Shown here: positions 1 through 64,000 of the stretch, piece after piece
Layout of the letters: the number at the start of each line of letters is the position of its first letter
Position numbering within the stretch: the first letter of the stretch is position 1
From: Candidatus Magasanikiibacteriota bacterium
Lineage (GTDB): Bacteria > Patescibacteriota > Patescibacteriia > Magasanikbacterales > GWA2-37-8
Length of the DNA stretch: 64,000 bases
Direction: 5' to 3'
Assembly (NCBI GenBank): GCA_041666745.1
Contig: JBAYGI010000001.1
Span: forward strand, 6,447-70,446
The notes under the pieces: generated by a model
The model's database searches: none
Seen by the model: the letters and a program-made list of their open reading frames with translations, nothing else
Told to the model about the DNA's origin: nothing
Program-made: the position numbers and the translations under genes

Positions 1-379
1 TTGGCCAAAATAATAGTTCATCAGCATCAATAAAAAATAGTGCTCCATCCTCAAGCTCCATTCCTTCTTTTTCAGTATTACTTTTGTACTTACACAAAAC
101 ACCAAACTCCTTTGATGTGCCCATGACAACAACTTTTTTGCCTTCTTGAATAAATCCCTTATTTTCTGAACCATGGCCAGTTTTACCTCGCGCTAGGTCC
201 ACCCATGGCAGACTTGTTTCATAGCCAAAATTTGCAGCCCCACCAAGACTAGGAATAGTAAACTCACTTCCTTTTGTTAACTCTTTTTGTTCTCTACTTT
301 TTTTAAATGAGTTAAAGTCAATAATGTTATCTTGGCCTTCAATTGGCTCTTTTGGGCCGCCTACAAATTTTTCTACCAT
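1..379 (-). CDS. hypothetical protein, partial (N-terminus at 379, C-terminus beyond window start)
   Basis: Reverse-strand ATG at 377-379 opens a stop-free frame that runs off the window edge (MVEKFVGGPKEPIEGQDNIIDFNSF...). It is absent from the ORF track because it is truncated. No recognisable domain. Confidence 0.4.
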   Translation of the reverse strand, partial: MVEKFVGGPKEPIEGQDNIIDFNSFKKSREQKELTKGSEFTIPSLGGAANFGYETSLPWVDLARGKTGHGSENKGFIQEGKKVVVMGTSKEFGVLCKYKSNTEKEGMELEDGALFFIDADELLFWP

Positions 380-575
380 ATGTTTGATTTAGTTAAATTT
401 TATTTATCACTTTGTATTATGTGCGATTAAAAAATTAATAATAAAGGAGAATTTTGTAGCTATTTCGCCGAATGCGCGGCGGTTATCCAACGTCGTCCCG
501 TAGCAAACCCGCAGGTTTGCGTAGGGGTGATGTTGGATAACCGCTGTTATGCGATGTCCGGAGCGAAGCGACGGA

Positions 576-603
576 TTTCGCATAATGTATCGGCGTATGC
601 GAA
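576..603. other. dif-like 28-bp site (candidate Xer recombination site)
   Basis: TTTCGCATAAT-GTATCG-GCGTATGCGAA has an 8-bp inverted arm TTCGCATA/TATGCGAA around a central spacer. It shares the 12-mer CGCATAATGTAT with E. coli dif (GGTGCGCATAATGTATATTATGTTAAAT). It lies about 0.9 kb from the only tyrosine recombinase in the window. Confidence 0.3.
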
Positions 604-746
604 GTTGCCGATTTTTCTCCTTAATCGTATCAGATATAGAGAAAATCGGCAATTTGGTCGAGCATTTGGCGTCAGCCAAGCGCGAACCACATACGCCGTG
701 TTATGCGTTGTAGCGAAAAGCAACGACTGCCTGCGAAGGCGGCCGT

Positions 747-780
747 TATATTTCTGGTAATTTATTGTTGCGCGCGTGGT
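747..780. repeat. left inverted repeat bracketing the 781-1263 ORF
   Basis: Reverse complement of 747-780 is gaccacgcgcgcaacaataaattaccagaaatat. The partner 1308-1337 is gaccacgcaataataaattaccagaaatat: an 8-mer plus a 19-mer match with a short indel. Confidence 0.7.
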
Positions 781-1263
781 CTATTTTTGTTCTTGTTTAA
801 GAAGTATGTTTGTAACTTGTTCATGCCAGTCTGGCCCCATCACGGCACTTTCCAGCTGTTCCCTTTCTCTGTTTGCCATACTGAAGCTGAACGAAACCGA
901 CTCTACACTCAACATGACATCTAAAGCAGAAAGTTCAGTATTTCCGAATTCACGCAGAACACTGATGCCTTCCTTCTGAACACGTTGATTTAGAGATGCG
1001 ATTGCGTCTACTCCCCAGTCTGATTTTATGGCATCAGGCCATGTAGCGATTTTTTCTCGATTTTTTGGTTGATTAAATCCTGCTGAAGCCATAATGAGTG
1101 CTTTCTCTAACAGCGGTTTATACTGCCCATTTTTTTCAGCCATGTCAAGCAATTGATCAAGAGTATAGCGAGTGTTTTCTAAAGCTTCATGTCTCTCATT
1201 TTCAGATTTTCTCCTTGCCGTCTCTTCTGGAGAAGGCGGTTGATATCGTGGATAGTCTCCCAT
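781..1263 (-). CDS. hypothetical protein (160 aa) inside an IR-bracketed segment
   Basis: Complete ORF, no recognisable motif. GC is slightly above the genome background. A TATAAAT-like element lies between the ORF start and the right IR on the reverse strand. Confidence 0.5.
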   Translation of the reverse strand: MGDYPRYQPPSPEETARRKSENERHEALENTRYTLDQLLDMAEKNGQYKPLLEKALIMASAGFNQPKNREKIATWPDAIKSDWGVDAIASLNQRVQKEGISVLREFGNTELSALDVMLSVESVSFSFSMANREREQLESAVMGPDWHEQVTNILLKQEQK

Positions 1264-1307
1264 ATTTTTGTTAGTTAAAAATTATTTATAATTATTTTTG
1301 TTACGTC

Positions 1308-1337
1308 GACCACGCAATAATAAATTACCAGAAATAT
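1308..1337. repeat. right inverted repeat bracketing the 781-1263 ORF
   Basis: Partner of 747-780, described there. Confidence 0.7.
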
Positions 1338-1460
1338 CAAAAATTTTCAAGAAATTTTTGGCTTTTCGCTATTACGCATAACTACTGATAAACCAACCTG
1401 TTGTTTTTTTGGCTAAAAAATGATAAAATAATTTGGTAAATTTTAATTCATAAAGGGGGT

Positions 1461-2303
1461 ATGAACCAAAATATTTATTTTCCAAGTCAGGATCCGATTT
1501 TGAAATTAAGGCAAGAAATGAAATTGCGGAATTTTAGCCAAAAAACAGTAAAAAGTTACATCTATTATATCTCTCATTGCCTAAAATGGTCAAGGAAAAG
1601 CCCGCGAGATATTAACACGGCGGATATTCGTCAATATTTGGAACATTTGGCGGATACCGGTGTGTCGGCTTCTACATTGAATTCTGCCTATAGCGCTTTG
1701 AAATTCTATTTTGGCGCTATTTTGCATCGTAATTTTTTCGTAAATATTCCGCGCGCTAAAAAAGACAAACAATTGCCAACGATTTTGTCAAAAGGTGAAG
1801 TAGTCAAAATGATAGAATTGACGAAAAATATTAAACATAATTGTGTATTGAAATTGCTGTATGGAACTGGGTTGCGAGTGGGTGAATTGGTGCGATTAAA
1901 GATGAAAGAGATAGATTTTGCGCGCGGGCTGATAAATGTTCGTAATGGTAAGGGAGCAAAAGACAGGTGTACGGTTTTGCCAAAAAGTTTGGTGGAAATT
2001 TTGGAAAATCAGGCGAGAATTAAAAAAACTGACGCTTTTTTATTTACCAATGGCCGTGGTGGGCGACTGACCGAGGCGACAATGCAAAAAGTCGTGGCTC
2101 AGGCGGCACAACGGGCGGGGATTAGTAAAAATGTTTCACCGCATACATTGCGCCATAGCTTTGCCACCCATCTACTTGAAAATGGGACGGATATAAGGTA
2201 TATTCAAGAGTTGTTGGGGCATGCGAAGTTGGCGACAACGCAGATTTATACGCATGTGGCCAATAGTAATTTACAGGGGATTAAAAGTCCGTTGGACGTA
2301 TGA
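1461..2303 (+). CDS. xerC: tyrosine site-specific recombinase (XerC/XerD-like integrase)
   Basis: 280 aa. Arg box GLRVGELVRL. Box II HTLRHSFATHLLENGTDIRYIQELLGHAKLATTQIYTHV carries the H-x-x-R ... H ... Y catalytic pattern. An extended -10 TGATAAAAT sits at 1421-1429. The TGA stop overlaps the next gene's ATG (ATGA). Confidence 0.85.
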   Translation: MNQNIYFPSQDPILKLRQEMKLRNFSQKTVKSYIYYISHCLKWSRKSPRDINTADIRQYLEHLADTGVSASTLNSAYSALKFYFGAILHRNFFVNIPRAKKDKQLPTILSKGEVVKMIELTKNIKHNCVLKLLYGTGLRVGELVRLKMKEIDFARGLINVRNGKGAKDRCTVLPKSLVEILENQARIKKTDAFLFTNGRGGRLTEATMQKVVAQAAQRAGISKNVSPHTLRHSFATHLLENGTDIRYIQELLGHAKLATTQIYTHVANSNLQGIKSPLDV

Positions 2304-3619
2304 ATACAAAAATTGCTCAACAATTAAAAAATTTGCCTGATGCGCCTGGGGTGTATCTGTTTTTTAATTCCAAAAAGGAGCTGATATATGTCGGCAAGGC
2401 GTCGTCTTTGAAAAACCGCGTGAGAGGATATTTTAAGGAGCTGGATTCCCGCCTGCGCGGGAATGACAAGAGTGGATTGTCACGTCCGATAGAGGAAATG
2501 ATTCACGAAGTGATGAACTTCAAAACGGAAGAAACCGATTCGGCTTTGGAGGCGGCGATTTTGGAAGGGAAGTATATTAAGGAAAATAGGCCGAAATATA
2601 ATATTGATTGGCGGGATGATAAGAGTTGGAATTATATTGTTATTACAAAGGATAAGTTTCCACGAGTTTTGACTATTCGTCAACATGAGTTAAAAAATGG
2701 AGGAGGGATTCCTCCGCTCGCTACGCTCGGTCGGAATGACAAACGACTTCGCGGGAATGACAAATATAAGTATGTGTTTGGGCCGTATCCGGGGTTGAAC
2801 ACCAAAGAAGCCTTGCGTTTATTGCGTAAAATTTTTCTTTTTTCTACTTGTGAACCAAATGCCAAGCGTCCGTGTTTTTCTTATCAGATCGGTCAATGTT
2901 TGGGAGTGTGTACGGGAGAAATTTCACCCAAAGATTATTCGGCAAAAGTAATTCGACCACTTTGTTTATTTTTGGGTGGAAAGAAAAAAATATTAATGAA
3001 GAAAACAGAAAAAGAAATGAACATGGCCGCTAAATTGGAAAATTTTGAAGAGGCGAGCAGATTGAGAAACCAACTTCGTCATTTGCAAAAAATTCAAGAC
3101 GTGGCTTTATTGAATGATAGTTTTTTGAGAGATATTACGAAAAGGAATTCCTTGGCCGGTCGGAATGACATGAGGATCGAGGGTTATGATATCTCCAATC
3201 TAGGTAGTAGCAATAAAGTGGGTAGTATGGTAGTATTTGATGAGGTTGGGCCGGTAAAAAATCAATATCGTAAATTCAAAATCAAGACAGTGGTGGGGCA
3301 GAGTGATGTGGATTGTTTGGCGGAAGTGTTGGAGCGTCGGATAAAACATGCCGAATGGATATTGCCAAATATTTTTTTAATTGACGGTGGTTTGCCTCAA
3401 GTAAATAAAACTAAATCGGTTTTGCGAAGGGCTGGGATAAATACACCGATAGTCGGCATTGCCAAAGGGGCAAAGCGTAAACGCAATGATTTTTTTGTAG
3501 TAACTGAATCTTTGGAGATAAAAAACTGGATAAAAGAAAATAAAGAGCTGTTGATCAGAGTCCGCGACGAAGCGCATCGATTTGCTATCAAGTTTAATCG
3601 AGTACAGAGAAAAATATGA
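2300..3619 (+). CDS. uvrC: excinuclease ABC subunit C-like (UvrC lacking the C-terminal HhH2 domain)
   Basis: GIY-YIG N-terminus (GVYLFFNSKKELIYVGKASSLKNRVRGYF). Cys-rich region CFSYQIGQCLGVCTG. UVR motif EEASRLRNQLRHLQ. RNaseH-like endonuclease domain (RIEGYDISNLG...IAKGAKRKRND...RDEAHRFAI). Ends with TGA. Hosts three in-frame palindromic-repeat insertions. Confidence 0.8.
   Translation: MNTKIAQQLKNLPDAPGVYLFFNSKKELIYVGKASSLKNRVRGYFKELDSRLRGNDKSGLSRPIEEMIHEVMNFKTEETDSALEAAILEGKYIKENRPKYNIDWRDDKSWNYIVITKDKFPRVLTIRQHELKNGGGIPPLATLGRNDKRLRGNDKYKYVFGPYPGLNTKEALRLLRKIFLFSTCEPNAKRPCFSYQIGQCLGVCTGEISPKDYSAKVIRPLCLFLGGKKKILMKKTEKEMNMAAKLENFEEASRLRNQLRHLQKIQDVALLNDSFLRDITKRNSLAGRNDMRIEGYDISNLGSSNKVGSMVVFDEVGPVKNQYRKFKIKTVVGQSDVDCLAEVLERRIKHAEWILPNIFLIDGGLPQVNKTKSVLRRAGINTPIVGIAKGAKRKRNDFFVVTESLEIKNWIKENKELLIRVRDEAHRFAIKFNRVQRKI
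2443..2469. repeat. TGTCATTCC/GGAATC palindromic element, in-frame in uvrC
   Basis: ggattcccgcctgcgcgggaatgacaa encodes DSRLRGNDK. Confidence 0.7.
2705..2763. repeat. palindromic element, 1.5 tandem copies, in-frame in uvrC
   Basis: gggattcctccgctcgctacgctcggtcggaatgaca followed by cgacttcgcgggaatgacaa encodes GIPPLATLGRNDKRLRGNDK. Its reverse complement closely matches the intergenic copy at 7445-7505. Confidence 0.7.
3144..3170. repeat. palindromic element, in-frame in uvrC
   Basis: ggaattccttggccggtcggaatgaca encodes LAGRNDM. Confidence 0.6.
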
Positions 3620-3666
3620 AATTAACCCAAAAGATGGGTAAATAAGCGCTAAATAGGGGGGTAGGC

Positions 3667-4026
3667 TTGACATTTTTTCATTTTTTGTTTATTATATTGC
3701 TGTTTATGTTAGCCAAAAATAATCGAGGCGAATCTTGGTTGGAAGCATTAAAATTCATTGGTCATTGTCCGATTTGCAATCAGCGTTATGAAGAAAATCA
3801 GGCCAAGCTTTTTGCCAAACATGATTCAGCCAATTTGATTCATATTACTTGTGGCAAATGCGCCGGTAATTTTATTGCCATGATAGTGATGATGGGGCAA
3901 GGATTGAGTTCGGTTGGTATGGTGACAGATCTGACGTTTGAGGATGCTAAACAACTTTATAAAACAGCGCCACTGACAGTAGATGAAGTTATCAGTGGTT
4001 ATCAATTTTTTCAAAAAAATTATTAA
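3667..4026 (+). CDS. hypothetical small protein with N-terminal TM segment and CxxC...CxxC zinc-ribbon
   Basis: TTG start at 3667 follows a GGGGGG RBS; the alternative ATG is at 3706. CPICNQ ... CGKCAG motif. Confidence 0.45.
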   Translation: MTFFHFLFIILLFMLAKNNRGESWLEALKFIGHCPICNQRYEENQAKLFAKHDSANLIHITCGKCAGNFIAMIVMMGQGLSSVGMVTDLTFEDAKQLYKTAPLTVDEVISGYQFFQKNY

Positions 4027-4048
4027 TAATAAATTAAATTTGTAAGAT

Positions 4049-4759
4049 ATGACATATTTGTTGCAAGCGGTGACCCGCACTATCAAAGGAGCAGACTCTC
4101 GTGAACAGGGGAAATTACCGGCCGTGACTTACGGAGCGGGAAATGAAACTATTTCCTTGGATTTGAATTATGCTGATTTCCTCAAACTCTACAAACAAGC
4201 TGGTGATTCCAGTTTGATTGATTTGGAAATTGACGGAAAAAATGTTGGAAAAGTATTGGTGCACGAAGTACAATATAATCCGGTAAAAGATACTCCAACT
4301 CATGTGGATTTGCGTCGTATTGATATGAACAAAGTAATGCAAGCTCCAGTGGTGTTGCATTTCATTGGCGAAGCTCCAGCAGTAAAATCTATGGGTGGTA
4401 CTTTGGTACAAAACATCTCTCAGGTTACTGTAGAATGTTTGCCAAAAGATTTGGTATCCGCTCTTGAAATTGATTTATCTATTTTGAAGTCTTTTGAAGA
4501 AGTGGTCAAAGTGAAAGATTTGGTTTTACCAGCCGGTTTGAAAATCGTGGCTCCTCAAGGCGATGTGTTGGTGACCAAAGTTGTCGCCTCAATGACTGAA
4601 GAAGAAATCAAAGCCATGGAAGAAGCTGGCAAAAATATGGATGTCAGTAAGATCGAATCTGCTGCCAAGAAGAAAGAAGAAGAGGCAGTGGAGGGTGAAG
4701 CTCCAGCCGCTGGCGCTGAAAAGAAGGTTGAAGAAAAGAAACCAGCTGAAAAGAAATAA
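4049..4759 (+). CDS. rplY: 50S ribosomal protein L25 (Ctc form) with Lys/Glu-rich C-terminal tail
   Basis: LPAVTYGAGNETISLDLNYADF...VLVHEVQYNPVKDTPTHVDLRRI matches the L25/Ctc beta-barrel. Confidence 0.85.
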   Translation: MTYLLQAVTRTIKGADSREQGKLPAVTYGAGNETISLDLNYADFLKLYKQAGDSSLIDLEIDGKNVGKVLVHEVQYNPVKDTPTHVDLRRIDMNKVMQAPVVLHFIGEAPAVKSMGGTLVQNISQVTVECLPKDLVSALEIDLSILKSFEEVVKVKDLVLPAGLKIVAPQGDVLVTKVVASMTEEEIKAMEEAGKNMDVSKIESAAKKKEEEAVEGEAPAAGAEKKVEEKKPAEKK

Positions 4760-4772
4760 TACAAAATTACGA

Positions 4773-4803
4773 ACACCCTTCTTTTTGGAGGGTGTTTTTT
4801 TTG
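4773..4803 (+). terminator. rho-independent terminator
   Basis: acaccct/agggtgt stem followed by a T8 run. Confidence 0.75.
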
Positions 4804-4855
4804 CTTTTTTATGATTAATTTGTTAATATTTAGAGGTTAGTTTAAAAAAATATTT

Positions 4856-6406
4856 ATGACCGATTTCTTAGATCCAAATTCAGCAGATGCGGCAAAATTT
4901 AGAGCGACAAAAGATGTTGAAACTAAAACGATAGCTAATGAATTGCCGTTTGATCAAGTAAAAGCAGAAGTGGCTGGCTATAAAGGTGATGGTTTTGAAG
5001 CAGTAGAAAAAGTTGAAGATGTTGGTTTGGTGGAATATTTACAACGCCTCAAGGCCGATCGCGGTCGTTATTTAGGTAATATTGTCCACCAAGGAGTGCG
5101 TGATCATTATGGAATGTCAGAGCACAGTGGGGGTTTGGGTCTCTATGAAAAAGAGTTAGAGAGAATAGTGGAAAGTGGTGCGCTGATCAGTACGGTTTTA
5201 AAAGATTTACAAAATGAGGAAAAATTAAAAATGGCAGTGGCTGAAATTCGTCAACATGCGTCCGAAGGATTATCTTTGGAAGCTTCGGTAGAAAAATATT
5301 TACATTCAGAATTTGAAGCTGGTCGTTATGATTATCAAGGAGTTGTGGATCAGGTCGCGATTCACGTCAGCAGTAATTATATTATCAACGCTCATTATGG
5401 AGCGGAGACCGGCAATGAAAGCTGTGTGGTTTTCCCCGAGCAGGTCGCTTTAAAAAACAGAATATTTTATGGTCGGGCGATTGTTTCTTCTGATGTTGAA
5501 ACAAAATATAACGATGTTTATTTGTGGCCAAAACAGGAAAAAGAAAATCGTTTGGATATCAATGGTGCTTTATTGTTTTTATCGAGAGATAACCAAGTGG
5601 GTAAAGAAACAGGTTCTATTTATGAAGTTAAAGGCGGTCAAGCTGTTTTAGATTATGAAAAAATGGATAAATTATCAGTTGATACTAAGGCGATACAACT
5701 TAATAAAAATTTAAATTGGTTTTTATCTCGCTGTGATTATCTAAAAATTAAAGATCAAATATTATCTGAAATAGGCGAACAAGATAGAACTTTTTTAGCC
5801 GATTTATTAAAAAAATTATTAGAAACGGAGCGTGTTAGTGAAATTGGCATGGCATTTATGGCCATTTTGGATCCGGAACAATTCAAGAAAGAATTTTTGT
5901 CGGTTGAAGAAGATCGAATGCGTGGTTTTGGTGTTGATGTTGAGCGTCTAAGAAAAATTTTAGATAATGATAGTACACGTTTGGCTGTAAAAGATTTTTT
6001 TGAGAGGTATAGCGATTTATATACTAGTTTAGCTAATAGCGGTAAAGGTCTGTTTTATAAAACCGCAGAACAGCCAGTATTATCTAAAAATTATTATGAT
6101 AATTTTATCCGTCAGCGATTGGACGGTGTGCAGATGACTACCGTTAAGAGTGATAAACAAGATATTGTGGAATATCGCGGGGTGAATAAAGAAGGACAGA
6201 AGGAAGTTTTGCGGGTAGTGTATTACAGAGCTCACGATCCAAATGAGGCAATTCAAGAATTTTATGATGATTTTGAGGTTGATTTTGATAAAACAATATT
6301 AGGGGAAGGTGGAAAAGGGAGTACCAGTTTTACAGAGGTGGACTTTCGTTATGATTACAATCGTTTAAAACAAAAGTTGGTTGAGATGGCTCAAACTTCA
6401 AAATAA
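4856..6406 (+). CDS. hypothetical protein (516 aa)
   Basis: Long ORF at local codon usage; no recognisable motifs. Confidence 0.6.
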   Translation: MTDFLDPNSADAAKFRATKDVETKTIANELPFDQVKAEVAGYKGDGFEAVEKVEDVGLVEYLQRLKADRGRYLGNIVHQGVRDHYGMSEHSGGLGLYEKELERIVESGALISTVLKDLQNEEKLKMAVAEIRQHASEGLSLEASVEKYLHSEFEAGRYDYQGVVDQVAIHVSSNYIINAHYGAETGNESCVVFPEQVALKNRIFYGRAIVSSDVETKYNDVYLWPKQEKENRLDINGALLFLSRDNQVGKETGSIYEVKGGQAVLDYEKMDKLSVDTKAIQLNKNLNWFLSRCDYLKIKDQILSEIGEQDRTFLADLLKKLLETERVSEIGMAFMAILDPEQFKKEFLSVEEDRMRGFGVDVERLRKILDNDSTRLAVKDFFERYSDLYTSLANSGKGLFYKTAEQPVLSKNYYDNFIRQRLDGVQMTTVKSDKQDIVEYRGVNKEGQKEVLRVVYYRAHDPNEAIQEFYDDFEVDFDKTILGEGGKGSTSFTEVDFRYDYNRLKQKLVEMAQTSK

Positions 6407-6408
6407 AT

Positions 6409-7437
6409 ATGATAAATAAAATAGTTAATAATAAAAAGTTTTTTAATATTTTTTTAGTGGTATTTGTAGTGATTGTTTTATTGGCCGTGTCGTATTTTAT
6501 TTGGCAAAGTTTTGATCATAAAATTTCTTGGAAAAAATTTGTCACACCTCCAGTTGTTTTTTATAGTTCGTTGGATGGTTTGCCGGTTAGTAGTACTCAA
6601 AAGGTCAGTTCGACCGTGGTTGGTATTATGATTGACAATCACCCATACGCTCGTCCACAAAGCGGGTTGTTGTCTGCCAAAATAGTTTATGAGGCGCTGG
6701 TGGAGGGTGGTATCACTCGGTATTTTGCTATTTTTGATAGCGAACAAAATGTAGAAAAAGTTGGTCCGGTACGTAGTGCTCGGTCATATTTTATTGATTG
6801 GTTGCAAGAATATGGTGGGTTATACATGCATTGCGGTGGGTCACCAGAGGCATTGGATAGATTGAGAAAAGAAAGTATTTTTGATCTCAACGAAATGTTT
6901 CGTGGTGCTTATTTTTGGCGTGATGACAATAAATTTGCTCCACACAACCTGTTTACTAATAGTGAAAATTGGAATAAGGCGCTGTTGGCATTTCCTGAAG
7001 ATAAAAATATTTTTAATAACACGTGGCAGTTTGGCGAATTGTCATCCAGTAGTTTGGAAATGGTAAAAAATATTTCCATCGAATATTCATCGGATTATGC
7101 GGTGGGGTGGCAATATGATGAAAATCTGAAAAACTATGGTCGGTATATAAATGGTGCGGTAGAGCAGGAGAACCAAATAAATCTGACAGCTGACAGTGTT
7201 GTGATTCAATATGTGAAATCACGAGTCATTGATGATTATGGTCGGCGAGAAATCACCACCGATGGACAGGGCGATCTGCGGTTGTTGCGAGATGGTGTAA
7301 TGGCGCGAGGTATTTGGAAAAAAGAAAATGGACGAACTAGGTTTTATGATAATGCCGGGCAAGAGTTGAACTTGAAGGCTGGCAAAATTTGGGTACAGGT
7401 GGTGCCGTTGGACACGGAAATAAAAATCACCGCTTAA
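6409..7437 (+). CDS. membrane-anchored DUF3048-like protein (YerB-like)
   Basis: N-terminal TM helix, then IDNHPYARPQSGLLSAKIVYEALVEGGITRYFAIF, which is typical of DUF3048. Confidence 0.55.
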   Translation: MINKIVNNKKFFNIFLVVFVVIVLLAVSYFIWQSFDHKISWKKFVTPPVVFYSSLDGLPVSSTQKVSSTVVGIMIDNHPYARPQSGLLSAKIVYEALVEGGITRYFAIFDSEQNVEKVGPVRSARSYFIDWLQEYGGLYMHCGGSPEALDRLRKESIFDLNEMFRGAYFWRDDNKFAPHNLFTNSENWNKALLAFPEDKNIFNNTWQFGELSSSSLEMVKNISIEYSSDYAVGWQYDENLKNYGRYINGAVEQENQINLTADSVVIQYVKSRVIDDYGRREITTDGQGDLRLLRDGVMARGIWKKENGRTRFYDNAGQELNLKAGKIWVQVVPLDTEIKITA

Positions 7438-7444
7438 ACAAAAT

Positions 7445-7505
7445 TGTCATCCCGACCGAGTTTCGCAACGAGCGGAGGGATCCCTCGGTTTCACTCGGGA
7501 TGACA
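7445..7505. repeat. extended palindromic element (same family) between convergent genes
   Basis: tgtcatcccgaccgag...gagggatccctc...ctcgggatgaca. Matches the reverse complement of 2705-2741. Likely also acts as a bidirectional terminator. Confidence 0.7.
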
Positions 7506-7513
7506 GCGCGGTA

Positions 7514-8371
7514 TTAGGTGGATATTTTTAGTATTCGATCTAGACCGGCGAGGTCTTTTTTTATTTCTGTTGTACTTTGTGGTAAATAATGTTTGGCCAG
7601 TTGTTTTATTTGCTCACTTTGATTTGGGTCGATTTCCAAAAAAATCAAGAGTTTTTTGTTGGAAAACAGGCTGGAGATTTGTTTTAGGAGTTGGCGGTAT
7701 AGGGCTAGTCCATTTTCTTTGGCCACCAATGCAATCCTCGGTTCTTTTTGGATTGAAGGCTCTGTTTTGATCTGTGCAACTGTCAGATAAGGGAGGTTGG
7801 CGGTGATTATTATTTGGTCAAATGATGAATGATCGAGATTAAGTATTTTTGTTAGTAAATTACTTTTTAAAAGTTCCAAATTTTTATTGTCATTCCCGTG
7901 AAAACGGGAATCCAGAATCTTTATAATATTTTTTTTAGCTATTTTTAATGCTTGATTGGAAATATCCAAAGCAATAGTCCGGCTAATATTTTTGCTGTTT
8001 TTTAAAATGGAAATTGGAATACAACCACTGCCGGTGCCGACATCAATCAGCAATATTTTTTTTGACGAATCTTTTATTTCATTTAATACATTTTCTACCA
8101 TCAATTCGGTTTCCGGACGGGGGATCAAAACGTGTTTGTTTACCAAAAATTCTAAACCAAAAAATTCTTTTTGTCCGGTGATTGAGGCTACCGAATATCC
8201 TCGATTGAATAAAAATAAATAATAAATAAAACGCCAATATTGTGCCAAATCCAGTTGGTATTCCGGATGGGAGAGTACAAAAACCCGATCTTTGTGAATG
8301 GCTTGTGCCAACAATAATTCGGCTTCAATCGTCGAGTTTTTGAGAAGATTTTTTATGGTAAAATTAAACAT
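7514..8371 (-). CDS. prmC: release-factor glutamine N5-methyltransferase PrmC/HemK
   Basis: SAM motif [20 protein letters not shown]-like motif NLPY. Overlaps prfA, the classic operon arrangement. Contains an in-frame palindromic repeat encoding [10 protein letters not shown] at 7887-7913. Confidence 0.8.
7887..7913. repeat. palindromic element, in-frame in prmC
   Basis: ttgtcattcccgtgaaaacgggaatcc. Confidence 0.7.
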
Positions 8372-9425
8372 TGGAAGATTCTTTGTAGTCTTCTTCGCGC
8401 AAGGCCAAAATTATCGGCTCCAACTCGCCGTCTAAAATAGTGTTGATGTTATTCCAGTTTTGGTGAATGCGATGATCGGTAATACGATCTTGAGGAAAAT
8501 TGTAAGTACGGATTTTTTCACTACGGTCGCCACTGCCAATTTGTGATTTGCGTTTTTCAGACATTTCTTTCTCGTGTTTTTCTTTTTCTATTTCATAAAG
8601 ACGTGAGCGCAAAACTTTCATCGCTTTATCTTTGTTGGCCATCTGCGAACGCTCATCTTGGCATTGTACGATCAATCCGGTGGGAACGTGGATGATACGC
8701 ACGGCTGAATAGGTGGTGTTTACACTTTGACCACCATGACCACCGGCACAAAAAGTATCGATGCGTAAATCTTTTGGTTCGATTTTAAATTCCACTTCGT
8801 CAATTTCCGGCATGACAGCGACGGTGGTAGTGGAGGTATGGATGCGTCCGGCTTTTTCAGTATCCGGTACGCGTTGAACACGATGTACACCCATTTCGTA
8901 TTTTAAATCTTTATATACATTTTTTCCTTTGATTGAAAAAATAATTTCTTTGTAACCGCCGATTTCAATTCGGTTGGCATCGATGACATCTACTTTCCAA
9001 TTTTTTCTTTCGGCATAGCGTGAATACATGCGAAATAATTCCGCCGCAAATAATGCCGATTCATCACCACCAACGCCGGCACGGATTTCCACAATGACAT
9101 CTTTTTTGTCCATTGGGTCACGGGGGCGGGTGAGTTCGGATAACTCATTTTCCAGAGCGGATATTTTGGTTTTTAATTCCTCGATTTCGGTTTGGGTAAG
9201 TTGTTTCATTTCTTCGTCAGTTTCGGTTTTCAACATTTCTTGTGATTGAATCAAACTATTTTCACATTTTTCCAATTCGAAAATCTGATCTTTGATTGTT
9301 TGTAACTCGTTGTATTCTTGTGACACTTCTTTTAATTTTTTGGAATCATTAAGAACGGCCTGATCTTGCAAATCCGCTTCCAGTTTTAAGTATTTATTTT
9401 TTATATCAATGTATTTTTGAATCAT
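8364..9425 (-). CDS. prfA: peptide chain release factor 1
   Basis: GGQ motif ([14 protein letters not shown]). RF1-type domain [19 protein letters not shown], with PDT at the PxT position. Confidence 0.9.
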
Positions 9426-9442
9426 ATCTTATCTATAGTATA

Positions 9443-9490
9443 TTAAAAAAACAGACCAAAAGCAAAAAGCTCAAAATGGTCTGTTTTAGA
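9443..9490 (-). terminator. terminator downstream of rpmE
   Basis: aacagacca/tggtctgtt stem with T/A runs on both sides. Confidence 0.6.
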
Positions 9491-9494
9491 ATAG

Positions 9495-9791
9495 CTAAGC
9501 CTTGGCTGCTTTTTTGGCAACTTTCTTTGCGGCAGAAACAGCTTTCTTTGCTTTCTTGCCTTTGCGAACGGCGGCAGCAGCAGAAACGCGAGATGCTTTT
9601 TCTTGGAATTTCTCTACACGGCGAGCAGTGTCAACAAACTTTTGTTTGCCGGTATAAAAAGGATGACATTGGTTGCACAATTCTACGCGGATTTCTTTCA
9701 TAGTAGAACCGGTGGTAAAAGTTTTGCCACAAGCGCAGGTTACTACGCAGTCTTCGTTGTATTCTGGGTGAATTTTCTTTTTCATATACAC
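9495..9791 (-). CDS. rpmE: 50S ribosomal protein L31 with Ala/Lys-rich C-terminal tail
   Basis: [49 protein letters not shown]. The true start is probably the second Met at 9785. Confidence 0.9.
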
Positions 9792-9853
9792 TATTTTGGA
9801 TGTTTTTAGTTAATGGCTAAAATTATAGCAGATTATGATAAAAAGTCAATACC

Positions 9854-9882
9854 TTGACATTTTTGGCAAGATTAGATATAAT
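9854..9882 (+). promoter_or_regulatory. consensus sigma70-type promoter for rpsB-tsf
   Basis: TTGACA (9854-9859), 17-nt spacer, TATAAT (9877-9882). Confidence 0.7.
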
Positions 9883-9900
9883 CCGAACATCTTTTTAATC

Positions 9901-9993
9901 ACTCATTCGCTCATTTTTTTTCCTCCCCCGACCACTCGGTGGGTGAGAGCGAAGAGGTAATAATATCCCGATTAATCGGGATGAAAAGGAAAT
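9901..9993 (+). promoter_or_regulatory. structured rpsB 5' leader (possible S2 autoregulatory element)
   Basis: ttcgctca...tgagagcgaa pairing, a ccac-tcg-gtgg hairpin and a perfect palindrome atcccgatt/aatcgggat, all immediately before the rpsB ATG. Confidence 0.4.
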
Positions 9994-10845
9994 ATGACAC
10001 AAATCCCATCAATGATGGACATGCTCAAGTCAGGTATGCACTTTGGGCATCAGAAATCTCGTTGGCACCCGAAAATGAAGCCATATATTTTTGGCGTTCG
10101 TAATGGTGTGCACATTTTGGACCTAGATCGTACCGTAGAACAGTTGCAGAAAGCCTTGGAATATGTCAAAGGTTTGGCGGCAACTGGTAAAGTAGTTTTG
10201 TTTGTTGGAACCAAACGTCAAGCTCAACCTTTGGTAAAGGTGGCCGCTGAAAGTTGTGGTATGCCATTTTTGACCGAACGTTGGATCGGTGGTTTGCTTA
10301 CAAACTTTGACGAAACCAAACGTCGTATCAAGAAATATAAAGATTTAAAACAACAGATTGCCAGTGGTGAAATTGAAAAATATACCAAAAAAGAACAATT
10401 GAATATTGTAAAATCCGTAGCCAAGATGGATAGATATTTGTTTGGTTTAAATAATTTTGAAAAAATGCCAGACGCCATGTTTGTAATAGATATGCGCGTT
10501 TGTAAAACTGCCGTGAACGAAGCTTTGCGCACCAACGTTCCAATTATTGGCGTGTGTGATTCCAATGTCAATCCGGATCAAGCTGAATTTGTTATTCCAG
10601 CCAATGATGATGCTGTGAATTCAATCAAAACTATTTCCAATCTTATCGCCGAAGCTATCAATGAAGGCAAGGCTGATTGGGAAAAGAACAAAGCAGTAAT
10701 GGAAAAAGAAAATAAAAAAGTGGAAGTAAAACACGTTGCTTTTGAAGAAAAGAATTCGGCCGGAAAATCTTCCTTGGTAAAGGCCACCGCCGCTAAGACT
10801 GTTAAAAAAGAACGTCGCGCGATGACCAAAGAATCTAGTATCTAA
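9994..10845 (+). CDS. rpsB: 30S ribosomal protein S2
   Basis: MLKSGMHFGHQKSRWHPKMKPYIFGVRNGVHILDL. Confidence 0.95.
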   Translation: MTQIPSMMDMLKSGMHFGHQKSRWHPKMKPYIFGVRNGVHILDLDRTVEQLQKALEYVKGLAATGKVVLFVGTKRQAQPLVKVAAESCGMPFLTERWIGGLLTNFDETKRRIKKYKDLKQQIASGEIEKYTKKEQLNIVKSVAKMDRYLFGLNNFEKMPDAMFVIDMRVCKTAVNEALRTNVPIIGVCDSNVNPDQAEFVIPANDDAVNSIKTISNLIAEAINEGKADWEKNKAVMEKENKKVEVKHVAFEEKNSAGKSSLVKATAAKTVKKERRAMTKESSI

Positions 10846-10850
10846 ATTAT

Positions 10851-10876
10851 TTGTCATTCCCCTGAAAAGGGGAATC
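10851..10876. repeat. palindromic element (intergenic rpsB-tsf)
   Basis: ttgtcattcccctgaaaaggggaatc. Confidence 0.7.
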
Positions 10877-10890
10877 TAAATTATAATTAT

Positions 10891-11766
10891 ATGGCAATAA
10901 CAGCAGGGGATATCGCCAAATTACGTGCTTCCACTGGGGCGGGGATGATGGATTGTAAAAACGCACTCACTGAAGCGCAAGGTGATATGGAAAAAGCTAC
11001 TGACCTTTTACGCAAAAAAGGTATTTTAAAGGCGGCCAAACGCGCCGACAAAGTTGCTAGTGAAGGCGTGGTCGTTGCTTATTTGAGCGCCGATAGTAAG
11101 ATCGGAGCTTTGGTGGAAGTAAATTGTGAAACAGATTTTGTATCCGGTAGTGAAGGTTTTGTGCAATTTGCCAACAGTATAGTTGAAGCGGTAGCCAAAG
11201 AAAATCCGGCTGATGAAACCGCGTTGCAATCAGTAAAATTATCTTCCGGTGAAACTGTAGAAGCAGTCATCAATGAACTGGGATTGAAATTGGGAGAAAA
11301 AATTTCTATTCGTCGTTTTGTTCGTTATCAAACCGATGGTTTGGTGGCAACTTATTTGCATGGTAAAAAAATCGGTATTATATTGGAATTGATCGGTGGT
11401 AATGCCACCGTTGGTACTGATGTAGCTATGCATATTGCCGCGACCAACCCAAGATGTGTTGATCGAACTTCTATTGACCCTGCTTTGGTGGCCAAAGAAA
11501 GAGAAATATATATTGACCAATTAAAACAACAAGGCAAACCGGAAAACATGATTGAAAATATCCTTAAAGGTAAATTGGATAAATATTATGCCGAGGTTTG
11601 TTTGGTAGAACAACCATTTATCAAAAACGAAGAAATAAAAGTAGAAAAATTGTTGGCTGATAATGGTGCCAAATTGGTGCGTTTCACTCGTTTTGAACTA
11701 GGTGAAGGCATCGAAAAGGTAGTCAAGAATTTTGCTGATGAAGTAGCCGAGCAAATGGGCGCATAA
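10891..11766 (+). CDS. tsf: elongation factor Ts
   Basis: ITAGDIAKLRASTGAGMMDCKNALTEAQGDMEKA. Confidence 0.95.
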   Translation: MAITAGDIAKLRASTGAGMMDCKNALTEAQGDMEKATDLLRKKGILKAAKRADKVASEGVVVAYLSADSKIGALVEVNCETDFVSGSEGFVQFANSIVEAVAKENPADETALQSVKLSSGETVEAVINELGLKLGEKISIRRFVRYQTDGLVATYLHGKKIGIILELIGGNATVGTDVAMHIAATNPRCVDRTSIDPALVAKEREIYIDQLKQQGKPENMIENILKGKLDKYYAEVCLVEQPFIKNEEIKVEKLLADNGAKLVRFTRFELGEGIEKVVKNFADEVAEQMGA

Positions 11767-11877
11767 AAATGAAATATATAGATCAAAAAATACCGACAAT
11801 TATTGTCGGTATTTTTTTTAGTTATTGCGTTATTCATATATTTAATGTAGAATTAAGCGGTTAAATAATCATTTTTT

Positions 11878-13050
11878 ATGAACAAACTTACTGTTTTAAA
11901 CAAGCGAATCGGTCCTGTGCGTGGGCGACATCCGTGGGTATTTTCCGGAGCGTTGGTAAAAATTCCTGATGGGATCAAAAGTGGTACGGCTATCAAGCTT
12001 TATGATGAAGCGGATAATTTTTTGGCACAGGGGTATTTCAATTCCTATTCGCAAATTGCGGTGCGGTTGTGGGGATGGGAGGAAAACGAAGAAGTCGATG
12101 AAGAATTTTTTGTAAAAAGAATTGAAGATGCTTTGTTGGTGCGTGAAAATTTTGTGGAAAATAAAACCACGAATTCTTTTCGCGTGGTTGGTAGTGAAAA
12201 TGATTTACTTCCCGGTTTGGTGGTAGATAAATACAGTGATTATTTGGTAGTCCAGTTTCACAATCAAGGTATTGCCGCTTGGAAAAAAGAAATTGTGTCG
12301 GCATTAAATAAAGTTTTGAAACCAAAAGGAATTTACGAGCGCAGTGATGTTGGTAATCGCGAAAAAGAAGGTGGAGTGAGTGTCGGTATTTTATCTGGCA
12401 AAGTCCCAGAACAAGTAGAAATATTAGAAAACGGCTATAAATTTTTGGTAGATATCGCCAAAGGACAAAAAACTGGTTTCTTTTTGGATCAACGAGACAA
12501 ACGCAACGCTCTGCAAAAATATTGCAAAGGTAAAAAAGTTTTAAATTGTTTTTCTTACACCGGCGGGTTTAGTGTGTACGCGCTCGGAGCTGGAGCGAAA
12601 AAAGTGGTGAGTGTGGATTCTTCGCAGGGTGCATTGGATATGGCAGAAAAAAATGTGAAGTTAAACAAAATGGACGCGAAGAAATGTGAATTTGTTTGTG
12701 AAGATGTAAAACAGTATTTACAATCCGAATCATTGGATTTTGATGTCATTATTTTAGATCCGCCGGCATTTGTGAAAGATCGCCATAGAGTTCACGAAGG
12801 TTTGCAGGGTTACCGCAAGATAAATGAATCGGCGATGCGACTTTTGCCAAAAAATGGCATTTTGGTGTCGGCTTCTTGTTCGCAACATGTGTCCATGGTG
12901 GATTTCCGTCACATGCTTTCCGAGGCCGCTGGCCGAGCTGGGCGTACAGTGCAGATACTTGAGATCTATACCCATGGCATTGACCACCCGGAATTGGTGG
13001 CGTTTACCGAAGGTGAATATCTCAAGTGTGTGTTTGCAATCGTTCGGTAA
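11878..13050 (+). CDS. rlmI: PUA-domain class I SAM-dependent rRNA methyltransferase (RlmI-like)
   Basis: N-terminal PUA-like region, then LNCFSYTGGFSVYA and DPPAF motifs. Confidence 0.75.
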   Translation: MNKLTVLNKRIGPVRGRHPWVFSGALVKIPDGIKSGTAIKLYDEADNFLAQGYFNSYSQIAVRLWGWEENEEVDEEFFVKRIEDALLVRENFVENKTTNSFRVVGSENDLLPGLVVDKYSDYLVVQFHNQGIAAWKKEIVSALNKVLKPKGIYERSDVGNREKEGGVSVGILSGKVPEQVEILENGYKFLVDIAKGQKTGFFLDQRDKRNALQKYCKGKKVLNCFSYTGGFSVYALGAGAKKVVSVDSSQGALDMAEKNVKLNKMDAKKCEFVCEDVKQYLQSESLDFDVIILDPPAFVKDRHRVHEGLQGYRKINESAMRLLPKNGILVSASCSQHVSMVDFRHMLSEAAGRAGRTVQILEIYTHGIDHPELVAFTEGEYLKCVFAIVR

Positions 13051-13064
13051 AAAGTATATAATGA

Positions 13065-13385
13065 ATGTATAGATTTATGAATAAAAAAATACTAGGCCGT
13101 TCATTATTGCACGCCTTTTTGGCAGTTGTGTATGTTTTTTTGATAGGCATGCTGATGAGGAATGGTGAAAAAATATTTGGCAATGATTCAAAGCTTTTGG
13201 GCACGATGTCTTTTTTGCTTTTGTTTGTTATCTCCGCCACGGTGATGGGGTTTTTGGTTTTGGGCAAGCCGATTTTAATGTATTTGGAAAATAAAAAGAA
13301 AGAAGCGTTGTGGATGTTTTTTGGTACGCTGGGGTGGTTGGTGGTATTTTTGATATTAGTGGTGGTGGGAAATATTATTTTTTAA
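13065..13385 (+). CDS. small membrane protein, hypothetical
   Basis: Three predicted hydrophobic helices. Confidence 0.45.
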   Translation: MYRFMNKKILGRSLLHAFLAVVYVFLIGMLMRNGEKIFGNDSKLLGTMSFLLLFVISATVMGFLVLGKPILMYLENKKKEALWMFFGTLGWLVVFLILVVVGNIIF

Positions 13386-13477
13386 TTTTATGAAAGAGAG
13401 AGATATTACATGCACAACCAGAATTTGCTGTTGCCGACAAAGAAAAGGTAGACGAAGCGTATAGAAATTTAAAGAGA

Positions 13478-13759
13478 TTGTTTGATGGTGTTAAATTGGA
13501 AATAACAATGAGAGATGCTGCGTGTTTGCGAGAAAAAATTAAGGATGTTATTTTGGCTAATAAAGCAACAAAAGAACAACAAGGTGAAGAGTACCAAGAA
13601 GTTTTGGGGGAATCTGTAGCTCGTTGGTTATGGGAAATTTATGGGTTAGACAGAGATCATCTATCAATGTTTGATGTAATGATTCCTCATCGCGAACGTG
13701 ATTGGAAGGCGTTGAATGATTATTTAAAAATGTTACGTAGTGAACAAGAGAAAATTTAA
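13478..13759 (+). CDS. hypothetical small protein
   Basis: ORF with TTG start at 13478; the first ATG is at 13508. No motif. Confidence 0.35.
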   Translation: MFDGVKLEITMRDAACLREKIKDVILANKATKEQQGEEYQEVLGESVARWLWEIYGLDRDHLSMFDVMIPHRERDWKALNDYLKMLRSEQEKI

Positions 13760-13795
13760 AAATTATTTTTTAAAATAATTTAAAATTATACGAAT

Positions 13796-14791
13796 ATGAA
13801 CATAGCTATCAACGGCTTCGGCCGTATCGGCCGTCACGCGTTTAAAGCCGCGTTTGAAAAAAAGAATATTAATATTGTCGGTATCAATGATTTGACCGAT
13901 ACCAAGACCCTAGCGCATCTTTTGAAATATGACACCGCTTATCGCGCGTATCATTTGGATGTTGGTTTTGATGAGAAAAATTTAATTGTTAAAGGCAAAA
14001 AAATTCCGGTGTTCGCGGAAAAAGACCCAAGCGCTTTGCCGTGGGGGAAATTAAAAGTGGATGTGGTGTTGGAATGTACCGGCCGTTTCACAGATAAAGC
14101 CGGCGCCGAATTACATGTAAAAGCAGGTGCGAAAAAAGTAATTATTTCCGCTCCAGCCAAAGGCACGGATATTCCAACTTATGTGCGCGCGGTGAATTGT
14201 GGAAAAGTTGGTAAAGAAAAATCTTTGGTGATAAACAATGCTTCTTGTACTACCAATTGTATCGCGCCAGTGATGGCCGTGCTCGAAGAAAAATTTGGTA
14301 TTGCCAAAGCGATGTTAAATACCATCCATGCCTATACCGCCGACCAAAATATTCAAGATGGACCGCACAAAGATTTGCGTCGTGGTAGAGCGGCTGCGGA
14401 AAATATTACTCCGACTTCCACTGGCGCTGCCAAAGCGGTGGGCGAGGTGATGCCAAGTGTGATTGGTAAATTTGATGGCCTCGCGATTCGTGTACCGGTG
14501 GTTACAGTTTCGCTTTCAGATATTACCGTGGTTCTAAAAAAGAAAGTGACCAAAGAAGAAGTAAATAAAGCGTTTGTGTCTGCCAGCCAGACTGCGCGTT
14601 TTGCCGGAGTTTTGGCAGTAACCGATGAGCCATTGGTTTCTACAGATTTTATCGGCAACACCAATTCCGCCACAGTAGATTTATCCTTGACCAATGTGGT
14701 GGATGGAGATTTGGTAAAAGTTATCGCTTGGTATGATAATGAATACGGCTATGCCCATCGTTTGGTGGAGATGGCGGAGTTGTTTGCTTAA
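13796..14791 (+). CDS. gap: glyceraldehyde-3-phosphate dehydrogenase
   Basis: INGFGRIGR and the catalytic SCTTNC motif. Confidence 0.95.
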   Translation: MNIAINGFGRIGRHAFKAAFEKKNINIVGINDLTDTKTLAHLLKYDTAYRAYHLDVGFDEKNLIVKGKKIPVFAEKDPSALPWGKLKVDVVLECTGRFTDKAGAELHVKAGAKKVIISAPAKGTDIPTYVRAVNCGKVGKEKSLVINNASCTTNCIAPVMAVLEEKFGIAKAMLNTIHAYTADQNIQDGPHKDLRRGRAAAENITPTSTGAAKAVGEVMPSVIGKFDGLAIRVPVVTVSLSDITVVLKKKVTKEEVNKAFVSASQTARFAGVLAVTDEPLVSTDFIGNTNSATVDLSLTNVVDGDLVKVIAWYDNEYGYAHRLVEMAELFA

Positions 14792-15200
14792 AATATGTCA
14801 GATAAACCAAAATTTAATCCAGAAGCGGAAAAACAAGAGAGAGAATAACGGGAAAAAAGAAGTAAAACCAGAGTGGAAGGCGGATTATGATTTTGCTCTA
14901 AAGAGAATAAGAAGTTTGACGGGTTTGACTTTGACTAATTTAGAAAAACGCGAATTACAAGAAAAAGTGAAGGTCGCTATGGAAGTACAAAAAAATACAC
15001 AAAATAAGCGGAACCAATTTTCAATTGGAAACGAAGCGGCCGTATGGTTTATAAAGGAAAATTATGGAGTTGACTGTACAGATCAGGAGACAATTAGTAT
15101 GTTATCGGATATTGATTATGAATATGGGGAAAAGGGTGGCAAAGAAATATTAAAAGATGTATGGTTCAAAAGAAAACAAGAAGAAAAACATAAACCGTAA
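14733..15200 (+). CDS. hypothetical protein (5' end uncertain)
   Basis: The ORF-track start overlaps gap in another frame and there is no in-frame ATG before MEVQ (about 14970). The true start is probably downstream or non-ATG. Confidence 0.3.
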   Translation: MIMNTAMPIVWWRWRSCLLKICQINQNLIQKRKNKRENNGKKEVKPEWKADYDFALKRIRSLTGLTLTNLEKRELQEKVKVAMEVQKNTQNKRNQFSIGNEAAVWFIKENYGVDCTDQETISMLSDIDYEYGEKGGKEILKDVWFKRKQEEKHKP

Positions 15201-15203
15201 AAT

Positions 15204-15557
15204 ATGTCAGAAATTAAAATTTTTACAGATAAAATACCTTTTTCTGAAATTAAGCGTTTGGCGGATTTGCGTTTTGGAGATATGGTAAAAGGTGTTGTTG
15301 ATATTGAAAATGGCAAAATTGCGCTTGGAGGAGAATTACATGCTGATGAAGAAGCCGAATTATTAAACGAAGGTTCTGAACAGGAAAATTTGTGGGGAAT
15401 AAATATTTATCCTGATATAAAATTTCCGGATAATATAGAATTTGATTCCATGATTAATATCCGCCCCAGACAAAATAATCGTTCACGCGCAATAGAAAGT
15501 GAAGAAGTTAAAAATAAAATTTTGGAAATTTTGAAAGACAGAATTGTATATGAATAA
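15204..15557 (+). CDS. hypothetical small protein
   Basis: 117 aa. Its stop overlaps the next ORF by 14 nt. Confidence 0.45.
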   Translation: MSEIKIFTDKIPFSEIKRLADLRFGDMVKGVVDIENGKIALGGELHADEEAELLNEGSEQENLWGINIYPDIKFPDNIEFDSMINIRPRQNNRSRAIESEEVKNKILEILKDRIVYE

Positions 15558-15885
15558 TGCAATACATACGGATTTGGCCGCTGGTAAATGGTTTGCGATG
15601 AGTTTTGCAGAACAAATGGGAAATGTGGGTAGTGAAGTGGGACGAGCTGGTAACTGGCAGAAAAAAGGCCAGACAGAAATGAGTGGGAAAGCATTGGATA
15701 GAGCGTTTGACTTATTGGATTTGACCATTGCGGATAATCGTTGGAATACAGCACGCAAAGAATTGTGTCGCGCGCGTGAGGTTCTGGCGGATACTTTTTT
15801 GGGAGATAAAATATATGGCGATACTCCGGAAAAATTAGAAAAATATTTTTTTCAATTTGCCTTAGTGGCGAGAAATAATAAATAA
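15544..15885 (+). CDS. hypothetical small protein
   Basis: 113 aa. Overlaps the previous ORF, suggesting translational coupling. Confidence 0.45.
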   Translation: MYMNNAIHTDLAAGKWFAMSFAEQMGNVGSEVGRAGNWQKKGQTEMSGKALDRAFDLLDLTIADNRWNTARKELCRAREVLADTFLGDKIYGDTPEKLEKYFFQFALVARNNK

Positions 15886-15888
15886 AAT

Positions 15889-17238
15889 ATGCGTACACTA
15901 AACATAGAAACAGCGGAAAAGGTGGGACAAGAGGTGACTTTAAAAGGGTGGGTGAATGCTCGGCGTAATATGGGCAAGATTGTGTTTTTGGACATGCGCG
16001 ATCGCAGTGGAATTTTGCAAGTGGTGGGTGTGCCAAGCGAGTTGGATGAAAAATCTTTGGAATTTTTAAAAGAAGTGCGACCGGAATGGGTGGTGGAAAT
16101 TCGCGGTGTGGTAAACGCGCGCGGAGCAAAACAACAAAATCCAAATATGCCAACCGGTATGGTAGAAGTGTTGGCAAAAGAAATAACTGTGTTGGCCAAG
16201 GCCGAACCGTTGCCACTGGATTTGGAAGATGAAAAAATCGGGTTGGATGTGCATTTGGATTATTTGCCTTTAACTTTGCGTTCCGAAAAATATCGCGCTC
16301 TATTTAAAATCCAAGCGGAAATGGTCAAATCTTTTCGTAGTTATTTGGACGGTCAAGGATTTACCGAGATCCAAGCTCCAAAAATCGTGGCCGCTTCGGC
16401 CGAAGGTGGGGCCGATGTGTTTGATGTAAAATATTTAAAAAACAAAGCGACACTGGCTCAAAGTCCACAGTTTTACAAACAGATTATGGTCGGTATTTTT
16501 GAAAGAGTTTACGCTGTTGGTAATTGTTTTCGCGCTGAACAGCACGCCACTACCCGCCATCTGAATGAGTTTACCGGTTTGGATTTGGAAATGGGCATGA
16601 TCAAAGATCACCATGATGTAATGGATTTGGAAATGGAAATGTTGAGATATATTTTGGATCATTTGGACAAAACAGTTTCAGCGGAATTAAAATTATGGAA
16701 TTATGTCCGTCCGGAAATTCCAGCCAAAGTTCCTTTTTTCAAATTGCGTGAGGTGCAACAATTGATCAAAGAAAAAACCGGTGTTGACCACACCACCGAA
16801 CCGGACTTGGAACCAAGCGAAGAAAAATGGATTGGTGAATATGCCAAAAAAGAATTGAATTCAGATTTTGTTTTTGTTACCCATTACCCGACTTCCAAGC
16901 GTCCGATGTATACATATCCCGACGAAGAGAATCCGGAATTTACCAAAAGTTTTGATCTGCTATTTAGAGGAATTGAAATTACTTCCGGCGGTCAGCGTTT
17001 TAATGATTATGATGCGTTGGTAAAAAGTATGGAAAACAAAGGATTGAATCCGGATGATTTTAAATTTTATTTGGAAGCATTTAAATACGGCATGCCTCCG
17101 GAGGGTGGGCTCGGACTTGGTTTGGAACGCTTGCTCGCCAGATTGCTGGAGATAGAAAATGTTAGATACACAACACTATTTCCACGTGATTTGAACCGTA
17201 TTGATTTACAAATTTCTCCACCGGAGTACAAACAATAA
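15889..17238 (+). CDS. aspS: class IIb aspartyl(/asparaginyl)-tRNA synthetase, compact archaeal-type
   Basis: OB-fold N-terminus. Motif 2 FRAEQHATTRHLNEFTGLDLEM. Motif 3 GGLGLGLERLL. Confidence 0.85.
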   Translation: MRTLNIETAEKVGQEVTLKGWVNARRNMGKIVFLDMRDRSGILQVVGVPSELDEKSLEFLKEVRPEWVVEIRGVVNARGAKQQNPNMPTGMVEVLAKEITVLAKAEPLPLDLEDEKIGLDVHLDYLPLTLRSEKYRALFKIQAEMVKSFRSYLDGQGFTEIQAPKIVAASAEGGADVFDVKYLKNKATLAQSPQFYKQIMVGIFERVYAVGNCFRAEQHATTRHLNEFTGLDLEMGMIKDHHDVMDLEMEMLRYILDHLDKTVSAELKLWNYVRPEIPAKVPFFKLREVQQLIKEKTGVDHTTEPDLEPSEEKWIGEYAKKELNSDFVFVTHYPTSKRPMYTYPDEENPEFTKSFDLLFRGIEITSGGQRFNDYDALVKSMENKGLNPDDFKFYLEAFKYGMPPEGGLGLGLERLLARLLEIENVRYTTLFPRDLNRIDLQISPPEYKQ

Positions 17239-17241
17239 AAA

Positions 17242-17964
17242 ATGACACCAGATATTAAATTGGAAAAGTTTCAGGGTCCGCTTGATTTACTTCTGCAATT
17301 AATCGAGTTGGAAAAACTGAATATTACCGAAGTTTCGTTATCGCAAATTACTGAACAATTTTTGAAGTTTTTGGACAAAATGTCCGCCAAAGGCGGATCC
17401 GCTTATGGCGGAGAGGACAATAATGCGGAGGAGTTGGCGGATTTTTTGGTGATTGCGACTAAACTGGTATATTTGAAATCTCGCACTTTGTTGCCATATT
17501 TATATCCGGAAGAAGATGAGGGGCCAAGTTTGGCTGACCAGCTCAAGATGTATCAACAATATATTTTGGCCAGTAAAAAAATTAATATTTTGTGGAGTCA
17601 AAATCGGATTGCCTATGGTCGGGTAGAACCACCGGTTAAAAATACTGAATTCGTTTTGCCACTCAATGCTCACAGCGAAGATTTGTTGAAATCAATGCAA
17701 AAGTTGGTATCGCGACTTCGATCTATAAACCCCTTGCCAAAAATTACGATTGATCGAGCGGTTTCGATAAAACAAAAAGTAGAATCAATTTGGAATGCTT
17801 TGAAACAGCATAAAAAAATAAATTTTAGAGATTTATTGGCTAGCGCGGAAAATAAAACTGAAATCATTGTTAGTTTTTTGGCTCTGCTTGAATTGATGCG
17901 TGATCAAAAAGCGTTTATCAACCAAGACAGCGCGTTTGGTAATATGGAGGTAAATTTAATTTAG
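17242..17964 (+). CDS. scpA: segregation and condensation protein A
   Basis: FQGPLDLLLQLIELEKLNITEVSLSQITEQFL. Confidence 0.85.
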   Translation: MTPDIKLEKFQGPLDLLLQLIELEKLNITEVSLSQITEQFLKFLDKMSAKGGSAYGGEDNNAEELADFLVIATKLVYLKSRTLLPYLYPEEDEGPSLADQLKMYQQYILASKKINILWSQNRIAYGRVEPPVKNTEFVLPLNAHSEDLLKSMQKLVSRLRSINPLPKITIDRAVSIKQKVESIWNALKQHKKINFRDLLASAENKTEIIVSFLALLELMRDQKAFINQDSAFGNMEVNLI

Positions 17965-17969
17965 TATAT

Positions 17970-18521
17970 ATGAATATAAATTCACAATTAGAAACAATTT
18001 TATTCGTGGCAAGCAAACCGTTGTCCTTAAAAAAAATTGTAAAAGTTTTACAAGCCGAAGAACCAATTGTGAAAGAAGCTTTAGCCAGTCTTTGTTTGAA
18101 ATATAATAATCAAGAATCAGGAATCACGATTATTCAAAATAATGATGAATGGCAAATGGCGGCCAATCCCGACAATCATGAATCCGCTGAAAATTTTTTG
18201 AAAGCGGAAGTGAGCGGTGAATTAACCAGACCGCAATTGGAGACTCTCACGGTAGTATCATATTGTGGACCGATTACCAAGCCGGAGTTGGAACAGATTC
18301 GCGGGGTCAATTGTGCTTTGATTTTGCGCAATTTGATGATGCGTGGGTTGGTAAAAGAAGCCGATGACCCATCCGGTTTGTTGCCAAAATATGAAGTGAC
18401 CATGGAATATCTGCGTCATTTGGGAGTGAATAATTTGAACGAATTGCCTGATTATGATAATCTTCATAATCACGAACACATCAGTAGTACTTTGGCGCAA
18501 GCCAGTGAGATTGCATCCTAA
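17970..18521 (+). CDS. scpB: segregation and condensation protein B
   Basis: LETILFVASKPLSLKKIVKVL winged-helix repeats. Confidence 0.85.
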   Translation: MNINSQLETILFVASKPLSLKKIVKVLQAEEPIVKEALASLCLKYNNQESGITIIQNNDEWQMAANPDNHESAENFLKAEVSGELTRPQLETLTVVSYCGPITKPELEQIRGVNCALILRNLMMRGLVKEADDPSGLLPKYEVTMEYLRHLGVNNLNELPDYDNLHNHEHISSTLAQASEIAS

Positions 18522-18532
18522 AGATTTTATTT

Positions 18533-19543
18533 ATGTCTAAAAAACTTTTTGATTTTATTTCCTCTTTTGGCATGATGCTTGTCGGGGTTATTTTGCTTTT
18601 TGTTGGTTCAGTTTCTTATCCGCAAGTTTCTCAGAAAGTTTCTTTTTTGCCAAAGTCAAACCCACGAATCATGATGGTTGGTGGTGATGAGCAACCGACA
18701 GTCTTGCCGATTAGTCACCCAAATGTACCGTTAAAAAAAGATCAAGCGGTTTGTGATATTAAATTAACTGCCGCCGCTTCTATTTTGATGGATGATAAAA
18801 CGGATACTGTTTTGTTTGAACAAAATGCGGATGTTGTTCGACCGCTCGCCAGCATTTCCAAATTGATGTCCGCTTTGGTTTTGCTTGATTTGAATCCTGA
18901 TTGGAACAAAGTCGTAGAAATTACATCGGATATTTATGATAACAATAGCCATTTTGTAAATGTTGGTGAAAAATTTGTCATGAGTGATTTGTGGGATATA
19001 GCTTTGGTGGGTTCTTCCAACAGCGCTATCAATGCTTTGGTGAATGGTAGTGGAATAAAAACAGAAGATTTTGTTATGAAAATGAACGAAAAAGCACAAG
19101 ATTTACGTTTGCGAAGTTTGCATTTTGTTGAGCCGACCGGTATTGATGAACGCAATGTTGGGAGTGCGCGAGACATCGCTCGATTGTTAAAATATGCTTT
19201 GGCTAGTGATAAAATTTTTAATACTTTACAAACACCGGAATATTACGCCAAGCCACTCGGTCAAAAACCACGTCGCATTTGGACTACTGATTGGTTGTTG
19301 TCGAAATGGGTGCCAAATAATTTTGGCGATTTGACGATTGCCGGCAAGACCGGATACATCGATGATTCAAAATATAATTTTGCTGTGCGCATAGAAAATG
19401 GCGGTAAACGGGCTATTCGTACGGTAGTGTTGGGTGCCGACACGATGGAGGCGAGATTTAGTGAAGCGCGGGATTTGGCGATGTGGGCTTTCACTCATTA
19501 TTCTTGGCCTGGGGATAGTGGTTATGAAAAATTAGTTCAGTAA
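18533..19543 (+). CDS. dacA: D-alanyl-D-alanine carboxypeptidase (PBP5-like, peptidase S11)
   Basis: SxxK (ASISK), SxN (SSNSA) and KTG (KTGYI) motifs; N-terminal TM segment. Confidence 0.85.
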   Translation: MSKKLFDFISSFGMMLVGVILLFVGSVSYPQVSQKVSFLPKSNPRIMMVGGDEQPTVLPISHPNVPLKKDQAVCDIKLTAAASILMDDKTDTVLFEQNADVVRPLASISKLMSALVLLDLNPDWNKVVEITSDIYDNNSHFVNVGEKFVMSDLWDIALVGSSNSAINALVNGSGIKTEDFVMKMNEKAQDLRLRSLHFVEPTGIDERNVGSARDIARLLKYALASDKIFNTLQTPEYYAKPLGQKPRRIWTTDWLLSKWVPNNFGDLTIAGKTGYIDDSKYNFAVRIENGGKRAIRTVVLGADTMEARFSEARDLAMWAFTHYSWPGDSGYEKLVQ

Positions 19544-19554
19544 ATAAAAAAAAT

Positions 19555-19582
19555 AATCCCAACTACCTTTGGGATTTTTTTA
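19555..19582 (+). terminator. rho-independent terminator
   Basis: atccca/tgggat stem with a T-run. Confidence 0.6.
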
Positions 19583-19583
19583 T

Positions 19584-19600
19584 TTTTGTGGTATAATATA
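19584..19600 (+). promoter_or_regulatory. extended -10 promoter (TTTTTGTGGTATAATATA) for pgk
   Basis: TGnTATAAT at 19589-19597. The ATG is at 19604, so the leader is at most about 7 nt. Confidence 0.55.
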
Positions 19601-19603
19601 TTT

Positions 19604-20758
19604 ATGAAATTAAAAAGTATCAAAGAGGCAAAACATTTGCTTGGTCAGCGTATTTTGGTACGTGTAGATTTTAATGTTCCGGTAAAAAATGGAAAAGTGG
19701 CGGACAATTGGAAAATTCAAGCCAGTTTACCGACAATAAAATTTTTACTACACAATGGCGCGCGAGTAATTTTGGTCAGTCATTTGGGGCGTCCTACCAA
19801 AAAAGAAAAAAGATTTTCGCTTTTACCGGTAGCCAAAGAACTCGAAAAATTAATTGGCATTAAAGTATTTTTTGGCAGTTTGGAAAATCGTGATGATTGG
19901 GAAGGAGAAAAATTGGTGTTGTTGGAAAATATTCGATTTTATAAAGGTGAAGACACCAACGACTTGAAATTTGTGAAACAACTTTCGCAATTAGCTGATG
20001 TTTTTGTTTTGGATGGTTTTGCGGTGGCGCATCGTGATTGTGCTTCAGTTAGCGGGGTAACAAAATATTTGCCTGCTTATGCCGGCTTGTTGCTGGTTTC
20101 AGAAGTGGAAGGTTTGTCCAAGACAATTTCCAGTCCAAAACAGCCGATGGTTGTGATGTTAGGTGGTTTAAAAATCGAAACCAAATTATTGGTTTTGAAA
20201 AATTTACTACCAAAGGCCGGTAAAATTTTATTGGCCGGGGAGATATTCAATACTTATTTGTGGGCAAAAGGGCATGATGTAGGTATTTCAGTAGTTGATA
20301 AAAAATTAAAAAGCATTGTTTTGAGTTGTTTGAAAAATAAAAAAATAATATTGCCGATTGATGTGGTGGTTGGTACAGAAAAAGGCAAAAACGCCCGCAT
20401 GGTTGCATTGGACAAAAAATTAGTATTAAAAAAAGACGAAGGTATTTTTGATATCGGACCAAAAACCGTTTTATTATTTTCAAAGCATTTAAAAACTGCC
20501 AAAACTTTGATTTGGAATGGGGCGATGGGTAAATTCGAACAACCTCCATACCATCACAGCACCTACGCGTTAGCGCGTTTATTTGCCAGTCGATCCAAGG
20601 GTAAGGCCTTTGGTGTTTGTGGGGGAGGTGAGACTTTGGAGATATTGCGCCATCTCGATTTGTTAAATGATATAGATTTGGTTTCTACCGGCGGTGGAGC
20701 AATGTTGGAATTTTTAAGTGGCAAAAAATTACCGGGTTTAAAAAATTTATTAAAATAA
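19604..20758 (+). CDS. pgk: phosphoglycerate kinase
   Basis: RILVRVDFNVP and the rest of the PGK fold. The ORF-track start at 19586 is a TTG inside the promoter; the ATG at 19604 is preferred. Confidence 0.95.
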   Translation: MKLKSIKEAKHLLGQRILVRVDFNVPVKNGKVADNWKIQASLPTIKFLLHNGARVILVSHLGRPTKKEKRFSLLPVAKELEKLIGIKVFFGSLENRDDWEGEKLVLLENIRFYKGEDTNDLKFVKQLSQLADVFVLDGFAVAHRDCASVSGVTKYLPAYAGLLLVSEVEGLSKTISSPKQPMVVMLGGLKIETKLLVLKNLLPKAGKILLAGEIFNTYLWAKGHDVGISVVDKKLKSIVLSCLKNKKIILPIDVVVGTEKGKNARMVALDKKLVLKKDEGIFDIGPKTVLLFSKHLKTAKTLIWNGAMGKFEQPPYHHSTYALARLFASRSKGKAFGVCGGGETLEILRHLDLLNDIDLVSTGGGAMLEFLSGKKLPGLKNLLK

Positions 20759-20767
20759 TTTAAATAT

Positions 20768-21589
20768 ATGCCTGTCTCAACAAAAACGCCAACTCCCGTT
20801 TCTGCACAAAAAAAAGAGTGCTGTAGTGGACATAGTTGCTTTGGTAAAAAACTTATCAAAACATTAGTAGGTATTTTATTGGTGTATGTTATCGTGTTCA
20901 TGGGAACTGCGATTCGCAATAATGGTAAAAAATATTTTTATATCGGCAAAGCCGATCAGATGGAACGCACTATCGTGGTTTCCGGATATGGCAAAGTAAA
21001 CGGAAACAACGATATTGCTGTGACTACCATTGGATATTCCAATACGGACAAAGATGTAGCCAAAGCTCAATTGGATAATAAAAAGGTAATGGATCAGATC
21101 ATGACAGACTTGAAAGCCTTGAGTGTCGCGGAAAAAGATTTACAAAGTAATTACACGATTTATCCCGACTACAACTACACCCAACAAAAAGGTCAGGAAT
21201 TAATCGGATACAAAGTTACCAATCAGCTCACTATCAAAATTCGAGATCTGAGTAAAATCCCTCAAATTTTGGGACTGGCCGGAAAATACGGAGCGACTGA
21301 GGTCAGTGGTTTGAATTTTACCATTGATGATCCGGAAAATTTAAAAATGGACGCTCGCGCCAAAGCGTTGGCCGATGCCAAATTGAAAGCTCAATACTTA
21401 TCGGAAAAATTGGGTGTACGTTTGGGTTCAGTAGTTTCTTTCAATGAATACGAGGGCACAAATGATGTATATCCGATGAAATCCGCGATTTTTAGCACAG
21501 CCGAAGGTGGTGGCGGTCCGGAATCAGTGTCCAGTGGTAGCAAAGACGTGGTAATGAACGTTAGCGTTACTTACGAAATCATGCCCTAA
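20768..21589 (+). CDS. SIMPL/DUF541-family periplasmic protein
   Basis: N-terminal TM segment. YTIYPDYNY...GYKVTNQLTIKIRDLSKIPQIL pattern. Confidence 0.6.
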   Translation: MPVSTKTPTPVSAQKKECCSGHSCFGKKLIKTLVGILLVYVIVFMGTAIRNNGKKYFYIGKADQMERTIVVSGYGKVNGNNDIAVTTIGYSNTDKDVAKAQLDNKKVMDQIMTDLKALSVAEKDLQSNYTIYPDYNYTQQKGQELIGYKVTNQLTIKIRDLSKIPQILGLAGKYGATEVSGLNFTIDDPENLKMDARAKALADAKLKAQYLSEKLGVRLGSVVSFNEYEGTNDVYPMKSAIFSTAEGGGGPESVSSGSKDVVMNVSVTYEIMP

Positions 21590-21600
21590 ATACGGATTAA

Positions 21601-21629
21601 AAAAAGAGGTGTAAAAAACCTCTTTTTTA
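21601..21629 (+). terminator. rho-independent terminator
   Basis: aagaggt/acctctt stem followed by T6. Confidence 0.7.
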
Positions 21630-21676
21630 ATTTACCTCAGTATGCTATAATTGATAATAAATATTTATTCAATTAT

Positions 21677-22924
21677 ATGAAGATAAAGCAAATTCTCGGG
21701 AGGGAAATTCTTGACTCACGTGGCAATCCAACCGTAGAAGCTAAAGTTGTTTTAGAAAATGGTATTATTGGCGTTGCCAAAGTTCCGTCCGGAGCGTCTA
21801 CCGGTTCGCATGAGGCGCTGGAATTGCGCGATGGTGGAAAACGCTATGGTGGCAAAGGGGTGCTCAAGGCGGTAAAAAACGTCAACACGACTATTGCCAA
21901 AAATTTGACCGGCTTGGAAGTGGAAGATCTAAAAGGTTTGGATAAAAAAATGTTGGATTTGGATGGGACAAAAAATAAAACCAATTTGGGAGCCAATGCG
22001 ATTTTGGCGGTATCGATGGCGGCGGCACGAGCTGGGGCAGATTCAAAAAAATTACCTCTATACAAATACTTGCGCCAAGTTTATGAGATCAAAGAAAAAG
22101 AATATCGCTTACCAGTGCCGATGATGAATATTTTAAATGGCGGTCGTCATGCTGACAACGGTTTGTCTATTCAGGAGTTTATGATTATTCCACGCCACAA
22201 ATTGATGAGCGAACGAGTGCGTATGGGGTCACAGATTTTTCACGCATTGGCGAATATTTTAAGTCAAAAAGGATATGTGACTTCAGTAGGTGATGAAGGT
22301 GGTTTTGCTCCGGAGTTATTAAACAACGAACGCGCGTTGCAGGTTATTATTGAGGCGATTAAATATACCGGTTGGATTCCGGGCAAGCATGTATTTTTGG
22401 GTTTGGACATTGCCGCCTCAGAATTTTTTCATGGTAAAAAATATTATTTTGTTAATAAAAAACAAGGTTGGAGCGCGGACAAAATGATGGACGTTTACAA
22501 ACAGTGGGTTAAAAAATATCCTATTATTTCCATTGAAGATGGATTGTCCGAAGATGATTGGGAAAATTGGCAGAAGTTGACCAAAGAAATTGGCGGTAAA
22601 ACTACGTTGGTTGGTGATGACCTGTTTGTGACCAACACCGAGCGTTTGCAAATGGGAATAAACCAAAAAGTGGGCAACGCCATTTTGATAAAATTAAATC
22701 AAATTGGAACAGTGAGTGAAACAATGTCCGCTATCAAACTCGCTCAACAAAATAACTACAAAGTGGCTGTGTCGCATCGCAGTGGTGAAACCAGTGATAC
22801 TTTTATCGCCGATTTGGCGGTGGCGGTCAATTCGGAATTTATCAAGACCGGATCACTTTCTCGTTCAGAGCGGGTTGAAAAATACAATCGTCTAATGGAA
22901 ATTGAAATAGAATTAGCCGGTTAA
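21677..22924 (+). CDS. eno: enolase
   Basis: REILDSRGNPTVEA and SHRSGETSDTFIADLAV. Confidence 0.95.
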   Translation: MKIKQILGREILDSRGNPTVEAKVVLENGIIGVAKVPSGASTGSHEALELRDGGKRYGGKGVLKAVKNVNTTIAKNLTGLEVEDLKGLDKKMLDLDGTKNKTNLGANAILAVSMAAARAGADSKKLPLYKYLRQVYEIKEKEYRLPVPMMNILNGGRHADNGLSIQEFMIIPRHKLMSERVRMGSQIFHALANILSQKGYVTSVGDEGGFAPELLNNERALQVIIEAIKYTGWIPGKHVFLGLDIAASEFFHGKKYYFVNKKQGWSADKMMDVYKQWVKKYPIISIEDGLSEDDWENWQKLTKEIGGKTTLVGDDLFVTNTERLQMGINQKVGNAILIKLNQIGTVSETMSAIKLAQQNNYKVAVSHRSGETSDTFIADLAVAVNSEFIKTGSLSRSERVEKYNRLMEIEIELAG

Positions 22925-22925
22925 T

Positions 22926-24470
22926 ATGACTGAACACAAAACTACATTATTGGTTATTTTAGATGGTTGGGGCATAGAACAAAAAGAAAATACTCTCAAT
23001 CCAATTGTGCCTGAACACGCCCCAAATTATTTTGATTTTCTAAAAAAATATCCCAATACTCAACTACAAGCCAGTGGTGAAGCGGTCGGCTTGTTTAAAG
23101 GACAAGAAGGAAACAGTGAAGCCGGACATATCAATTTGGGGGCTGGTAGAGTAGTAAAGCAAGATGCTTTGTATATTAGCGACGCGATTGCCAATGGAAC
23201 ATTTTTTAAAAACAACGCTTTTCATCAGGCGTTGCATCATGTCAAAAAATACAATACCGCCGTTCATTTGATGGGATTATTGTCCAACCACAATAGTGCT
23301 CATTCCTGTCCGGAACACTTGTATGCTTTGATAGATTTGTTGCATCGAGAAAAAATTAAAAAAGTTTATTTACATTTATTTACCGATGGGCGTGACTCCG
23401 CTCAACATGATGCGGTGCGTCACTTGGAAAATCTGAGGGAACATCTCAAAGGCAATGAAAAAATAGCCACTGTGATAGGGCGTTTGTTTGCTATGGACAG
23501 GAATAAAAATTGGAAAAGAGTGAAGTATGCTTATGAAGCGCTGATACTTGGCAAAGGTATGACCGCCAACGGGGCAGAAGATGCGCTTCTAAAAGCCTAC
23601 AATCGTGGAGAAACAGATGAGTTTGTGGACCCAACTATAATATTGGAAAAGAAAAAACCGGTGGCTACTATCAAAAATAATGATGCGGTAATATTTTTCA
23701 ATTTGCGCAGTGATCGAGCCCGTGAGTTGACCAAAGCATTGGTTCAACCGGATTTTGAAAAAGTAAACCCGGGCGCTTTCAAACGATCACACATGCCAAA
23801 AAATATTCGGTTTGTCGCGTTGACAGATTTTGGCCCGGATCTTCCCGGTGTTTTGACCGCATATCCAAGTTGTGATGTAAAAAATAGTTTGGTGCAAGTT
23901 TTGTGTCCTAAAAAACAATTGTACGTCGCGGAATCAGAAAAATTTGCCCATGTCACTTATTTTTTTAATGGTGGTTATGCGCAACATTTTTGTGATGAAG
24001 ATTGGGTAAGAACACCAACTCCAACCGCTGAAAATTATGAAAATAAACCGGAAATGAATGCCAAAGGAGTGGGAGATAAAGTGGTAGAGGCTATTAAATC
24101 CGGCAAATACGATTTTATTGTTTGTAATTTTGCCAATGCCGACATGGTGGGGCATACTGGCAATTTCAAAGCCGGTCAAGAAGCAATAAAAGTAGTAGAC
24201 GAACAACTCGGTAGAATAGCCCAAGCTTTGACATCGGCCAAGGGCCAGGGTATAATCACAGCCGATCATGGCAATATCGAAGAAATGATGAATATACGAA
24301 CCGGTGGAGTGGATACGGAGCATTCTTTGAATCCGGTGCCGTGTATTATAATCGGATCAGGAGCCAAACAAATTCACAAATCCGGCAAGCTGGCCGACGT
24401 GGCTCCAACATTATTAAAAATGATGGGAGTGGAAAAACCAAAAGAGATGACCGGTAAATCATTAATATAA
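22926..24470 (+). CDS. gpmI: 2,3-bisphosphoglycerate-independent phosphoglycerate mutase (copy 1)
   Basis: LLVILDGWG, the catalytic-Ser region GNSEAGHINLGAGRV, and ADHGN. Confidence 0.9.
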   Translation: MTEHKTTLLVILDGWGIEQKENTLNPIVPEHAPNYFDFLKKYPNTQLQASGEAVGLFKGQEGNSEAGHINLGAGRVVKQDALYISDAIANGTFFKNNAFHQALHHVKKYNTAVHLMGLLSNHNSAHSCPEHLYALIDLLHREKIKKVYLHLFTDGRDSAQHDAVRHLENLREHLKGNEKIATVIGRLFAMDRNKNWKRVKYAYEALILGKGMTANGAEDALLKAYNRGETDEFVDPTIILEKKKPVATIKNNDAVIFFNLRSDRARELTKALVQPDFEKVNPGAFKRSHMPKNIRFVALTDFGPDLPGVLTAYPSCDVKNSLVQVLCPKKQLYVAESEKFAHVTYFFNGGYAQHFCDEDWVRTPTPTAENYENKPEMNAKGVGDKVVEAIKSGKYDFIVCNFANADMVGHTGNFKAGQEAIKVVDEQLGRIAQALTSAKGQGIITADHGNIEEMMNIRTGGVDTEHSLNPVPCIIIGSGAKQIHKSGKLADVAPTLLKMMGVEKPKEMTGKSLI

Positions 24471-24471
24471 T

Positions 24472-26049
24472 ATGGCTTATAAATTAGTAACGTTAGCAAT
24501 TTTTGATGGTTTGGGTGTGGCACCTGATTCGGATGGCAACGCGGTCACTCGCGCTAAAATGCCAAATTTCAAAAATTATATAAAAAATTATCCGGTCATG
24601 ACGGTGTTTGCTTCCGGAAATGAAGTTGGTTTGTCATTTGGTGAAATGGGTAATTCGGAAGTAGGCCATCTCAACATTGGTGCTGGTCGTGTATATTATC
24701 AGTCTTGTCCGCGTATTAATAACGAAATTGGTAACGGTGAATTTTTTAAGAACACGGCTTTTTTGGGCGCGTTGGAACATATCAAAAAAAATAAATCCAA
24801 TTTGCATTTGATCGGACTGCTGGGTATTGGCAATGTTCATGCCAGCGATAGTCATCTGTATGCCTTGTTGGATTTTTGCGCTCAAAACAAATTAGAAAAA
24901 AATGTATTTGTGCATGGGGTGTTGGATGGACGTGATGCCTTGTACAACTCCGGTAAAAATTTCGTGACTGATTTGTTGGCAAAAATGAAAGTGACGAAAG
25001 TTGGACAGATTGCTTCTTTGTCCGGACGTTTTTATGCTTTGGATCGAGACAACCGCTGGGATCGTTGTGAAAAAGCTTATCAGGCAATGGCGCTGGGAAA
25101 AGCAGATAGAAACAGTGATGATCCGTTGAAAATTATAGATGAATCTTATGAACAAAAAAATTACGATGAAGAATTTGTACCGACAGTGATCACCAAGGGT
25201 GGAAAACCGGTAGCCACTATCAAAGAAAATGACGCGGTAATTTTTTTCAATTTTCGTCCGGATCGAGCGCGTGAGTTGACCAAAGCTTTTGTTTTGCCCG
25301 GGTTTAATAAATTCGAAAGAGAATATATAAAAAATTTATTTTTTGTAACCATGACGGAATTTGAAAAAGATTTGCCAGCCGTAGTGGCTTATCCGCCGAT
25401 TGTGGTGCACAATTCGTTGGCTGAAACGGTGAGCAAAGCCGGTAAAAAACAATTTCATGTGGCCGAAACAGAAAAATACGCGCATATCACTTTCTTTTTA
25501 AACGGGACGGTTGAGGAACCATTTGCGGGAGAAGATAGAATGATTGTTCCTTCACCAAAGGTGTCTTCTTATTCTGAAGCGCCGGAAATGTCGGCAGCTT
25601 TGGTATCCAAAGAAGCAGTGAAAGCAATCGATAGTGGAAAATATGATTTGGTCGCTTTGAATTTTGCCAATGCGGATATGGTTGGTCATACTGGTGATTT
25701 GGCAGCTACCATCAAAGGGTGCGAAGCGGCCGATAAAGCTCTAGGTGAAGTGGTTGAGCACACTTTGGCCAAAGGTGGCGTGGTAGTGATAACCGCTGAC
25801 CATGGCAATGCGGAAGAAGTGATAAATTTACAAACTGGCGCAATGGACAAAGAACATTCCACCAATCCGGTGCCATTGTTGGTTGTTGGCAAAGATTTTG
25901 AAGGACAAGCCGGTCCGGCTGGTGAGCCACCCGAGGGGGATTTGAGTTTGATGCATCCAGTCGGGGTGTTGGCCGATGTAGCGCCGACAGTTTTGAGTCT
26001 GATGGGTGTACCACAACCACCGGAAATGACTGGCGCGGCTTTGATTTAA
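24472..26049 (+). CDS. gpmI: 2,3-bisphosphoglycerate-independent phosphoglycerate mutase (copy 2, tandem paralog)
   Basis: LAIFDGLGV, GNSEVGHLNIGAGRV, TADHGN. Motifs are intact in both copies. Confidence 0.9.
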   Translation: MAYKLVTLAIFDGLGVAPDSDGNAVTRAKMPNFKNYIKNYPVMTVFASGNEVGLSFGEMGNSEVGHLNIGAGRVYYQSCPRINNEIGNGEFFKNTAFLGALEHIKKNKSNLHLIGLLGIGNVHASDSHLYALLDFCAQNKLEKNVFVHGVLDGRDALYNSGKNFVTDLLAKMKVTKVGQIASLSGRFYALDRDNRWDRCEKAYQAMALGKADRNSDDPLKIIDESYEQKNYDEEFVPTVITKGGKPVATIKENDAVIFFNFRPDRARELTKAFVLPGFNKFEREYIKNLFFVTMTEFEKDLPAVVAYPPIVVHNSLAETVSKAGKKQFHVAETEKYAHITFFLNGTVEEPFAGEDRMIVPSPKVSSYSEAPEMSAALVSKEAVKAIDSGKYDLVALNFANADMVGHTGDLAATIKGCEAADKALGEVVEHTLAKGGVVVITADHGNAEEVINLQTGAMDKEHSTNPVPLLVVGKDFEGQAGPAGEPPEGDLSLMHPVGVLADVAPTVLSLMGVPQPPEMTGAALI

Positions 26050-26069
26050 AATTTCAGTTTATTAAAAAT

Positions 26070-26108
26070 AAAAAAAATCCCTGATTAATTTAGTTCAGGG
26101 ATTTTTTT
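26070..26108. terminator. bidirectional terminator between convergent genes
   Basis: atccctga/tcagggat stem flanked by A- and T-runs. It overlaps the last codons of the minus-strand gene. Confidence 0.7.
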
Positions 26109-27238
26109 ATTTCTTCAGTAATTATTTTTTCGGCATCCATCAACGTGGTGTTTTCTATAGAAATTTTTGATTGCTCGATGGTACCGCTAGGATTGTGTGG
26201 TTTGAATAATAGGCGAGTGTCATGTCCTTTTTTGGAATGTAAAATACCATTGACAATTTTTTGTCCGGAAGAATTTTCTGTTTCGTAAAGTATTAATATT
26301 AAATCGATTTCCGGTGAATTTCCGATTAATTCAGAAATAATATCTCGCAAACTTTCTTCGGTAGTACCACAGTTGATAAAATCATCTTTGGTAATAGTTG
26401 TCCAGGCGAAATGTTTTTCCGGATCAATTTTTAATTTAGACAAAGCTGTTCCCCAAAGTTTTAGTGTGGACAAACTGCGGGTGCGATATAAATTTTGAAT
26501 AATTTTTTCTCGATTGGCGCCGTGATTGATCAACTCGCTCGCGGCTTGTAAAGTGAACGGAGTAACGTTGGTGGTTTTAAAACTATGAGTGGCCGAAATC
26601 ATGCCGGTCAAAATTGCGGTAGCGCTGTTTTCTTCCGAATATCTTTCCCAAAGTTGTTTGCTTAGTTTGTAAATTATTTCACCAATGGAAGTAGCGTTGA
26701 GATCCACATAATTTATTTGTCCATAGCGTTCATTGGTGGCGTGAAAATCAATATTAATAATATTAGTGCGATAAAATAAATCGGTGTTGTTCAAAAATAT
26801 TGATCCCAAACTTTCCAAGTCAGATGTTCCGAGAGTGATGATCAGATCATACTTGTAAGCGGATTGAGCGGTGCGTAATTCGTCCTTGGTGAGCAAACCA
26901 TTTTTGGGAGTTAAATAAATAGAGAGCCAATTGTCTTTGACATCATAGCTTAGACTTTCTATTTTGGCGTGAGATACGTCAACTTTGATTATTAATTTTT
27001 GTAAATGTTCCAGTTCAGATTTGATGTTTTTTAGCCCAGTCAAAAAGCTAAGGTTTTTTGCCGGTAAAAAATTTGGACAAGCAATATCTACAGATTTGTG
27101 ACTTTTTTCCAAAAAAGAAAACAAAGCCAAAGCAGAGGCAGTGGCATCAGTGTTTTCGTGGTTGTTGAAAACGATCAGTACATGTCGACTATTTTCAATT
27201 TCCTGTTTGATTTGTTGGATTTCGTTTAACATAGGCAA
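26090..27238 (-). CDS. DHH/DHHA1-family phosphoesterase (NrnA-like) with degenerate catalytic motifs
   Basis: Aligns to NrnA architecture. The DHH motif reads DFH (NIDFHATNERYG) and GGGH reads KKGH. Start is TTG at 27238 or ATG at 27232. Confidence 0.65.
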   Translation of the reverse strand: MPMLNEIQQIKQEIENSRHVLIVFNNHENTDATASALALFSFLEKSHKSVDIACPNFLPAKNLSFLTGLKNIKSELEHLQKLIIKVDVSHAKIESLSYDVKDNWLSIYLTPKNGLLTKDELRTAQSAYKYDLIITLGTSDLESLGSIFLNNTDLFYRTNIINIDFHATNERYGQINYVDLNATSIGEIIYKLSKQLWERYSEENSATAILTGMISATHSFKTTNVTPFTLQAASELINHGANREKIIQNLYRTRSLSTLKLWGTALSKLKIDPEKHFAWTTITKDDFINCGTTEESLRDIISELIGNSPEIDLILILYETENSSGQKIVNGILHSKKGHDTRLLFKPHNPSGTIEQSKISIENTTLMDAEKIITEEIKKSLN

Positions 27239-27399
27239 TGGGTGATTTTACCAGTAAAATGGAGGGCTGTCAAGGGAGTTGGGCAGATTTTTGTTAATAA
27301 AATTTGACATAAATAACGTGGTAGTTTAGCTATTGAGAGGGGCCCCTCTGTCGACTAGGTTAACAACAAGTTTGTTAGTCGTGCTCACAGGAGGATTCC

Positions 27400-27981
27400 A
27401 TGAATTCAATGAAAGTACGTACGTGGGGAACGCGAGGTTCGGTGTCTGTCTCTGGTCCGGACAAGGTCCGGTATGGTGGCAACACCACTTGTATTGAGGT
27501 CATCTCGGACTGCATCCAGAAGGGTAACGGTTTGGTGGTGGACGGTGGAACGGGCTTTGTTCCGTGCACCGATTCGCTGTTGGGCCGTGGAATCATGAAG
27601 GTCAACGTCCTGATGACACACGAGCACCATGATCACACCATGGGTATCCCATTGTCCGGCCATCCGTTCATCGACGGCGCTCACACCAGTGTGTGGGGGC
27701 CACACGAGCACGGGGTCGGGCCGTTGGAGATGCTCGAGTACCTGTTCCGTCCTCCAATGTTCCCGGTCGATTTCCGGACACTGAAGCATCGGTTTTCAAC
27801 CCACAATCTGGCGGTGATCGGCACGCAGGTGTTGCTCATTCACCCGATCGGTGGGTTCCAGCTTCATCAGGCGAGCGTGTTCAAACAGGCTGAAGCCACA
27901 GGGCGTCAGCTCACATTCGCGGGTGGCAAGAAGTTCATTTTTTGGGAGTTTTTTTGTTCTTGCAATTTTATCTATATTTAG
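27400..27981 (+). pseudogene. high-GC MBL-fold (RNase Z/ElaC-like) hydrolase gene fragment, 3'-truncated
   Basis: HxHxDH (THEHHDH). LVVDGGTG. AGGAGG RBS 7 nt before the ATG. GC drops back to background near 27940, and the remaining ORF tail (KKFIFWEFFCSCNFIYI) is AT-rich read-through. Confidence 0.6.
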
Positions 27982-28050
27982 GTAAAATATTAAGGCGAAT
28001 GGAAAATATAATTTTTAAACAAAAATGCTATTTTAAGCTAAATTTTAGAT

Positions 28051-30681
28051 ATGAAAGAATTACCAAAAGCCTACGAACCGCAAAAATACGAGGATTCTAT
28101 CTATAAACGCTGGGAAGAAAGTGGATATTTTAATCCGGATAATTTGTCTGGTGAACCGTTTTCTGTTTTGTTTCCACCCCCAAATGTTACCGGTGTTTTA
28201 CATCTTGGGCATGCGTTGGAAAATTCTTTGATGGATGCCATGATTCGCTATCAGCGTATGAAAGGTAAAAAAACTTTGTTGTTACCTGGTACTGATCATG
28301 CGGCAGTGGCCACGCAAGCAAAAGTAGAAAAAGATTTGATTAAACAGGGGCACATTCATCCACGCGAAGAATACGGTCGTGAAAAGTTGTTGGAAATTAT
28401 TCGCGACTATGCGGAAAAATCCAAAAGCACTATTTTAAATCAAATTAAAAAAATGGGAACCAGTTGTGATTGGTCTCGTTTGGCTTATACTTTTGATGAC
28501 CAGCGCAGTGTGGCGGTAAATACGGTTTTTAAAAAAATGTATGATGATGGTTTGATTTATCGTGGCTATCGTGTGGTCAATTGGTCGGTAAAGGGGCAAT
28601 CTACTTGTTCTGATGATGAGCTGGTGCATATTGAGCGTGATGCCAAAATGTATACTTTTAAATATTCAAAAGATTTTCCATTAACAATTTCTTCGACTCG
28701 TCCGGAAACAAAACTGGGTGATACAGCAGTGGCGGTCAATCCAAATGATGAACGTTATAAAAAATATATTGGTCAAACTTTTGTGGTAGATGTAGGTGCA
28801 GAAAAACTACTGAACATAAAAATCATTGCTGATGATGGTGTGGATATGGAGTTTGGTACAGGCGCTTTGGGAGTAACGCCGGCACACAGCGCGGTTGATT
28901 ATGAAATGTATATTAAACAAAAAACTCAAGGTAGTCCGATAGATTTAATTCCAGTAATTGGGATGGATGGAAAAATGTTGCCTACAGCCGGTAAAAAATA
29001 CGTCGGTTTGAAAACTGTGGAAGCTCGTGAAAAATTTGTAGAGTGGTTAAAAGAAAATGATTTGCTGATCAAGGAAGAAGATATAAAACAAAATGTTGGT
29101 ACGTCTGATCGTTTTGGTGATGTGGTTGAGGCTCTGCCAATGACTCAGTGGTTTGTCGATGTTAATAAAATTATTTCCGGTAAAAATAAAAGTCTGAAAG
29201 ATTTAATGAAAGAGGCGGTGACCATCGGTCATAGTGGTGATAAAGATAAAAAAATAAAAATTACGCCGGAACGTTTTGAAAAAGTTTATTTAAATTGGAT
29301 AGAAAATTTGCGTGACTGGTGTATTTCTCGCCAAATTTGGTGGGGTCATCGTATTCCGGTATGGTATAAAGGCGAAGAAGTTTTTTGTGGTTTAACCGCG
29401 CCGACTGATGGTGATTGGAAACAAGATGAAGATACTTTGGACACCTGGTTTAGCTCTGGTTTGTGGACATTTTCTACTTTGGGTTGGCCTAATGAGAAAA
29501 AAGATTTAGGTGTTTTTCATCCCTCCAGCTGGATGCAGATGGGTAATGAGATTATTTTCTTTTGGATGGCTAGAATGATTTTGATGACGACTTATGTCAT
29601 GGATACAATTCCGTTTAAAGAAGTTTATATTCATGGCATGTTGCGCGATGAACATGGCAAGAAATTTTCCAAATCAGCGGACAATGGTATTGACCCTCTG
29701 GATGCGGTCAAAGATTATGGTTGTGATGCTTTGCGTTTGAGTTTGTTGTCGGGTATTTCACCAGGGAATGACTCGTCTTTTTATAAAGAAAAAATAGAAG
29801 GATCACGCAATTTTGTAAATAAACTTTGGAATATTTCACGGTACGTTTTCTTGCAGATTGAAAAAGCAGATAAAAATATTTTGAAACCTCAAGCCAAAAC
29901 TTTGGCCGATCGTTGGATTCTTAGTCGCTTGGAAACAGTAAAATTAGATGTTGAAAAATTGTTGGATCGTTCGGATTTTTCATTGGCAGTTGAAAATTTA
30001 CGTACTTTTACTTGGACCGAATTTGCCGATTGGTATGTAGAGATTGCTAAAATTGAGAACGATAAGCAAGAAATTTTGAATTATCTGCTCAATACAATTT
30101 TGAAACTTTGGCATCCGTTCATACCGTTTGTGACTGAACAAATTTGGAGTGAAATTTACGATGAAAAAGAAATGTTGATGGTAGAAAAATGGCCAACGGC
30201 TGTCATTCCGAGCGAGACCGAGGAATCCCTTGACACATTTGAAATCATCAAAAATATTATTACCGGTATTCGCGCTTTGCGTGCCGAAAATAAGATTGAA
30301 CCGGCCAAAAAATTGGACGCGACGATCGGTGCTGACGAAAAAATTAATTTGATTAAAGAAAATTCGGATATTATCAAAATCTTGGCTCGTTTGGAAAATT
30401 TGGAAATTTTAGAAAAAGCTAAAAAATCCAAAACCGCCGTTGGGTTTGTAGAGGGAATAGTCGAAGTGTTTGTTGAATTAGCCGGAGTGATAGATTTGGA
30501 CAAAGAAAAAGAACGTTTGCAAAAAGAATTTGAAACGTTGACTAAATTTATCAATGGTCTGGAAAATAAATTGGCTAATGAGGAATTTGTCCAAAACGCA
30601 CCAGCGGTAGTGGTGGCCAAAGAAAAACAAAAATTGCAAGAGGCGCAAGAAAAATTGGATAAAATTGAAGCTCAACTTTAA
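28051..30681 (+). CDS. valS: valyl-tRNA synthetase
   Basis: HIGH (PNVTGVLHLGHAL), KMSKS (KFSKSADNG), and a C-terminal coiled coil. Contains an in-frame palindromic repeat at 30201-30229. Confidence 0.95.
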   Translation: MKELPKAYEPQKYEDSIYKRWEESGYFNPDNLSGEPFSVLFPPPNVTGVLHLGHALENSLMDAMIRYQRMKGKKTLLLPGTDHAAVATQAKVEKDLIKQGHIHPREEYGREKLLEIIRDYAEKSKSTILNQIKKMGTSCDWSRLAYTFDDQRSVAVNTVFKKMYDDGLIYRGYRVVNWSVKGQSTCSDDELVHIERDAKMYTFKYSKDFPLTISSTRPETKLGDTAVAVNPNDERYKKYIGQTFVVDVGAEKLLNIKIIADDGVDMEFGTGALGVTPAHSAVDYEMYIKQKTQGSPIDLIPVIGMDGKMLPTAGKKYVGLKTVEAREKFVEWLKENDLLIKEEDIKQNVGTSDRFGDVVEALPMTQWFVDVNKIISGKNKSLKDLMKEAVTIGHSGDKDKKIKITPERFEKVYLNWIENLRDWCISRQIWWGHRIPVWYKGEEVFCGLTAPTDGDWKQDEDTLDTWFSSGLWTFSTLGWPNEKKDLGVFHPSSWMQMGNEIIFFWMARMILMTTYVMDTIPFKEVYIHGMLRDEHGKKFSKSADNGIDPLDAVKDYGCDALRLSLLSGISPGNDSSFYKEKIEGSRNFVNKLWNISRYVFLQIEKADKNILKPQAKTLADRWILSRLETVKLDVEKLLDRSDFSLAVENLRTFTWTEFADWYVEIAKIENDKQEILNYLLNTILKLWHPFIPFVTEQIWSEIYDEKEMLMVEKWPTAVIPSETEESLDTFEIIKNIITGIRALRAENKIEPAKKLDATIGADEKINLIKENSDIIKILARLENLEILEKAKKSKTAVGFVEGIVEVFVELAGVIDLDKEKERLQKEFETLTKFINGLENKLANEEFVQNAPAVVVAKEKQKLQEAQEKLDKIEAQL
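30201..30229. repeat. palindromic element, in-frame in valS
   Basis: tgtcattccgagcgagaccgaggaatccc encodes VIPSETEES. About 93% identical to the intergenic copy at 60401-60429. Confidence 0.75.
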
Positions 30682-30714
30682 ATTGTTTATAATCTATTAC
30701 TAAAAAATAATTTT

Positions 30715-31914
30715 ATGAAGATAGATACTGATGCGCAAAAAATAAAAGAACTTTTGGAACGGGGAGTGGAAAATATTTATCCAAAAAAAGATTTTTTGGA
30801 GGCGCGACTTAAAGAAGGTAAACAACTTACTTTGTACACCGGTTATGATCCAACGGCACCGACTTTACACATTGGTCATGCTATCACGATGATGAAATTG
30901 CGTCAGTTTCAGGATTTGGGGCACAAAGTTATTATGTTGATTGGGGATTTTACCGGTATGATCGGTGATCCTAGCGACAAAGCCGCGGCGCGACAAAAAT
31001 TGACCCACGAACAAGTTTTGGAAAATTGTAAAAATTACCAAGAGCAGGCCGGAATGATTTTGAATTTCAAAGGAGATAACGCGGTGGAATTGAAATACAA
31101 CGGCGAGTGGTTGGGGAAATTAAATTTGGCCGACTTGTTGGATTTGACTTCACATTTTACAGTGGATAGATTGATGGAACGTGACATGTTTGAAAAAAGA
31201 AAAGAAGATGGCAAGGCGATTTATCTCCATGAATTTTTGTATCCGGTCATGCAGGCTTACGATAGTGTGGCGATGAATGTGGATGGTGAAGTGGGTGGTA
31301 ATGATCAGACATACAATATGTTGGCCGGTCGTGATTTGATAAAAGATTTAAAAAATAAAGAAAAATTTGTTTTGACTACCAAACTTTTGGTGGATAGCAC
31401 CGGTAAAAAAATGGGCAAGAGCGAGGGGAATATGATCGCGCTTTCCGACGCTCCGGAAGATATGTTTGGCAAGGTGATGAGCTGGACAGATGAGATGATA
31501 GTAAAAGGTTTTGAATTGTGTACCCACGTGTCGGTGGAAGAAATAAAACAAATTGAAAAGGAAATTGCCGGAGGCGTCAATCCACGCGATTTAAAATTGC
31601 GTTTGGCGAGTGAAATTGTAGAAACATTTTTGGGAGAAAAATCCGCAACCAAAGCGCAGGAATATTTTATATCAACTTTTAGTAAAAAGGAAAAACCGGA
31701 TGAGATGCTGGAAATAAAACCAAGCACGTATGATATCGCCACCGCATTGGTAGAAGCCGGAATTTGTAAAAGCAAAGGTGAAGTGCGCCGAGCGATCGAT
31801 CAAGGGGGAGTGAAAATTAATGATGAAAAAGTATTGGTTGAGGATTATTTACACACAATAAAACCAAATGATGTTATTCAAAAAGGTAGTCGTTGGTTTG
31901 TAAAAGTGAAATAA
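30715..31914 (+). CDS. tyrS: tyrosyl-tRNA synthetase
   Basis: HIGH (PTLHIGHAI), KMSKS (KMGKSEGN), and a C-terminal S4-like domain. Confidence 0.95.
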   Translation: MKIDTDAQKIKELLERGVENIYPKKDFLEARLKEGKQLTLYTGYDPTAPTLHIGHAITMMKLRQFQDLGHKVIMLIGDFTGMIGDPSDKAAARQKLTHEQVLENCKNYQEQAGMILNFKGDNAVELKYNGEWLGKLNLADLLDLTSHFTVDRLMERDMFEKRKEDGKAIYLHEFLYPVMQAYDSVAMNVDGEVGGNDQTYNMLAGRDLIKDLKNKEKFVLTTKLLVDSTGKKMGKSEGNMIALSDAPEDMFGKVMSWTDEMIVKGFELCTHVSVEEIKQIEKEIAGGVNPRDLKLRLASEIVETFLGEKSATKAQEYFISTFSKKEKPDEMLEIKPSTYDIATALVEAGICKSKGEVRRAIDQGGVKINDEKVLVEDYLHTIKPNDVIQKGSRWFVKVK

Positions 31915-31919
31915 TTATT

Positions 31920-33635
31920 ATGATATCGTCCGAATCAATTTTAAAATTACTGCAAGAGGCTGGAATAAAAGAAGAGGCCAAACTAACCGCCCCGCCCAAA
32001 CCGGAGATGGGGGATTTGGCGTTTTCGTGTTTTGAATTTGCGAAATCACAAGGTAAAAATCCGGTAGAAAGCGCGAAAGATTTGGCTGATAAATTAAATA
32101 GAATTTTGGTTGATGATAAACACAGTAACAAAATAATAGAAAAGGCCATAGCGTTCGGACCCTATGTCAATTTCTTTTTAAATTCCGGCGCGATTGCCAA
32201 AAATATCATTGGTGATATTCAAAAACAAGGTAAAAAATACGGACAAAATCAATTGGGTAAAGATAAAAAAGTGATCATTGAATACCCGAGCAACAATACC
32301 CACAAAGAATTACATATCGGTCATTTACGCAATATTTGTTTGGGTAATGCTCTGACCAACATTTTTAAAACAAGTGGATTTAATATCGAACCGATAAATT
32401 ATATTAATGATTTTGGCGCGCATGTAGCCAAGTGTTTGTGGGGTTTACAAAAATTTCACAAAGATGAAAAACCACCAAAAGGTGAAGAACAAAAATGGTT
32501 GGGAGAAATCTATGCGGAGGCGTCCAAATATCTCACCGAACACCCGGAAGAAAAAGAACAATCTTTTGAAATACAAAAAAAACTGGAAGCGCGTGATAAA
32601 AGCATCTGGTCATTATTTAAAAAAACTCGACAATGGAGTCTCGATGGATTCAATAAAGTTTTCAAAGAATTGGGAGTAAAACACCAGCGCACTTTTTTTG
32701 AGCAGGATGTCAAAGACATTGGTCAAAAAATAGTCGATGAATTGCTGGATAAAAAAATTGCTGAAGTTGGTGAGGGTGGAGCGATTATTGTGGATTTGCA
32801 TAAATACAATTTGGACATTGGTTTGTTGCGCAAAAGCAATGGATCGGGTTTGTATTTAACCAGCGATCTCGGATTGGCAGTAACAAAAAACAAAATATAT
32901 AAAAATATTTCAGAGAGCATTCATCTTACCGGCAGTGAACAAGATTTTTATTTCAAACAATTATTTAAAATCTTGAAACTAGATGGTTTTCATCACAAAA
33001 TGACTCACATTGGTTATGGTTTGGTAATGTTGCCGGAAGGGAAAATGTCCTCTCGTACCGGTAGAGTGGTTTTGTATGATGAGGTGCGTGATTTGGTGCT
33101 TAATAAAGTTTTGGATGAAACCATCAAACGCCACAGTGATTGGAATAAAAAGAAAATTGCCAATGTGTCTTTAAAAATTGCTTTAGCGGCGATTAAATTT
33201 GAGTTCTTGAAACATGAGGCCAATCGGACTATTATTTTTGACGCGACTATGGCTACCAAGTTCGAAGGTTTTACCGGACCGTATATTTTGTATATGATAG
33301 CGCGTATCAATAGCATGTTACGCAAAGCTAAAATGAAAAAAACCACTTCCGATTTTAGCGCGTTAAAAGAGCTTGAAGAAAAACAACTTATTTTGTTGTT
33401 GGGCGAATATGGCGAAGTGATAAAAAAATCATTCGATAATTATAACCCATCGGTTTTGACCAAATACTGTTTTGATGTCGCTCAATCTTTTAGTAATTTT
33501 TATTCTAAACATAGTGTTTTAAATAGTGCTGATAAAAAATTAATTAGCGCTCGGTTGGCATTGTGTCAGGCAACCAAACAGGTACTGGAAAATTGTTTGT
33601 CCACTTTGTCTATTGATACAATAGAAATAATGTAA
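31920..33635 (+). CDS. argS: arginyl-tRNA synthetase
   Basis: PSNNTHKELHIGHLRN. The ORF-track start at 31893 overlaps tyrS; the ATG at 31920 (MISSES) is preferred. Confidence 0.9.
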   Translation: MISSESILKLLQEAGIKEEAKLTAPPKPEMGDLAFSCFEFAKSQGKNPVESAKDLADKLNRILVDDKHSNKIIEKAIAFGPYVNFFLNSGAIAKNIIGDIQKQGKKYGQNQLGKDKKVIIEYPSNNTHKELHIGHLRNICLGNALTNIFKTSGFNIEPINYINDFGAHVAKCLWGLQKFHKDEKPPKGEEQKWLGEIYAEASKYLTEHPEEKEQSFEIQKKLEARDKSIWSLFKKTRQWSLDGFNKVFKELGVKHQRTFFEQDVKDIGQKIVDELLDKKIAEVGEGGAIIVDLHKYNLDIGLLRKSNGSGLYLTSDLGLAVTKNKIYKNISESIHLTGSEQDFYFKQLFKILKLDGFHHKMTHIGYGLVMLPEGKMSSRTGRVVLYDEVRDLVLNKVLDETIKRHSDWNKKKIANVSLKIALAAIKFEFLKHEANRTIIFDATMATKFEGFTGPYILYMIARINSMLRKAKMKKTTSDFSALKELEEKQLILLLGEYGEVIKKSFDNYNPSVLTKYCFDVAQSFSNFYSKHSVLNSADKKLISARLALCQATKQVLENCLSTLSIDTIEIM

Positions 33636-33638
33636 AAT

Positions 33639-34730
33639 ATGTTTTATCAAAAAATATTACGTCCAATTTTATTTAAAACTGATCCGGAATGGATACACGA
33701 TTTTACGTCCGCCAGCTTGGGTTTTATCAGTAGACAAAAATTATTTTTTAATCCTATTAAAAATTTTTTGTTTGTTGATGATGAAATTTTGCATACGACC
33801 GTTGGAAAAATTAATTTTTTAAATCCGATCGGACTGGCGGCCGGTTTTGATAAAAATATTGGCTCGCCTTTGGCCTACCCGATGCTTGGTTTTGGATTTG
33901 CCGAGTTGGGTTCGATAACTTATCGCGCGCAGGCCGGTAATCCCAAACCTAGATTGTGGCGTTTGCCGGACGATAATAGCTTGATAGTGTACTATGGTTT
34001 GGCAAATTGTGGCGCCAAAATCACGAAAGAAAAAATGGAGAAAATGCCTCACCATTTTATACCTTATGGTATTAGTATCGCGCCGACAACCGGTTTGTCG
34101 GTGGAAGAAATGGCCGAAGATTATTGTAAAAGTTTTTCTTTGTTGCATCCGTATGGAGATTATATTACTCTCAATGTCAGTTGCCCAAATGTGACCAGTT
34201 GTGAAACTTTTGTACAGATTTCTTTTATCAAAGAACTGGCGCAGAGAATAAAAGAGATTCGTCAAACTGAAAAAATAGACAAAGATATTTATTTAAAAAT
34301 CGGTTCAAATTTGTCACCAACCGGATTAGACAAAATAATTGAAATTTGTTTAGAAAATAATATTACCGGTGTAGTTGCTACCAATCTGCTAAAAGATCGT
34401 GCCGGTATGGTTGCACGCAGTTCGGCGCAAAGATTGGATCATCCGGGTGGAATTTCCGGAAAATTGTTGGTAAAAAACAGTAATGAAATTATTAAATATA
34501 TTCGCCAATCGACCAAAGGAAAATTAAAAATCATCGGTTTGGGTGGGGTATTCACCGCGCAAGACGCTTATGAAAAAATAAAATTGGGCGCGGATTTGAT
34601 TCAAATGATCACAGGGTTTATTTACAACGGTCCGCTAGCCGTAAAACATATAAATTTGGGTTTAATAAAATTGCTTCAGAAAGACGGTTTTAAAAATATC
34701 AGTGAGGCAGTCGGAAAGAATGTGTCTTAA
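33639..34730 (+). CDS. pyrD: dihydroorotate dehydrogenase
   Basis: NPIGLAAGFDKN and the active-site NVSCPNV. Confidence 0.85.
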   Translation: MFYQKILRPILFKTDPEWIHDFTSASLGFISRQKLFFNPIKNFLFVDDEILHTTVGKINFLNPIGLAAGFDKNIGSPLAYPMLGFGFAELGSITYRAQAGNPKPRLWRLPDDNSLIVYYGLANCGAKITKEKMEKMPHHFIPYGISIAPTTGLSVEEMAEDYCKSFSLLHPYGDYITLNVSCPNVTSCETFVQISFIKELAQRIKEIRQTEKIDKDIYLKIGSNLSPTGLDKIIEICLENNITGVVATNLLKDRAGMVARSSAQRLDHPGGISGKLLVKNSNEIIKYIRQSTKGKLKIIGLGGVFTAQDAYEKIKLGADLIQMITGFIYNGPLAVKHINLGLIKLLQKDGFKNISEAVGKNVS

Positions 34731-34814
34731 CACATCTTTACAGCATCTACATACAGGTATAGTATAATTTCTAGGCTTGTTTTGCCGTCTCTAAGGACGG
34801 AAAAGAGAGGGATC

Positions 34815-36032
34815 ATGCGAATTGAGCGACCTATCCGACCAAATTGGCCGGAGCGCAAATGGCCGCGTGTGGCCTTTATTGCACACGCGCTTTTGGACGG
34901 GTATCGCTCAACCGACTTGATCAGTCGACGGTTGGACGAACTCGGGCAAAAGTGGCCCCAGGATGGCGAGGATCCCGGGTTTATCAACTGGTTCTCCTTT
35001 CCTGTCACTCCGGTGGATGGTCAGGGACAGTCGGTGTGGGTTGATTTCTATATCATCCCGGTTCTGGCTGGACAATTTCTGGCTGCCTGCAAGAGCGGGC
35101 AGGCATACGACTGGGCGGAAGCTGTCGCACTCGCCGCGATCGCTGAAGCCAAGGCCGACGGTGTTCACATTACCGTTGGTTGGGGTGCGTTGACGAAAGT
35201 CGCGACTACTCACGGCGCTCGTTTTTTGGAGCGTAATGCGTGGGTGAAGTCCGACGATATGGTTTCGACTACCCATGGTGATGCCGGCACGGCCGCCTTG
35301 GTTCTCGAGACTATCCGTCGAGCTGGTTTCAAGCGAGGTTTTCGCGTTGCGGTGATTGGTGCCAACGGCGCCATCGGTGACGCGATTTCACGTTTGCTTC
35401 CTTCGCTTTCTCCTGAGAGCATCTTGCTCGTGGGGAAGGGCGGAGAGGTGAATGCCTCCCGCTTGAACGAATTGCGCGCGCGGGTGTTTGGTGGTGGTGA
35501 TCGAGTCGCCATTCACCAAGACAAATCGAGCGCGTGTCATGATCACCGGAGCGATTTGGTGATCATCGCGACTACCGGTATGGATATCGCTCCGAGCGAA
35601 ATCCCGTTGGGCGCACTCGTGCTCGACATGACAACTCCGTCTGCGTGCCACGCCAATAGCGAATGGCAGAATAACCGGTTGGTTCTAGCTTCCGGGTGTG
35701 GTCGGTTCGCCGATCGTGCCGTGAAGGAATCTTTCGGTCAATTCGGCGGCGAGTTGCTCGCGGACGTTGGAGCTGGCGGTCACCATGTGTTGTGGGGGTG
35801 CGCCGGCGAGACCATTACGCGAGCGGTCGCTGAATGGCACGGACACGTGGCTGGCACCAATATCCCTCTCGGGGATATCCAGTGGTGCGACAGTCATTTT
35901 CCGGAGCTGGGTTTCGCCCCCCAGTTGCCAGTCTCATTCGGGAGGAGTCTCGACTGGTCGGACGTGCACGCTTTCGTCGAGCGTTCACAAAAAAGAATTT
36001 CGGTGCAGGCGTCGCAACACCTTCACCAGTAA
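34815..36032 (+). CDS. high-GC Rossmann-fold NAD(P)-binding oxidoreductase-like protein (foreign composition)
   Basis: GC is far above the flanks. VAVIGANGAIGDAISRLL is a GxGxxG-type dinucleotide-binding motif. A TATAAT-like element is at about 34768 and a GAGAGGG RBS precedes ATG 34815; the ORF-track start at 34782 is also possible. Family is unassigned. Confidence 0.6.
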   Translation: MRIERPIRPNWPERKWPRVAFIAHALLDGYRSTDLISRRLDELGQKWPQDGEDPGFINWFSFPVTPVDGQGQSVWVDFYIIPVLAGQFLAACKSGQAYDWAEAVALAAIAEAKADGVHITVGWGALTKVATTHGARFLERNAWVKSDDMVSTTHGDAGTAALVLETIRRAGFKRGFRVAVIGANGAIGDAISRLLPSLSPESILLVGKGGEVNASRLNELRARVFGGGDRVAIHQDKSSACHDHRSDLVIIATTGMDIAPSEIPLGALVLDMTTPSACHANSEWQNNRLVLASGCGRFADRAVKESFGQFGGELLADVGAGGHHVLWGCAGETITRAVAEWHGHVAGTNIPLGDIQWCDSHFPELGFAPQLPVSFGRSLDWSDVHAFVERSQKRISVQASQHLHQ

Positions 36033-36078
36033 CACCAAGCTGTCTTTTGACGGCGGGAGGTTCAAAATGCCAATAGGC

Positions 36079-36117
36079 ACACCCCGGGTTCGCAAGATCC
36101 GGGGTGTCTGCTTTTTA
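36079..36117 (+). terminator. GC-rich rho-independent terminator of the high-GC island
   Basis: acaccccgg/ccggggtgt stem followed by ctgcttttt. Confidence 0.75.
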
Positions 36118-36125
36118 TATGAAGT

Positions 36126-36143
36126 TTTTTGTGGTATAATATA
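36126..36143 (+). promoter_or_regulatory. extended -10 promoter (same TTTTTGTGGTATAATATA motif as pgk)
   Basis: TGGTATAAT ending at 36140. The ATG is at 36162. Confidence 0.5.
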
Positions 36144-36161
36144 CAAAGAATTAAAAATTTT

Positions 36162-37778
36162 ATGTTTGATTTTTATACCACCCTACCATTAACCTGTAGT
36201 TTGTTCGGTTTATTTTTTGGATTATTTGTTTTATTTCAAAATTATAAATCGCGCATGAACCAATTGTTGTTTGCTTTTAATGTAAGTATGTTGTTTTGGA
36301 TGTTTGGCACATTTATGATGTTTTGGTCACGTGGTAATATGTCGGCGGCACTTTTTTGGGATAGATTTGTATACATTGGGGTGGTATTTATGCCACCTTT
36401 GATGCATCATTTTAGTTTGGTTTTCACCCAACAAACCAACAAACAAAAAGGACTGTTGATAGTCAACTATCTTTTGGCCTTTTCTTTTTTATTTTTGAGT
36501 CAAACTCCTTATTTTGTTGATGGTCTTTATTATTATTCTTGGGGTGTGCATAGTCAGGCGCGGATTTTGCATACCATATTTTTAGGGTATTTTTTCTTGG
36601 GCACAGGATTATTTTTTGCCAATGTTTTTAGATATTTCTTAAAAATTAAAGAAAAAATTATTCGTTTGCAAACCATTTATGTTTTTATTGCTTTTGCGAT
36701 CGTAATTTTTATTGGTGGTTCGGCTTATTTGTTTGCTTATCACATTGATACTAAGTTTCCTTTTGCTTATGTTTCCGGATTAATTTTTCCAGTCATGTTG
36801 TTTTATGCCGTTAGTCGTTATCATTTGTTTGGTAAAAAAATAGTAGCGACCGAGGTGTTGGTGGGATTGGCGGAATTTTTTGTGGTGATGGATATTTTCT
36901 TTTCACAAAGTTTAAAAGATGTTTTGCTGAGGGTTGTTTTCGCGATGATTGTGGCTGTAATTGGGGTATTTTTGATTCGATCAGTTCGCAAAGAAATACA
37001 ACGTCGTGAAGAAATTACCAAGTTGGCCGATTCTCTGGAACAAGCCAATCTTCGTTTGCAAGAATTGGACAAACAAAAAACCGAATTCCTTTCCATTGCC
37101 TCTCACCAATTGCGCACACCACTTTCGATTTTAAAAGGTTATATCGAATTGATCAAAGACGGTGGTTATGGCAAAATTACCAAAGACACCAAACAGATTT
37201 TGAATAATATGGATGAGAGCAATGAGCACCTGATCAAATTGGTGGATGATTTTTTGAACATATCGCGCATCGAACAAGGTCGTACCAAATATGATTTTAA
37301 AAATTTTAATTTATCTCACACGGTAGATGGAATATTATTTGAGTTGTGTAAACGCGCGCAGGACAAAGGTTTGAAATGCGAGTGGCACAACGGCACCGTT
37401 TTTGAAATTGTTGGTGATGAAGAAAAAATCCGGCACGTATTATTCAATTTTGTGGATAATGCTATCAAATATTCTGAAAATGGTAAGATTAAAATTAATC
37501 TAAAAGCGGATAATGATGGTGTGAATGTGACTGTGAGTGATCGAGGATTTGGTTTCGGAAAAGTGGATGAAGCGAATTTTTTCCAAAAATTTTATCGTGG
37601 TGAAAATGTTAAAAATACCAATGTTACCGGTACCGGTTTGGGATTGTATGTTTGTCGTAAATTTATTGAGGCGCATGGTGGAAAAGTTTGGGCGCATAGC
37701 TCGGGGCTCGGTAAAGGTAGTGAATTTGGCTTTTGGTTGCCATTAAAACCACCAGACACAGTTTCCGGAAAAGTTTAA
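36162..37778 (+). CDS. sensor histidine kinase with polytopic N-terminal membrane domain
   Basis: Six to seven TM helices. H-box ASHQLRTPLSILKGY. HATPase G-boxes (GTGLGLYVCRKFIEAHGG). The ORF-track TTG at 36129 lies in the promoter. No cognate response regulator is adjacent. Confidence 0.85.
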   Translation: MFDFYTTLPLTCSLFGLFFGLFVLFQNYKSRMNQLLFAFNVSMLFWMFGTFMMFWSRGNMSAALFWDRFVYIGVVFMPPLMHHFSLVFTQQTNKQKGLLIVNYLLAFSFLFLSQTPYFVDGLYYYSWGVHSQARILHTIFLGYFFLGTGLFFANVFRYFLKIKEKIIRLQTIYVFIAFAIVIFIGGSAYLFAYHIDTKFPFAYVSGLIFPVMLFYAVSRYHLFGKKIVATEVLVGLAEFFVVMDIFFSQSLKDVLLRVVFAMIVAVIGVFLIRSVRKEIQRREEITKLADSLEQANLRLQELDKQKTEFLSIASHQLRTPLSILKGYIELIKDGGYGKITKDTKQILNNMDESNEHLIKLVDDFLNISRIEQGRTKYDFKNFNLSHTVDGILFELCKRAQDKGLKCEWHNGTVFEIVGDEEKIRHVLFNFVDNAIKYSENGKIKINLKADNDGVNVTVSDRGFGFGKVDEANFFQKFYRGENVKNTNVTGTGLGLYVCRKFIEAHGGKVWAHSSGLGKGSEFGFWLPLKPPDTVSGKV

Positions 37779-37847
37779 AATTACCCAGTTGTGTTTTTTC
37801 AATAAATATTGTAAAATAAAAGTAATAATTATTTAATCGTATTTTTT

Positions 37848-38324
37848 ATGATTTTTCAAAAATCCACCCCCAAAATTGTGGTAGAAGAAGAAATAGTTCA
37901 ATTTGAAGAACCGGTAGCGACTGAGCGAGTGGATGAAGTGGAGACTATTGTTGGTCCTTCGGTAAATGTGGAGGGGGATTTTGCTTCGGAAGGTAATATT
38001 ATTGTCAAAGGCACAGTGTCTGGCAGTGTGCATACCAGTCGATTTTTGTCGGTGGAAATAGGGGCCAAAATCATGGCCAATGTGCGAGCGGGCAATGCCA
38101 AAATTTCCGGTGAGGTCAAAGGCAATCTGAAAATACGAGAAACTATCGAACTTACTTCAACCGCCAAGATTTTGGGTGATATAGAAGCCAGAGTTTTGTC
38201 GGTAGAGCCGGGGGCACTGTTGTTTGGAAAGGTGTCGATGCCTGGTATCGAAGGCGCTGAAACAAAAGGTTCGAAATCACGTACAACTCGTCGAGGTGAA
38301 GAAATGGTTGAAATTGGAGAATAG
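37848..38324 (+). CDS. bactofilin-family cytoskeletal protein
   Basis: Repetitive beta-helix pattern (VEGDFASEGNIIVKGTVSGSVHTSRFLSVEIGAKIMANVRAGNAKISGEVKGNLKI). Confidence 0.7.
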   Translation: MIFQKSTPKIVVEEEIVQFEEPVATERVDEVETIVGPSVNVEGDFASEGNIIVKGTVSGSVHTSRFLSVEIGAKIMANVRAGNAKISGEVKGNLKIRETIELTSTAKILGDIEARVLSVEPGALLFGKVSMPGIEGAETKGSKSRTTRRGEEMVEIGE

Positions 38325-38363
38325 ATAAAATTGCTTAGGCAATTTGTAATACAGTAATAGCGT

Positions 38364-39128
38364 ATGTACGTTTATCTTTATGACAATTTTTTGCGACAAA
38401 AAAAGTATGATTCGATAATCAAAGCGGTGGAGGTGCGTTTGACAGATTATGGAATTGCCGGAAAAATTTTGCGTTTAAATAATTTTATTGATCCAAAACA
38501 GATTATTGATGATGAAATAAAGCGTGGAGCCAAAACGGTAGTAATAGTTGGCAATGACGCAACCTTTGGATATGTGCTGTCTAGAGCGGCTACCTGCGAC
38601 TGCACTTTTGGGTTTTTGCCGATGGGAGTGAACAATACCATTTCTGAGGTACTTGGTATTCCGGTTGGTGTTGAAGCCTGTGACATATTATCCAAAAGAC
38701 GTAAAGAAAGTTTGGATGTCGGCTGGATGAACAACCGGTATTTTGTTTCTCAGTTGCACATATTACCGGCCAAATTAAAAGTTGTTTACGACGAAAGATT
38801 TGCCGTAACCACCAACGAAAAGATGGAAGTAATAGTCTGCAACTTGCAACCTTATTATTGGAAAAAAGATAAAAAAGACAAGTCAGAAAATGTAGTGCAC
38901 CCGCAAGATGGAAAGTTGGAAGCATTTTTACGCCCATTGACAAAGAAGGGGTGGTGGGGTTATAAATATGAGGATCCAAGTGTGTTTCCTTTTGAAGAAA
39001 TGGAGATTATGTCCAACTCGCCATTCACCGTCGAAGCGGATGGAAAAGTTTCCAAAGAAATAAAAGTAAAAATTAAATTGGCTCATGGAAAAATCGACAT
39101 GGTAGTTGGCAGAAATAGGAAGTTTTAA
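38364..39128 (+). CDS. diacylglycerol-kinase catalytic-domain (DAGK_cat/NAD-kinase-like) protein with degenerate GGDGT motif
   Basis: VVIVGNDATFGYVL stands in place of GGDGT; FGFLPMGVNNTISEVLGIP. Confidence 0.5.
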   Translation: MYVYLYDNFLRQKKYDSIIKAVEVRLTDYGIAGKILRLNNFIDPKQIIDDEIKRGAKTVVIVGNDATFGYVLSRAATCDCTFGFLPMGVNNTISEVLGIPVGVEACDILSKRRKESLDVGWMNNRYFVSQLHILPAKLKVVYDERFAVTTNEKMEVIVCNLQPYYWKKDKKDKSENVVHPQDGKLEAFLRPLTKKGWWGYKYEDPSVFPFEEMEIMSNSPFTVEADGKVSKEIKVKIKLAHGKIDMVVGRNRKF

Positions 39129-39134
39129 TTGTAA

Positions 39135-39217
39135 GCCCAGGTGGCGAAATGGTAGACGCACTACCTTGAGGTGGTAGCGGCCGCAAGGCCATGGAAGTTC
39201 AACTCTTCTCCTGGGCA
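39135..39217 (+). tRNA. tRNA-Leu (anticodon GAG)
   Basis: Acceptor stem GCCCAGG/CCTGGGC with discriminator A. Anticodon arm CTACC-TTGAGGT-GGTAG. Long variable arm (GGCCGCAAGGCC). T-arm GGAAGTTCAACTCTTCC. 83 nt, and CCA is not encoded. Confidence 0.85.
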
Positions 39218-39231
39218 CTTAAAAATAATAT

Positions 39232-39477
39232 ATGCGTTATTTTATCGGAATCATTTGTGTTTTAGTAGGGGTATTATTGATTCTAAAAACCGAATGGTTT
39301 TTGGCAAATTTTGGTACGGTTGGTTGGGCGGAAGCAAATTTGGGAACTAGCGGTGGTAGTCGTCTGTTTTATAAACTGCTTGGTTTGATAGGCATTTTTA
39401 TCGGATTTTTATTGGTTACCAATATGTTTCAAGGATTTTTAATGGGAACAATTGGTAAAGTATTTGTAAGAGGTTAA
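39232..39477 (+). CDS. small membrane protein, hypothetical
   Basis: Two hydrophobic helices. Confidence 0.4.
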   Translation: MRYFIGIICVLVGVLLILKTEWFLANFGTVGWAEANLGTSGGSRLFYKLLGLIGIFIGFLLVTNMFQGFLMGTIGKVFVRG

Positions 39478-39480
39478 AAT

Positions 39481-40029
39481 ATGTCACATGCCGGACGCGC
39501 ATTAATCGATCCATTTAGTATTTTTACTAAAATAGGATTGACCAAAGGAATGAAGGTGGCCGATATGGGCTGCGGTCGTACCGGGCATTTTGTTTTTCCG
39601 GCCGCCAGAATAGTTGGTGAGACTGGCATAGTATATGCGGTAGATATTTTGAAAGATGTTTTAGAAAGTATCAGCAGTTGGGTTCGAACTCAAGCTTTGA
39701 GTAATGTTCAAGTGATTTGGTCGGATATTGAAATGGTAAACAAAACACCAATTCCGCCAAAAAGTTTGGACATGTGTTTTTTTATGAACGTATTGTGCGG
39801 ATTAAAAAATAAACCAGGGGCACTATTGGAAGCATCTCGCTTGTTAAAAGATGATGGTCAAATAGTCATAGTGGATTGGTCAAAAAGATTGGGCACATTG
39901 GGTCCGTCAGATGATGCGATAGTTGACCCCAAAAAATTGACTGAGACGGCGGATGAGTGTGGTTTGAAATTAGTAAAAGAAATTTTAGTCAGTGATTATC
40001 ATTATTGTTTGATATTTAAGAAAATTTGA
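39481..40029 (+). CDS. class I SAM-dependent methyltransferase
   Basis: VADMGCGRTGHFVFPAARIVGETGIVYAVDI is SAM motif I. Confidence 0.7.
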   Translation: MSHAGRALIDPFSIFTKIGLTKGMKVADMGCGRTGHFVFPAARIVGETGIVYAVDILKDVLESISSWVRTQALSNVQVIWSDIEMVNKTPIPPKSLDMCFFMNVLCGLKNKPGALLEASRLLKDDGQIVIVDWSKRLGTLGPSDDAIVDPKKLTETADECGLKLVKEILVSDYHYCLIFKKI

Positions 40030-40442
40030 TTATGCAAATTCAAAATGTGTGGGAAACATCGTATTGGTTTTATCAGCCGTTTATCGCCGTTGGAGGAGTA
40101 AAATGGTTTTGGATTATTAGTTTTTTGGTACTAGTGTTAGCCGGATTAGTCGCCAAAATTGTTCGGATTTATAACAAAAAAATCAGCCAGAGTACTCAAG
40201 AAGTTTTGCGTCGTGCCGGTAATATGCTGATCGTCACCGGATTACTCGGTTTGTTGTGGATATGTTTTCGTCAACAGCAGGTAACATTTTTGGCTTGGAG
40301 ATTTTGGTTGGTTTTGTGGATAATTTTATTTGTTTGGTGGGGTTGGAAAGTTATTTTTTATGCCACCAAAAGATTGCCTTTGATCAATGAAGAACAAGCC
40401 AAGAAGCAATTGATGGGAAAATATTTGCCAAAAAGTAAATAA
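40026..40442 (+). CDS. membrane protein, hypothetical
   Basis: Three TM helices. Its ATG overlaps the upstream stop. Confidence 0.45.
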   Translation: MIMQIQNVWETSYWFYQPFIAVGGVKWFWIISFLVLVLAGLVAKIVRIYNKKISQSTQEVLRRAGNMLIVTGLLGLLWICFRQQQVTFLAWRFWLVLWIILFVWWGWKVIFYATKRLPLINEEQAKKQLMGKYLPKSK

Positions 40443-40446
40443 TATT

Positions 40447-40806
40447 ATGGATGTGGGGAGGGGAAAAATAATTGGAAAATGGGGAGAAGATCAAGCCTGT
40501 GCCTTTTTAATTCGGCACGGGTTTTTTGTTAAGGAAAGGAATTTTTTTTCTACCGTTGGGGAGTTGGATATTATCGCAGAAAAAGGCGGTGATTATTATT
40601 TTGTTGAAGTGAAAACGCGCGCGGAAGGTGATTTGGCTAGCGACTTGGCGATCACTCAAGCAAAAAAACACAAATTGGAAAAAACCGTGCGTAAATATTG
40701 TTATCAGCGCAATATCGAAGAAACCGGTATAATGTTGGCCGGTTTGCTGGTGGTGTATAATCGTTTTTTGCAAAAGACATCTTTTCGTTTTGTAGTATTT
40801 AGCTAA
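40447..40806 (+). CDS. yraN: YraN-family (UPF0102) endonuclease
   Basis: GKWGEDQACAFLIRHGF...GELDIIAEKGGDYYFVEVKTR. Confidence 0.75.
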   Translation: MDVGRGKIIGKWGEDQACAFLIRHGFFVKERNFFSTVGELDIIAEKGGDYYFVEVKTRAEGDLASDLAITQAKKHKLEKTVRKYCYQRNIEETGIMLAGLLVVYNRFLQKTSFRFVVFS

Positions 40807-40869
40807 ATATTGACAAAATCTTGAAAATTCATTAAAATTAAGCCAAATTTATTATTAATTGTAAACACT

Positions 40870-41472
40870 ATGAATTTACCACAAAAAGAGCGATCGTTTG
40901 TCGCTATCAAGCCGGACGGAGTCCAAAGATCATTGATCGGTGAAATTATTCAACGACTGGAAAAAACCGGTTTAAAATTGGTGGCTTTAAAAATGGTGGT
41001 GGCTACTGAAGATATGCTTTTGACTCACTACAACAAAGATGATAAATGGTATGAAGAAAAAGGTAGTGTTGTGGTGAAAAATCGTCAGGCGGCCGGGTTG
41101 GCGGTAGAAAAGCCGGCGCTGGAATATGGAAAAGATATTATTCGGGCTTTGGTGAAATTTATGAGTTGCAGTCCGGTGGTTGCGATGGTTTGGGAAGGAA
41201 ACCAAGCGGTGGGAATAGTGAAAAAAATAGTTGGCGGTACCGAACCTTTGACTTCTGACGTTGGCACTATTCGCGGTGATCTCACTTTGGATTCTTATGA
41301 ATTGTCCAATCTCGATGGTCGGGCGGTTCGCAATTTGATTCACTGTTCAGATAAACCGGAAGAGGCTTTGCGTGAAATGCAGATTTGGTTTAAGGAAAAT
41401 GAATTGGTAAATTATCGGTTGGTGCAGGAACAGGTGTTGTATGATGTGAATATTGATGGGTTGTTGGAATAA
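40870..41472 (+). CDS. ndk: nucleoside diphosphate kinase (long form with two insertions)
   Basis: ERSFVAIKPDGVQR and the active-site NLIHCSD. About 50 aa longer than canonical NDK. Confidence 0.85.
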   Translation: MNLPQKERSFVAIKPDGVQRSLIGEIIQRLEKTGLKLVALKMVVATEDMLLTHYNKDDKWYEEKGSVVVKNRQAAGLAVEKPALEYGKDIIRALVKFMSCSPVVAMVWEGNQAVGIVKKIVGGTEPLTSDVGTIRGDLTLDSYELSNLDGRAVRNLIHCSDKPEEALREMQIWFKENELVNYRLVQEQVLYDVNIDGLLE

Positions 41473-41520
41473 AAAATAAAAATACAGGGTACAATCGTAC
41501 CCTGTATTTTTATTTGTTTT
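41470..41520. terminator. bidirectional terminator between convergent genes
   Basis: Perfect 11-bp stem atacagggtac/gtaccctgtat flanked by A- and T-runs. Confidence 0.8.
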
Positions 41521-41521
41521 T

Positions 41522-41881
41522 TTAAATTTTTGTTTTGAAGAAGTTTATGATTTCTTCTTGGCCTTTGTAACAATTTATTCCATCCCAGTAGAGCGGTACG
41601 GTCATGCCGTCTTGGTTGTTTAATCCGCATTGATTCCAGATTTTGGTCATTAGGATTAGGTTGTCTTGGTTGTGCCAAACTTCTTTTTTGCTGAAGGTGA
41701 GTTTTTTATCAACATTGTTGGCGACGATAAAATCATCGACTATTTTGCAATGTGGACAGCCATCGCCAAAAAATAGGATTGATTCTTTTGGTATGCCCGC
41801 AACTTTGCTTGGCGAAAAAATCAACCAAATCGCAAAGGCGACAATGACAATGGTTATGATGTATGGGATAGCTTTTTTCAT
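41522..41881 (-). CDS. membrane-anchored thioredoxin-fold thiol-disulfide oxidoreductase
   Basis: CPHC active site (FFGDGCPHCKIVDDF) and an N-terminal TM helix. Confidence 0.65.
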   Translation of the reverse strand: MKKAIPYIITIVIVAFAIWLIFSPSKVAGIPKESILFFGDGCPHCKIVDDFIVANNVDKKLTFSKKEVWHNQDNLILMTKIWNQCGLNNQDGMTVPLYWDGINCYKGQEEIINFFKTKI

Positions 41882-41890
41882 TGGGATCGT

Positions 41891-42064
41891 TTAGGCTTTT
41901 TTGGAAGCGGTACGTCGGCAAGATGAACAAGCTTTTACTTTTTCTTTTCCAACCAAAAGTAATTGGAGATTTGGGTGTTGACGGCGTGGTACGCGGCGTT
42001 TACTGTGACTAACGTGATTGGCGCGAGCGCTGGTTTTGCCGCAAACTGTACAAGATTTACTCAT
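41891..42064 (-). CDS. rpmB: 50S ribosomal protein L28
   Basis: A 57-aa ORF missing from the track: MSKSCTVCGKTSARANHVSHSKRRVPRRQHPNLQLLLVGKEKVKACSSCRRTASKKA. Matches the L28 pattern (C.V.GK...N.VSHS...RR..PNLQ). Confidence 0.8.
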   Translation of the reverse strand: MSKSCTVCGKTSARANHVSHSKRRVPRRQHPNLQLLLVGKEKVKACSSCRRTASKKA

Positions 42065-42160
42065 AAAATTGATTATTTAAAGGGATTAGGATATAATTGA
42101 TGATGAAATTATATTAAATAATCAGCCTTTTGTCAATAGAAAGCTTAATTTAAAGCCAAT

Positions 42161-42763
42161 ATGGATTTTGTTTCTTTGTTATTTTACTTCATAGTTATCA
42201 TTCCGTCGGCTATCATTCACGAATACGCCCATGGTTGGATGGCTTATCAGCTCGGTGATCCTACCGCCAAATACGCCGGCAGGCTCACTATCGACCCACG
42301 TGCTCACATAGATAAGTGGGGAACGATCATTTTGCCGATTGGCCTGTTTCTGCTTACACGTGGGAGTTTTTTGTTTGCTTATGCCAAACCGGTGCCATAT
42401 AATCCCTACAATCTAAAAGATCAAAAATGGGGACCGGCATTGGTGGGTATTGCCGGACCGGTAGCGAATCTTTTGTTGGCTACTTGTTTTGCGATTTTGT
42501 TTCGACTATCTCCAAGTAGTCTGTTCGCTCCATTTTTTGAAATCATTGTTTATGCCAATGTTGTTTTGATGGTTTTCAATTTGTTGCCAATTCCGCCGTT
42601 GGATGGTTCGAAAATTTTGTATGCGGTATTGCCATCCTCGGCTTACAATATCCGCGCTTTTTTGGATCGCTATGGTTTTATTATCTTGATGTTTTTTGTT
42701 TTCTTTTTATTCGATGCTGTCCGTCCGATTATTGATATAATAATTCGATTGTTGATTGGTTGA
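42161..42763 (+). CDS. M50-like intramembrane zinc metalloprotease (site-2 protease family)
   Basis: HExxH (IIHEYAHGWMA), multiple TM helices and a LDGSK motif. Confidence 0.7.
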   Translation: MDFVSLLFYFIVIIPSAIIHEYAHGWMAYQLGDPTAKYAGRLTIDPRAHIDKWGTIILPIGLFLLTRGSFLFAYAKPVPYNPYNLKDQKWGPALVGIAGPVANLLLATCFAILFRLSPSSLFAPFFEIIVYANVVLMVFNLLPIPPLDGSKILYAVLPSSAYNIRAFLDRYGFIILMFFVFFLFDAVRPIIDIIIRLLIG

Positions 42764-43965
42764 TTATGTTGCCAATATTATCCGTTTCAGAATTTATCGA
42801 GCAAGTAAACGGAATTATTGCCGGGGAGTTTATTATTGAAGGTGAAGTTTCACAATATAAAATATCTCAAGGTAAATGGATTTTTTTTGATCTCAAAGAT
42901 GATAGAGCGGTAGTAAATTGTTTTGCTACTGTTTTTAGTTTAACGCAACCTTTGGAAGATGGCATGAAAATACGGGTGTTGGGCTATCCAAAAGTTCATG
43001 ACAAAAGCGGACGGTTTAGTGTGACAGTGCAAAAAGTGGAATTGGTAGGTGAGGGGAGTTTGAAAAAAGCTTATTTACTTTTGAAAAAGAAGTTGGAGGA
43101 TGAAGGTTTGTTTGCGAAAGAAAGAAAACGTGTTTTGCCGTATTTGCCAAAAAAAATCGGAGTGATTGCGTCGCGTGACAGCGCGGCGTTTGGGGATTTT
43201 GTTCGGATTTTGAATAATCGTTGGAGTGGAATAGAGATAAATATTTATCATGTGGCGGTGCAGGGGGAGCAAGCGGTGAGTGAAATTGCACAAGCGTTTA
43301 ATTTTTTTAATACGACGGATACCGATTGTGATGTGCTGGTTTTGATTCGTGGTGGCGGTTCGCTGGAAGATTTGGCGGCTTTTAATAATGAAATGGTGGT
43401 GAAAGCGGTGTATGGTAGTAAAATTCCGGTGATCTGCGGAGTGGGGCACGAACGTGATGAATCACTTTGTGATTTTGTAGCTGATGTGCGCGCTTCGACT
43501 CCCTCCAATGCCGCCGAAATAGTTGTGCCGGATAAACATGATTTTATTTCTGAATTGGATTTTTCTCTGGAACATATTTTTGGCTCTATGCAAAATAAGA
43601 TTTTGCGCCATCGTCGTTTGGTGGAACAAAGTTTTTATACAATCTCGTCGGTGTTGGAAGCGCCGTTGCAAAAGTGTCGTAGTTTGATGGAAAATTTTAA
43701 AAGAGCGCCTTTGGTTTTGCAAAATAATCTATCTGCTTATCAGGCTTTTGTTTTGTCCGCTCAGAGGTTGTTTAAAAATGTTGATCCTAAGCGGGTGTTG
43801 AAGCGTGGGTATAGTATTGCGCGGGATATGCGGGGGGTGATTGTGCGGAGCGCTAGGCAGTTGGACGTGGGGAGTGAATTTGTGGTAGAATTTGGGGAAG
43901 GGGTGGTGATGGCGGAGAATTTGGGGTTAGACAAAAAAGCTAGGAAACAGGCTAAATTATTATAA
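42760..43965 (+). CDS. xseA: exodeoxyribonuclease VII large subunit
   Basis: OB-fold N-terminus (ILSVSEFIEQVNGIIAGEFIIEGEVSQ) and the RGGGSLEDL catalytic core. Confidence 0.9.
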   Translation: MIMLPILSVSEFIEQVNGIIAGEFIIEGEVSQYKISQGKWIFFDLKDDRAVVNCFATVFSLTQPLEDGMKIRVLGYPKVHDKSGRFSVTVQKVELVGEGSLKKAYLLLKKKLEDEGLFAKERKRVLPYLPKKIGVIASRDSAAFGDFVRILNNRWSGIEINIYHVAVQGEQAVSEIAQAFNFFNTTDTDCDVLVLIRGGGSLEDLAAFNNEMVVKAVYGSKIPVICGVGHERDESLCDFVADVRASTPSNAAEIVVPDKHDFISELDFSLEHIFGSMQNKILRHRRLVEQSFYTISSVLEAPLQKCRSLMENFKRAPLVLQNNLSAYQAFVLSAQRLFKNVDPKRVLKRGYSIARDMRGVIVRSARQLDVGSEFVVEFGEGVVMAENLGLDKKARKQAKLL

Positions 43966-43971
43966 ATATTT

Positions 43972-44115
43972 TTTATTCGTTCACAGTGAAAATACTCGGT
44001 ATAATTTGTGACTCGTGTAGCTCTGGCTCTGAACTCGCCTGAGGGCTCAAACAGCAGAGCCAGACACGCTACACTTGTCTACAAATTATTCCTCGTATTT
44101 TCAATGTTCACTCAT
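43972..44115. repeat. about 140-bp imperfect palindrome (MITE-like or structured RNA) separating xseA from xseB
   Basis: Nested arms: ttcacagtgaaaatac/gtattttcaatgttcac; aatactcggtataatttgt/acaaattattcctcgtatt; gtgtagc/gctacac; tctggctctg/cagagccaga. Contains GGTATAAT. Confidence 0.6.
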
Positions 44116-44155
44116 TAAAAAATATTTATAATAATTTACACTATTTATTTTTTTT

Positions 44156-44347
44156 ATGAATGCTGATAGGAAATTTAATTTTGCGAAGTCTTACCAAGAA
44201 TTGCAAAAGATTGTGGAGTGGTTTGAGAAGGAAGATGTGGATTTGGAGGAGGGTATCGCCAAATTTGAGGATGGGGCGAAGATTGTGAAGGAGTTGAAAG
44301 AATATTTGGAAAAAATGGAAAATAGGATTAAGGAATTAAAAAAATAA
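44156..44347 (+). CDS. xseB: exodeoxyribonuclease VII small subunit
   Basis: FAKSYQELQKIVEWFEKEDVDLEEGIAKFEDG. Confidence 0.85.
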   Translation: MNADRKFNFAKSYQELQKIVEWFEKEDVDLEEGIAKFEDGAKIVKELKEYLEKMENRIKELKK

Positions 44348-44351
44348 TTTT

Positions 44352-44690
44352 ATGTCTTTACTTTTACGTTGGTTGTTGGGCGCTTTGTCGCTCGTGTTGG
44401 TTACTTATTTGGTGCCGGGGATTAATGTGGCTAGTTTTTATACAGCTTTAATCGCCGCGTTGGTTTTGGGGTTAATAAATTGTTTAGTTAAACCGATTTT
44501 GGTCTTACTCACCCTGCCGGTAAATATTTTAACATTGGGATTGTTTACTTTGGTTATTAATGCCTTGTTGTTTTGGTTGGCCGCGACCATTGTGAAAGGT
44601 TTTGGAGTGGCAGGATTTTGGCCGGCTTTTTGGGGAGCATTGGTAATGTCAGTGGTGAGTTGGATTTTAAATGCAATTTTTAATAAATAA
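44352..44690 (+). CDS. phage-holin-4_2/YvlD-family four-TM membrane protein
   Basis: LLGALSLVLVTYLVPGINVASFYTALIAALVLGLIN resembles YvlD-type proteins. Confidence 0.7.
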   Translation: MSLLLRWLLGALSLVLVTYLVPGINVASFYTALIAALVLGLINCLVKPILVLLTLPVNILTLGLFTLVINALLFWLAATIVKGFGVAGFWPAFWGALVMSVVSWILNAIFNK

Positions 44691-44839
44691 TTGTGTGAAA
44701 AATTACTCCAGCAATCGCGCGCAAAAGGGAAAGACGGCTTATCGGACGCCGAGTATGTTTAAGGCTAATAAGGCGATTAATTACGCGGATATGAAAGCGC
44801 GCACGGATAATCTAAAAAATAAAGTAGTTAAAAATTATT

Positions 44840-45532
44840 ATGAAAGATAAAAATAAAATTGTAGTGCTGTCATTGGGCGGTTCGCTGATTGTTCCCAAAA
44901 CTGGTTTTGATTTGGATTTTATTAAAAATTTTAAGTCATTTATTTTAAAACAGATTAAAAATGGTTTCAAGTTTGTGATTGTTTGTGGTGGAGGCAATAC
45001 AGCGCGAGTGTATCAGGCGGCGGCCAGAGAAGTGGGGAATTTGCTTAGCGATGATATCGATTGGATAGGTATTCACGCCACCCGTCTTAATGCTCATTTT
45101 ATTCGCACGATTTTTCGCGAGTGGGCACATCCGATTGTAGTAAAAAATCCCACAGTTAAATTGCAATGGAAAAAACCACTGTTAATAGCCGCCGGTTGGA
45201 AGCCGGGTTGGTCAACCGATTATGACGCGGTAAAATTAGCGACGATGTATGGTGCTTCCACAGTAGTGAATTTGTCCAATATCGAATATGTTTATGACAA
45301 AGATCCGAACAAATTTAAAGACGCGAAAAAAATAGAAAAAATAAGTTGGAAAGATTTTAGAAAAATTGTCGGGAACAAATGGGTGCCGGGGGCGAATCTG
45401 CCGTTTGATCCGATTGCTAGTCGTGAGGCACAGAAACACAAGATAAAAGTGGCGGTAATAAAAGGGGATAGTTTTGAGGAGATGGAAAATGTGTTGACTG
45501 GTAAACAATTTAAAGGAACTTTTATTTATTAA
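44840..45532 (+). CDS. pyrH: amino-acid-kinase-fold uridylate kinase-like protein
   Basis: KIVVLSLGGSL, VIVCGGGNTAR, DWIGIHATRLNA. Confidence 0.7.
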   Translation: MKDKNKIVVLSLGGSLIVPKTGFDLDFIKNFKSFILKQIKNGFKFVIVCGGGNTARVYQAAAREVGNLLSDDIDWIGIHATRLNAHFIRTIFREWAHPIVVKNPTVKLQWKKPLLIAAGWKPGWSTDYDAVKLATMYGASTVVNLSNIEYVYDKDPNKFKDAKKIEKISWKDFRKIVGNKWVPGANLPFDPIASREAQKHKIKVAVIKGDSFEEMENVLTGKQFKGTFIY

Positions 45533-45542
45533 TTTAACCAAT

Positions 45543-45755
45543 ATGCTCAAAAAGTTCACGGATTTAAAAAAGCATCACCAGTTGTTTTTCTCACTAATCA
45601 TCATGTCCGGTATGATCTGTATGTGGCGAGGGGTCTGGGGTTTGTTGGATATGTTTTTGTTTACAGGTTCTCCATTGTATAGTTATTCCCTTTCGTTTAT
45701 AATAGGCGTAGGTGTCATTTGTTTGATGCATTATACGATTGACAAGATTGTTTGA
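45543..45755 (+). CDS. small membrane protein, hypothetical
   Basis: Two TM helices. Confidence 0.4.
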   Translation: MLKKFTDLKKHHQLFFSLIIMSGMICMWRGVWGLLDMFLFTGSPLYSYSLSFIIGVGVICLMHYTIDKIV

Positions 45756-45785
45756 ATGGAAATTCACGTTGTGTTATACTTACAG

Positions 45786-46659
45786 TATGATTTTGAATGA
45801 TTTAACGAAATTGGCACAGAAGGGTTCACAAGAGCCGGTGTTTTTGTGGTTGGAGGAATATAAGGAAATCGCGATTAAGTTGGTTCCTGACCTAAATAAA
45901 ATAGCCGATGATTTAGATGCAAAGACCGAGGCGTATAAAAACATCAAAATACTTGTTAAAAATTTGGAAAAGGATACGCCCAACGATCATGATTTGGCGC
46001 AGGCATTGTCGCATGTGGCCGACATGTTTCGTGAAAATCCGGACGCGGAAAATCAGGAAGCGATAAACGAATATATCCGTTTGGTAATGAAATTTGACAG
46101 TTTGGCTTTGGTGGCTGAATTTGCCGATCAATCCAGGCAAAAATTGCTTGACAGATTATCCGCGGAAGAACAAAACAAATATGACAAACGGCTTTTGGAA
46201 CACGAGGGGATGATTTATTGTTTGGAATATTATTTGGCGATGTATAAAGCCATAGAAACCGCCAAAACAGAACAAGAAAAAAAGACATTTATAGAAAGTA
46301 TGGAAGTGAATTTGGGTTTTGGCAATGTGCCCGGACTGTGGATCGATTTTAGCAAAGATGAAGTGCTTGGCAAGTTTATATACTTGATTTTAAACGACAA
46401 AACACGCAATGATTTAATAAAAGTGTATTTTAAATTTAGAAATATTATTTTGAAAATTAAAATGGATTGCGACAAAAAGCGTGTCTGCGCGGCGGACTAC
46501 AAAATGGTTGGTCTAAATGAAGTTGTGACGGAATTTAGAGAATATGTTTTGGGTTTGTTGCGGATTTATCACGAAGCGGGTGTAAAGCGATTGGCAAGTT
46601 TCTTTTTTAAACCGTATGGCGACAAACCGTTAATTGAAGAAGTAATAAAAAAAGTATGA
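45786..46659 (+). CDS. hypothetical protein
   Basis: The ATG at 45786 (MILNDLTKL) is preferred over the track's TTG at 45739. Confidence 0.5.
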
Positions 46660-46737
46660 CAGGTTTAGTTTTTTTGGAATATCCGCAGTGATTTTTTATA
46701 ATTGTTTTATTTTTTTAAAAATATTTAATTATTTTAT

Positions 46738-49700
46738 ATGGTGAAAAAAACAAAAGAAAAACAACAACCAAAAATAGAAGGAGCAGAGAGTGTTGTTGGT
46801 GCAGGCGACGCGTCGTCAGTTAAAGGGCCGAACGAAAAAGGGGCTCTTAGGAAAGCGGTAGACAGGTTGTTGGGAAAAAATCCTGAACAAACATTGGAAC
46901 AATCTGTAAAATTTACACCGGGTAGGATGTTTGAATATGAGAAGGGCGAGTTACCAGGGGTCGGGATGAGTTGGGAAGAAATTGGGGAGTTAATATACGC
47001 ATCTTTCGACGTTGATATTTTATATAGAGGTGGTCTAAGTCCTTGGGTTAAAAGAATTTTTAGTGATTTTCCAAACAGCGAAAAAGAGTTTGATAATTTA
47101 GATTATACAGAAAAGGCAAAATACGAAAAACTAATCGAAAAAAAACTTGAAGAGATTAAAGGTGAATTTGCTAAATCTAAAAATACTGAATTGTTGAATA
47201 AATTTTACGCAATGTATTCGCTTGAGTGTTACGAAGATGTTAGTAGTTTGTATGAGGTACGCGAGTCGTTGGAGGATGAAAGAATTGGGTCAGATGATGT
47301 TGATGAAGATGCTATAGAAAAAATCAAAGAGGGTGTTGAGATGGATATCAAAAAAGGCATAGAGTCGAGCGTAAAATTATTTCAACCAGTTAGAGAAAAA
47401 TTGACTAAATTGGGGTTTGAATTGGAAACTGTTTCTTCATGGAATGTTCAAGCAAGCAAGCAGGTTGGTATCCACCGTTTTAGTTTTGTAATAGATCAAT
47501 TTACAGGCAGTATGACATCACCAGATGATATGGTAAAGTTTTGGGAAGGCAAAAAATTAGGCAAAACCGTTGATTTGGCGAAAATAATTAAAGATGATAA
47601 GATTTTTTCTGTACATATTACAGAAAATTTAAGAAAGCAGGTTAAAGAGCAATACAGAGATGAATATAATCTAGAAGATATAACAGAAGAAGTATTGCGT
47701 ATTGAAGACATTACTTTTTCAGATTTATTAAAAAAGATGGATACGTTGGTTGATGAAATATTGGCCGCAAAGGAAGCTGGTGGCAGCAAGCTTGAAACGA
47801 CAGAGAAGGGTGAATTACCAGGCATAGGGCTGAGTTGGCAAGAAATAACAGCGATATCAGTCAACAATGATGATGTGGCGGCTGAAAAATTCTTTGGACA
47901 GATAACAAAAGATGAGCGTGTGGAGTTGGATGAATATTTTGGCAAGAATTCTAAATCTTCGCCAAGTAGTCATGCTACGGCGGTAATTGAAAAGCGATTT
48001 ATAAAATCAGGAAATATTAATCTACGTAATAAGTTTGTTGCAATGTGTCAGATTGACGATCTACGAAGGAATTATTACGAAGACAAAGATGTTCAAGCGG
48101 GTTTAGAACGACTCAATCAGATTGAGCAAAAATTTGCAAAAAAAGGATTTAGGACAACAAGAATTAATCACTTGAACATGCAATACAACATGGAAAAGGT
48201 TGTAGATGGAAATGTTTTTGATTTGATGTTTACGCAGAAAAGCAGACATGGTGATTTTCGAATATCAACAATGTTAATAAAAACAAAAACAGGTGAGGTC
48301 CCAAATTCGCAATTAGTGGAGGATGGTGAATATGAGTCTTTTGAACGAGTGTTGGATTATGTGGATGGTGGCGATGATAGCATTGATAATGATATAGCAC
48401 GGTTGCTGACTAAAAGTAAAGAAGGAAAATATACAACAAGTGATGTAAATAAAGTGTTAAGTGTCGGACACCAGCGTTCGTATGAGCGTATCAAAGACCA
48501 GATAAAGAAAACACCACCGGAGCGCTATCATGCCGAAGTTTGGGAAGGTAGTTATTCAGAAAGGATGTCAAAAGCAGAAAGATTGTTAAAAGATCCATCT
48601 TTGTCTGACGGTGAAAGAAAAGTTATAAAGATTGAATGGAATCGCCTTAATGATCGTGAACAAATAGAAAAACAAAGAGAATTGGCATTTCGTAAAAGTA
48701 CAACAGATTTATCAGCAAAAGAAATAAGGGAGGTTAGTAAAAAGTTTGATAATGAGATAAGTCAAGTAGATCAAACAGCGAGAAAAGCTTTGGAAAATTT
48801 AAGCAAAGAATCAGGTAGCGATCAGTTTTTGCGAAAGATGATAAAGGACGGGATGTTGCATATTCAATATGATAGTGAGGGTGCCGCTAAGCATATTCGT
48901 CCAGATGAATATAGAGACAGTACAAAAAAGACAGAGTTGAAAAACGCTGCAACAGAAGCGTCTGTTGAACGACAAAATAAAGAGTTGTTTGGGTTGTCTG
49001 AAGAGGAGAAAAAATTAACAGGAGACGAGAGAAAGAAAGTGATTGAAAAAAAGCGTAAGGAAATTTTGGAAAAAATTAAAGAAAAGGTAAGAGGGGTGGC
49101 CAGTGACTTAGAAAAGAATAAACCAAACGCCGGTTTTCATGAATTATTTCGTAGTATTTTTAAAGGTGTAAACGAATTAGGTGGTAAAGCAGGAGATAAA
49201 GTAGAAAATCGTGAATTTTTGAAAGATTTATTTGCAGATACTGAATTATTAAAAGAGTTATTAACAAAATTTAATTTTGTTGATGATAGTCGTCAAGATT
49301 TTAATGTATATACAAATGCCCCCGGTACGGAAACCGTTCGCAGTTTAGTGGGTATATTGAGAGAATTTTTTCCAGATGAAGCAGATTTAATTGCCGGAGA
49401 TGCGATTAATACAATATTTTTGGAGAGCCGACACAAAGACATGGAACGTTCATCTCGTCGAACAACATCGGAAAGTCCAAAATATGTAAAAGGAGTTACT
49501 GATTTTGGTGATGTCGATTTTGGTGCTGATTATACAAGTTATTGGCGTTTATTTGAAGTGGTATTTAAGGGGTTGGGAGTTTCGGTTAAACCTGATCAAC
49601 TGAAAGCGTTTAATGAAAAAATTTTGACTAATGTAAATTCCGCTTTACTTCTTGCAGAAAGTAAATTGATTGTAGGGCAAGGTCATGGGGATTTTAATGT

Positions 49701-50535
49701 GGGAAATTTATATTTGGAAACATATAAAAAGTTTTATGGTGAAAGTGGCGCTCGTACTCTGGCAACAGAAGCGTTATTTCCATCATTAGTTGACGATAAG
49801 GAAAAACAACGTAAGATTGGGGCGGGCAGAGAGTTTAATATTATGGGTTTGGGTGGTCATAGTAGAAATGCAGGAGCTATTTTGCAAATTTTTAAGGAGC
49901 ATGGATTAATTGATTTAAAATCTGCCAACCAAATGGTGCGTGTGGCAGAATTTATTGATCAATTAGATGGTGGTAGGAGTGCTGGTGGTATAAGCACTAA
50001 TCGAGAAATTATAGATACCAAAGAGGCAATCAGTACTGTATTTTCAAAAGAACAGGCGGCAAATAATGCTTTGGCGGAAGAAATTGATGAATTGGATTTG
50101 GATTCTATGGAACCTGCTGAGGCCTTGGCATATTTAAAAAAGAAAAAAGAAGCGCGTGGGAGTAAGAAAGAAAGTATAGCTCCGGAAACAGAAAAAGAGA
50201 AAGAAGCACGATCTCGTTATGATCAGAGGATAGTGGCGTGCGAGAGCGAGAACGTTGCCAATTATGGGTTTCAATACGGTGACTGGGGTAGAGATAGAAT
50301 CATCATAGACATAGAAGAAGCAAAAGTTTTGCCTACCGATGTACAGTGTAAGAAAATAATTGATATTTATAAAGAGGCTATTATTAATGAAAGTAATTAC
50401 GAAAATATTTCAATAACGGCTAGGCTTTTGAAGAATTTTGTTCGTTTAACTAGTTTTGTCCCAGATAGCTCAACTATGGAAAAAATTAGCAAGAAAGTTA
50501 AAGATGCAAAAGAGTTGTTGAGAAAGAACAGATAA
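46738..50535 (+). CDS. giant acidic hypothetical protein (1265 aa) with internal repeats
   Basis: Repeated YEKGELPGVGMSWEEIGELI / TEKGELPGIGLSWQEITAIS modules; coiled-coil-rich. Confidence 0.6.
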   Translation: MVKKTKEKQQPKIEGAESVVGAGDASSVKGPNEKGALRKAVDRLLGKNPEQTLEQSVKFTPGRMFEYEKGELPGVGMSWEEIGELIYASFDVDILYRGGLSPWVKRIFSDFPNSEKEFDNLDYTEKAKYEKLIEKKLEEIKGEFAKSKNTELLNKFYAMYSLECYEDVSSLYEVRESLEDERIGSDDVDEDAIEKIKEGVEMDIKKGIESSVKLFQPVREKLTKLGFELETVSSWNVQASKQVGIHRFSFVIDQFTGSMTSPDDMVKFWEGKKLGKTVDLAKIIKDDKIFSVHITENLRKQVKEQYRDEYNLEDITEEVLRIEDITFSDLLKKMDTLVDEILAAKEAGGSKLETTEKGELPGIGLSWQEITAISVNNDDVAAEKFFGQITKDERVELDEYFGKNSKSSPSSHATAVIEKRFIKSGNINLRNKFVAMCQIDDLRRNYYEDKDVQAGLERLNQIEQKFAKKGFRTTRINHLNMQYNMEKVVDGNVFDLMFTQKSRHGDFRISTMLIKTKTGEVPNSQLVEDGEYESFERVLDYVDGGDDSIDNDIARLLTKSKEGKYTTSDVNKVLSVGHQRSYERIKDQIKKTPPERYHAEVWEGSYSERMSKAERLLKDPSLSDGERKVIKIEWNRLNDREQIEKQRELAFRKSTTDLSAKEIREVSKKFDNEISQVDQTARKALENLSKESGSDQFLRKMIKDGMLHIQYDSEGAAKHIRPDEYRDSTKKTELKNAATEASVERQNKELFGLSEEEKKLTGDERKKVIEKKRKEILEKIKEKVRGVASDLEKNKPNAGFHELFRSIFKGVNELGGKAGDKVENREFLKDLFADTELLKELLTKFNFVDDSRQDFNVYTNAPGTETVRSLVGILREFFPDEADLIAGDAINTIFLESRHKDMERSSRRTTSESPKYVKGVTDFGDVDFGADYTSYWRLFEVVFKGLGVSVKPDQLKAFNEKILTNVNSALLLAESKLIVGQGHGDFNVGNLYLETYKKFYGESGARTLATEALFPSLVDDKEKQRKIGAGREFNIMGLGGHSRNAGAILQIFKEHGLIDLKSANQMVRVAEFIDQLDGGRSAGGISTNREIIDTKEAISTVFSKEQAANNALAEEIDELDLDSMEPAEALAYLKKKKEARGSKKESIAPETEKEKEARSRYDQRIVACESENVANYGFQYGDWGRDRIIIDIEEAKVLPTDVQCKKIIDIYKEAIINESNYENISITARLLKNFVRLTSFVPDSSTMEKISKKVKDAKELLRKNR

Positions 50536-50559
50536 AATTCAGTGTAGTACTATTTTTTC

Positions 50560-50755
50560 ACCCCCCTTGACAACCCAAGGGGGTTTTGGTATAGTGATTG
50601 CACCATAGACAGCAGGTGGCGAAAGCCTTAATTACCTGCCGAGGTACAAAAACTAATACTGGATTCCCACTTTCGTGGGAATGACAGTGTAGGAAGTCGA
50701 TTTGTACTGTATTATACGTCTGTGGAAACACAGATTTTTTTGTTAAAAAATCGTT
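50560..50755 (+). promoter_or_regulatory. ribosomal protein L10 leader (rplJL autoregulatory 5' UTR)
   Basis: Structured region directly upstream of rplJ (ccccccttgacaacccaagggggtt hairpin and others). It contains one palindromic-repeat copy. Confidence 0.5.
50660..50685. repeat. palindromic element within the L10 leader
   Basis: ggattcccactttcgtgggaatgaca. Confidence 0.65.
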
Positions 50756-51304
50756 ATGCCAAAAACAAGACAACAAAAAGTTCAAGTGATCGAGTCTTTG
50801 ACCGGTGGCTTGAAGGGAAGTAAAGGTGCTGTTTTTGCCAATTTTCAGGGTTTGAAAGTATCAGACTTCGAAGCTTTACGCAAACAAGCTAGAGCGGAAC
50901 AAGTTTTGGTACAAGTAGCCAAGAAAACTTTGGTAAAAAGAGTGTTTGAGGATTTAGGCGTTGAAGTCGATCCAAAAGCATTTCAAGGCGGTATCGTTAC
51001 TTTGTCTGGTCCAGATGAAATCGCAGCTGCCAAAATCGTTAGTAATTTTGCCAAAGCCCACGAATCCGTAACTATTTACGGTGGTGTGCTCGAAGGTAAA
51101 TTTATCGATGCTTTCAGCGTGAGTAATCTCGCCAGCTTACCTAGTAAACATCAATTGCTTGGTCAATTGGTCGGTACGCTCAATGCGCCAATATCCGGTT
51201 TCGTCAATGTACTTGCTGGAAATTTGCGTAATTTAGTGAACGTTTTAAATAATATTTCCGCCAAAGGCGGATCCGCCCCTGGCGGAAAAGTTCTTTCTGT
51301 TTAA
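50756..51304 (+). CDS. rplJ: 50S ribosomal protein L10
   Basis: MPKTRQQKVQVIESLTGGLKGSKGAVFANFQGLKVSDFEALR. Confidence 0.9.
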   Translation: MPKTRQQKVQVIESLTGGLKGSKGAVFANFQGLKVSDFEALRKQARAEQVLVQVAKKTLVKRVFEDLGVEVDPKAFQGGIVTLSGPDEIAAAKIVSNFAKAHESVTIYGGVLEGKFIDAFSVSNLASLPSKHQLLGQLVGTLNAPISGFVNVLAGNLRNLVNVLNNISAKGGSAPGGKVLSV

Positions 51305-51320
51305 TTAACCTATAAACTTT

Positions 51321-51722
51321 ATGTCAGAAGAAAAAAATGTAGTTGTTCCTGAGAAGTTTAAAGCTATCGTGGAACAAGTAGAAAAAATGTCAGTATTGGA
51401 TTTGGCCGAATTGGTCAAAATCTTGGAAGAAAAATTCGGTGTTTCCGCTTCCGCTCCAGCTATGATGATGGCTGCCGCTCCAGCTGCTACTGGCGCTCCA
51501 GTAGAAGAAAAAACTGAATTCAATGTTGAGTTAACCGATTTTGGTGCCAACAAGATCAACGTGATCAAGGCAGTAAAAGAAGTAACCGGTTTGGGATTGG
51601 CTGATGCCAAAGCTTTGGTAGACGGCGCTCCAAAAATGATCAAAGAAGGTTTGAAGAAGGATGAAGCGGAGGCTATGAAGAAGAAGATCGAAGAAGCGGG
51701 TGGAAAAGTTACTTTAAAATAA
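51321..51722 (+). CDS. rplL: 50S ribosomal protein L7/L12
   Basis: Ala-rich hinge and C-terminal [44 protein letters not shown]. Confidence 0.95.
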
Positions 51723-51745
51723 TACTTTTTCATTAAATTCATCAA

Positions 51746-51862
51746 ACAAAAAACACGACCAGATAAATACCTTTTCGCTTTTTTTGCCCGCGAGGGCAAA
51801 AGGATGAGCCTCGGCTCATAACCCGCTCAAAGGTAATTATCTGGTCGTGTTTTTGTTTTCTA
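51746..51862. terminator. complex multi-hairpin bidirectional terminator
   Basis: Outer stem acaaaaaacacgaccagataa/ttatctggtcgtgtttttgt enclosing hairpins tttgccc/gggcaaa and atgagcc/ggctcat. T-runs on both strands. Confidence 0.6.
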
Positions 51863-54127
51863 TATATTTATTTGATACAACTTGTTGCTGTCTAATATGT
51901 AGGCGGTTTTGTTTTGTTCATCTATTATCATGCCGATTGGGTTTTTCCATTCTTTGGCGGTGATTTGGTTTTTTAGGTGGCCGTCTTTTTGTAATACTAT
52001 TAGGCGTTTGTTGGTGCCATCCAATAAGTAGATGTATTGTTTGTCGGTGTAAGTCCAAATTTGGCCACCGGTTTTTAGGGCTGGATCTAGGCCCAAAATT
52101 TCAAACGGTTGTTTGTTGCCGGCGGTTAATTTTTCGATTGTTCCATCTGTTTTGCTGACAAACATGTCACCGTCGGTGGTAAGGGATAGACCATTTTTGA
52201 TATTGACTGAAATATCTTTTACCCATTCCTTGCCTGTACCAAAACCGGTTTTGGTATTTTCATGTTTATAAATTTGATTGTTGGTCGTGTCTAGACTATA
52301 AAGACGGCGGTTGTAGATTATCAGGTCATTGATCTTGGTATCGGTGTTTGGGTAAGCCACGTCGGCGGTTTTGAGTGAGGAGTTTTGCGGGTCATAAAGG
52401 GTGATAGTTTTGTTGTCAGACAAAATTGCCGCGTAGTCGTTTTCTTTTGGTATGGCAATGTCGTTGAAATTGGTCAGACTGGTGTCGAGATATTTGGATT
52501 GTTTGGTTAACAAATCATAAATAACAATCGTGGATGAATTGGAGGGTAAAACCAAGATCTGGTTGTTTATTTTGGCTAAGCGAAATAAACCCATCGCTTG
52601 TTTGCTCCAATCAAAAAGTAAATCCGGTACAACCACTACTTCTTTTCGAATTTGTGAAAGTGTGTCATCTATTTGTCGATTGAATTCGTCACATTCTTTT
52701 TTGTATTTTTTACAATCCAATTGAGCGATCAAGTTTTTCACCGCCTGTGTCTCGTTGAGGGTAGTGGTGTCATCTTTGTATATGGCCGCGCTTTCGGCGG
52801 CGTCTTTGTGGGCGATAATTTCTCGAATAATTTCTTGGGATTGTTTTTCTTGCGCCAATCGTACTTGGTTGGCACGGATAAAGAAGATACTGAAAACAAA
52901 AACAATCAATATCAAGGCGCTAAGTGTAAAAAATATTTTGGTGGTTCTTGGTAAGTTTTTTATTCCGGATTTAAAACCACGCCATTGTTGCGACCAATTT
53001 TCCAAAATATTGCGACGACGGTTTTGGTAGTTGGTAACAACAAAAAATAACAATGATAAAAAGTGACCGAGATTTATCAGCAATCTGGCGATAACTAATA
53101 TAACTATCCAAATAAAATGCACGCTATATTTTAGCCATATCAGAGCCGTTTTTAGACTGGTGGTCAAAATTTGTTTGTAAACGTCGGTTTTTTGTGGAAG
53201 CGGTGGTTTGGCGTGATATTGTCGAAGATGGGCGGAATTGATTTCCGCCGGCATTGACGGTGGCCAATTTTTGGTTTGCTCCAACGATTCTTCACTCGGT
53301 TCTTCTTGAAACGCATTTTTTATTTTGTCGTTGATGTTTGGGAACATTGAAGGCGACATGGTGCTGGCGGTATTTTTTTCAGTCGCAAATAGATTGTGTA
53401 GTGATTTTATTGACCCACCCTTTGGCAGAGGCTGTCTTTTGTTGCCGGCCATTACTGACGGCCTGTCTTCGTTGAGATGAATTACCATGCCACCAAACGA
53501 AAATTCATTTCGGATATCGGACAAGACGCGTTCGATATGTTGGGCGCTTTGTTTGGATGGGCGAGTGGTGATGATTTTTTGCAAACGATCATCACTAAAG
53601 AATTCACCGAGCTGTGATGTGCCGATAAACAAAAAGTCGTTTGGGGTGACTTTACCTTCGACTATTTGAGAAAATAGTTGGTCGTTGGTCTCATCTTGGT
53701 TGGCCGAGATCAAATCCATTTTTTTGTACAGGTCGTCCTTGGTTTTATAAAAAAGCAACATTTTTGGATTGCCACAAAAAGAGAAAACTATTTCTTGGTC
53801 TTTTATTACACCAACAACACAGTGTTTTTGAACTTGGTCATCTAGGGTTGGTTTGTTTTCTCGGTTGATGTTTTTTAAGACTGTTTCCAGTGAGTTTTCG
53901 TTGATGTTTTGAGGTGCCTCATAATAACGAGATTCTATTTCATCCACAATATTTTGTAACTTCACAATATCTTTGGTGCCGGTATTGTTCAGTTCACAGA
54001 CAGCAAAAAAATAGCCCTTTTGTCTCTCTTTTTCGTTTGAGGGTTCTGTGATATGTAGCAATACATGGGATTTTTCCCGGTTGCCACCTTCGATAAAAAA
54101 GTCGTGTAATTGTAACTTGTATTCCAT
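51860..54127 (-). CDS. large membrane protein with cytoplasmic N-domain, TM region and C-terminal repeat (beta-propeller-like) domain, hypothetical
   Basis: 755 aa. Hydrophobic block about residues 320-400. C-terminal repeated LYDxxN...IY motifs. Confidence 0.55.
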   Translation of the reverse strand: MEYKLQLHDFFIEGGNREKSHVLLHITEPSNEKERQKGYFFAVCELNNTGTKDIVKLQNIVDEIESRYYEAPQNINENSLETVLKNINRENKPTLDDQVQKHCVVGVIKDQEIVFSFCGNPKMLLFYKTKDDLYKKMDLISANQDETNDQLFSQIVEGKVTPNDFLFIGTSQLGEFFSDDRLQKIITTRPSKQSAQHIERVLSDIRNEFSFGGMVIHLNEDRPSVMAGNKRQPLPKGGSIKSLHNLFATEKNTASTMSPSMFPNINDKIKNAFQEEPSEESLEQTKNWPPSMPAEINSAHLRQYHAKPPLPQKTDVYKQILTTSLKTALIWLKYSVHFIWIVILVIARLLINLGHFLSLLFFVVTNYQNRRRNILENWSQQWRGFKSGIKNLPRTTKIFFTLSALILIVFVFSIFFIRANQVRLAQEKQSQEIIREIIAHKDAAESAAIYKDDTTTLNETQAVKNLIAQLDCKKYKKECDEFNRQIDDTLSQIRKEVVVVPDLLFDWSKQAMGLFRLAKINNQILVLPSNSSTIVIYDLLTKQSKYLDTSLTNFNDIAIPKENDYAAILSDNKTITLYDPQNSSLKTADVAYPNTDTKINDLIIYNRRLYSLDTTNNQIYKHENTKTGFGTGKEWVKDISVNIKNGLSLTTDGDMFVSKTDGTIEKLTAGNKQPFEILGLDPALKTGGQIWTYTDKQYIYLLDGTNKRLIVLQKDGHLKNQITAKEWKNPIGMIIDEQNKTAYILDSNKLYQINI

Positions 54128-54221
54128 AAACGCTTGTAGTATACTATATTTATTGCCGTAAGTCCAATAAATACAAGGGGTAAAAGTGGGCGATTTTCGG
54201 CTCGTTTAAAATTAAAAAAAA

Positions 54222-54827
54222 ATGGTGATTATGCTTGAACACTTATTTGGTTCAGTAACACGAATTAAACTTTTGCGTTTGTTTTATACTAATCAAGAGC
54301 GAGCCTATTTTGTACGCGAGCTTTCTCGAGCTATCGAAATTCAGCTCAACGCTGTTCGTCGAGAGTTGGCCAATTTGGAAGAAATCGGCATTATAAAACA
54401 AACAGAATTCGGACAATCCAAAGAAGAAGAAATCGGCACTGAAAGATCAAAATATTATAAAATAAATACCGATTTTTTTCTCCATGAAGAGTTGGGCGCG
54501 TTGCTGGAAAAAACTCAAATAATGGAAGAAAATCATTTTGTTGAATTACTAAAGAAGCGGGCGGGAGATATCAAAGTTATGATTTTGACCGGTTTTTTTA
54601 CTGACGCTGTCGATGTTGGCACGGATATTTTGTTTGTCGGTTCGGCCAAAGCGGTCGTGGTTGCCAAAATAATGCGTGATTTTGAAAAGTTTTTGAATCA
54701 TCCGGTTCGCTATACTATTTTGGATGAAAAAGAATTTTCTGAACGACGTGAAATCGGTGATCGTTTTCTGTATTCTATTTTTGAGGCCAAACATATTTTT
54801 GCGGTAGATGAATTAAAGTTAGGTTAA
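54222..54827 (+). CDS. winged-helix DNA-binding protein, putative transcriptional regulator
   Basis: N-terminal HTH-like segment RIKLLRLFYTNQERAYFVRELSRAIEIQLNAVRRELANLEEIGIIKQ. Confidence 0.45.
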   Translation: MVIMLEHLFGSVTRIKLLRLFYTNQERAYFVRELSRAIEIQLNAVRRELANLEEIGIIKQTEFGQSKEEEIGTERSKYYKINTDFFLHEELGALLEKTQIMEENHFVELLKKRAGDIKVMILTGFFTDAVDVGTDILFVGSAKAVVVAKIMRDFEKFLNHPVRYTILDEKEFSERREIGDRFLYSIFEAKHIFAVDELKLG

Positions 54828-54833
54828 AGTTTT

Positions 54834-55214
54834 ATGTACTTGATGATTGATAATTCATTGGACGATAAAACTGTTTTTCATTATTGCTTGGATACAGATT
54901 GGGTTCAGCGCGAGTTTGATCGGGACGGTCAGGATTTGTTGGCTATTATTGATCGGCTGTTGTCGGATGAAAACAAACAACTTTCAGATTTACGCGGTTT
55001 GGCCGTAGTGGTTGGAAAAGGTAAATTCACCGCCACTCGTATTGCCGTCACCGTAGCCAACACTTTGTCGTATGCTCTGAAAATTCCGGTTTTGGCAGTG
55101 GATGGTTGGTATGAAAATTTAACAAAAGATATTCAATCATCACCGGTAGGGCAATATGTTAGTGCGCAATATAGCGCCCCCGCTCACATTGGTGGTAGTA
55201 AACAAGGAGTATGA
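54834..55214 (+). CDS. tsaB: TsaB (YeaZ)-like N-terminal-half protein, short form
   Basis: LMIDNS...LSDLRGLAVVVGKGKFTATRIAVTVANTLSYALKIPVLAV matches the TsaB N-domain. It is only 126 aa. Confidence 0.55.
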   Translation: MYLMIDNSLDDKTVFHYCLDTDWVQREFDRDGQDLLAIIDRLLSDENKQLSDLRGLAVVVGKGKFTATRIAVTVANTLSYALKIPVLAVDGWYENLTKDIQSSPVGQYVSAQYSAPAHIGGSKQGV

Positions 55215-56698
55215 TTTCAGATTACAAACGTTATCGTTTTTACGAAATTTTACCAGGCTTGTCCATCTGGCTGACTTTGATAGTTGGTGTTTTGTTGTCT
55301 TTTTTCTTTCCATTGGTGATGATTTATTTTATTATTATTTTTGATGTTTATTGGGTGTTTCGTGTTATTTATTTTTCTTTTTATCTTATCTTGTCTTGGA
55401 ACAGATTCCGCAAAGCGGTCAAAACCGATTGGCTCGCCAAACTCAAAGCTGAATTTCCAAATTGGGAGGATAAAAAGAATGTGGTATTTTTGCCTTTGGC
55501 CAACGAAAGCTATGATGTAGTAAAAGGTACATTGCAAGCTCTTTTGAATTCCAGTTATCCGGCGCACAAATTGTATGTGGTGATTTCAGGAGAAGCGCGC
55601 CGTCAAGCCAATTGGGATAAAGTACAGGCACAAGTTAAAGAAAATTTTAGTGGTAAATTCGCCGATATTTTGTACTATACTCATCCGGATAATTTGTTGG
55701 ATGAGATTCCCGGAAAAGGATCGAATATTCATAATGCAGAATTGGAATTTAAAAAATACGCCGATGCTCGCAAATGGAATTACAGTGAAGTGATAATTTC
55801 GGTGTTTGATGTGGATACAGTGGTTCATCCGCAATATTTTGCTCACCTCAATTATATGTATTGCCTGCATCCACATCCGGAGCGTAGTTCTTTCCAGCCG
55901 ATTACTTTATACAACAACAACATGTGGGAATCACCATCGGTGTTGCGCGTGATGGCTTTTGGTACCAGTTTTTGGATGTTATTTTCTCTGGCGCGATTGG
56001 ATGGTTTGGTCACTTTTTCTTCACATAGTATGAGTTTTAAAGCGGCTCTGGAATGTGGCGGACATGCCAAAGATATTGTGAGCGAGGATTCTCGAATATT
56101 TTTTCAATGTTGGTTGCATTATAGCGGTGATTACACGGTTACACCTCTGTATATTCCCGTTTCAATGGATACTGTGCGCGATGAAAGTTTGTTTAAAAGT
56201 TTGAAAAATTTATATTTACAACAACGTCGTTGGGCTTGGGGCACAGAAAATATTCCTTATTTATTATGGCAATTCAAAAAACATCCGGAGATAAATTGGT
56301 GGAAAAAAGTGGTAATTTTATTTCACGAATGGGAAGGCAAATGGAGTTGGGCGGTAGTAGCGATACTTTTGACGATACTTGGACGCTTACCACTGTGGGT
56401 AGCGAGCAACGAAGTTCGTCAGAGCGCTTTATTTTTTAACACTCCCCACGTGTTGGAAAATTTGATGATCTTGGCTACCTTCGGTTTGTTTTTTTCAGCG
56501 GTGATCAGTATGTTGATTTTGCCACCGCGTCCGGAGAGTCATCCAAAATATAAATATTTATTTATGTTGTTGCAGTGGATATTGGTGCCGGTTTCTTTAA
56601 TTTTATTTTCCTCTGCACCTTGTATCGATGCCGTAACTCATTTGATGTTTGGAAAATATCTTGGCTTTAATGTTTCAGCTAAAAAAAGAGCAGTATGA
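55211..56698 (+). CDS. family-2 membrane glycosyltransferase (processive, QxxRW)
   Basis: N- and C-terminal TM helices. DVD motif. QQRRWAWG (QxxRW). Confidence 0.7.
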   Translation: MISDYKRYRFYEILPGLSIWLTLIVGVLLSFFFPLVMIYFIIIFDVYWVFRVIYFSFYLILSWNRFRKAVKTDWLAKLKAEFPNWEDKKNVVFLPLANESYDVVKGTLQALLNSSYPAHKLYVVISGEARRQANWDKVQAQVKENFSGKFADILYYTHPDNLLDEIPGKGSNIHNAELEFKKYADARKWNYSEVIISVFDVDTVVHPQYFAHLNYMYCLHPHPERSSFQPITLYNNNMWESPSVLRVMAFGTSFWMLFSLARLDGLVTFSSHSMSFKAALECGGHAKDIVSEDSRIFFQCWLHYSGDYTVTPLYIPVSMDTVRDESLFKSLKNLYLQQRRWAWGTENIPYLLWQFKKHPEINWWKKVVILFHEWEGKWSWAVVAILLTILGRLPLWVASNEVRQSALFFNTPHVLENLMILATFGLFFSAVISMLILPPRPESHPKYKYLFMLLQWILVPVSLILFSSAPCIDAVTHLMFGKYLGFNVSAKKRAV

Positions 56699-58083
56699 AA
56701 ATTTTAAAAATAATTTTAATTGTAATTTTGCTTCTGATAATCGGTGTAGCCGGTTTTGGTTATTGGTCAATTCGTTCCGGTAACTTACAAAAAGCAGTAG
56801 TAAATAAAGTGGCTACTCAATTGGCACAAAATCCTGCTGAGCAAAATTTTTTGCAAACAGTTATGGGTTTTGGGAAACCACGCACTTATTTGATTTTATT
56901 TTTAAATAACACCGAGTTGCGCCCGGGCGGTGGGTTTATTGGCGCTTACGGATTGTTGCGAATGGACAAAGGTACGCCCAGTTTGTTAAAAGTAGAAGGC
57001 ACGGAAATTTTGGATAATACCGGTAAAAAAGATTTTGAATCAGTGGCACCCGCTCCAATTACCAAATATTTAAAAGTGTCCAGATGGTATTTTCGAGATA
57101 GCAATTGGTCGCCGGATTTTGCAAACTCATCACAAAAATCGGCTGAATTATTTTTGAAACAAGGTGGGTTGGGGGAAGTGGAAAATATTGACGCGGTTAT
57201 CGGATTTACTCCATCGGTAATTGAGGAAATATTAAAAATTCACGGTCCGATAAAAATTAACGGTGAAGAATTTAACGCGACGAATTTTACTGAAAAATTG
57301 GAGTATGAAGTTGAATACGGATACAAAGCAAAAGGCATCGAATTTGATCAGCGCAAAAATATGTTGCGTGATTTGGCCTACGCCATGCTGGACAATTTAC
57401 GTTTTGATGTGTTTAAAAATTGGCAGAAGTATTATGATTTGACTCAGCGTTTATTAAAAGAAAAGCAGGTGGTATTTTATGCTCAAAATAATGATGAGCA
57501 AAATATTTTAGCTAGTAAAGATTGGGCGGGAAAAATGAAAACCAGTTCCGGTGATTATTTATTATGGGCGGATGCCAATTTGGGTTCGCTAAAAACCGAC
57601 GCGGCGATCACGCGTGAATTGAGTTATGTGATTGCTCCTACTGGTACAGATAAATTTGTCGCTACTGCCAAAATGAAATTTATTCACAAAGGTAAATTTG
57701 ATTGGCGCACTTCACGTTATCGAGATTACGCGCGCGTGTTTGTGCCGGTTGGTAGTAAACTGATAAAAGCAGTCGGTACTATGGAATCGGAAAAATCTAC
57801 CAAGCCGGGGGTGGTTGATCAGGGTATAGAAAATGGTCGTCAGTGGTTTGGTGGTTTTATTGCGGTTGAGCCGGGTCATACCTCCGAATTGAGTTTCCAA
57901 TATTATTTGCCGGAAAATATTGTTTCAGCTATTAAAAATGGACAATACAATTTATTAACTCAAAAACAAATTGGCACCAATAATATTAAATTGACTTTGG
58001 ATTTAAATTTTGGTAAAAATCACTATAATCAGTTGACGAATTTGCAAGAGGATAGGGAATTTAAAGTAATAATGGCGAAATAG
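56695..58083 (+). CDS. DUF4012-domain membrane-anchored protein
   Basis: N-terminal TM helix and FLNNTELRPGGGFIGAYG. Confidence 0.65.
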   Translation: MKILKIILIVILLLIIGVAGFGYWSIRSGNLQKAVVNKVATQLAQNPAEQNFLQTVMGFGKPRTYLILFLNNTELRPGGGFIGAYGLLRMDKGTPSLLKVEGTEILDNTGKKDFESVAPAPITKYLKVSRWYFRDSNWSPDFANSSQKSAELFLKQGGLGEVENIDAVIGFTPSVIEEILKIHGPIKINGEEFNATNFTEKLEYEVEYGYKAKGIEFDQRKNMLRDLAYAMLDNLRFDVFKNWQKYYDLTQRLLKEKQVVFYAQNNDEQNILASKDWAGKMKTSSGDYLLWADANLGSLKTDAAITRELSYVIAPTGTDKFVATAKMKFIHKGKFDWRTSRYRDYARVFVPVGSKLIKAVGTMESEKSTKPGVVDQGIENGRQWFGGFIAVEPGHTSELSFQYYLPENIVSAIKNGQYNLLTQKQIGTNNIKLTLDLNFGKNHYNQLTNLQEDREFKVIMAK

Positions 58084-58084
58084 T

Positions 58085-59092
58085 ATGTTTATCAAGAAAA
58101 TCGGCATTGATTTGGGGACGACGAATGTTTTGGTGTATGTACCCAAAAAAGGGATTGTTTTGAACGAACCAAGTGTCGTGGCAATATCCAAAGCCGATGG
58201 TAAAGTGTTGGCGGTTGGCTTGGAAGCCAAAGATATGTTGGGGCGAACACCGGATACGATTGTCGCCGAACGTCCGCTCAAAGATGGAGTGATTGCCAAC
58301 TACCAAATAACCGAGGCGATGTTGCGTTATTTTATAAACAAAGCTTTGGGTGGGGCGCGTTTGTTTAGACCGGAGGTAATGGTGGCGGTGCCGGCGGGAA
58401 TTACTTCGACCGAAAGACGCGCGGTGATTGATGCGACTATCGCGGCCGGCGCGCGGGCGGCTTATATTATCAAAGAACCGATTGTCGCGGCGATTGGCGC
58501 GGATATTCCGATTGGCGCGGCCTCTGGACATATGATTATCGATATTGGCGGGGGCACGGCTGAAATCGCGGTGATTTCTTTGGGCGGAATTGTTTCGAGT
58601 GGATCAGCTCGGGTTGGTGGTACAAAATTTGATCGAGCGATTGTGGAACATATTCGTCAAAAATATAATTTGGCGGTTGGTGAACGCACTTCTGAAGATA
58701 TTAAAATTACCGTTGGGTCGGCGATGTTTATGGACAAGCCTTTGACTATGGAAGTAAAAGGACGTGATATGATCAATGGACTGCCTCGTATTATTACTGT
58801 TTCTTCTGATGATACTACCGAAGCTTTGCAACACGAGCTAGGTCTTTTGATTGACGCTATCAAACAAGTGCTTTTTGATACTCCGCCGGAATTGTCGGCC
58901 GATGTGATGGATAAAGGAATAATAATGTCGGGCGGATCTTCGTTGCTGCGCAATTTGGATGAGTTGGTGGCTCAAGCGACTGGGGTGCCGACTTATTTGG
59001 CTGAGGAGCCTTTGTTGTGTGTGGTGAAGGGGACGGGGATTGCGTTGGATAATTTGGATAGTTATAAGCGTAGTATTTTGGCTACTAAATAA
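58085..59092 (+). CDS. mreB: rod-shape-determining protein MreB
   Basis: IGIDLGTTNVLVYV, DIGGGTAEIAV and the rest of the actin fold. Confidence 0.95.
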   Translation: MFIKKIGIDLGTTNVLVYVPKKGIVLNEPSVVAISKADGKVLAVGLEAKDMLGRTPDTIVAERPLKDGVIANYQITEAMLRYFINKALGGARLFRPEVMVAVPAGITSTERRAVIDATIAAGARAAYIIKEPIVAAIGADIPIGAASGHMIIDIGGGTAEIAVISLGGIVSSGSARVGGTKFDRAIVEHIRQKYNLAVGERTSEDIKITVGSAMFMDKPLTMEVKGRDMINGLPRIITVSSDDTTEALQHELGLLIDAIKQVLFDTPPELSADVMDKGIIMSGGSSLLRNLDELVAQATGVPTYLAEEPLLCVVKGTGIALDNLDSYKRSILATK

Positions 59093-59116
59093 TTTTCTTC
59101 ATTTTTTTTATTTTTC

Positions 59117-59248
59117 GGACAAGCCTTGATAATATGTATTTTGAAACACGTGTCGGTTTTGTTTCGACAAAACCGCACTCTCACTCACTTCGGCTGTGAG
59201 ACCGAAGTTCCGTGGCGGTTTCAAAACACATATTACCAAGGCTTGTCC
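59117..59248. repeat. 31-bp near-perfect inverted repeat pair flanking a 70-bp hairpin-rich core (MITE, inverton or sRNA-like)
   Basis: Left ggacaagccttgataatatgtattttgaaac (59117-59147) against right gtttcaaaacacatattaccaaggcttgtcc (59218-59248): 29 of 31 complementary. Both mismatches would be G-U pairs in a minus-strand transcript. The core has cggtttt/aaaaccg and cttcgg/ccgaag hairpins. Confidence 0.7.
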
Positions 59249-59267
59249 TCTGAATATCTTCTTTTTT

Positions 59268-60389
59268 ATGTTTATTGGTATCGATGCTTCACATGCAAAT
59301 AAGTTACAACGGACTGGTGTGGAAGAATATTGTTGGCAGGTGATTCAGGAATTAAAAAAAATTGTGCCGAGTGACTGTCGGGTGGTTTTGTATTCCAATG
59401 GTAATTTGTTGCCGGAGTTGGATCAGTTGCCGGCAAACTGGGAATTAAAAATTTTAAAATGGCCATTGAAAAAAATGTGGAGCCAGTTTCCTTTGGCTTA
59501 TGAGCTTTGGAAAAATCCGCCGGATGTTTATTTTTCTCCGGGACAATTGTTGCCATTTTTTGCTCCCAAAAATTCGGTGGTGATGGTGCACGATAGCGCG
59601 TTTGAAGCTTATCCGAATGTTTATAGATTTTTTGGTCGGCAATATTTGAAATGGATGAATCGGTTGATTGTCAAAAAATCTAAGTTGATTTTAACTTCGA
59701 CGGAATTTAATAAACAGGAAATGTTAAAATTTTATGATTCCCCCCACTGTCATTCCGACCGACTGAAAGGAGTGGAGGAATCTCTTTCCAATAAAATAAA
59801 AGTTATCCCCCTGGCCTGTGATTCTAAAAAATTTAATTTAGAAAAATCCGCCGGTCAAAATATTTATGGTAAATATATTTTGTCTATTGGTCGGCTGGAA
59901 GAAAAAAAGAATACCGCTAGAATTGTGGAAGCTTTTGGTTTGGTAAAAAAACAATTTTCAGATTTAAAATTGGTTTTAATTGGAAAACACGGAGCGTGTT
60001 TTGAAAAAATTCAGAGAGCGATTGATAGTAGTGAATACAAAAAAGACATTATTTTACTTGGGTTTGTGGAGGCGGATGAATTGTTAACTATATTAAAAAA
60101 CGCGCAGGTATTCGTGTTTCCTTCACTGTATGAGGGGTTTGGTATTCCAGTATTGGAGGCGATGACGGTGGGAGTACCGGTGGTGGTGAGTAAAGGCGGT
60201 GCTTTGGAAGAAGTAGGAAAAGAAGCGGTGGAGTGTGTGGATCCACTGGATACAAAAGATATTAGCGAGAAAATTTTAAACCTTTTGCAGGATGAAGAAT
60301 ATAAAAAACAAAAAATCGCCTTAGGTTTGGAAAGAGTAAAACAATTTTCTTGGGAAAAAACCGCGCGAGAGACATACCTATCATTATGA
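59268..60389 (+). CDS. GT4-family glycosyltransferase
   Basis: E-x7-E motif (EGFGIPVLEAMTVGVPVVVSKGGALEEV). ATG at 59268 preferred. Contains an in-frame palindromic repeat at 59748-59784 encoding CHSDRLKGVEES. Confidence 0.85.
   Translation: MFIGIDASHANKLQRTGVEEYCWQVIQELKKIVPSDCRVVLYSNGNLLPELDQLPANWELKILKWPLKKMWSQFPLAYELWKNPPDVYFSPGQLLPFFAPKNSVVMVHDSAFEAYPNVYRFFGRQYLKWMNRLIVKKSKLILTSTEFNKQEMLKFYDSPHCHSDRLKGVEESLSNKIKVIPLACDSKKFNLEKSAGQNIYGKYILSIGRLEEKKNTARIVEAFGLVKKQFSDLKLVLIGKHGACFEKIQRAIDSSEYKKDIILLGFVEADELLTILKNAQVFVFPSLYEGFGIPVLEAMTVGVPVVVSKGGALEEVGKEAVECVDPLDTKDISEKILNLLQDEEYKKQKIALGLERVKQFSWEKTARETYLSL
59748..59784. repeat. palindromic element, in-frame in the GT4 gene
   Basis: tgtcattccgaccgactgaaaggagtggaggaatctc. 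Confidence 0.7.
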
Positions 60390-60400
60390 TGAATATTGCC

Positions 60401-60429
60401 TGTCATTCCGAGCGAAGCCGAGGAATCCC
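60401..60429. repeat. palindromic element (intergenic)
   Basis: tgtcattccgagcgaagccgaggaatccc, a near-identical copy of the one in valS. Confidence 0.75.
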
Positions 60430-60440
60430 TTTCAAATAAA

Positions 60441-60470
60441 AAATCCGACTAAACTATGGTCGGATTTTTT
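60441..60470 (+). terminator. rho-independent terminator
   Basis: atccgac/gtcggat stem followed by T6. Confidence 0.7.
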
Positions 60471-60546
60471 AACCTTTTAAATTCATTTCTCTCTTGAATT
60501 TAATAGGAGGGGGAGGTGCACGGAGCGCCTAGTAGCCCTCCACTTT

Positions 60547-61089
60547 TCATTCGCACCTCCGAAAGAACTTTTTGCCGAGTTTCTGCGCCAGATCCGCCAT
60601 GCGGTTGGTGCGTTCGACATCGGCTGTTGTTTGAGAGCGGGCGACGCGCAACTGTGCGATTCGCTCGCGGATTTCTGCGGTGGTCGCGGATGTGTCGGTT
60701 AGGGTAATGTAGCCCAACATGTGGGCTGCATGAATCCCTACCTCGCCACCGTGGCCGTGTATATCCGACCAGATTTTCAACGCCATTTTCTGGGCGCTGA
60801 TATCTCCGGTTATCCGCCACCATATGAACAGTAGGTTGGCCAACATGTTTTTGGCCTCACCATCCTTGAGCGTTGCTGTCACGCTCATTTCCTCCAGAAA
60901 TTTTAAGCCTCCGTACCGCTCCATGACCGTCATGGCGGCTTTTTCGCGTCCGTCGCTGATGAGGTTCGTCACCATGTTTTGGACGAACTCCAGCTTCGCA
61001 AGGTCTGCGATCATATTGCCCTCCGCAAGCTGTAAATGCACAGCACTGGCAAAACAGTTGATATTATCAGGTCTGTTAAGTTTTGTCAA
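60547..61089 (-). CDS. GC-elevated hypothetical protein (180 aa; foreign composition)
   Basis: GC is clearly above the flanks. TTG start at 61089 or ATG at 61014. No recognisable motif (HGHGGEVGIHAAHMLGY). Confidence 0.45.
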   Translation of the reverse strand: MTKLNRPDNINCFASAVHLQLAEGNMIADLAKLEFVQNMVTNLISDGREKAAMTVMERYGGLKFLEEMSVTATLKDGEAKNMLANLLFIWWRITGDISAQKMALKIWSDIHGHGGEVGIHAAHMLGYITLTDTSATTAEIRERIAQLRVARSQTTADVERTNRMADLAQKLGKKFFRRCE

Positions 61090-61121
61090 TGTCGGGTATG
61101 TTCGGGTGGCTGTGCAAAACT

Positions 61122-61150
61122 TTGACGATTTGCCAAAAAAGTGTTATATT
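61122..61150 (+). promoter_or_regulatory. sigma70-type promoter
   Basis: TTGACG, 17-nt spacer, TATATT. Confidence 0.5.
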
Positions 61151-61195
61151 AGAATTAATTAAAATTATTTTATTTTAAAATAAACTTTGAACAAT

Positions 61196-63649
61196 ATGAC
61201 AAAAAGAAATAAGGAATCTTTTGGGGCTCCACAAGAAGCTCGAGAACCTAAGGTTGGTGGGGTTGAAAAAAATAAAAAGGTAGAGGTGTGGACAGACGAA
61301 AGAGCCAATGAAGATTCAGAAGCGAAGGCCAATCGTTTGTTTGATCAGATGAAGAAAGATCTGAGAGAAAAAAGAGCGGAAGCAAAAAAGGAAGGCAAAA
61401 GTGAAACGGAAATTAAAGCTATTAAATTTGACAAAAGTTCGGATGCCTACAGAGCGTGGATTGATGCCTGCAGTGATAACACCTATGAAGATTTGGATAA
61501 AAGAGAAAGTGAATTGCACGCTAGATTAGAAAAAGCTCAAGAGGCCGGTGAAGATGTTGAAAAAAGCGGTTTATATGACCAGTGGGAAAGAGCCAACAGA
61601 AAGCTTGGTACGGTTTCCGCAGCTAGGAGAATTAGAAAGGAATTAGATATAAAACTAACTAGCATAGAAGATAGAATAGGAGATTTAACAGAAAAATCAG
61701 GAAGTTTGGGTGGAGACAATTTATCTATCGGTGCTGAGGTCATTACTTTGGGTGGAGAAATTGACGTTGTAACTGCCCAAAGAAGTGTAGTAGATACACT
61801 CGCGGTTAACCCAGATGATGTGATTGAAATGCCACCACCATTCACAATAGAAAACATATTGGAAAGTGAAAATGATGCAAGTGCACTTGAAGCAATCATG
61901 GAAGAAGTTGACCCGAGATTAGCTACGGTTGAAGGTGGTTTTTTTGGTGTTGAAGCTTCTTCCGGAGGTAGAGGCGCAGAAAAAATCATATCAGTTTTTT
62001 CAAAAGAATTAGCCAAAGATGAAAAGGCCAAAATTGGTTTTAGGGAAGCAGTCTTTACTCAAAAGTTAAATCAATACGTGGGTGATGATGAGGTTTTTGC
62101 TGGCTTGTTATTAAAAAATAAAGAATTTATAGGGGCAGTCAATGATTTTTTTAATGCCAAGGTTGGACCGTTTGGTAATAAGGCAATGGAAATGGCGGCG
62201 ACATTTACTTATATTTTGGAGATTGCCCGCTCTATTTATGATACACAAAAGACTGAAATGTCACGAGCCAAAAACCAAGATTCTGAAGTGGAGCCACGAA
62301 AAGAAGGTGTAAGTTTTGTGGAGAATGAAACAGTGCCGTCAAATTTGATGGAGCACACAGCAATAAAAAGATTTTTTGGGAGTTTAGATAAAAAGTCCGG
62401 AATAAAGGATCCAGGAAAATTAAAAGCTGAGGTTAGCAGTTTGAAGTCGGATATGAATGTCAAAAAAGCTGATTTGGAAATTCAGCAAGACACTTTGAAA
62501 CAATGCAAGTGGTATGAATTCAACAAAAAGAGTCAATTAAAAGATAAAATAAAATCTACCACCAAGGATATTGCCGGGTTGTTTGAGGCGCTCGTGCATT
62601 TGGGAGATCAGATTACTGGCAAAGAAGTGGATGGTCATTTGTTAGCAGGTTCAGATTTAGCCAATTTAAATTTAGTTTTGGCTGATCAAATAAATCAACT
62701 AAAATCCGGTAAAGAAAAAATTGGTTCTACGGATTTCTTCGATAGGTTTGCTGAAGTGTCAGCCGTGCTGGCTGCATTGGCAGTTATGTTTTCTGTGGCC
62801 ATGGCGGCTAGAAGCGAAGGAAAGGCCAGACCACAACAAGCAGAAGAAACTGAGATGGTCAGTGTAGTAAATGAAGCAACAACTGAAACAGAAGAAACAG
62901 AGGCGCCGGTTAGTGGTAGTCGTGAAGAAGTTCAACCAAAGGATTTTGATCTGGGTATTACAGCACTTCCTGGTTTTATAGAAAATGAAACACCGTCGGT
63001 AGTTAAGAAAACTACCAGAGGAGCAAGACATATAGAATCAAAACCTGGTTCTTCTGCGGACACAAAATTAACGTACGAAGAACAAATGAAAAAGTTTGAT
63101 GATCAAATCGAATCTCAACGCAGGTATGTCCGTGGTTTAGAAGAACACAAAGGAAAAAGTACAACACCGACATTGGATATTGAAAATCTAGGAAAGGAAG
63201 ACAAAACATCACCTGTCTGGCATGAAAATACTATCGCCAAGGCTGAAGCAAAGATATTGGAATTAGAAGCAGCCAAACGAGCTTATTCTTTGAAAAAACA
63301 CCAAGATGATATTTCAAGAGAGACCAAAGTTCCAGGATCTGTTCCAAAAGTTCAAGTAGAGGTAGAACGACAAGTTGATTACAAGAGTCTTGATTTTAGC
63401 CGACCATATATTGGTCAGTTAGGTACTGCCTTTGATTTGGTGAGAGAAATACACGAACTTGCTTCAGTGGCAAAACCACGTGATTTAAAAGGATTGGTAA
63501 CCAAGTTAGGGACAGCAATTAGCTCAAGTGAACAGTTTAGGGGGCAAGGTAATCATAGTGCCGGTGATATTACAGCGGCAAAAAATTTAGAAAAAGTTGC
63601 CAAAGAAATGCGCAATAAAATAAATAACAACCAATTGAGCGGGTTATAA
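61196..63649 (+). CDS. large acidic hypothetical protein with central TM/hydrophobic segment
   Basis: ATG at 61196 (the track's TTG is at 61187). Hydrophobic AVLAALAVMFSVAMAA; coiled-coil-rich. Confidence 0.55.
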   Translation: MTKRNKESFGAPQEAREPKVGGVEKNKKVEVWTDERANEDSEAKANRLFDQMKKDLREKRAEAKKEGKSETEIKAIKFDKSSDAYRAWIDACSDNTYEDLDKRESELHARLEKAQEAGEDVEKSGLYDQWERANRKLGTVSAARRIRKELDIKLTSIEDRIGDLTEKSGSLGGDNLSIGAEVITLGGEIDVVTAQRSVVDTLAVNPDDVIEMPPPFTIENILESENDASALEAIMEEVDPRLATVEGGFFGVEASSGGRGAEKIISVFSKELAKDEKAKIGFREAVFTQKLNQYVGDDEVFAGLLLKNKEFIGAVNDFFNAKVGPFGNKAMEMAATFTYILEIARSIYDTQKTEMSRAKNQDSEVEPRKEGVSFVENETVPSNLMEHTAIKRFFGSLDKKSGIKDPGKLKAEVSSLKSDMNVKKADLEIQQDTLKQCKWYEFNKKSQLKDKIKSTTKDIAGLFEALVHLGDQITGKEVDGHLLAGSDLANLNLVLADQINQLKSGKEKIGSTDFFDRFAEVSAVLAALAVMFSVAMAARSEGKARPQQAEETEMVSVVNEATTETEETEAPVSGSREEVQPKDFDLGITALPGFIENETPSVVKKTTRGARHIESKPGSSADTKLTYEEQMKKFDDQIESQRRYVRGLEEHKGKSTTPTLDIENLGKEDKTSPVWHENTIAKAEAKILELEAAKRAYSLKKHQDDISRETKVPGSVPKVQVEVERQVDYKSLDFSRPYIGQLGTAFDLVREIHELASVAKPRDLKGLVTKLGTAISSSEQFRGQGNHSAGDITAAKNLEKVAKEMRNKINNNQLSGL

Positions 63650-63671
63650 TCAGAACCACAAAACCAAAAAT

Positions 63672-63700
63672 TTAAAAAACCGGTTATCCGCCGGTTTTTT
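63672..63700 (+). terminator. rho-independent terminator
   Basis: aaaaaaccgg/ccggtttttt. Confidence 0.7.
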
Positions 63701-63754
63701 AAATTTTAAATAGTTGCAAAATTTGGTGTTTTTTGTTATGATAAATATGTATTT

Positions 63755-64000
63755 ATGCAGTTTATAGGCCAACCGCACATAACGTCATTTTTTGATTTAG
63801 CCTTCAAACATTCCAGTTTAGGGCAGTCTTATTGTTTTGTCGGCGCGTCACAAATTGGAAAACGCACTTTGGCCAATAATTTGGCTGCTCAGATTTTGGA
63901 TGTTGAATTGGAAAAATTAAAATTCAATCCGGATTATTATTATTTGGAGCGTCAAGAAGAGGAAAAAACCGGAAAAAAGAAAAAGGAAATTTCCGTGAAT
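63755..64000 (+). CDS. holB: DNA polymerase III delta-prime subunit, partial (continues past window end)
   Basis: FIGQPHITSFFDLAFKHSSLGQSYCFVGASQIGKRTLANNLAAQIL is a Walker-A-like P-loop in the clamp-loader N-domain. Confidence 0.6.
   Translation, partial: MQFIGQPHITSFFDLAFKHSSLGQSYCFVGASQIGKRTLANNLAAQILDVELEKLKFNPDYYYLERQEEEKTGKKKKEISVN

Follow-up and report, generated by a model that had tools for sequence, protein, structure and literature searches.

The locus examined here raised the question of why a GC-rich, heavily hairpinned noncoding block (positions 466-780) lies close to a Xer-like recombinase gene, and whether this block is a chromosomal dif site, a structured RNA or something else. 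The window, namely the whole stretch of DNA that was analysed, is 64,000 nucleotides of a 222-kb contig from Candidatus Magasanikbacteria (CPR) (GCA_041666745.1, JBAYGI010000001.1). The same DNA, extended to the left, was also treated as locus L003, whose coordinates are those of the window plus 6464. As described below, the block is not a known RNA and is not supported as the chromosomal dif site, and the findings suggest that it contains two attC-like hairpins that belong to an array of small gene cassettes inserted into a dif-like core site.

First, the composition and folding of the block were examined. The GC content was 0.47-0.54 across positions 451-750, whereas it was 0.25-0.33 in the flanking intergenic DNA and about 0.38 in the window. 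When positions 440-790 were folded as RNA, energies of -158.1 kcal/mol on the + strand (z = -8.4) and -136.9 on the - strand (z = -9.9) were obtained, and 0 of 100 dinucleotide shuffles did as well. With DNA parameters, positions 575-711 gave -36.3 (+) and -34.1 (-), and positions 462-557 gave -30.6 (+) and -26.1 (-), with z from -5.4 to -7.9. The hairpin whose ends read ATCCAAC...GTTGGAT was found at 479-544, with 31-nt arms that are 81% complementary. Hence, the observation on which the original prediction was based, a GC-rich block made of hairpins, was confirmed, with two corrections. The stem at 605-651 described as a perfect 14-bp stem consists of 11 perfect pairs (605-615 with 642-652), a one-base bulge and 3 more pairs. 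The 28-mer at 576-603, which had been proposed as a dif-like site, does contain the 12-mer CGCATAATGTAT found in E. coli dif, GGTGCGCATAATGTATATTATGTTAAAT, but its 8-nt inverted arms (577-584 and 596-603) are 11 nt apart, so that it does not have the 11-6-11 geometry of a dif core. The block abuts the left arm of the inverted repeat that flanks the open reading frame at 781-1263, as had been stated. A short-word BLAST search showed that the block is unique within the window.

Subsequently, the arrangement of the repeated elements was examined. The exact 11-mer ATTTCGCATAA occurs three times within 1.2 kb of L003, always on the + strand, and no other exact copy was found in 70 kb. A copy with one mismatch lies at 1371 and one with two mismatches at 462, so that at least five junctions within 2 kb share this arm, all on the + strand. 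With 2 mismatches allowed, the 11-mer is not enriched across the window; only the exact and 1-mismatch copies cluster. Each interval from CGCATAA to the next TTATGCG is a hairpin, and four such hairpins were found, two in the window and two to the left of it. On the + strand, which is complementary to the cassette ORFs, they share a layout comprising the 11-nt left arm, which is also the left arm of the dif-like core; about 10 nt where the core has 7, including a 3-nt bulge; a stem that carries a box TATsCGAAG resembling the right arm of the core; a variable tip; the complementary stem; YG; and TTATGCG(A/T)TGT. The coordinates of the features are collected in Table 1.

Table 1 Features of the cassette array and the adjacent recombinase gene. 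Positions are those of the window unless L003 is indicated.
Feature	Position	Strand	Description
Hairpin left of the window	L003 5848-5918	+	Interval from CGCATAA to the next TTATGCG
Cassette 4	L003 5860-6256		Carries ORF97 (97 aa, - strand)
Hairpin of cassette 3	L003 6246-6345	+	Model R1 hit at L003 6246-6342, 74.6 bits
Cassette 3	L003 6257-6936 (window -207 to 472; in-window part 1-472)	-	Carries ORF150 (150 aa), start codon at window 379
Half-sites CGCATAA and TTATGCG, alternating	467-473 (CGCCGAA variant), 547-553, 578-584, 701-707, 1375-1381	+	Read on the + strand
attC-like hairpin of cassette 2	462-557	+	Left arm ATTTCGCCGAA, spacer, long stem GCGGTTATCCAACG...CGTTGGATAACCGC, then TG and TTATGCGATGT; R1 hit, 42.7 bits, E 2e-7
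Cassette 2	473-585	-	113 nt without an ORF, a hairpin plus about 25 nt
attC-like three-way-junction hairpin of cassette 1	575-711	+	R box CGCATAA/TTATGCG; 3-nt bulge; L stem CGGCGTATG/CATACGCCG; inner hairpins 602-655 and 656-688; R1 hit, 86.2 bits, E 5e-19
28-mer proposed as dif-like	576-603	+	5' arm of the preceding hairpin; spans the cassette 1/cassette 2 junction at 585/586
Cassette 1	586-1381	-	Promoter-proximal arm, ORF160, terminator-like hairpin and hairpin site
Distal arm of the long inverted repeat of cassette 1	700-781	+	Extends the R'' box; GC-rich terminator-like hairpin at 722-747
ORF160	781-1263	-	160 aa, gene of cassette 1, no known family
Proximal arm of the long inverted repeat of cassette 1	1306-1382	+	Extends the R' box; contains TGGTAATTT, which may be the promoter of the cassette (inferred)
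attI/dif-like core site	1371-1400	+	ATTACGCATAA, CTACTGA, TAAACCAACC; predicted crossover at 1381/1382
Promoter-like element of the recombinase gene	1401-1429	+	GGCTAAAAAATGATAAAAT, an extended -10; function inferred
Tyrosine recombinase	1461-2303	+	280 aa, XerA/IntI-like, without the IntI-specific extra domain

To examine whether this arrangement occurs elsewhere, we searched for relatives of the recombinase, and 80 loci were returned. The identity was 52-62% in Magasanikbacteria-type MAGs and 41-49% in the other CPR MAGs (Roizmanbacteria, Woesebacteria), DPANN archaea and one Gemmatimonadetes MAG; all the loci are metagenome assemblies and some carry doubtful taxonomic labels. Every relative with upstream sequence has a conserved core of the form (A)TTTCryATAA-CTACCTT-TATnCnAACTT, which lies 20-40 nt before a conserved promoter-like element, and the core of the window was conserved in position and sequence in 14 relatives. 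When the 1,986-nt array was removed from L003, the two flanks aligned colinearly with the uninterrupted site of the relative L012, and the relative L006 showed the same uninterrupted arrangement. In another relative, L007, a 190-nt hairpin unit lies exactly at the ...ATAA| position, where the relative L004 has none. The relative L013 has six model-positive hairpins alternating with four - strand ORFs, and L007, L011, L016, L020 and the archaeal L037 show the same pattern. The orientation of the ORFs in the intervals is not uniform, with 42 on the - strand and 16 on the + strand.

The structure of the hairpins was then tested. Eight hairpins from four genomes, one of them archaeal, gave a consensus three-way junction in which 93.2% of cells pair, against 71.4 ± 2.1 in shuffles (0 of 500) and 34-45% when the partners were slid. 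Compensatory changes were observed in 20 of 30 pairs, including 10 of the 11 pairs of the L stem, and the 3-nt bulge (TWT) was conserved on the 5' arm only. A covariance model, R1, built from this alignment found 53 matches in 574 kb searched on both strands. Of these, 52 are on the recombinase strand and all 52 are upstream of the gene, in CPR bacteria and DPANN archaea; the exception is a weak hit in a GC-rich Gemmatimonadetes contig. The binomial P was about 5e-39 for the 80 relative loci, six of the hits there being seeds. Within the window, the only two matches are those in the block. Across the 51 distinct matches, 91.3% of cells pair, against 68.7%, although this alignment is fitted to the model and leans towards the structure. 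By computation only, all 11 hairpins that were folded on both strands were more stable on the + strand, and one G·U pair, which marks the + strand as the predicted folding strand, was kept in 45 of 51 sequences. In the hairpin at 462-557, the RNA folding energy was -56.7 on the + strand and -45.5 on the - strand, and three G·U pairs form on the + strand only.

Next, we asked whether the units between the hairpins behave as discrete cassettes. ORF160 has five homologues at 59-96% identity, all of which lie in other arrays of small co-oriented ORFs. R1 found 86 hits in those 54 kb, all on the strand opposite the ORFs, and several of the contigs end inside a hairpin. BLASTN of the array against the homologous loci L084/L085 gave 801 nt at 95% identity spanning exactly window 1382 to 582, and against the homologous loci L092/L095 a match of 77% that again starts at 1382. 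At the proximal junction, all three sequences share GTTAT(G/A)CGTAATAGCG, preceded by unrelated sequence, whereas at the distal junction the homology ends after (A/G)TTAT and different cassettes follow. Cassette 3 is bounded at 473/472 by the junction A|TTCGGCGAAAT, read in cassette-sense orientation. Cassette 2 is bounded by A|TTCGGCG at 473/472 and A|TTATGCG at 586/585, and it is absent from the L084 array, where a different cassette follows the ORF160 cassette. Accordingly, the block covers the last 7 nt of cassette 3, all of cassette 2, and the hairpin site plus the distal arm of cassette 1. The cassette genes are unrelated small accessory ORFs, and no match of ORF160 or ORF150 was found in Pfam, NCBIfam or PADLOC.

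The long inverted repeat around ORF160, which includes repeats of 25 nt (96%) and 22 nt (91%), is the extended pairing of the R' and R'' ends of cassette 1. Both arms change together in the diverged L092 copy, and the terminator-like hairpin of the distal arm also covaries. Promoter and terminator scans gave nothing above shuffles; hence the promoter roles of TGGTAATTT and of the element upstream of the recombinase gene are inferences. An invertase acting on the flanking repeats was first considered, but it was dropped as the main reading because the repeats proved to be the extended arms of a cassette that recurs intact elsewhere. Inversion of ORF160 is not excluded.

The recombinase was compared with known families. 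It passed the NCBIfam XerA model (NF040815, XerA_Arch; 249.6 bits against a cutoff of 220), whereas it scored 250.6 on the integron-integrase model (TIGR02249), below the cutoff of 265 and in two stretches. The best solved-structure match was the Vibrio integron integrase VchIntIA (2a3v, E = 1.7e-50), and the alignment splits in two, with residues 13-190 matching 6-186 and residues 202-278 matching 241-317. Therefore, about 54 IntI4 residues, corresponding to the IntI-specific region around patch III, are replaced by 11, and the enzyme lacks this domain. The XerA structures 5hxy and 4a8e each align in one stretch, at residues 24-272 and 12-272, respectively. The identity to IntI1 is 32.7%.

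Taken together, these findings suggest that the block is the noncoding part of a cassette array beside a Xer-type tyrosine recombinase gene, and that it holds two folded-DNA recombination sites analogous to integron attC sites. We regard this reading as likely. The architecture of the sites, the covariation of the stems, the strand bias of computed folding, the location of the hairpins upstream of this recombinase family and the exact cassette boundaries were shown by the analysis, whereas catalysis, the use of a single-stranded substrate and replicative resolution are inferred, and everything here is computational. In the proposed mechanism, the folded + strand would mimic the double-stranded core site, presenting an R box (the left arm paired with its complement) and an L box (the right-arm-like sequence), with a spacing equal to that of the duplex core on the 3' arm and three extra bulged bases on the 5' arm. 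The recombinase would bind these boxes and exchange one strand at (G/A)|TTAT with the core next to its own promoter, and replication would then resolve the junction, as happens for integron attC sites and for CTX-phi attP(+). The result would be insertion, excision and shuffling of units of one ORF plus one hairpin, and also of ORF-less hairpin units such as cassette 2. GC skew suggests that the + strand is the lagging-strand template here, which would favour folding, although this is weak evidence. There is no experimental or read-level evidence of recombination, and because the enzyme lacks the extra domain that integron integrases use to read the extrahelical bases of attC, single-stranded recombination cannot be assumed by homology. 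The model was trained on four genomes only, and 16 of 58 array ORFs point the other way.

The interpretation in the original prediction was partly supported. On the computational evidence, the block is made of sites for the neighbouring Xer-like recombinase, the flagged 28-mer spans a predicted recombination junction, and an att-like site, which had been offered as an alternative, was the closest of the options. On the other hand, the proposals that the 28-mer is dif and that the block is a structured RNA, in the 3' region of the gene at 781-1263 or as a leader of the gene at 1-379, were not supported.

Among the rival explanations, the one that survives best is double-stranded Xer recombination, as in Acinetobacter pdif modules or IMEX elements, although we consider it unlikely. 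In this view, the arms would be ordinary duplex core sites in alternating orientation, the hairpins would be a by-product of two inverted cores lying close together, and the cassettes would move, or ORF160 would invert, by conventional two-strand exchange. Indeed, the 3' arm of each hairpin reads as a canonical core with a 6-7-nt spacer, GGATAA-CCGCTG-TTATGCG at 536-553 and CACATAC-GCCGTG-TTATGCG at 689-707; ORF160 is flanked by inverted arms of about 80 nt; and the recombinase has plain Xer architecture. Hence ordinary double-stranded recombination is not excluded. However, the covariation extends through stems and inner hairpins well beyond any protein-binding arm, and duplex sites would select neither for the strand-asymmetric folding of 11 of 11 hairpins nor for the conserved G·U pair. 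Furthermore, the conserved bulge sits on one arm only, and the intervals that fold are always short and never hold an ORF.

A structured noncoding RNA transcribed from the + strand, or a 3'-UTR or terminator structure of the cassette mRNAs, is very unlikely. The low folding energies, the G·U pairs on the + strand, the covariation and the hairpin at 722-747, which looks like the terminator of ORF160, would fit this reading. However, Rfam searches of the window, at gathering score and at E values up to 10, and of six relatives gave only tRNA, the L10 leader and chance-level miRNA-like hairpin hits, with no curated family matching the structures in the window or the relatives. No convincing promoter was found for a + strand transcript, and the mRNA strand is the one that folds worse. 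Moreover, the units are repeated, differ in presence or absence between arrays and are bounded by recombinase arms, and an RNA does not explain why the cassette homology breaks exactly at the hairpin bases.

The reading that the 28-mer is the chromosomal dif site, where a single Xer recombinase would resolve chromosome dimers at the terminus, is highly unlikely. The 28-mer lies 0.9 kb from a Xer-like gene, and dif is reported to lie near the recombinase gene in XerS and XerH systems (PMC5357621). Nevertheless, in addition to the spacing of its arms, which is 11 nt rather than the 6-8 bp of a dif site, its left arm occurs at least five times in 2 kb, it spans a junction where homology with another array ends, and it is absent from the relatives, in which the different core at 1371-1400 is conserved. 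GC skew was weakly negative over the 4 kb to the left and positive for 62 kb to the right, a polarity opposite to that of a terminus, but only 70 kb of the 222-kb contig was covered and gene orientation dominates the skew there. The conserved core itself could also serve as the dimer-resolution site. Equally improbable are selfish REP- or MITE-like palindromes unrelated to the recombinase, because, although near-identical noncoding hairpin units are duplicated within arrays (L013, L007), 52 of 53 matches lie upstream of the recombinase gene on one strand, none lies elsewhere in the window, and they share the arm of the conserved core.

We compared the locus with known systems. As in integrons, the recombinase gene is divergent from an array of mostly one-ORF cassettes with heterogeneous genes, an attI-like insertion site lies next to the recombinase promoter with the array on the other side, and each cassette ends in an imperfect palindrome with R''-L''...L'-R' boxes, conserved in structure more than in sequence, and extra unpaired bases on one strand. 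Cassettes are discrete units with a predicted crossover at G|TT, the strand complementary to the ORFs is computed to fold better, and ORF-less cassettes, cassette duplication and shuffling between arrays all occur. In contrast to integrons, the IntI-specific domain, a defining integron feature, is absent, the arms are 11-nt Xer-type rather than 7-nt, the tip is a three-way junction with conserved AAGTT...AATTTGGGTG...AACC, a 3-nt bulge replaces the canonical extrahelical bases, and the hosts are CPR bacteria and DPANN archaea. By eye, R' reads GTTATGC, GTTAGGC or GTTATAT and R'' reads GCATAAC, a partial fit to the attC consensus (RYYYAAC...GTTRRRY). A canonical attC (dfrA17, on the bottom strand) was the best R1 hit within a class 1 integron, but at only 14.6 bits; the architecture is therefore related, but the family is distinct.

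The CTX-phi type IMEX also uses a Xer-family enzyme without the IntI domain, a hairpin whose stem imitates the duplex core with unpaired bases in the central region, and integration of a folded single-stranded attP(+) at a dif-like site (PMC7790495). However, no phage genes are present here, the units are 0.1-1 kb single-ORF or ORF-less cassettes stacked next to the recombinase gene, and there is one recombinase rather than XerC plus XerD. Acinetobacter pdif modules are likewise small accessory-gene modules bounded by Xer-type sites in alternating orientation and found in different combinations, but those are 28-bp duplex XerC/XerD sites on plasmids, without conserved hairpins between modules and without an adjacent dedicated recombinase gene. 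XerS/difSL, XerH/difH and archaeal XerA/dif systems share a single Xer-type recombinase and an 11-6/7-11 core site next to the gene, although Thermococcales dif is not adjacent to xerA (PMC2958812). Here, the core is occupied by a cassette array, its left arm is multiplied, and a terminus location is not supported.

Integron integrases are thought to have gained single-stranded attC recombination by acquiring an extra helix. Escudero et al. state that intermediates are lacking and propose a Xer-like ancestor exploited by single-stranded elements (PMC7790495), and this locus and its relatives look like that arrangement, still in existence, which makes the origin of integrons testable with one small enzyme and defined oligonucleotide substrates. 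Smyshlyaev et al. place recombinases of 'Candidate' phyla in a Xer-related 'Cand' subgroup and give no sites for them (PMC8138268). Ghaly et al. found canonical integrons in Archaea, with only six IntI genes carrying the extra domain and mostly attC clusters without an integrase (PMC9668308). Full-text searches on integrons, attC, Xer and cassettes in CPR, Patescibacteria or DPANN found no description of the present system, although the literature covered was incomplete and a prior description cannot be excluded. Tentatively, the locus may represent a natural recombinase with Xer architecture and no IntI extra domain that runs an integron-like platform, shared by CPR bacteria and DPANN archaea, in which gene cassettes are captured through folded single-stranded hairpin sites at a dif-like core beside its own gene. 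Such a platform would be either the missing intermediate between Xer/dif and integrons or an independent second invention of the integron principle, and part of the attC clusters lacking an integrase in DPANN genomes might belong to it. It would also identify a gene-capture system in CPR and DPANN organisms, whose genomes are tiny and whose means of gene exchange are poorly known.

Integron-finding software that requires the IntI-specific domain would probably miss this system. A homologue on a Clostridium plasmid (L100) is paired with an IS91 transposase and has no convincing hairpin. The arrays also explain a practical problem, namely that assemblies of these organisms break just upstream of the recombinase gene: 37 of the 80 loci end within 700 nt of it.

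We first observed that, among the 80 loci carrying relatives of the recombinase (L004-L083), 37 had the contig end less than 700 nt upstream of the recombinase gene. In one of these relatives, L009, the contig starts 3 nt before the core-site crossover, which lies between TAA and CTACC. Assemblies appear to break systematically at this array. In addition, about 200 nt of conserved GC-rich non-coding sequence was found 5' of a hairpin site in two relatives, L005 and L010. This sequence begins with TATATTTTGGTAAATTT, a motif like those at two positions of the window, and showed no match in Rfam. Both contigs end about 30-45 nt before it.

A conserved flank with a run of C (cgcccccccccctcgcc...caaaaaaacaaa...aattt) precedes the outermost left arm in this genome (L003, the source contig), whereas in two relatives, L012 and L006, it abuts the core site directly. 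This flank may be an accessory part of the insertion site. Furthermore, defence-type genes were found in or beside these arrays in L003 and in L084 and L092, two loci with homologues of the cassette gene ORF160, namely a DUF234 ATPase that matches PADLOC PDC-S27, an MmeI-like restriction-modification gene, and a gene for a GmrSD_N-domain protein.

Coordinates of additional features in the window and in related loci
Feature	Locus	Coordinates
Contig starts	L008; L009	1-20; 1-5
Palindromic inserts inside uvrC	window	2457-2763
uvrC	window	2300-3619
Further positions of the palindromic inserts	window	7887; 10851
GC-rich island	window	34782-36032
Conserved non-coding sequence 5' of a hairpin site	L005; L010	45-250; 45-250
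Similar motifs	window	748-766; 1319-1337
Conserved flank with a run of C	L003	5790-5859 (window -675 to -606)
Same flank, abutting the core site	L012; L006	2625-2700; 1785-1860
Defence-type genes	L003; L084; L092	4232-5653; 250-2640; 1621-2964
Archaeal relative with hairpins and core site (Aenigmatarchaeota)	L037	539-635; 2870-2970; 3853-3890
Recombinase homologue and IS91-family transposase (Clostridium tagluense plasmid)	L100	174-2211

Within the window, in-frame GC-rich palindromic inserts carrying GCGGGAATGACAA occur three times inside uvrC and again elsewhere, with 8 matches observed against 2.0 expected. These inserts look like small repeat elements tolerated inside coding sequence. We also found a 1.25-kb island with a GC content of 0.56-0.60 in a genome of 0.38 GC, which consists of one ORF of 416 aa and may be a recent horizontal acquisition.

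DPANN archaeal relatives carry the same hairpin family and a similar core site (…AACAA-CTAT-TAAACGAAC). These were L037 from Aenigmatarchaeota, and also L020, L035, L036, L039, L046, L048, L050, L058, L066, and L076; accordingly, the system spans both prokaryotic domains in groundwater-type habitats. The closest plasmid homologue of the recombinase (L100, 41.8% identity), found on a plasmid of Clostridium tagluense, is immediately followed by an IS91-family transposase and has no convincing hairpin. The family may have other associations.

Follow-up and report, generated by a model that had tools for sequence, protein, structure and literature searches.

The inverted repeat adjoining the tyrosine recombinase gene of this Candidatus Magasanikiibacteriota bacterium most probably corresponds to the ends of a gene cassette that belongs to a small array, and the locus is best explained as a Xer-type, integron-like cassette platform. 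Comparison of the sequences shows a recombinase gene transcribed divergently from a dif-like core site (attI), with cassettes inserted at the G|TT right border of its centre. The cassettes follow a single plan: TTnnnn is followed by a 5' arm, the cargo and a 3' arm, then by nnnnAAC and last by an imperfect hairpin (R''-L''...L'-R') whose final base is G or A. The 5' end of each cassette is complementary to the sequence immediately preceding the hairpin of that cassette. No prior description of this arrangement was found in the literature searched.

The repeat beside the recombinase is real, and it is longer than the original prediction stated. In addition to the inner arms at 748-772 and 1313-1337 (25 nt, 96% complementary), a repeat search of the window (the whole 64-kb stretch of DNA analysed) revealed an outer pair, absent from that prediction, at 700-721 and 1361-1382 (22 nt, 91% complementary). 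The whole repeat is bipartite: approximately 80 nt (700-780) pair with approximately 70 nt (1312-1382) in two blocks, and each arm is interrupted by a non-matching insert of approximately 25 nt. Both blocks are unique within the window, where a 19-mer of the repeat occurs twice against 0.10 expected occurrences and a 22-mer twice against 0.00. The 5' arm opens with the R' box GTTATGCG and contains the right copy originally predicted; the 3' arm ends with the R'' box GCATAAC (700-706) and contains the left copy together with a GC-rich hairpin (727-742). The 160-aa and 280-aa ORFs were as previously described, and the TATAAAT-like element placed inside the segment was found, as TATAAAT, in the leader. 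The proposed 590-bp boundaries (747-1337), in contrast, are not those of the mobile unit, which is 796 bp long, with one end at G|TT (1382|1381) and the other at the final base (586) of its own attC-like hairpin. The features of the locus are listed in the table.

Table. Features of the cassette locus; positions refer to the window unless a contig is named (window coordinate = 11264 minus L001 coordinate)
Feature	Position	Strand	Evidence
Cassette 3, partial at the window edge, 150-aa ORF (window 1-379, partial)	1..472	-	L001 10792-11471
Cassette 2, ORF-less, 113 bp	473..585	-	Repeat pair, hairpin scan, junction HMM
Cassette 1, 796 bp: 5' arm, 160-aa ORF, 3' arm, 121-nt attC-like hairpin	586..1381	-	BLAST homology block
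attC-like site of cassette 1	586..706	-	Hairpin scans; junction HMM matches 575-606 and 683-711
3' terminal inverted-repeat arm of cassette 1	700..780	-	Ends with R'' box
Passenger ORF, 160 aa, all-alpha	781..1263	-	ORF list; AlphaFold2 model
5' terminal inverted-repeat arm of cassette 1	1312..1382	-	Opens with R' box
attI, dif-like 11-6-11 core site GGTTGGTTTAT-CAGTAG-TTATGCGTAAT	1371..1398	-	Comparison of 12 loci
Extended -10-like element TGATAAAAT, candidate recombinase promoter	1421..1429	+	Position conserved
Tyrosine recombinase, 280 aa, XerA/IntI-like, without IntI additional domain	1461..2303	+	Pfam, NCBIfam, PDB comparison
Fourth cassette, 97 aa, outside the window on the same contig	L001 11472-11868		

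The attC-like site of cassette 1 carries the boxes R''(GCATAAC)-A-L''(CGGCGTATGTG)...L'(CGCATACGCCG)-ATAC-R', where R' consists of an A followed by TTATGC of the next cassette. Cassette 2 is composed of a 41-nt palindromic body (545-585) and a second attC-like hairpin (473-552), while the attC of cassette 3 lies beyond the window on the same contig. In this genome, the attC of cassettes 1, 2 and 4 ends in A instead of G, which is a point against the cassette-platform reading. Compared with expectation, the region 465-745 is strongly structured (z = -9.9, similar on both strands), and it has no Rfam match, even at E <= 1. A structured RNA gene was considered for this region and rejected, since two attC-like DNA hairpins and the palindromic mini-cassette explain the fold, much of which is the attC-like site of cassette 1. 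The 160-aa passenger gave no significant Pfam, NCBIfam or PADLOC match, and its homologues fall into five clusters, all metagenomic. The earlier view that it has no recognisable fold was only partly borne out: a confident fold is predicted (AlphaFold2, pLDDT 83), but comparison of this model with the PDB gave no fold match at E <= 0.001.

The array starts at attI and runs divergently from the recombinase gene, with the crossover placed between 1382 (G) and 1381 (TT) and with the right arm of attI formed by the first 11 nt of cassette 1. The left arm (AGTTnGnATAA) and the 6-bp centre are common to 12 Magasanikbacteria loci beside the recombinase, and the sequences begin to diverge at G|TT in 11 of them, the twelfth contig ending at the junction. 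The site is both integron-like, as an attI adjoining the recombinase with cassettes at G|TT, and Xer/dif-like, as 28 bp in which 11-bp arms enclose a 6-bp centre (at 1371-1398 and at the corresponding place in the 12 loci); its layout parallels that of E. coli dif, GGTGCGCATAA-TGTATA-TTATGTTAAAT, the 28-mer of which was confirmed. Three loci (L021, L023 and L029) were considered as 'empty' attI sites and rejected, as their shared flank proved to be a cassette leader family with its own repeat partner and attC. A metagenome scan with the attI left arm for other first cassettes returned one chance match inside an unrelated gene only, and no tRNA that might serve as an integration target was found near the locus.

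The recombinase gene, whose stop overlaps the start of uvrC, encodes a protein with the Pfam domains Phage_integrase and SAM_4, and the family alignment shows no variation at the catalytic-type residues R139, K164, H228, R231, H254 and Y263. The protein is closest to IntI and XerA and lacks the additional domain. In NCBIfam, its score for XerA_Arch (NF040815) was 249.6 bits, above the cut-off of 220, and that for the integron integrase (TIGR02249) was 250.6 bits, below the cut-off of 265 and with the match in two stretches. The best PDB match, VchIntIA (2a3v), also aligned in two stretches, skipping IntI4 residues 187-240, to which only approximately 11 residues of the recombinase correspond; the XerA structures 5hxy and 4a8e aligned over the full length, so that score and structure both place the protein in the XerA family. 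The alignment with IntI1 (33% identity) contains 47 gap positions at the additional domain, and the IntI-specific I2 helix region near patch III is missing. Integron integrases require the additional domain for attC recombination, and its absence here counts against the cassette-platform reading, as does the occurrence of the exact recombinase on the source contig and no other in the contig search. A junction HMM search found no comparable arrays associated with the DPANN relatives of the recombinase. The element at 1421-1429 probably drives the recombinase gene; an equivalent element (TGCTATAAT and similar) is located at the same position in the Magasanikbacteria loci, and a consensus promoter scan did not flag the one at 1421-1429.

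The same features might describe a housekeeping system, in which the recombinase is a chromosome-dimer resolvase of the XerA type, 1371-1398 is the chromosomal dif and the cassettes are IMEX-like hitch-hikers. The XerA_Arch cut-off is an equivalog cut-off, attI has the arm sequences as well as the geometry of dif, the cassettes encode no recombinase of their own, and the synteny of the recombinase gene with uvrC, a 106-aa ORF and L25 is kept in one relative (L025). This synteny is, however, missing in the other relatives, and one Roizmanbacteria assembly harbors two recombinase-plus-site modules (contigs L033 and L068). GC skew, which is positive throughout the window and has no clear-cut reversal along L001, an incomplete contig, gave no sign of a terminus at the locus and did not assign it to an origin. 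Moreover, known IMEX take the form of phages or plasmids and not of hairpin cassettes with a single ORF. We regard this explanation as unlikely; it partly overlaps with the cassette-platform reading.

Under the cassette-platform reading, the hairpins would represent attC sites, and our scans recovered R''-L''...L'-R' sites of variable sequence and conserved structure. Their geometry is rigid (nnnnAAC, 0-1 nt, 11-bp stem, loop, 11-bp stem, 3-4 nt, GTTnnnn), their length ranges from 53 to 184 nt, and nearly all are on the ORF strand. The asymmetry between R and L boxes is 3 nt in most sites, the R arm contains an invariant 2-nt mismatch, and a CACCCAAAT module is conserved in the loop. The L boxes comprise 20 different sequences, each of which pairs with its partner where the scan detected a site (9-15 bp, at most one mismatch); this complementarity is partly built in, because the hairpin scan required pairing, whereas the tests on R boxes and on inverted repeats do not depend on that scan. 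The variable bases of the R'' box match the 5' end of their own cassette at 3.59 of 4 positions (17 of 22 perfectly), compared with 1.86 of 4 for the next cassette and a random level of 1.97. Terminal inverted repeats specific to the cassette were present in all 29 curated cassettes, with a median score of 18 for cognate ends and of 5 for non-cognate ends (95th percentile, 11), and two compensatory double changes were observed between orthologous cassettes. The ssDNA hairpin at the circle junction is predicted to be more stable than the integrated state for 25 of 26 cassettes (median difference, -11.2 kcal/mol). For the class 1 cassette aadA1 in R100, the pairing of the ends extends over approximately 12 nt (10/12 first bases; score 8), a single hand-scored case that offers no firm contrast.

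It could also be argued that the arms function at the level of RNA or expression, either as a clamp between the 5' and 3' UTRs or as a promoter leader and a terminator, unrelated to recombination. The GC-rich hairpin of the 3' arm varies among orthologues yet remains a hairpin, the 5' arm belongs to a leader family common to unrelated cassettes, and the region folds very stably as RNA. However, the beginning of each arm coincides exactly with the R' or R'' box, the first arm bases covary with the recombination box, and the arms are kept in cassettes that have no ORF. In addition, Rfam gave no match, and the promoter scan yielded no more hits than shuffled sequence. A purely RNA-level role is thus quite improbable.

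As expected of mobile gene cassettes in the integron sense, the cassettes behave as discrete units found in different arrays. The homology of cassette 1 (L001 9882-10682) extends over 801 bp at 95.3% identity as a single collinear piece in eight contigs with different neighbours, and it stops exactly at both R' (G|TT) junctions (BLAST). ORF-less cassettes of 113-118 bp, similar to cassette 2, occur in two further contigs (L004 and L013); such cassettes recur at several array positions with unchanged boundaries and are repeated within arrays. The same architecture is also present in a Roizmanbacteria genome. The curated cassettes range from 113 to 2883 bp, and most contain one small ORF or none. 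Their cargo includes a glyoxalase, GmrSD_N, a type IIG restriction-modification-like gene, DUF5680 and many proteins without annotated function, and is typical of cassette arrays. A PDC-S27-like ATPase is located just beyond the last recognisable attC.

The original prediction of an invertible or mobile segment holds for mobility, in the form of a cassette moved by site-specific recombination within shifted boundaries and lying beside its likely recombinase, and is not supported for inversion, the segment being collinear in all contigs compared. An inverton, in which the recombinase flips the segment between the inverted copies and thereby switches the expression of an ORF or promoter, would account for an inverted pair adjoining a tyrosine recombinase gene and for the recombinase-type box, in inverted orientation, at the end of each arm; one cassette (L013, 582-1305) also has its ORF on the opposite strand. 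Nevertheless, none of the 10 other contigs with cassette 1 (eight full-length and two partial; assemblies, not reads) shows it inverted relative to its attC. The moving unit includes 114 bp outside the repeat, the sites flanking the body differ in their central regions (9 vs 6 nt), and the repeat flanks 29/29 cassettes, including ORF-less ones of approximately 40 nt in which inversion would change nothing. This makes an inverton very improbable, and a MITE or small IS moved by a transposase in trans, to which the terminal inverted repeats around a small segment might point, is the least credible of the explanations, as the repeats do not delimit the mobile segment common to the contigs, target-site duplications are absent, every insertion lies at the same G|TT of a recombinase core site, and the repeat is found nowhere else in the window. 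Both were rejected on this evidence.

The cassette-platform reading suggests a mechanism in which the repeat has a role. In the excised circular ssDNA, the terminal arms would extend the stem of the hairpin outward beyond the cleavage point, and the extended stem would supply a full duplex binding arm to a recombinase that has no additional domain of the IntI type. Probably a single strand, the bottom one, would be cut at AA|C and exchanged with attI or another attC, and replication would then resolve the junction. One-strand exchange followed by replicative resolution is used by integrons and by CTXphi/XerCD. It follows from such stem extension that the repeat would be the split outer stem of a cassette recombination hairpin and not a pair of inversion sites. 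From the geometry alone, namely the central regions of 6 vs 9 nt and a junction at one border, we infer a single-stranded substrate and the exchange of one strand; R''ext-6 nt-L'' on its own forms a duplex dif-like site with the right spacing, and recombination may instead follow a double-stranded pathway.

Of the known systems, integrons (IntI, attI and attC cassette arrays, in bacterial chromosomes and in archaea) share several features with the locus: a recombinase gene that points away from an array whose cassettes mostly hold a single ORF and lie on one strand, insertion at the G|TT of a site adjoining that gene, cassettes that end in an imperfect hairpin with R''-L''...L'-R' boxes and are common to different arrays, and an integron integrase as the best structural and sequence neighbour of the recombinase. 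The R' box resembles GTTRRRY (GTTAGGC, GTTAGAC and GTTAAGT are all present) and is composite, with its last six bases contributed by the next cassette. In contrast to integrons, the recombinase is without the additional domain, attI is a plain dif-like 11-6-11 site, a 3-nt spacer bulge in most sites and the invariant 2-nt mismatch of the R arm stand where integrons have the canonical extrahelical bases and the unpaired central spacer that set strand choice, the loop module is conserved, and every cassette has a specific terminal inverted repeat of 15-85 nt, the classical control being one cassette (aadA1, approximately 12 nt). The archaeal integron integrases possess the additional domain (Ghaly et al. 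2022), unlike the recombinase described here. Integron cassettes are promoterless and expressed from a platform promoter, Pc; the cassettes of the present arrays have leaders of 40-120 nt with AT-rich -10-like motifs, on which the consensus scan was uninformative.

A Xer-type enzyme without the IntI domain, together with a dif-like target, is also found in the Xer/dif system exploited by CTXphi and other IMEX. As with CTXphi, the incoming hairpin would imitate a core site in duplex form whose central region is imperfect, and the junction pattern fits single-strand exchange. However, the recombinase gene here adjoins the site, the cargo comprises small single ORFs in an array and not phage genomes, and each cassette retains its hairpin, which serves as an attC-like site. 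The cassettes resemble IMEX in being elements without their own recombinase at a dif-like site, but they are not phages, plasmids or genomic islands with replication or transfer functions. Acinetobacter pdif modules likewise form strings in which each module lies between inverted Xer-type core sites, and in the present array this applies to cassette bodies and hairpins alike, with L'-9 nt-R' upstream and R''-6 nt-L'' downstream of each body. Those modules reside on Acinetobacter plasmids with separate XerC and XerD, whereas the array described here lies on a CPR chromosome with one recombinase gene at the locus; every other module is a short hairpin, and the moving unit is delimited by directly oriented boxes (R' to R') and not by an inverted pair. 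Tyrosine-recombinase invertons, such as Fim-type switches and shufflons, share the inverted repeats near a recombinase gene, but the second orientation that defines them in a population was seen in none of the 10 other contigs, the unit exceeds the repeats, and ORF-less units carry repeats as well.

Integron integrases are thought to have arisen from Xer-like recombinases through the gain of one domain enabling recombination of hairpin DNA. An array served by a recombinase without that domain would make the question of integron origin testable, and raises the question of whether a Xer-type enzyme handles hairpin cassettes if the hairpin provides the full duplex arm. Tentatively, and with slightly less than even confidence, we propose that such an enzyme captures and excises cassettes in a true sense in members of the CPR (Magasanikbacteria and Roizmanbacteria) via folded ssDNA hairpins whose stems reach beyond the cleavage point into the cassette ends, either as a surviving intermediate between Xer/dif and integrons or as an independent invention of the integron principle, and that it may offer a route for defence and accessory genes. 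In a recent survey, 97% of contigs with integron-type recombinases had no attC recognised by IntegronFinder; arrays like this one may account for part of that gap, and their recombinase and site pairs are potential new tools for genetic engineering. Our analyses point to a gene-exchange platform in CPR bacteria, with genomes of approximately 1 Mb, whose cargo comprises defence-type genes (GmrSD_N and type IIG restriction-modification-like) and many small proteins of unknown fold.

The window forms part of a 222-kb metagenome contig whose sequence (L001) reaches 7 kb beyond the window start, and on which ORFs of 160, 150, 97 and 473 aa, and more, lie on a single strand, divergent from the gene for a Xer-type tyrosine recombinase. 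The 160-aa ORF (781-1263, minus strand), the 280-aa recombinase (1461-2303, plus strand) and the inverted repeat bracketing the ORF, all recognized in the original prediction, were confirmed. The repeat search resolved two blocks, an inner pair at 748-772 / 1313-1337 (25 nt, 96% complementary) and an outer pair, absent from that prediction, at 700-721 / 1361-1382 (22 nt, 91%); both are unique to this locus within the 64-kb window, where 0.10 and 0.00 matches are expected by chance. In the alignment the arms are bipartite, spanning approximately 700-780 and 1312-1382, with an unmatched insert of about 25 nt per arm.

Homologues of the 160-aa protein were found in metagenomes only; their genes belong to other arrays of small ORFs, likewise on a single strand, where the neighbours are not those seen here and include DUF5680, GmrSD_N, a type IIG restriction-modification-like gene, a tRNA-Thr_ED fragment and another, unrelated ORF of 160 aa. 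A BLAST comparison of the source contig with eight such contigs yielded a single collinear match of 801 bp (95.3% identity), exactly L001 9882-10682, or window 1382 down to 582 (window coordinate = 11264 minus L001 position). Its left limit is the G of GTTATGCG, preceded in the window by the recombinase-proximal site and in the other contigs by the hairpin of an ORF-less cassette, and its right limit is the final base of a 121-nt hairpin. Thus, the moving unit, hereafter cassette 1, comprises 796 bp (586-1381) and not the 590 bp bounded by the repeats, as had been proposed. The suggestion of an inverton was likewise abandoned, as no inverted copy occurs in ten other contigs (eight full-length), the unit boundaries lie beyond the repeats and the arms are also present in ORF-less cassettes; a MITE fails on unit boundaries and insertion specificity. 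The sequence 3' of the 160-aa ORF (465-745) is GC-rich and folds much more strongly than shuffled sequence (z = -9.9 and -9.5 on the two strands), and an Rfam search of it returned no family, even at E <= 1. An RNA gene at this position was rejected, the strong folding representing DNA-level palindromy.

Imperfect hairpins with a fixed layout were found between the ORFs throughout all of these arrays. The two strands of an 11-bp stem, L'' and L', enclose a variable loop; R'' (nnnnAAC) lies 0-1 nt before L'', and 3-4 nt separate L' from R' (GTTnnnn). The hairpins measure 53-184 nt, are on the same strand as the ORFs with few exceptions, and have the consensus ACATC-nnnn-AAC-A-GCGnrTATnCGGTT on the 5' side and AACTTCGCATAC-ACGCGAAC|GTT-nnnn-GAAAT on the 3' side. 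This R''-L''...L'-R' organisation is shared with integron attC sites, and one of the R' variants (GTTAGGC, GTTAGAC and GTTAAGT), GTTAGGC, is the canonical integron core. The L boxes comprise 20 distinct sequences, each pairing over 9-15 bp with its partner box, a single mismatch being permitted, wherever the scan detected a site. Matches to HMMs of both junctions were confined to 529-711 in the window, and the leader past L001 11868 has no repeat partner within the remaining 6 kb.

Coordinates of the array and associated features (window positions unless a contig is named; L001 is the source contig, the other L numbers are contigs or loci compared with it)
Feature	Position	Strand	Remark
dif-like site (attI)	1398-1371	-	GGTTGGTTTAT-CAGTAG-TTATGCGTAAT
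Array junction bases	L001 9882, 10678, 10791, 11471, 11868		
Cassette 1	1381-586	-	160-aa ORF
Cassette 2	585-473		113 bp, without ORF
Cassette 3	472 to past window start		150-aa ORF
Cassette 4	outside window		97-aa ORF
ORF-less mini-cassettes	L004 122-239, 1750-1864, 1864-1981, 2575-2693; L013 1-115, 1305-1418; window 473-585		
Loop module	~620-660		also attC-like sites in L004, L013, L029, L030, L033
Palindromic repeat copies in uvrC	2446-2469, 2728-2763, 3157-3170		
Palindromic repeat copies elsewhere	7887-7898, 10851-10862	-	

Several further features of the hairpins were observed. The last attC-like base, at the crossover, is A rather than G in approximately one third of the sites (L001 10678, 10791 and 11868; six in L030); this base belongs to the hairpin, as shown where the same cassette follows different hairpins. 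Most hairpin loops from two CPR classes carry in their 5' half a conserved module that appears to be unpaired (GGTTCCGCT-n-CGCTyCACCCAAAT) and of which the window has a weaker form (GACCAAAT); it may be an accessory binding site. In two loci a small ORF is seemingly enclosed between L'' and L', as cargo in the hairpin loop (L033 ~8110-8400 and L028 ~7470-8292, both minus strand). A 121-nt near-perfect palindrome at 51741-51861, 3' of the ORF 51305-51799 (minus strand), whose outer stem is 17 bp long and whose inner hairpins are GC-rich, is not related to the attC-like sites.

The attI site was compared across 12 Magasanikbacteria loci, found via the recombinase (55-62% identity), all of which carry AGTTnGnATAA, 6 bp and then TT... 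in the divergent upstream region. Both the left arm and the centre are conserved. In 11 of the 12 loci the sequence can be followed beyond the junction, and it differs between loci from G|TT onward, as different first cassettes are present; the contig of L026 stops at this junction. In one relative, L028, the first cassette is a glyoxalase/bleomycin-resistance cassette. In layout and arm sequences the window site parallels the E. coli dif, reported as the 28-mer GGTGCGCATAA-TGTATA-TTATGTTAAAT. An extended -10-like element, TGnTAnAAT (1421-1429), lies between attI and the recombinase start and is conserved across the Magasanikbacteria loci.

For 29 curated cassettes from seven loci, the 5' end was compared with the reverse complement of the stretch ending at the cassette's own R''. 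An arm match of 15-85 nt was present in every cassette (29/29), with a median score of 18 for cognate pairs against 5 for 800 non-cognate pairs (95th percentile, 11). Of the four variable R'' bases, 3.59 matched the 5' end of their own cassette (17/22 perfect), against 1.86 for the next cassette, the partner faced when integrated (random level, 1.97); this test is independent, as the hairpin scan made no selection for such matching. In addition, two compensatory double changes distinguish orthologous cassettes (R box, G/G to A/A; inner block, A/A to G/G), and a 2-nt mismatch, GAAAT versus GATGT, is invariant in all arms. The arms flank the hairpin in the excised circle and so lengthen its stem outward. 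Folding predictions with DNA energy parameters gave the circle junction greater stability than the junction of the integrated state for 25 of 26 unique cassettes (median difference, -11.2 kcal/mol); the circle junction of cassette 1 was predicted to form a single hairpin of ~280 nt (-84.6 kcal/mol). An RNA-level role may be a second function of the arms, but it leaves their co-variation with the recombination box unexplained. Mini-cassettes of 113-118 bp, repeated at multiple array positions, hold nothing apart from an attC-like site, a loop and a pair of short arms, and may represent either deletion products or selfish units of minimal size.

The recombinase carries the Pfam domains Phage_integrase and SAM_4; it passes the XerA_Arch equivalog (249.6, cut-off 220) and scores slightly below the cut-off of the integron-integrase model (250.6 versus 265), the match being split in two pieces. 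Among solved structures, its closest relative is the Vibrio integron integrase 2a3v (E = 1.7e-50), in an alignment that omits IntI4 residues 187-240, the integron-specific additional domain; XerA structures align end to end. Similarly, IntI1 of plasmid R100 shows 33% identity, with 47 gap positions at the place of this domain. Catalytic-type residues are kept among the relatives. Further away, at 42-49% identity, are XerA-like proteins from DPANN archaea, whose loci contained no comparable arrays. A Roizmanbacteria genome has the full architecture, with a dif-like site, attC-like sites and three cassettes bearing terminal repeats, and also a second recombinase-plus-site module on a different contig. 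That the recombinase is a housekeeping Xer acting at dif, with the cassettes as hitch-hikers, is a reading that overlaps the main one, of an integron-like cassette platform, and that we regard as rather unlikely; the presence of two modules in a single assembly speaks slightly against it, and GC skew gives no information on it.

In L030, the recombinase (3291-4211) has a 27-aa P/S/G-rich insert exactly at the additional-domain position, which looks like low-complexity sequence and not a homologue of the domain. The recombinase stop overlaps the start of uvrC (ATGA, 2300-2303). Within uvrC (2300-3619), a short palindromic repeat (TTCCCGCCTGCGCGGGAATGACAA / CGGTCGGAATGACA) occurs in in-frame copies encoding peptide inserts such as RLRGNDK, similar to the in-frame palindromic elements of Rickettsia, and residues 118-214 do not align to the L025 orthologue; the motif is no more frequent in the window than in shuffled sequence.

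Taken together, the cassettes are discrete units, running from R' to R', at a conserved dif-like site adjoining the recombinase gene, and the recombination box is whole only once both ends of one cassette come together. The junction would always fall on the right-hand edge of the central region. These regions are unlike in length and sequence (6 nt in attI, 9 nt on the L'-R' side of attC), which argues against a classical two-step duplex-duplex exchange. In cassette recombination a single strand (the bottom one, cut AA|C) is probably exchanged, with replication afterwards, which is the course taken in integrons and when XerCD integrates CTXphi; the absence of the IntI domain may be offset by the long arms, which would supply the full 11-bp duplex arm. 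A double-stranded pathway is possible, as R''-6 nt-L'' alone constitutes a well-spaced dif-like site.

In the limited collection of literature searched, neither integrons in CPR bacteria nor cassette arrays whose recombinase lacks the additional domain were described. The integrases of archaeal integrons possess this domain. A classification of tyrosine recombinases includes a "Cand" Xer subgroup in candidate phyla, and describes the insertion as "not fully conserved" within the integron-like subgroup. According to a 2026 survey, IntegronFinder recognises no attC site on 97% of the contigs that carry integron-type recombinases, and novel attC sites were proposed as one explanation.

Beyond the window start, after the last recognisable attC-like site, the 473-aa ATPase_2/DUF234 gene (L001 12075-13496) matches PDC-S27, a candidate anti-phage/defence family (E = 3.7e-49). 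Together with the defence-type cargo of other arrays, namely the GmrSD_N and type IIG restriction-modification-like genes, this indicates that the arrays gather defence genes.

What the first reader, a model, noticed from the sequence alone, without database searches (positions are those of the whole stretch)
2443..60429. Dispersed palindromic element family (TGTCATTCC...GGAATC) that repeatedly sits in-frame inside essential genes
At least 10 copies of a 25-60 bp palindromic element occur in this 64-kb window. They share the cores TGTCATTCC(C/G) and (C/G)GGAATC(C) around a variable loop. Intergenic copies are at 7445-7505, 10851-10876, 50660-50685 and 60401-60429. In-frame copies inside coding sequence are at uvrC 2443-2469 (DSRLRGNDK), 2705-2763 (GRNDKRLRGNDK) and 3144-3170 (GRNDM); prmC 7887-7913 (RFHGNDNK, minus strand); valS 30201-30229 (VIPSETEES); and the GT4 gene 59748-59784 (CHSDRLKGVEES). 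The valS copy and the 60401 intergenic copy are about 93% identical. The 2705 copy is the reverse complement of the 7445 intergenic copy. The two orientations give two recurring peptide signatures (xRGND / VIPSE..EES). This mirrors the Rickettsia palindromic elements that invade ORFs without breaking the frame. To my knowledge it is not a described feature of small CPR-type genomes.
Basis: seen in the sequence. Interest (0 to 1): 0.65.

Follow-up and report, generated by a model that had tools for sequence, protein, structure and literature searches.

The report
Neisseria-type hairpin repeats inside CPR genes
A tiny-genome (Magasanikbacteria) bacterium carries a dozen copies of a 26-40 base hairpin repeat, the same kind already described in Neisseria and Rickettsia, and over half of them sit in frame inside housekeeping genes as extra protein loops, which extends a known phenomenon to a new lineage.

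Summary
TGTCATTCC occurs 10 times against 0.58 expected, and I count 12 units at 10 loci.

The element is not a new family. The short copies (TGTCATTCCC-N8-GGGAATCC) match the Neisseria dRS3/NTS repeat, one of them with a single mismatch. They belong to the "Ssn-related motif" (SRM) / CGTC-tagged REP superfamily, which includes Rickettsia RPE-4 and RPE-6. That superfamily is already known to sit in frame in genes, often DNA-repair genes.

Syntenic relatives show empty sites for uvrC sites 1 and 2 and for the 7445-7505 dimer. A GT4 ortholog also lacks the element. Older, decayed but still in-frame copies are shared with relatives at uvrC site 3, prmC, GT4 and rpsB-tsf.

In valS the element mostly replaces an existing loop (net +3 aa). 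The 50660 copy is a 38-nt insertion in the L10 leader.

The same motif occurs in more than 20 phyla, in other CPR genomes and on viral contigs. No Ssn-type nuclease or transposase lies in the about 75 kb I could read, so the mobilising enzyme is inferred.

Verdict: a new member of a known kind, of moderate interest.

The parts
2441..2468 (-). Short NTS-type hairpin unit (TGTCATTCCCGCGCAGGCGGGAATCCAG). It sits in frame in the uvrC GIY-YIG domain at site 1 and encodes LDSRLRGNDK.
   Evidence: It matches the published SRM pattern, and the NTS consensus with 1 mismatch. It forms an 8-bp stem, -8.9 kcal/mol as DNA. The 30 nt are absent from L151 and L152. It lies in a low-pLDDT coil in the UvrC model.
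2742..2762 (-). Truncated short unit (TGTCATTCCCGCGAAGTCG...). It keeps only the head and left arm, abuts the next unit, and is in frame in uvrC (RLRGNDK).
   Evidence: Sequence reading. It is part of the +51-nt block absent from L151 and L152.
2705..2741 (-). Long variant unit (TGTCATTCCGACCGAGCGTAGCGAGCGGAGGAATCCC). It is in frame in uvrC at site 2 (GIPPLATLGRNDK).
   Evidence: It is about 80% identical to unit 7445-7484. It is absent from the closest orthologs. pLDDT is below 50 for residues 134-152.
3144..3170 (-). Degenerate unit (TGTCATTCCGACCGGCCAAGGAATTCC). It is in frame in uvrC at site 3 (RNSLAGRNDM) and is an older insertion.
   Evidence: A decayed copy is shared with L151 and is absent in L152. 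The hairpin is weak, -1.9 kcal/mol. The segment with pLDDT below 50 (residues 267-289) covers most of the insert at residues 282-291.
7445..7484 (+). Long variant unit and left half of a tail-to-tail dimer, between the convergent genes DUF3048 and prmC.
   Evidence: In L151 and L152 the two genes abut with no spacer, which is the empty site. The basal stem shows a compensatory change, ATCCC/GGGAT instead of ATTCC/GGAAT.
7477..7505 (-). Medium variant unit (TGTCATCCCGAGTGAAACCGAGGGATCCC) and right half of the dimer. It shares the central GGGATCCC with the left unit.
   Evidence: Its mini-hairpin GTGAAAC, against GCGAAGC in 60401, is a compensatory change.
7888..7915 (+). Short NTS-type hairpin (TGTCATTCCCGTGAAAACGGGAATCCAG), antisense and in frame in prmC ([10 protein letters not shown]).
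   Evidence: It matches the SRM pattern and forms an 8-bp stem, -7.8 kcal/mol. The L151 ortholog carries the same insert, [15 protein letters not shown].
10852..10877 (+). Short hairpin (TGTCATTCCCCTGAAAAGGGGAATCT) in the 45-nt rpsB-tsf spacer.
   Evidence: An orthologous copy with a decayed stem is present in L151.
30201..30229 (+). Medium variant unit, sense and in frame in valS (AVIPSETEESL), in the loop after the EKWP motif.
   Evidence: It is 27/29 identical to 60401. The closest ortholog P0260 lacks it, and the net change is only +9 nt. Other orthologs carry independent copies in other frames.
50659..50686 (-). Short hairpin (TGTCATTCCCACGAAAGTGGGAATCCAG) inside the L10 (rplJ) leader RNA.
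   Evidence: The Rfam RF00557 alignment places it in a 38-nt insertion within the linker, between the protein-binding stem and the terminator. Over TGTCATTCCCACGAAAGTGGGAATCC it is identical, except for the first base, to copies flanking N. gonorrhoeae ssnA. The two bases after that differ, AG here against GG or TA there.
59748..59784 (+). Long variant unit, sense and in frame in the GT4 glycosyltransferase (CHSDRLKGVEESL).
   Evidence: The 73%-identical ortholog L153 lacks it and is 7 aa shorter. L154 has a decayed copy. Distant homologs lack 15 aa at this point.
60401..60429 (+). Medium variant unit, 12 nt after the GT4 stop codon and upstream of a separate terminator-like hairpin.
   Evidence: The region downstream of the L154 ortholog lacks it.

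Best explanation
These are small, non-autonomous hairpin repeats of the dRS3/NTS type, also called Ssn-related motifs or CGTC-tagged REPs. Each unit has three parts:
- a fixed 5' head, TGTCAT;
- a basal stem ATTCC/GGAAT (or ATCCC/GGGAT) closing a variable apex;
- a 3' C.

Shown here. Copies have been gained at different times in this Magasanikbacteria lineage. Intergenic DNA is about 8% of the window but holds 4 of the 10 loci. The six intragenic copies lie in loops or linkers of UvrC, PrmC, ValRS and a GT4 enzyme. All keep the reading frame.

Inferred. Five of the six reading frames through the conserved parts of the element are open. Insertions that added a multiple of three bases in a permissive loop therefore survived selection and are translated as short hydrophilic loops. 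Once inside a gene they evolve as coding sequence while the hairpin decays.

Inferred from the literature, not shown here. Spread works through single-stranded DNA hairpins handled by a trans-acting, hairpin-specific small GIY-YIG nuclease. This would be an Ssn-type enzyme or the related 84-aa CPR family. Phage or transformation would carry the system between phyla.
For: Identity of the element:
- Copy 2441-2468 fits the NTS consensus CGTCATTCCCGCGMAVGCGGGAATCYRG with one mismatch. Two copies fit the published SRM pattern, against 0.05 expected.
- Four copies fit dRS3, ATTCCC-N8-GGGAAT.
- BLAST finds the same roughly 30 nt at up to 100% identity in Photobacterium and Azospirillum, and at 91-97% in Cupriavidus and Neisseria. 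Coxiella and Legionella give weaker matches of 84-93%.
- N. gonorrhoeae and Aeromonas ssnA homologs are flanked by near-identical units.

Hairpin constraint:
- The inner stem pairs of the four short copies are all different and all complementary.
- In 155 instances from 120 genome loci, each of the two outer N8 pairs is complementary in 151 of 155. The loops are GAAA, GAAG or GCAG.

Insertion rather than ancestry:
- Empty sites exist in syntenic relatives for uvrC sites 1 and 2 and for the 7445-7505 dimer.
- The L153 GT4 ortholog lacks the element, and the closest ValRS ortholog lacks it.
- Decayed in-frame copies are shared with relatives at uvrC site 3, prmC, GT4 and rpsB-tsf.
- Ten of 120 UvrC orthologs carry strict element-derived peptides, against 0.65 in shuffles, at several sites and in both orientations.

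Location in loops: all three UvrC inserts fall in low-confidence coil segments of the AlphaFold model. The N-terminal GIY-YIG domain aligns as 110 residues against 99 in a solved UvrC structure.

Selection filter: coding density is about 0.91, yet only 6 of 10 loci are intragenic. My own binomial estimate gives P of about 0.006.

Link to the nuclease: 7 of 120 genome loci of up to 8 kb holding the motif, and 4 of 120 viral loci, also encode an Ssn homolog. The literature shows that Ssn binds the hairpin. It depends on the C after the palindrome and cuts just 5' of it. Both features are conserved here.
Against: - No Ssn homolog, RAYT or other transposase is present in the window or in the extra 11 kb of the same contig. 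The only GIY-YIG domain there is UvrC's own.
- The related 84-aa GIY-YIG genes of CPR, including Magasanikbacteria, are not directly flanked by the repeats. The nearest dimers are 0.8-1.9 kb away.
- Transposition by Ssn has never been demonstrated, even in Neisseria (discussion of PMC11893778).
- Only 2 of 12 units satisfy the strict SRM pattern, and none has the CGTC tag. All have TGTC.
- The valS case is almost length-neutral, which a simple insertion model does not predict.
- No target-site duplication or clear target motif was seen.
- Translation of the inserts is inferred from intact frames only.
Confidence: 0.75

Rival explanations
1. The copies are functional cis-acting hairpins, acting as RNA terminators, attenuators or mRNA stabilisers, or as DNA structural sites. 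On this reading the cell maintains them and they are not selfish insertions.
For: Four loci lie just 3' of genes or in a leader. These are the dimer between convergent genes (7445-7505), a copy 6 nt after the rpsB stop that is conserved in position in L151, a copy 12 nt after the GT4 stop, and one inside the L10 leader. REPs are reported to lie mostly downstream of ORFs and to be transcribed.
Against: Six of the 10 loci are inside coding sequence in either orientation. The older coding copies and the L151 rpsB-tsf copy have lost the stem. The 60401 copy is followed by a separate canonical-looking terminator hairpin. The same sites are empty in close relatives with the same gene order.
Confidence: 0.12
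2. The repeats serve as 'self' marks for an Ssn-type single-strand nuclease that trims incoming transforming DNA, as proposed for NTS in Neisseria. Their spread would then be a by-product of that system.
For: The determinants that matter for SsnA are conserved in 11-12 of the 12 units. These are the GTC just 5' of the palindrome, the basal stem, and the C just 3' of it. The motif co-occurs with Ssn genes in other phyla. It is established knowledge, not tested here, that CPR bacteria carry DNA-uptake machinery.
Against: No Ssn gene lies in the roughly 75 kb available. The copies do not bracket particular genes the way the Neisseria clusters do. Copies inside genes are decaying.
Confidence: 0.12
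3. The nucleotide similarity is coincidental or reflects ancestral coding sequence, or it is an assembly or binning artefact.
For: The ValRS segment has the same length as the corresponding loop in solved ValRS structures.
Against: The motif is enriched 17-fold over shuffles. Copies in unrelated genes and in spacers are 93% identical. The closest orthologs lack the segments. Independent assemblies from other samples carry orthologous copies.
Confidence: 0.01

Closest known systems
Neisseria Transformation Sequence (NTS) and Ssn-related motifs (SRM), the targets of the GIY-YIG single-strand nuclease SsnA (PMC11893778, Nat Commun 2025)
   Same: The head (H)GTCAT, the palindrome ATTCCC-N8-GGGAAT with a GNRA-like loop, and the 3' C followed by CAG are all shared. 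One window copy differs from the NTS consensus at a single base. Another matches, over 26 bases and except for its first base, copies that flank the N. gonorrhoeae ssnA homolog.
   Different: The first base is T rather than C in all 12 units. Eight units have longer, imperfect apices that fail the published pattern. No ssnA gene lies nearby. Most loci are inside genes, whereas NTS clusters lie around genes.
Neisseria dRS3 repeat (ATTCCC-N8-GGGAAT)
   Same: Four window copies fit the dRS3 definition exactly.
   Different: dRS3 repeats are intergenic, form mosaic arrays with other repeats, and serve as phage integration targets in Neisseria. Here the copies are single units or dimers, and most are intragenic.
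CGTC-tagged REP superfamily, including Rickettsia conorii RPE-4 and RPE-6 (Di Nocera et al. 2013, PMC3733652)
   Same: These are short tagged stem-loops that occur singly or as inverted dimers. They are found inside genes in frame, notably excinuclease and other repair genes, and no dedicated transposase is known.
   Different: The tag here is TGTC, not CGTC. CPR (Patescibacteria) was not among the five phyla listed in that paper.
Rickettsia palindromic element RPE-1 (Ogata et al. 2000, as cited in PMC3733652)
   Same: A palindromic repeat inserted in frame into housekeeping genes and tolerated as an extra surface segment.
   Different: From my own knowledge, RPE-1 is much longer (about 100-150 bp, 30-50 aa) and has an unrelated sequence. 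The units here are 26-40 bp (9-13 aa).
Classical REP/BIME elements with RAYT transposases (GTAG-tagged)
   Same: Short hairpin repeats, inverted dimers, and presumed mobilisation as single-stranded hairpins by a trans-acting enzyme.
   Different: The tag is different (GTAG). No RAYT (IS200/IS605-like) gene is present.

Membership tests
NTS / Ssn-related motif (SRM) | 5' head HGTCWY immediately before the palindrome | tested here: met
   All 12 units begin with TGTCAT.
NTS / Ssn-related motif (SRM) | A 20-50 nt imperfect palindrome able to form a hairpin | tested here: met
   The short copies form perfect 8-bp stems of -7.3 to -9.8 kcal/mol as DNA. The longer copies have a 5-bp basal stem plus a mini-hairpin. 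Compensatory changes are seen within the window and in 151 of 155 instances elsewhere.
NTS / Ssn-related motif (SRM) | A conserved C immediately 3' of the palindrome, which is critical for SsnA binding | tested here: met
   Eleven of 12 units have it. The exception is the degenerate copy at 3144-3170.
NTS / Ssn-related motif (SRM) | Match to the published search pattern HGTCWYN(0-2)YYVSBRHN(0-5)WNVSBRGN(0-2)RNCYNB | tested here: inconclusive
   Only 2 of 12 units match, against 0.05 expected from shuffles. The others fail on stem variants, a longer apex or the last tail base.
NTS / Ssn-related motif (SRM) | An ssnA (cd10448 GIY-YIG) gene in the genome, typically flanked by the repeats | tested here: inconclusive
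   None is present in the window or in 11 kb of flanks. The rest of the 222-kb contig and the rest of the genome could not be read. A related 84-aa GIY-YIG family exists in Magasanikbacteria but is not directly flanked by the repeats.
NTS / Ssn-related motif (SRM) | Specific binding and cleavage by the cognate Ssn nuclease on single-stranded DNA | not testable with these tools
   This needs biochemistry.
dRS3 | Exact ATTCCC-N8-GGGAAT | tested here: met
   The copies at 2445-2464, 7892-7911, 10856-10875 and 50663-50682 fit. The other eight units do not.
CGTC-tagged REP superfamily | The tetranucleotide CGTC at one end of the stem-loop | tested here: not met
   All 12 units have TGTC, so only GTC is shared. 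Both tags occur elsewhere: C 106 and T 59 among instances on viral contigs.
CGTC-tagged REP superfamily | Short stem-loops occurring as singletons or inverted dimers, some intragenic and in frame | tested here: met
   There is a tail-to-tail dimer at 7445-7505 and there are six in-frame loci.
Rickettsia palindromic elements (RPE-1 type) | In-frame insertion into ORFs that stay intact | tested here: met
Rickettsia palindromic elements (RPE-1 type) | The RPE-1 consensus and its length of about 100-150 bp | tested here: not met
   The units are 26-40 bp. Sequence comparison with RPE-1 was not made. The link to RPE-4 and RPE-6 rests on PMC3733652.
REP/RAYT (GTAG REPs) | A GTAG tag and an associated RAYT tyrosine transposase | tested here: not met
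   There is no GTAG tag. No Y1 transposase appears among the called genes of the window.
MITE | Terminal inverted repeats, target-site duplication, and a length of 70-300 bp | tested here: not met
   The 61-bp dimer has inverted heads, but no duplication is visible when the filled site is compared with the empty site.

The most novel reading that the evidence does not exclude
In CPR bacteria the NTS-type hairpin may be propagated not by canonical Ssn but by the distinct 84-aa single-domain GIY-YIG family that is widespread in Patescibacteria. Insertion may also be targeted rather than random. The same loops of UvrC (the site after YF[AK]) and of ValRS (after EKWP) have been hit independently, in both orientations and in several frames, in different lineages. 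In ValRS the element replaces loop codons instead of adding to them. If both points hold, these hairpins would be a recurrent, semi-targeted generator of protein-loop variation in minimal genomes, spread across more than 20 phyla by phage.
Probability: 0.15. Interest if true: 0.6.

Novelty: new member of a known kind. Interest (0 to 1): 0.35.

Why it matters
- It places the Neisseria NTS/dRS3 hairpin, almost base for base, in a Magasanikbacteria (CPR) genome. It also shows the hairpin in at least 11 other CPR loci. That widens the reported range of the SRM/CGTC-REP superfamily.
- It gives clean filled-site versus empty-site pairs that date insertions. These are useful for working out how these repeats move, which is still unknown.
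- In a genome with about 92% coding DNA, the repeats end up mostly inside genes. They therefore contribute to the lineage-specific protein insertions that make CPR proteins hard to align.
- For annotation, peptides such as DSRFRGND, VIPAKAGIQ and CHSERSEES flag repeat-derived segments.

Tried and rejected
- One-mismatch matches to TGTCATTCC are at chance level and lack partners, so they are not family members.
- The Rfam gathering scan has no family for the element. It found only the L10 leader and a tRNA.
- I looked for a mobilising gene in three ways: Pfam on small unassigned ORFs, tblastn and HMM searches with four real Ssn proteins, and an HMM built from the CPR GIY-YIG family. All were negative in the window and flanks.
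- I tested whether CPR 84-aa GIY-YIG genes are flanked by the repeats. They are not directly flanked, and there are too few distinct loci for statistics.
- NCBIfam could not separate Ssn from the CPR family.
- A loose scan for any GTC-tagged hairpin gave 51 hits against 37.6 in shuffles. The excess is the known family plus one singleton at 35535-35567.
- No orientation bias was found relative to the strand or the host gene (6 plus, 6 minus), and the GC skew is uniform across the window.
- No target-site duplication was found.
- I did not obtain a PrmC alignment without the element. The only close ortholog compared (L151) also carries it, and the alignments to solved structures are ambiguous in that region.
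- One preprint that mentions SsnA could not be opened.

Full report
**1. Observation**

The motif TGTCATTCC occurs 10 times exactly on the two strands of the window, against 0.58 +/- 0.70 in dinucleotide-preserving shuffles. With one mismatch allowed, the extra hits are at chance level (22 against 17.4). They also have no palindromic partner.

Reading each site on its tagged strand gives 12 units at 10 loci. Four are short perfect hairpins of the form TGTCATTCCC-N8-GGGAATC(C/T): 2441-2468(-), 7888-7915(+), 10852-10877(+) and 50659-50686(-). One is a truncated short unit, 2742-2762(-).

Seven units share the same head and tail but have a longer, imperfect apex:
- 30201-30229(+)
- 60401-60429(+)
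- 7477-7505(-)
- 3144-3170(-)
- 7445-7484(+)
- 2705-2741(-)
- 59748-59784(+)

All 12 start with TGTCAT. Eleven have a C right after the palindrome.

The four short copies carry four different inner stem pairs (GC/GC, GT/AC, CT/AG, AC/GT), and all are complementary. The two units of the 7445-7505 dimer carry a compensatory ATCCC/GGGAT basal stem. The mini-hairpin GCGAAGC in 60401 is GTGAAAC in 7477-7505.

Pfam confirms the host genes: uvrC (a short 439-aa form with GIY-YIG, UVR and RNase H domains), prmC, valS and a GT4 glycosyltransferase. All intragenic copies are in frame with the stated peptides.

The valS and 60401 copies are 27/29 identical. The 2705 copy is about 80% identical to the reverse complement of 7445, not an exact reverse complement.

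**2. What the element is**

A literature search on the palindrome ATTCCC-N8-GGGAAT led to two papers.

PMC11893778 (Nat Commun 2025) defines three things:
- the Neisseria Transformation Sequence, CGTCATTCCCGCGMAVGCGGGAATCYRG, which contains the older dRS3 repeat;
- a degenerate 'Ssn-related motif' (SRM);
- the association of both with a 94-aa single-domain GIY-YIG nuclease, SsnA, which binds the hairpin as single-stranded DNA and cuts just 5' of it.

Window copy 2441-2468 fits the NTS consensus with one mismatch, in the first base. Two copies fit the strict SRM pattern, against 0.05 in shuffles. The remaining copies fail on details.

PMC3733652 (BMC Genomics 2013) classifies such repeats as 'CGTC-tagged REPs'. 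It equates them with dRS3 in Neisseria and with RPE-4 and RPE-6 in Rickettsia conorii. It reports that they occur in frame inside genes, many of them replication and repair genes such as the excinuclease subunits. It also states that no dedicated transposase is known.

I checked these links on real sequence:
- BLAST of one window copy against plasmid and chromosome records finds up to 100% identity over 28-33 nt in Photobacterium and Azospirillum, and 91-97% in Cupriavidus and Neisseria. Coxiella and Legionella give weaker matches. Some hits lie inside annotated genes such as ileS.
- A probe written from memory was used only to locate real genes. It retrieved Ssn homologs in N. gonorrhoeae, Aeromonas, Spirosoma and Planktothrix.
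- The Neisseria gene is surrounded by nine NTS copies. These include CGTCATTCCCACGAAAGTGGGAATCC, which equals the window's L10-leader copy apart from the first base.

**3. Distribution**

By my own estimate, about 17 matches would be expected by chance in the whole collection.

The hits come from more than 20 phyla:
- 11 are CPR loci (Parcubacteria, Saccharibacteria, Uhrbacteria, Falkowbacteria, Paceibacterota and 'Patescibacteria group');
- one is a contig binned as Nanoarchaeota;
- one is a Rickettsia endosymbiont locus with six copies in 8 kb.

In the 155 instances, each of the two outer N8 pairs is complementary in 151, and the loops are GAAA, GAAG or GCAG. Seven of the 120 loci also encode an Ssn homolog, in some cases directly next to the repeat.

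Four of those 120 loci encode an Ssn homolog.

**4. Insertions, not ancestral residues**

*UvrC.* In an alignment with 28 orthologs, the closest ones (73% identity) lack the site 1 and site 2 segments. Other orthologs carry recognisable element peptides at the same and other positions, in both orientations. Examples are DSRFRGND, VIPAKAGIQ, SFAKAQDD and ..AGMT. A strict signature is present in 10 of 120 orthologs, against 0.65 in shuffles.

*Syntenic contigs L151 and L152* give DNA-level empty sites:
- Site 1 is +30 nt in the window and site 2 is +51 nt.
- Site 3 is shared with L151 in decayed form and is absent from L152.
- The 7445-7505 dimer sits where DUF3048 and prmC abut with no spacer in both relatives.
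- The prmC copy and the rpsB-tsf copy are shared with L151. The rpsB-tsf copy has a degraded stem in L151.

*GT4.* The 73%-identical ortholog lacks the segment. A 67%-identical one has a decayed copy. Distant homologs lack 15 aa there.

*ValRS.* The picture differs. The element lies in the loop after EKWP, and that loop has about the same length in solved ValRS structures. The closest ortholog lacks the element but is only 3 aa shorter. So the element largely replaced loop codons.

At least four other orthologs carry independent copies in this loop, in other frames. They are P0241, P0245, P0246 and P0270.

*L10 leader.* The copy is a 38-nt insertion in the linker of the RF00557 model.

*Structure.* An AlphaFold model of UvrC has mean pLDDT 80. 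It places all three inserts in low-confidence coil segments:
- residues 51-60 have mean pLDDT 56;
- residues 134-152 and 267-289 are below 50.

**5. How it most likely works**

Five of the six frames through the conserved head and tail are open. Only one antisense frame reads GAA TGA. The two peptide signatures are the antisense translation (LDSRxRGND) and the sense translations (VIPxxxxES, CHSxxxxES) of one element.

Coding density is about 0.91, yet only 6 of 10 loci are intragenic. My binomial estimate gives P of about 0.006. This fits frequent insertion followed by removal of most intragenic hits, with survival only in permissive loops. Older intragenic copies keep the frame but lose the stem. 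That argues against a function for the hairpin inside genes.

The mobilising activity is not shown. The window, plus 11 kb of flanks from the same 222-kb contig, has no Ssn, RAYT or other transposase. The integrase next to uvrC is conserved in synteny in L151 and looks like a housekeeping Xer-type recombinase.

One CPR locus holding the motif (L110) encodes an 84-aa single-domain GIY-YIG protein. This family is widespread in CPR, including Magasanikbacteria. It shares the Ssn core residues at about 30% identity and cross-hits Ssn profiles at 39-64 bits.

Its genes are not directly flanked by the repeats, however. Tail-to-tail dimers lie 0.8-1.9 kb away. I therefore treat nuclease-driven spread through single-stranded hairpins as an inference from the literature and from conserved recognition features, at roughly one chance in three.

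**6. Rivals**

- A regulatory hairpin role could apply to the intergenic copies, which lie just 3' of genes or in a leader. It cannot explain the coding copies, the empty sites in relatives, or the decay of stems.
- A role as a self-mark for an Ssn-type restriction of transforming DNA is possible but untestable without the nuclease gene.
- Coincidence or an assembly artefact is excluded by the enrichment, by the ortholog comparisons, and by orthologous copies in independent assemblies.

**7. Novelty**

The element family, its pan-bacterial spread, and its habit of sitting in frame in repair genes are all published. New here:
- its presence in CPR genomes with an invariant TGTC head;
- a high intragenic share;
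- dated filled-site and empty-site pairs;
- recurrent hits in the same UvrC and ValRS loops;
- the length-neutral ValRS case;
- longer-apex variants outside the published search pattern.

Searches of the paper library found nothing describing such repeats in CPR. I classify the finding as a new member of a known kind.

Noticed in passing
window 59140-59225 (+): An intergenic stretch of about 85 nt lies between the mreB-like gene and the GT4 start. It is conserved almost base for base with the relative L153, more than the flanking DNA. As RNA it folds into a three-helix structure of -32 kcal/mol, and one hairpin shows a compensatory change. Rfam gives no credible match. It may be an unannotated small RNA or leader.
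   Followed up: partly
L151 10083-11475: The syntenic relative carries a bAvd gene plus a reverse transcriptase, which looks like a diversity-generating retroelement. It lies between rpmE and rpsB. The window has nothing at that position.
   Followed up: no
window 35535-35567 (+): A single TGTC-tagged perfect 9-bp hairpin (TGTCATGATCACC...GGTGATCATC) lies in frame (CHDHRSDLVII) in the unannotated 416-aa ORF 34782-36032. It could be a lone member of another SRM-like family or a chance match. There is no second copy in the window.
   Followed up: partly
L037 (contig JAHIPG010000372.1): The exact TGTCATTCCC-N8-GGGAATCC motif also occurs on a 3.8-kb contig binned as a Nanoarchaeota (DPANN) archaeon. 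I did not check whether the contig is truly archaeal or misbinned.
   Followed up: no
L131-L140, 3001-4817: In Moranbacteria-type contigs the 88-aa GIY-YIG gene sits next to a large serine recombinase. It is followed by a fragment resembling a tRNA T-arm (GGTTCGAATCC). This suggests the gene rides on an integrated element.
   Followed up: no
L127 3001-5293: A Magasanikbacteria contig has two small GIY-YIG genes (86 and 88 aa) bracketing the infC-rpmI-rplT operon. A tail-to-tail dimer of a variant hairpin (TGTCATGCTGAA...TTCAGCATCC) lies between rplT and rpmI.
   Followed up: partly
window 22926-26049 (+): Two adjacent full-length paralogs of cofactor-independent phosphoglycerate mutase (514 and 525 aa) follow the enolase gene.
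   Followed up: no
window 7420-7530 compared with L151 6035-6075: The empty site of the 7445-7505 dimer is the loop of a pre-existing palindrome formed by the overlapping 3' ends of the convergent genes DUF3048 and prmC (AAAAATATCCAC TTAATCAG GTGGATATTTTT). The dimer therefore landed in the loop of a hairpin.
   Followed up: partly
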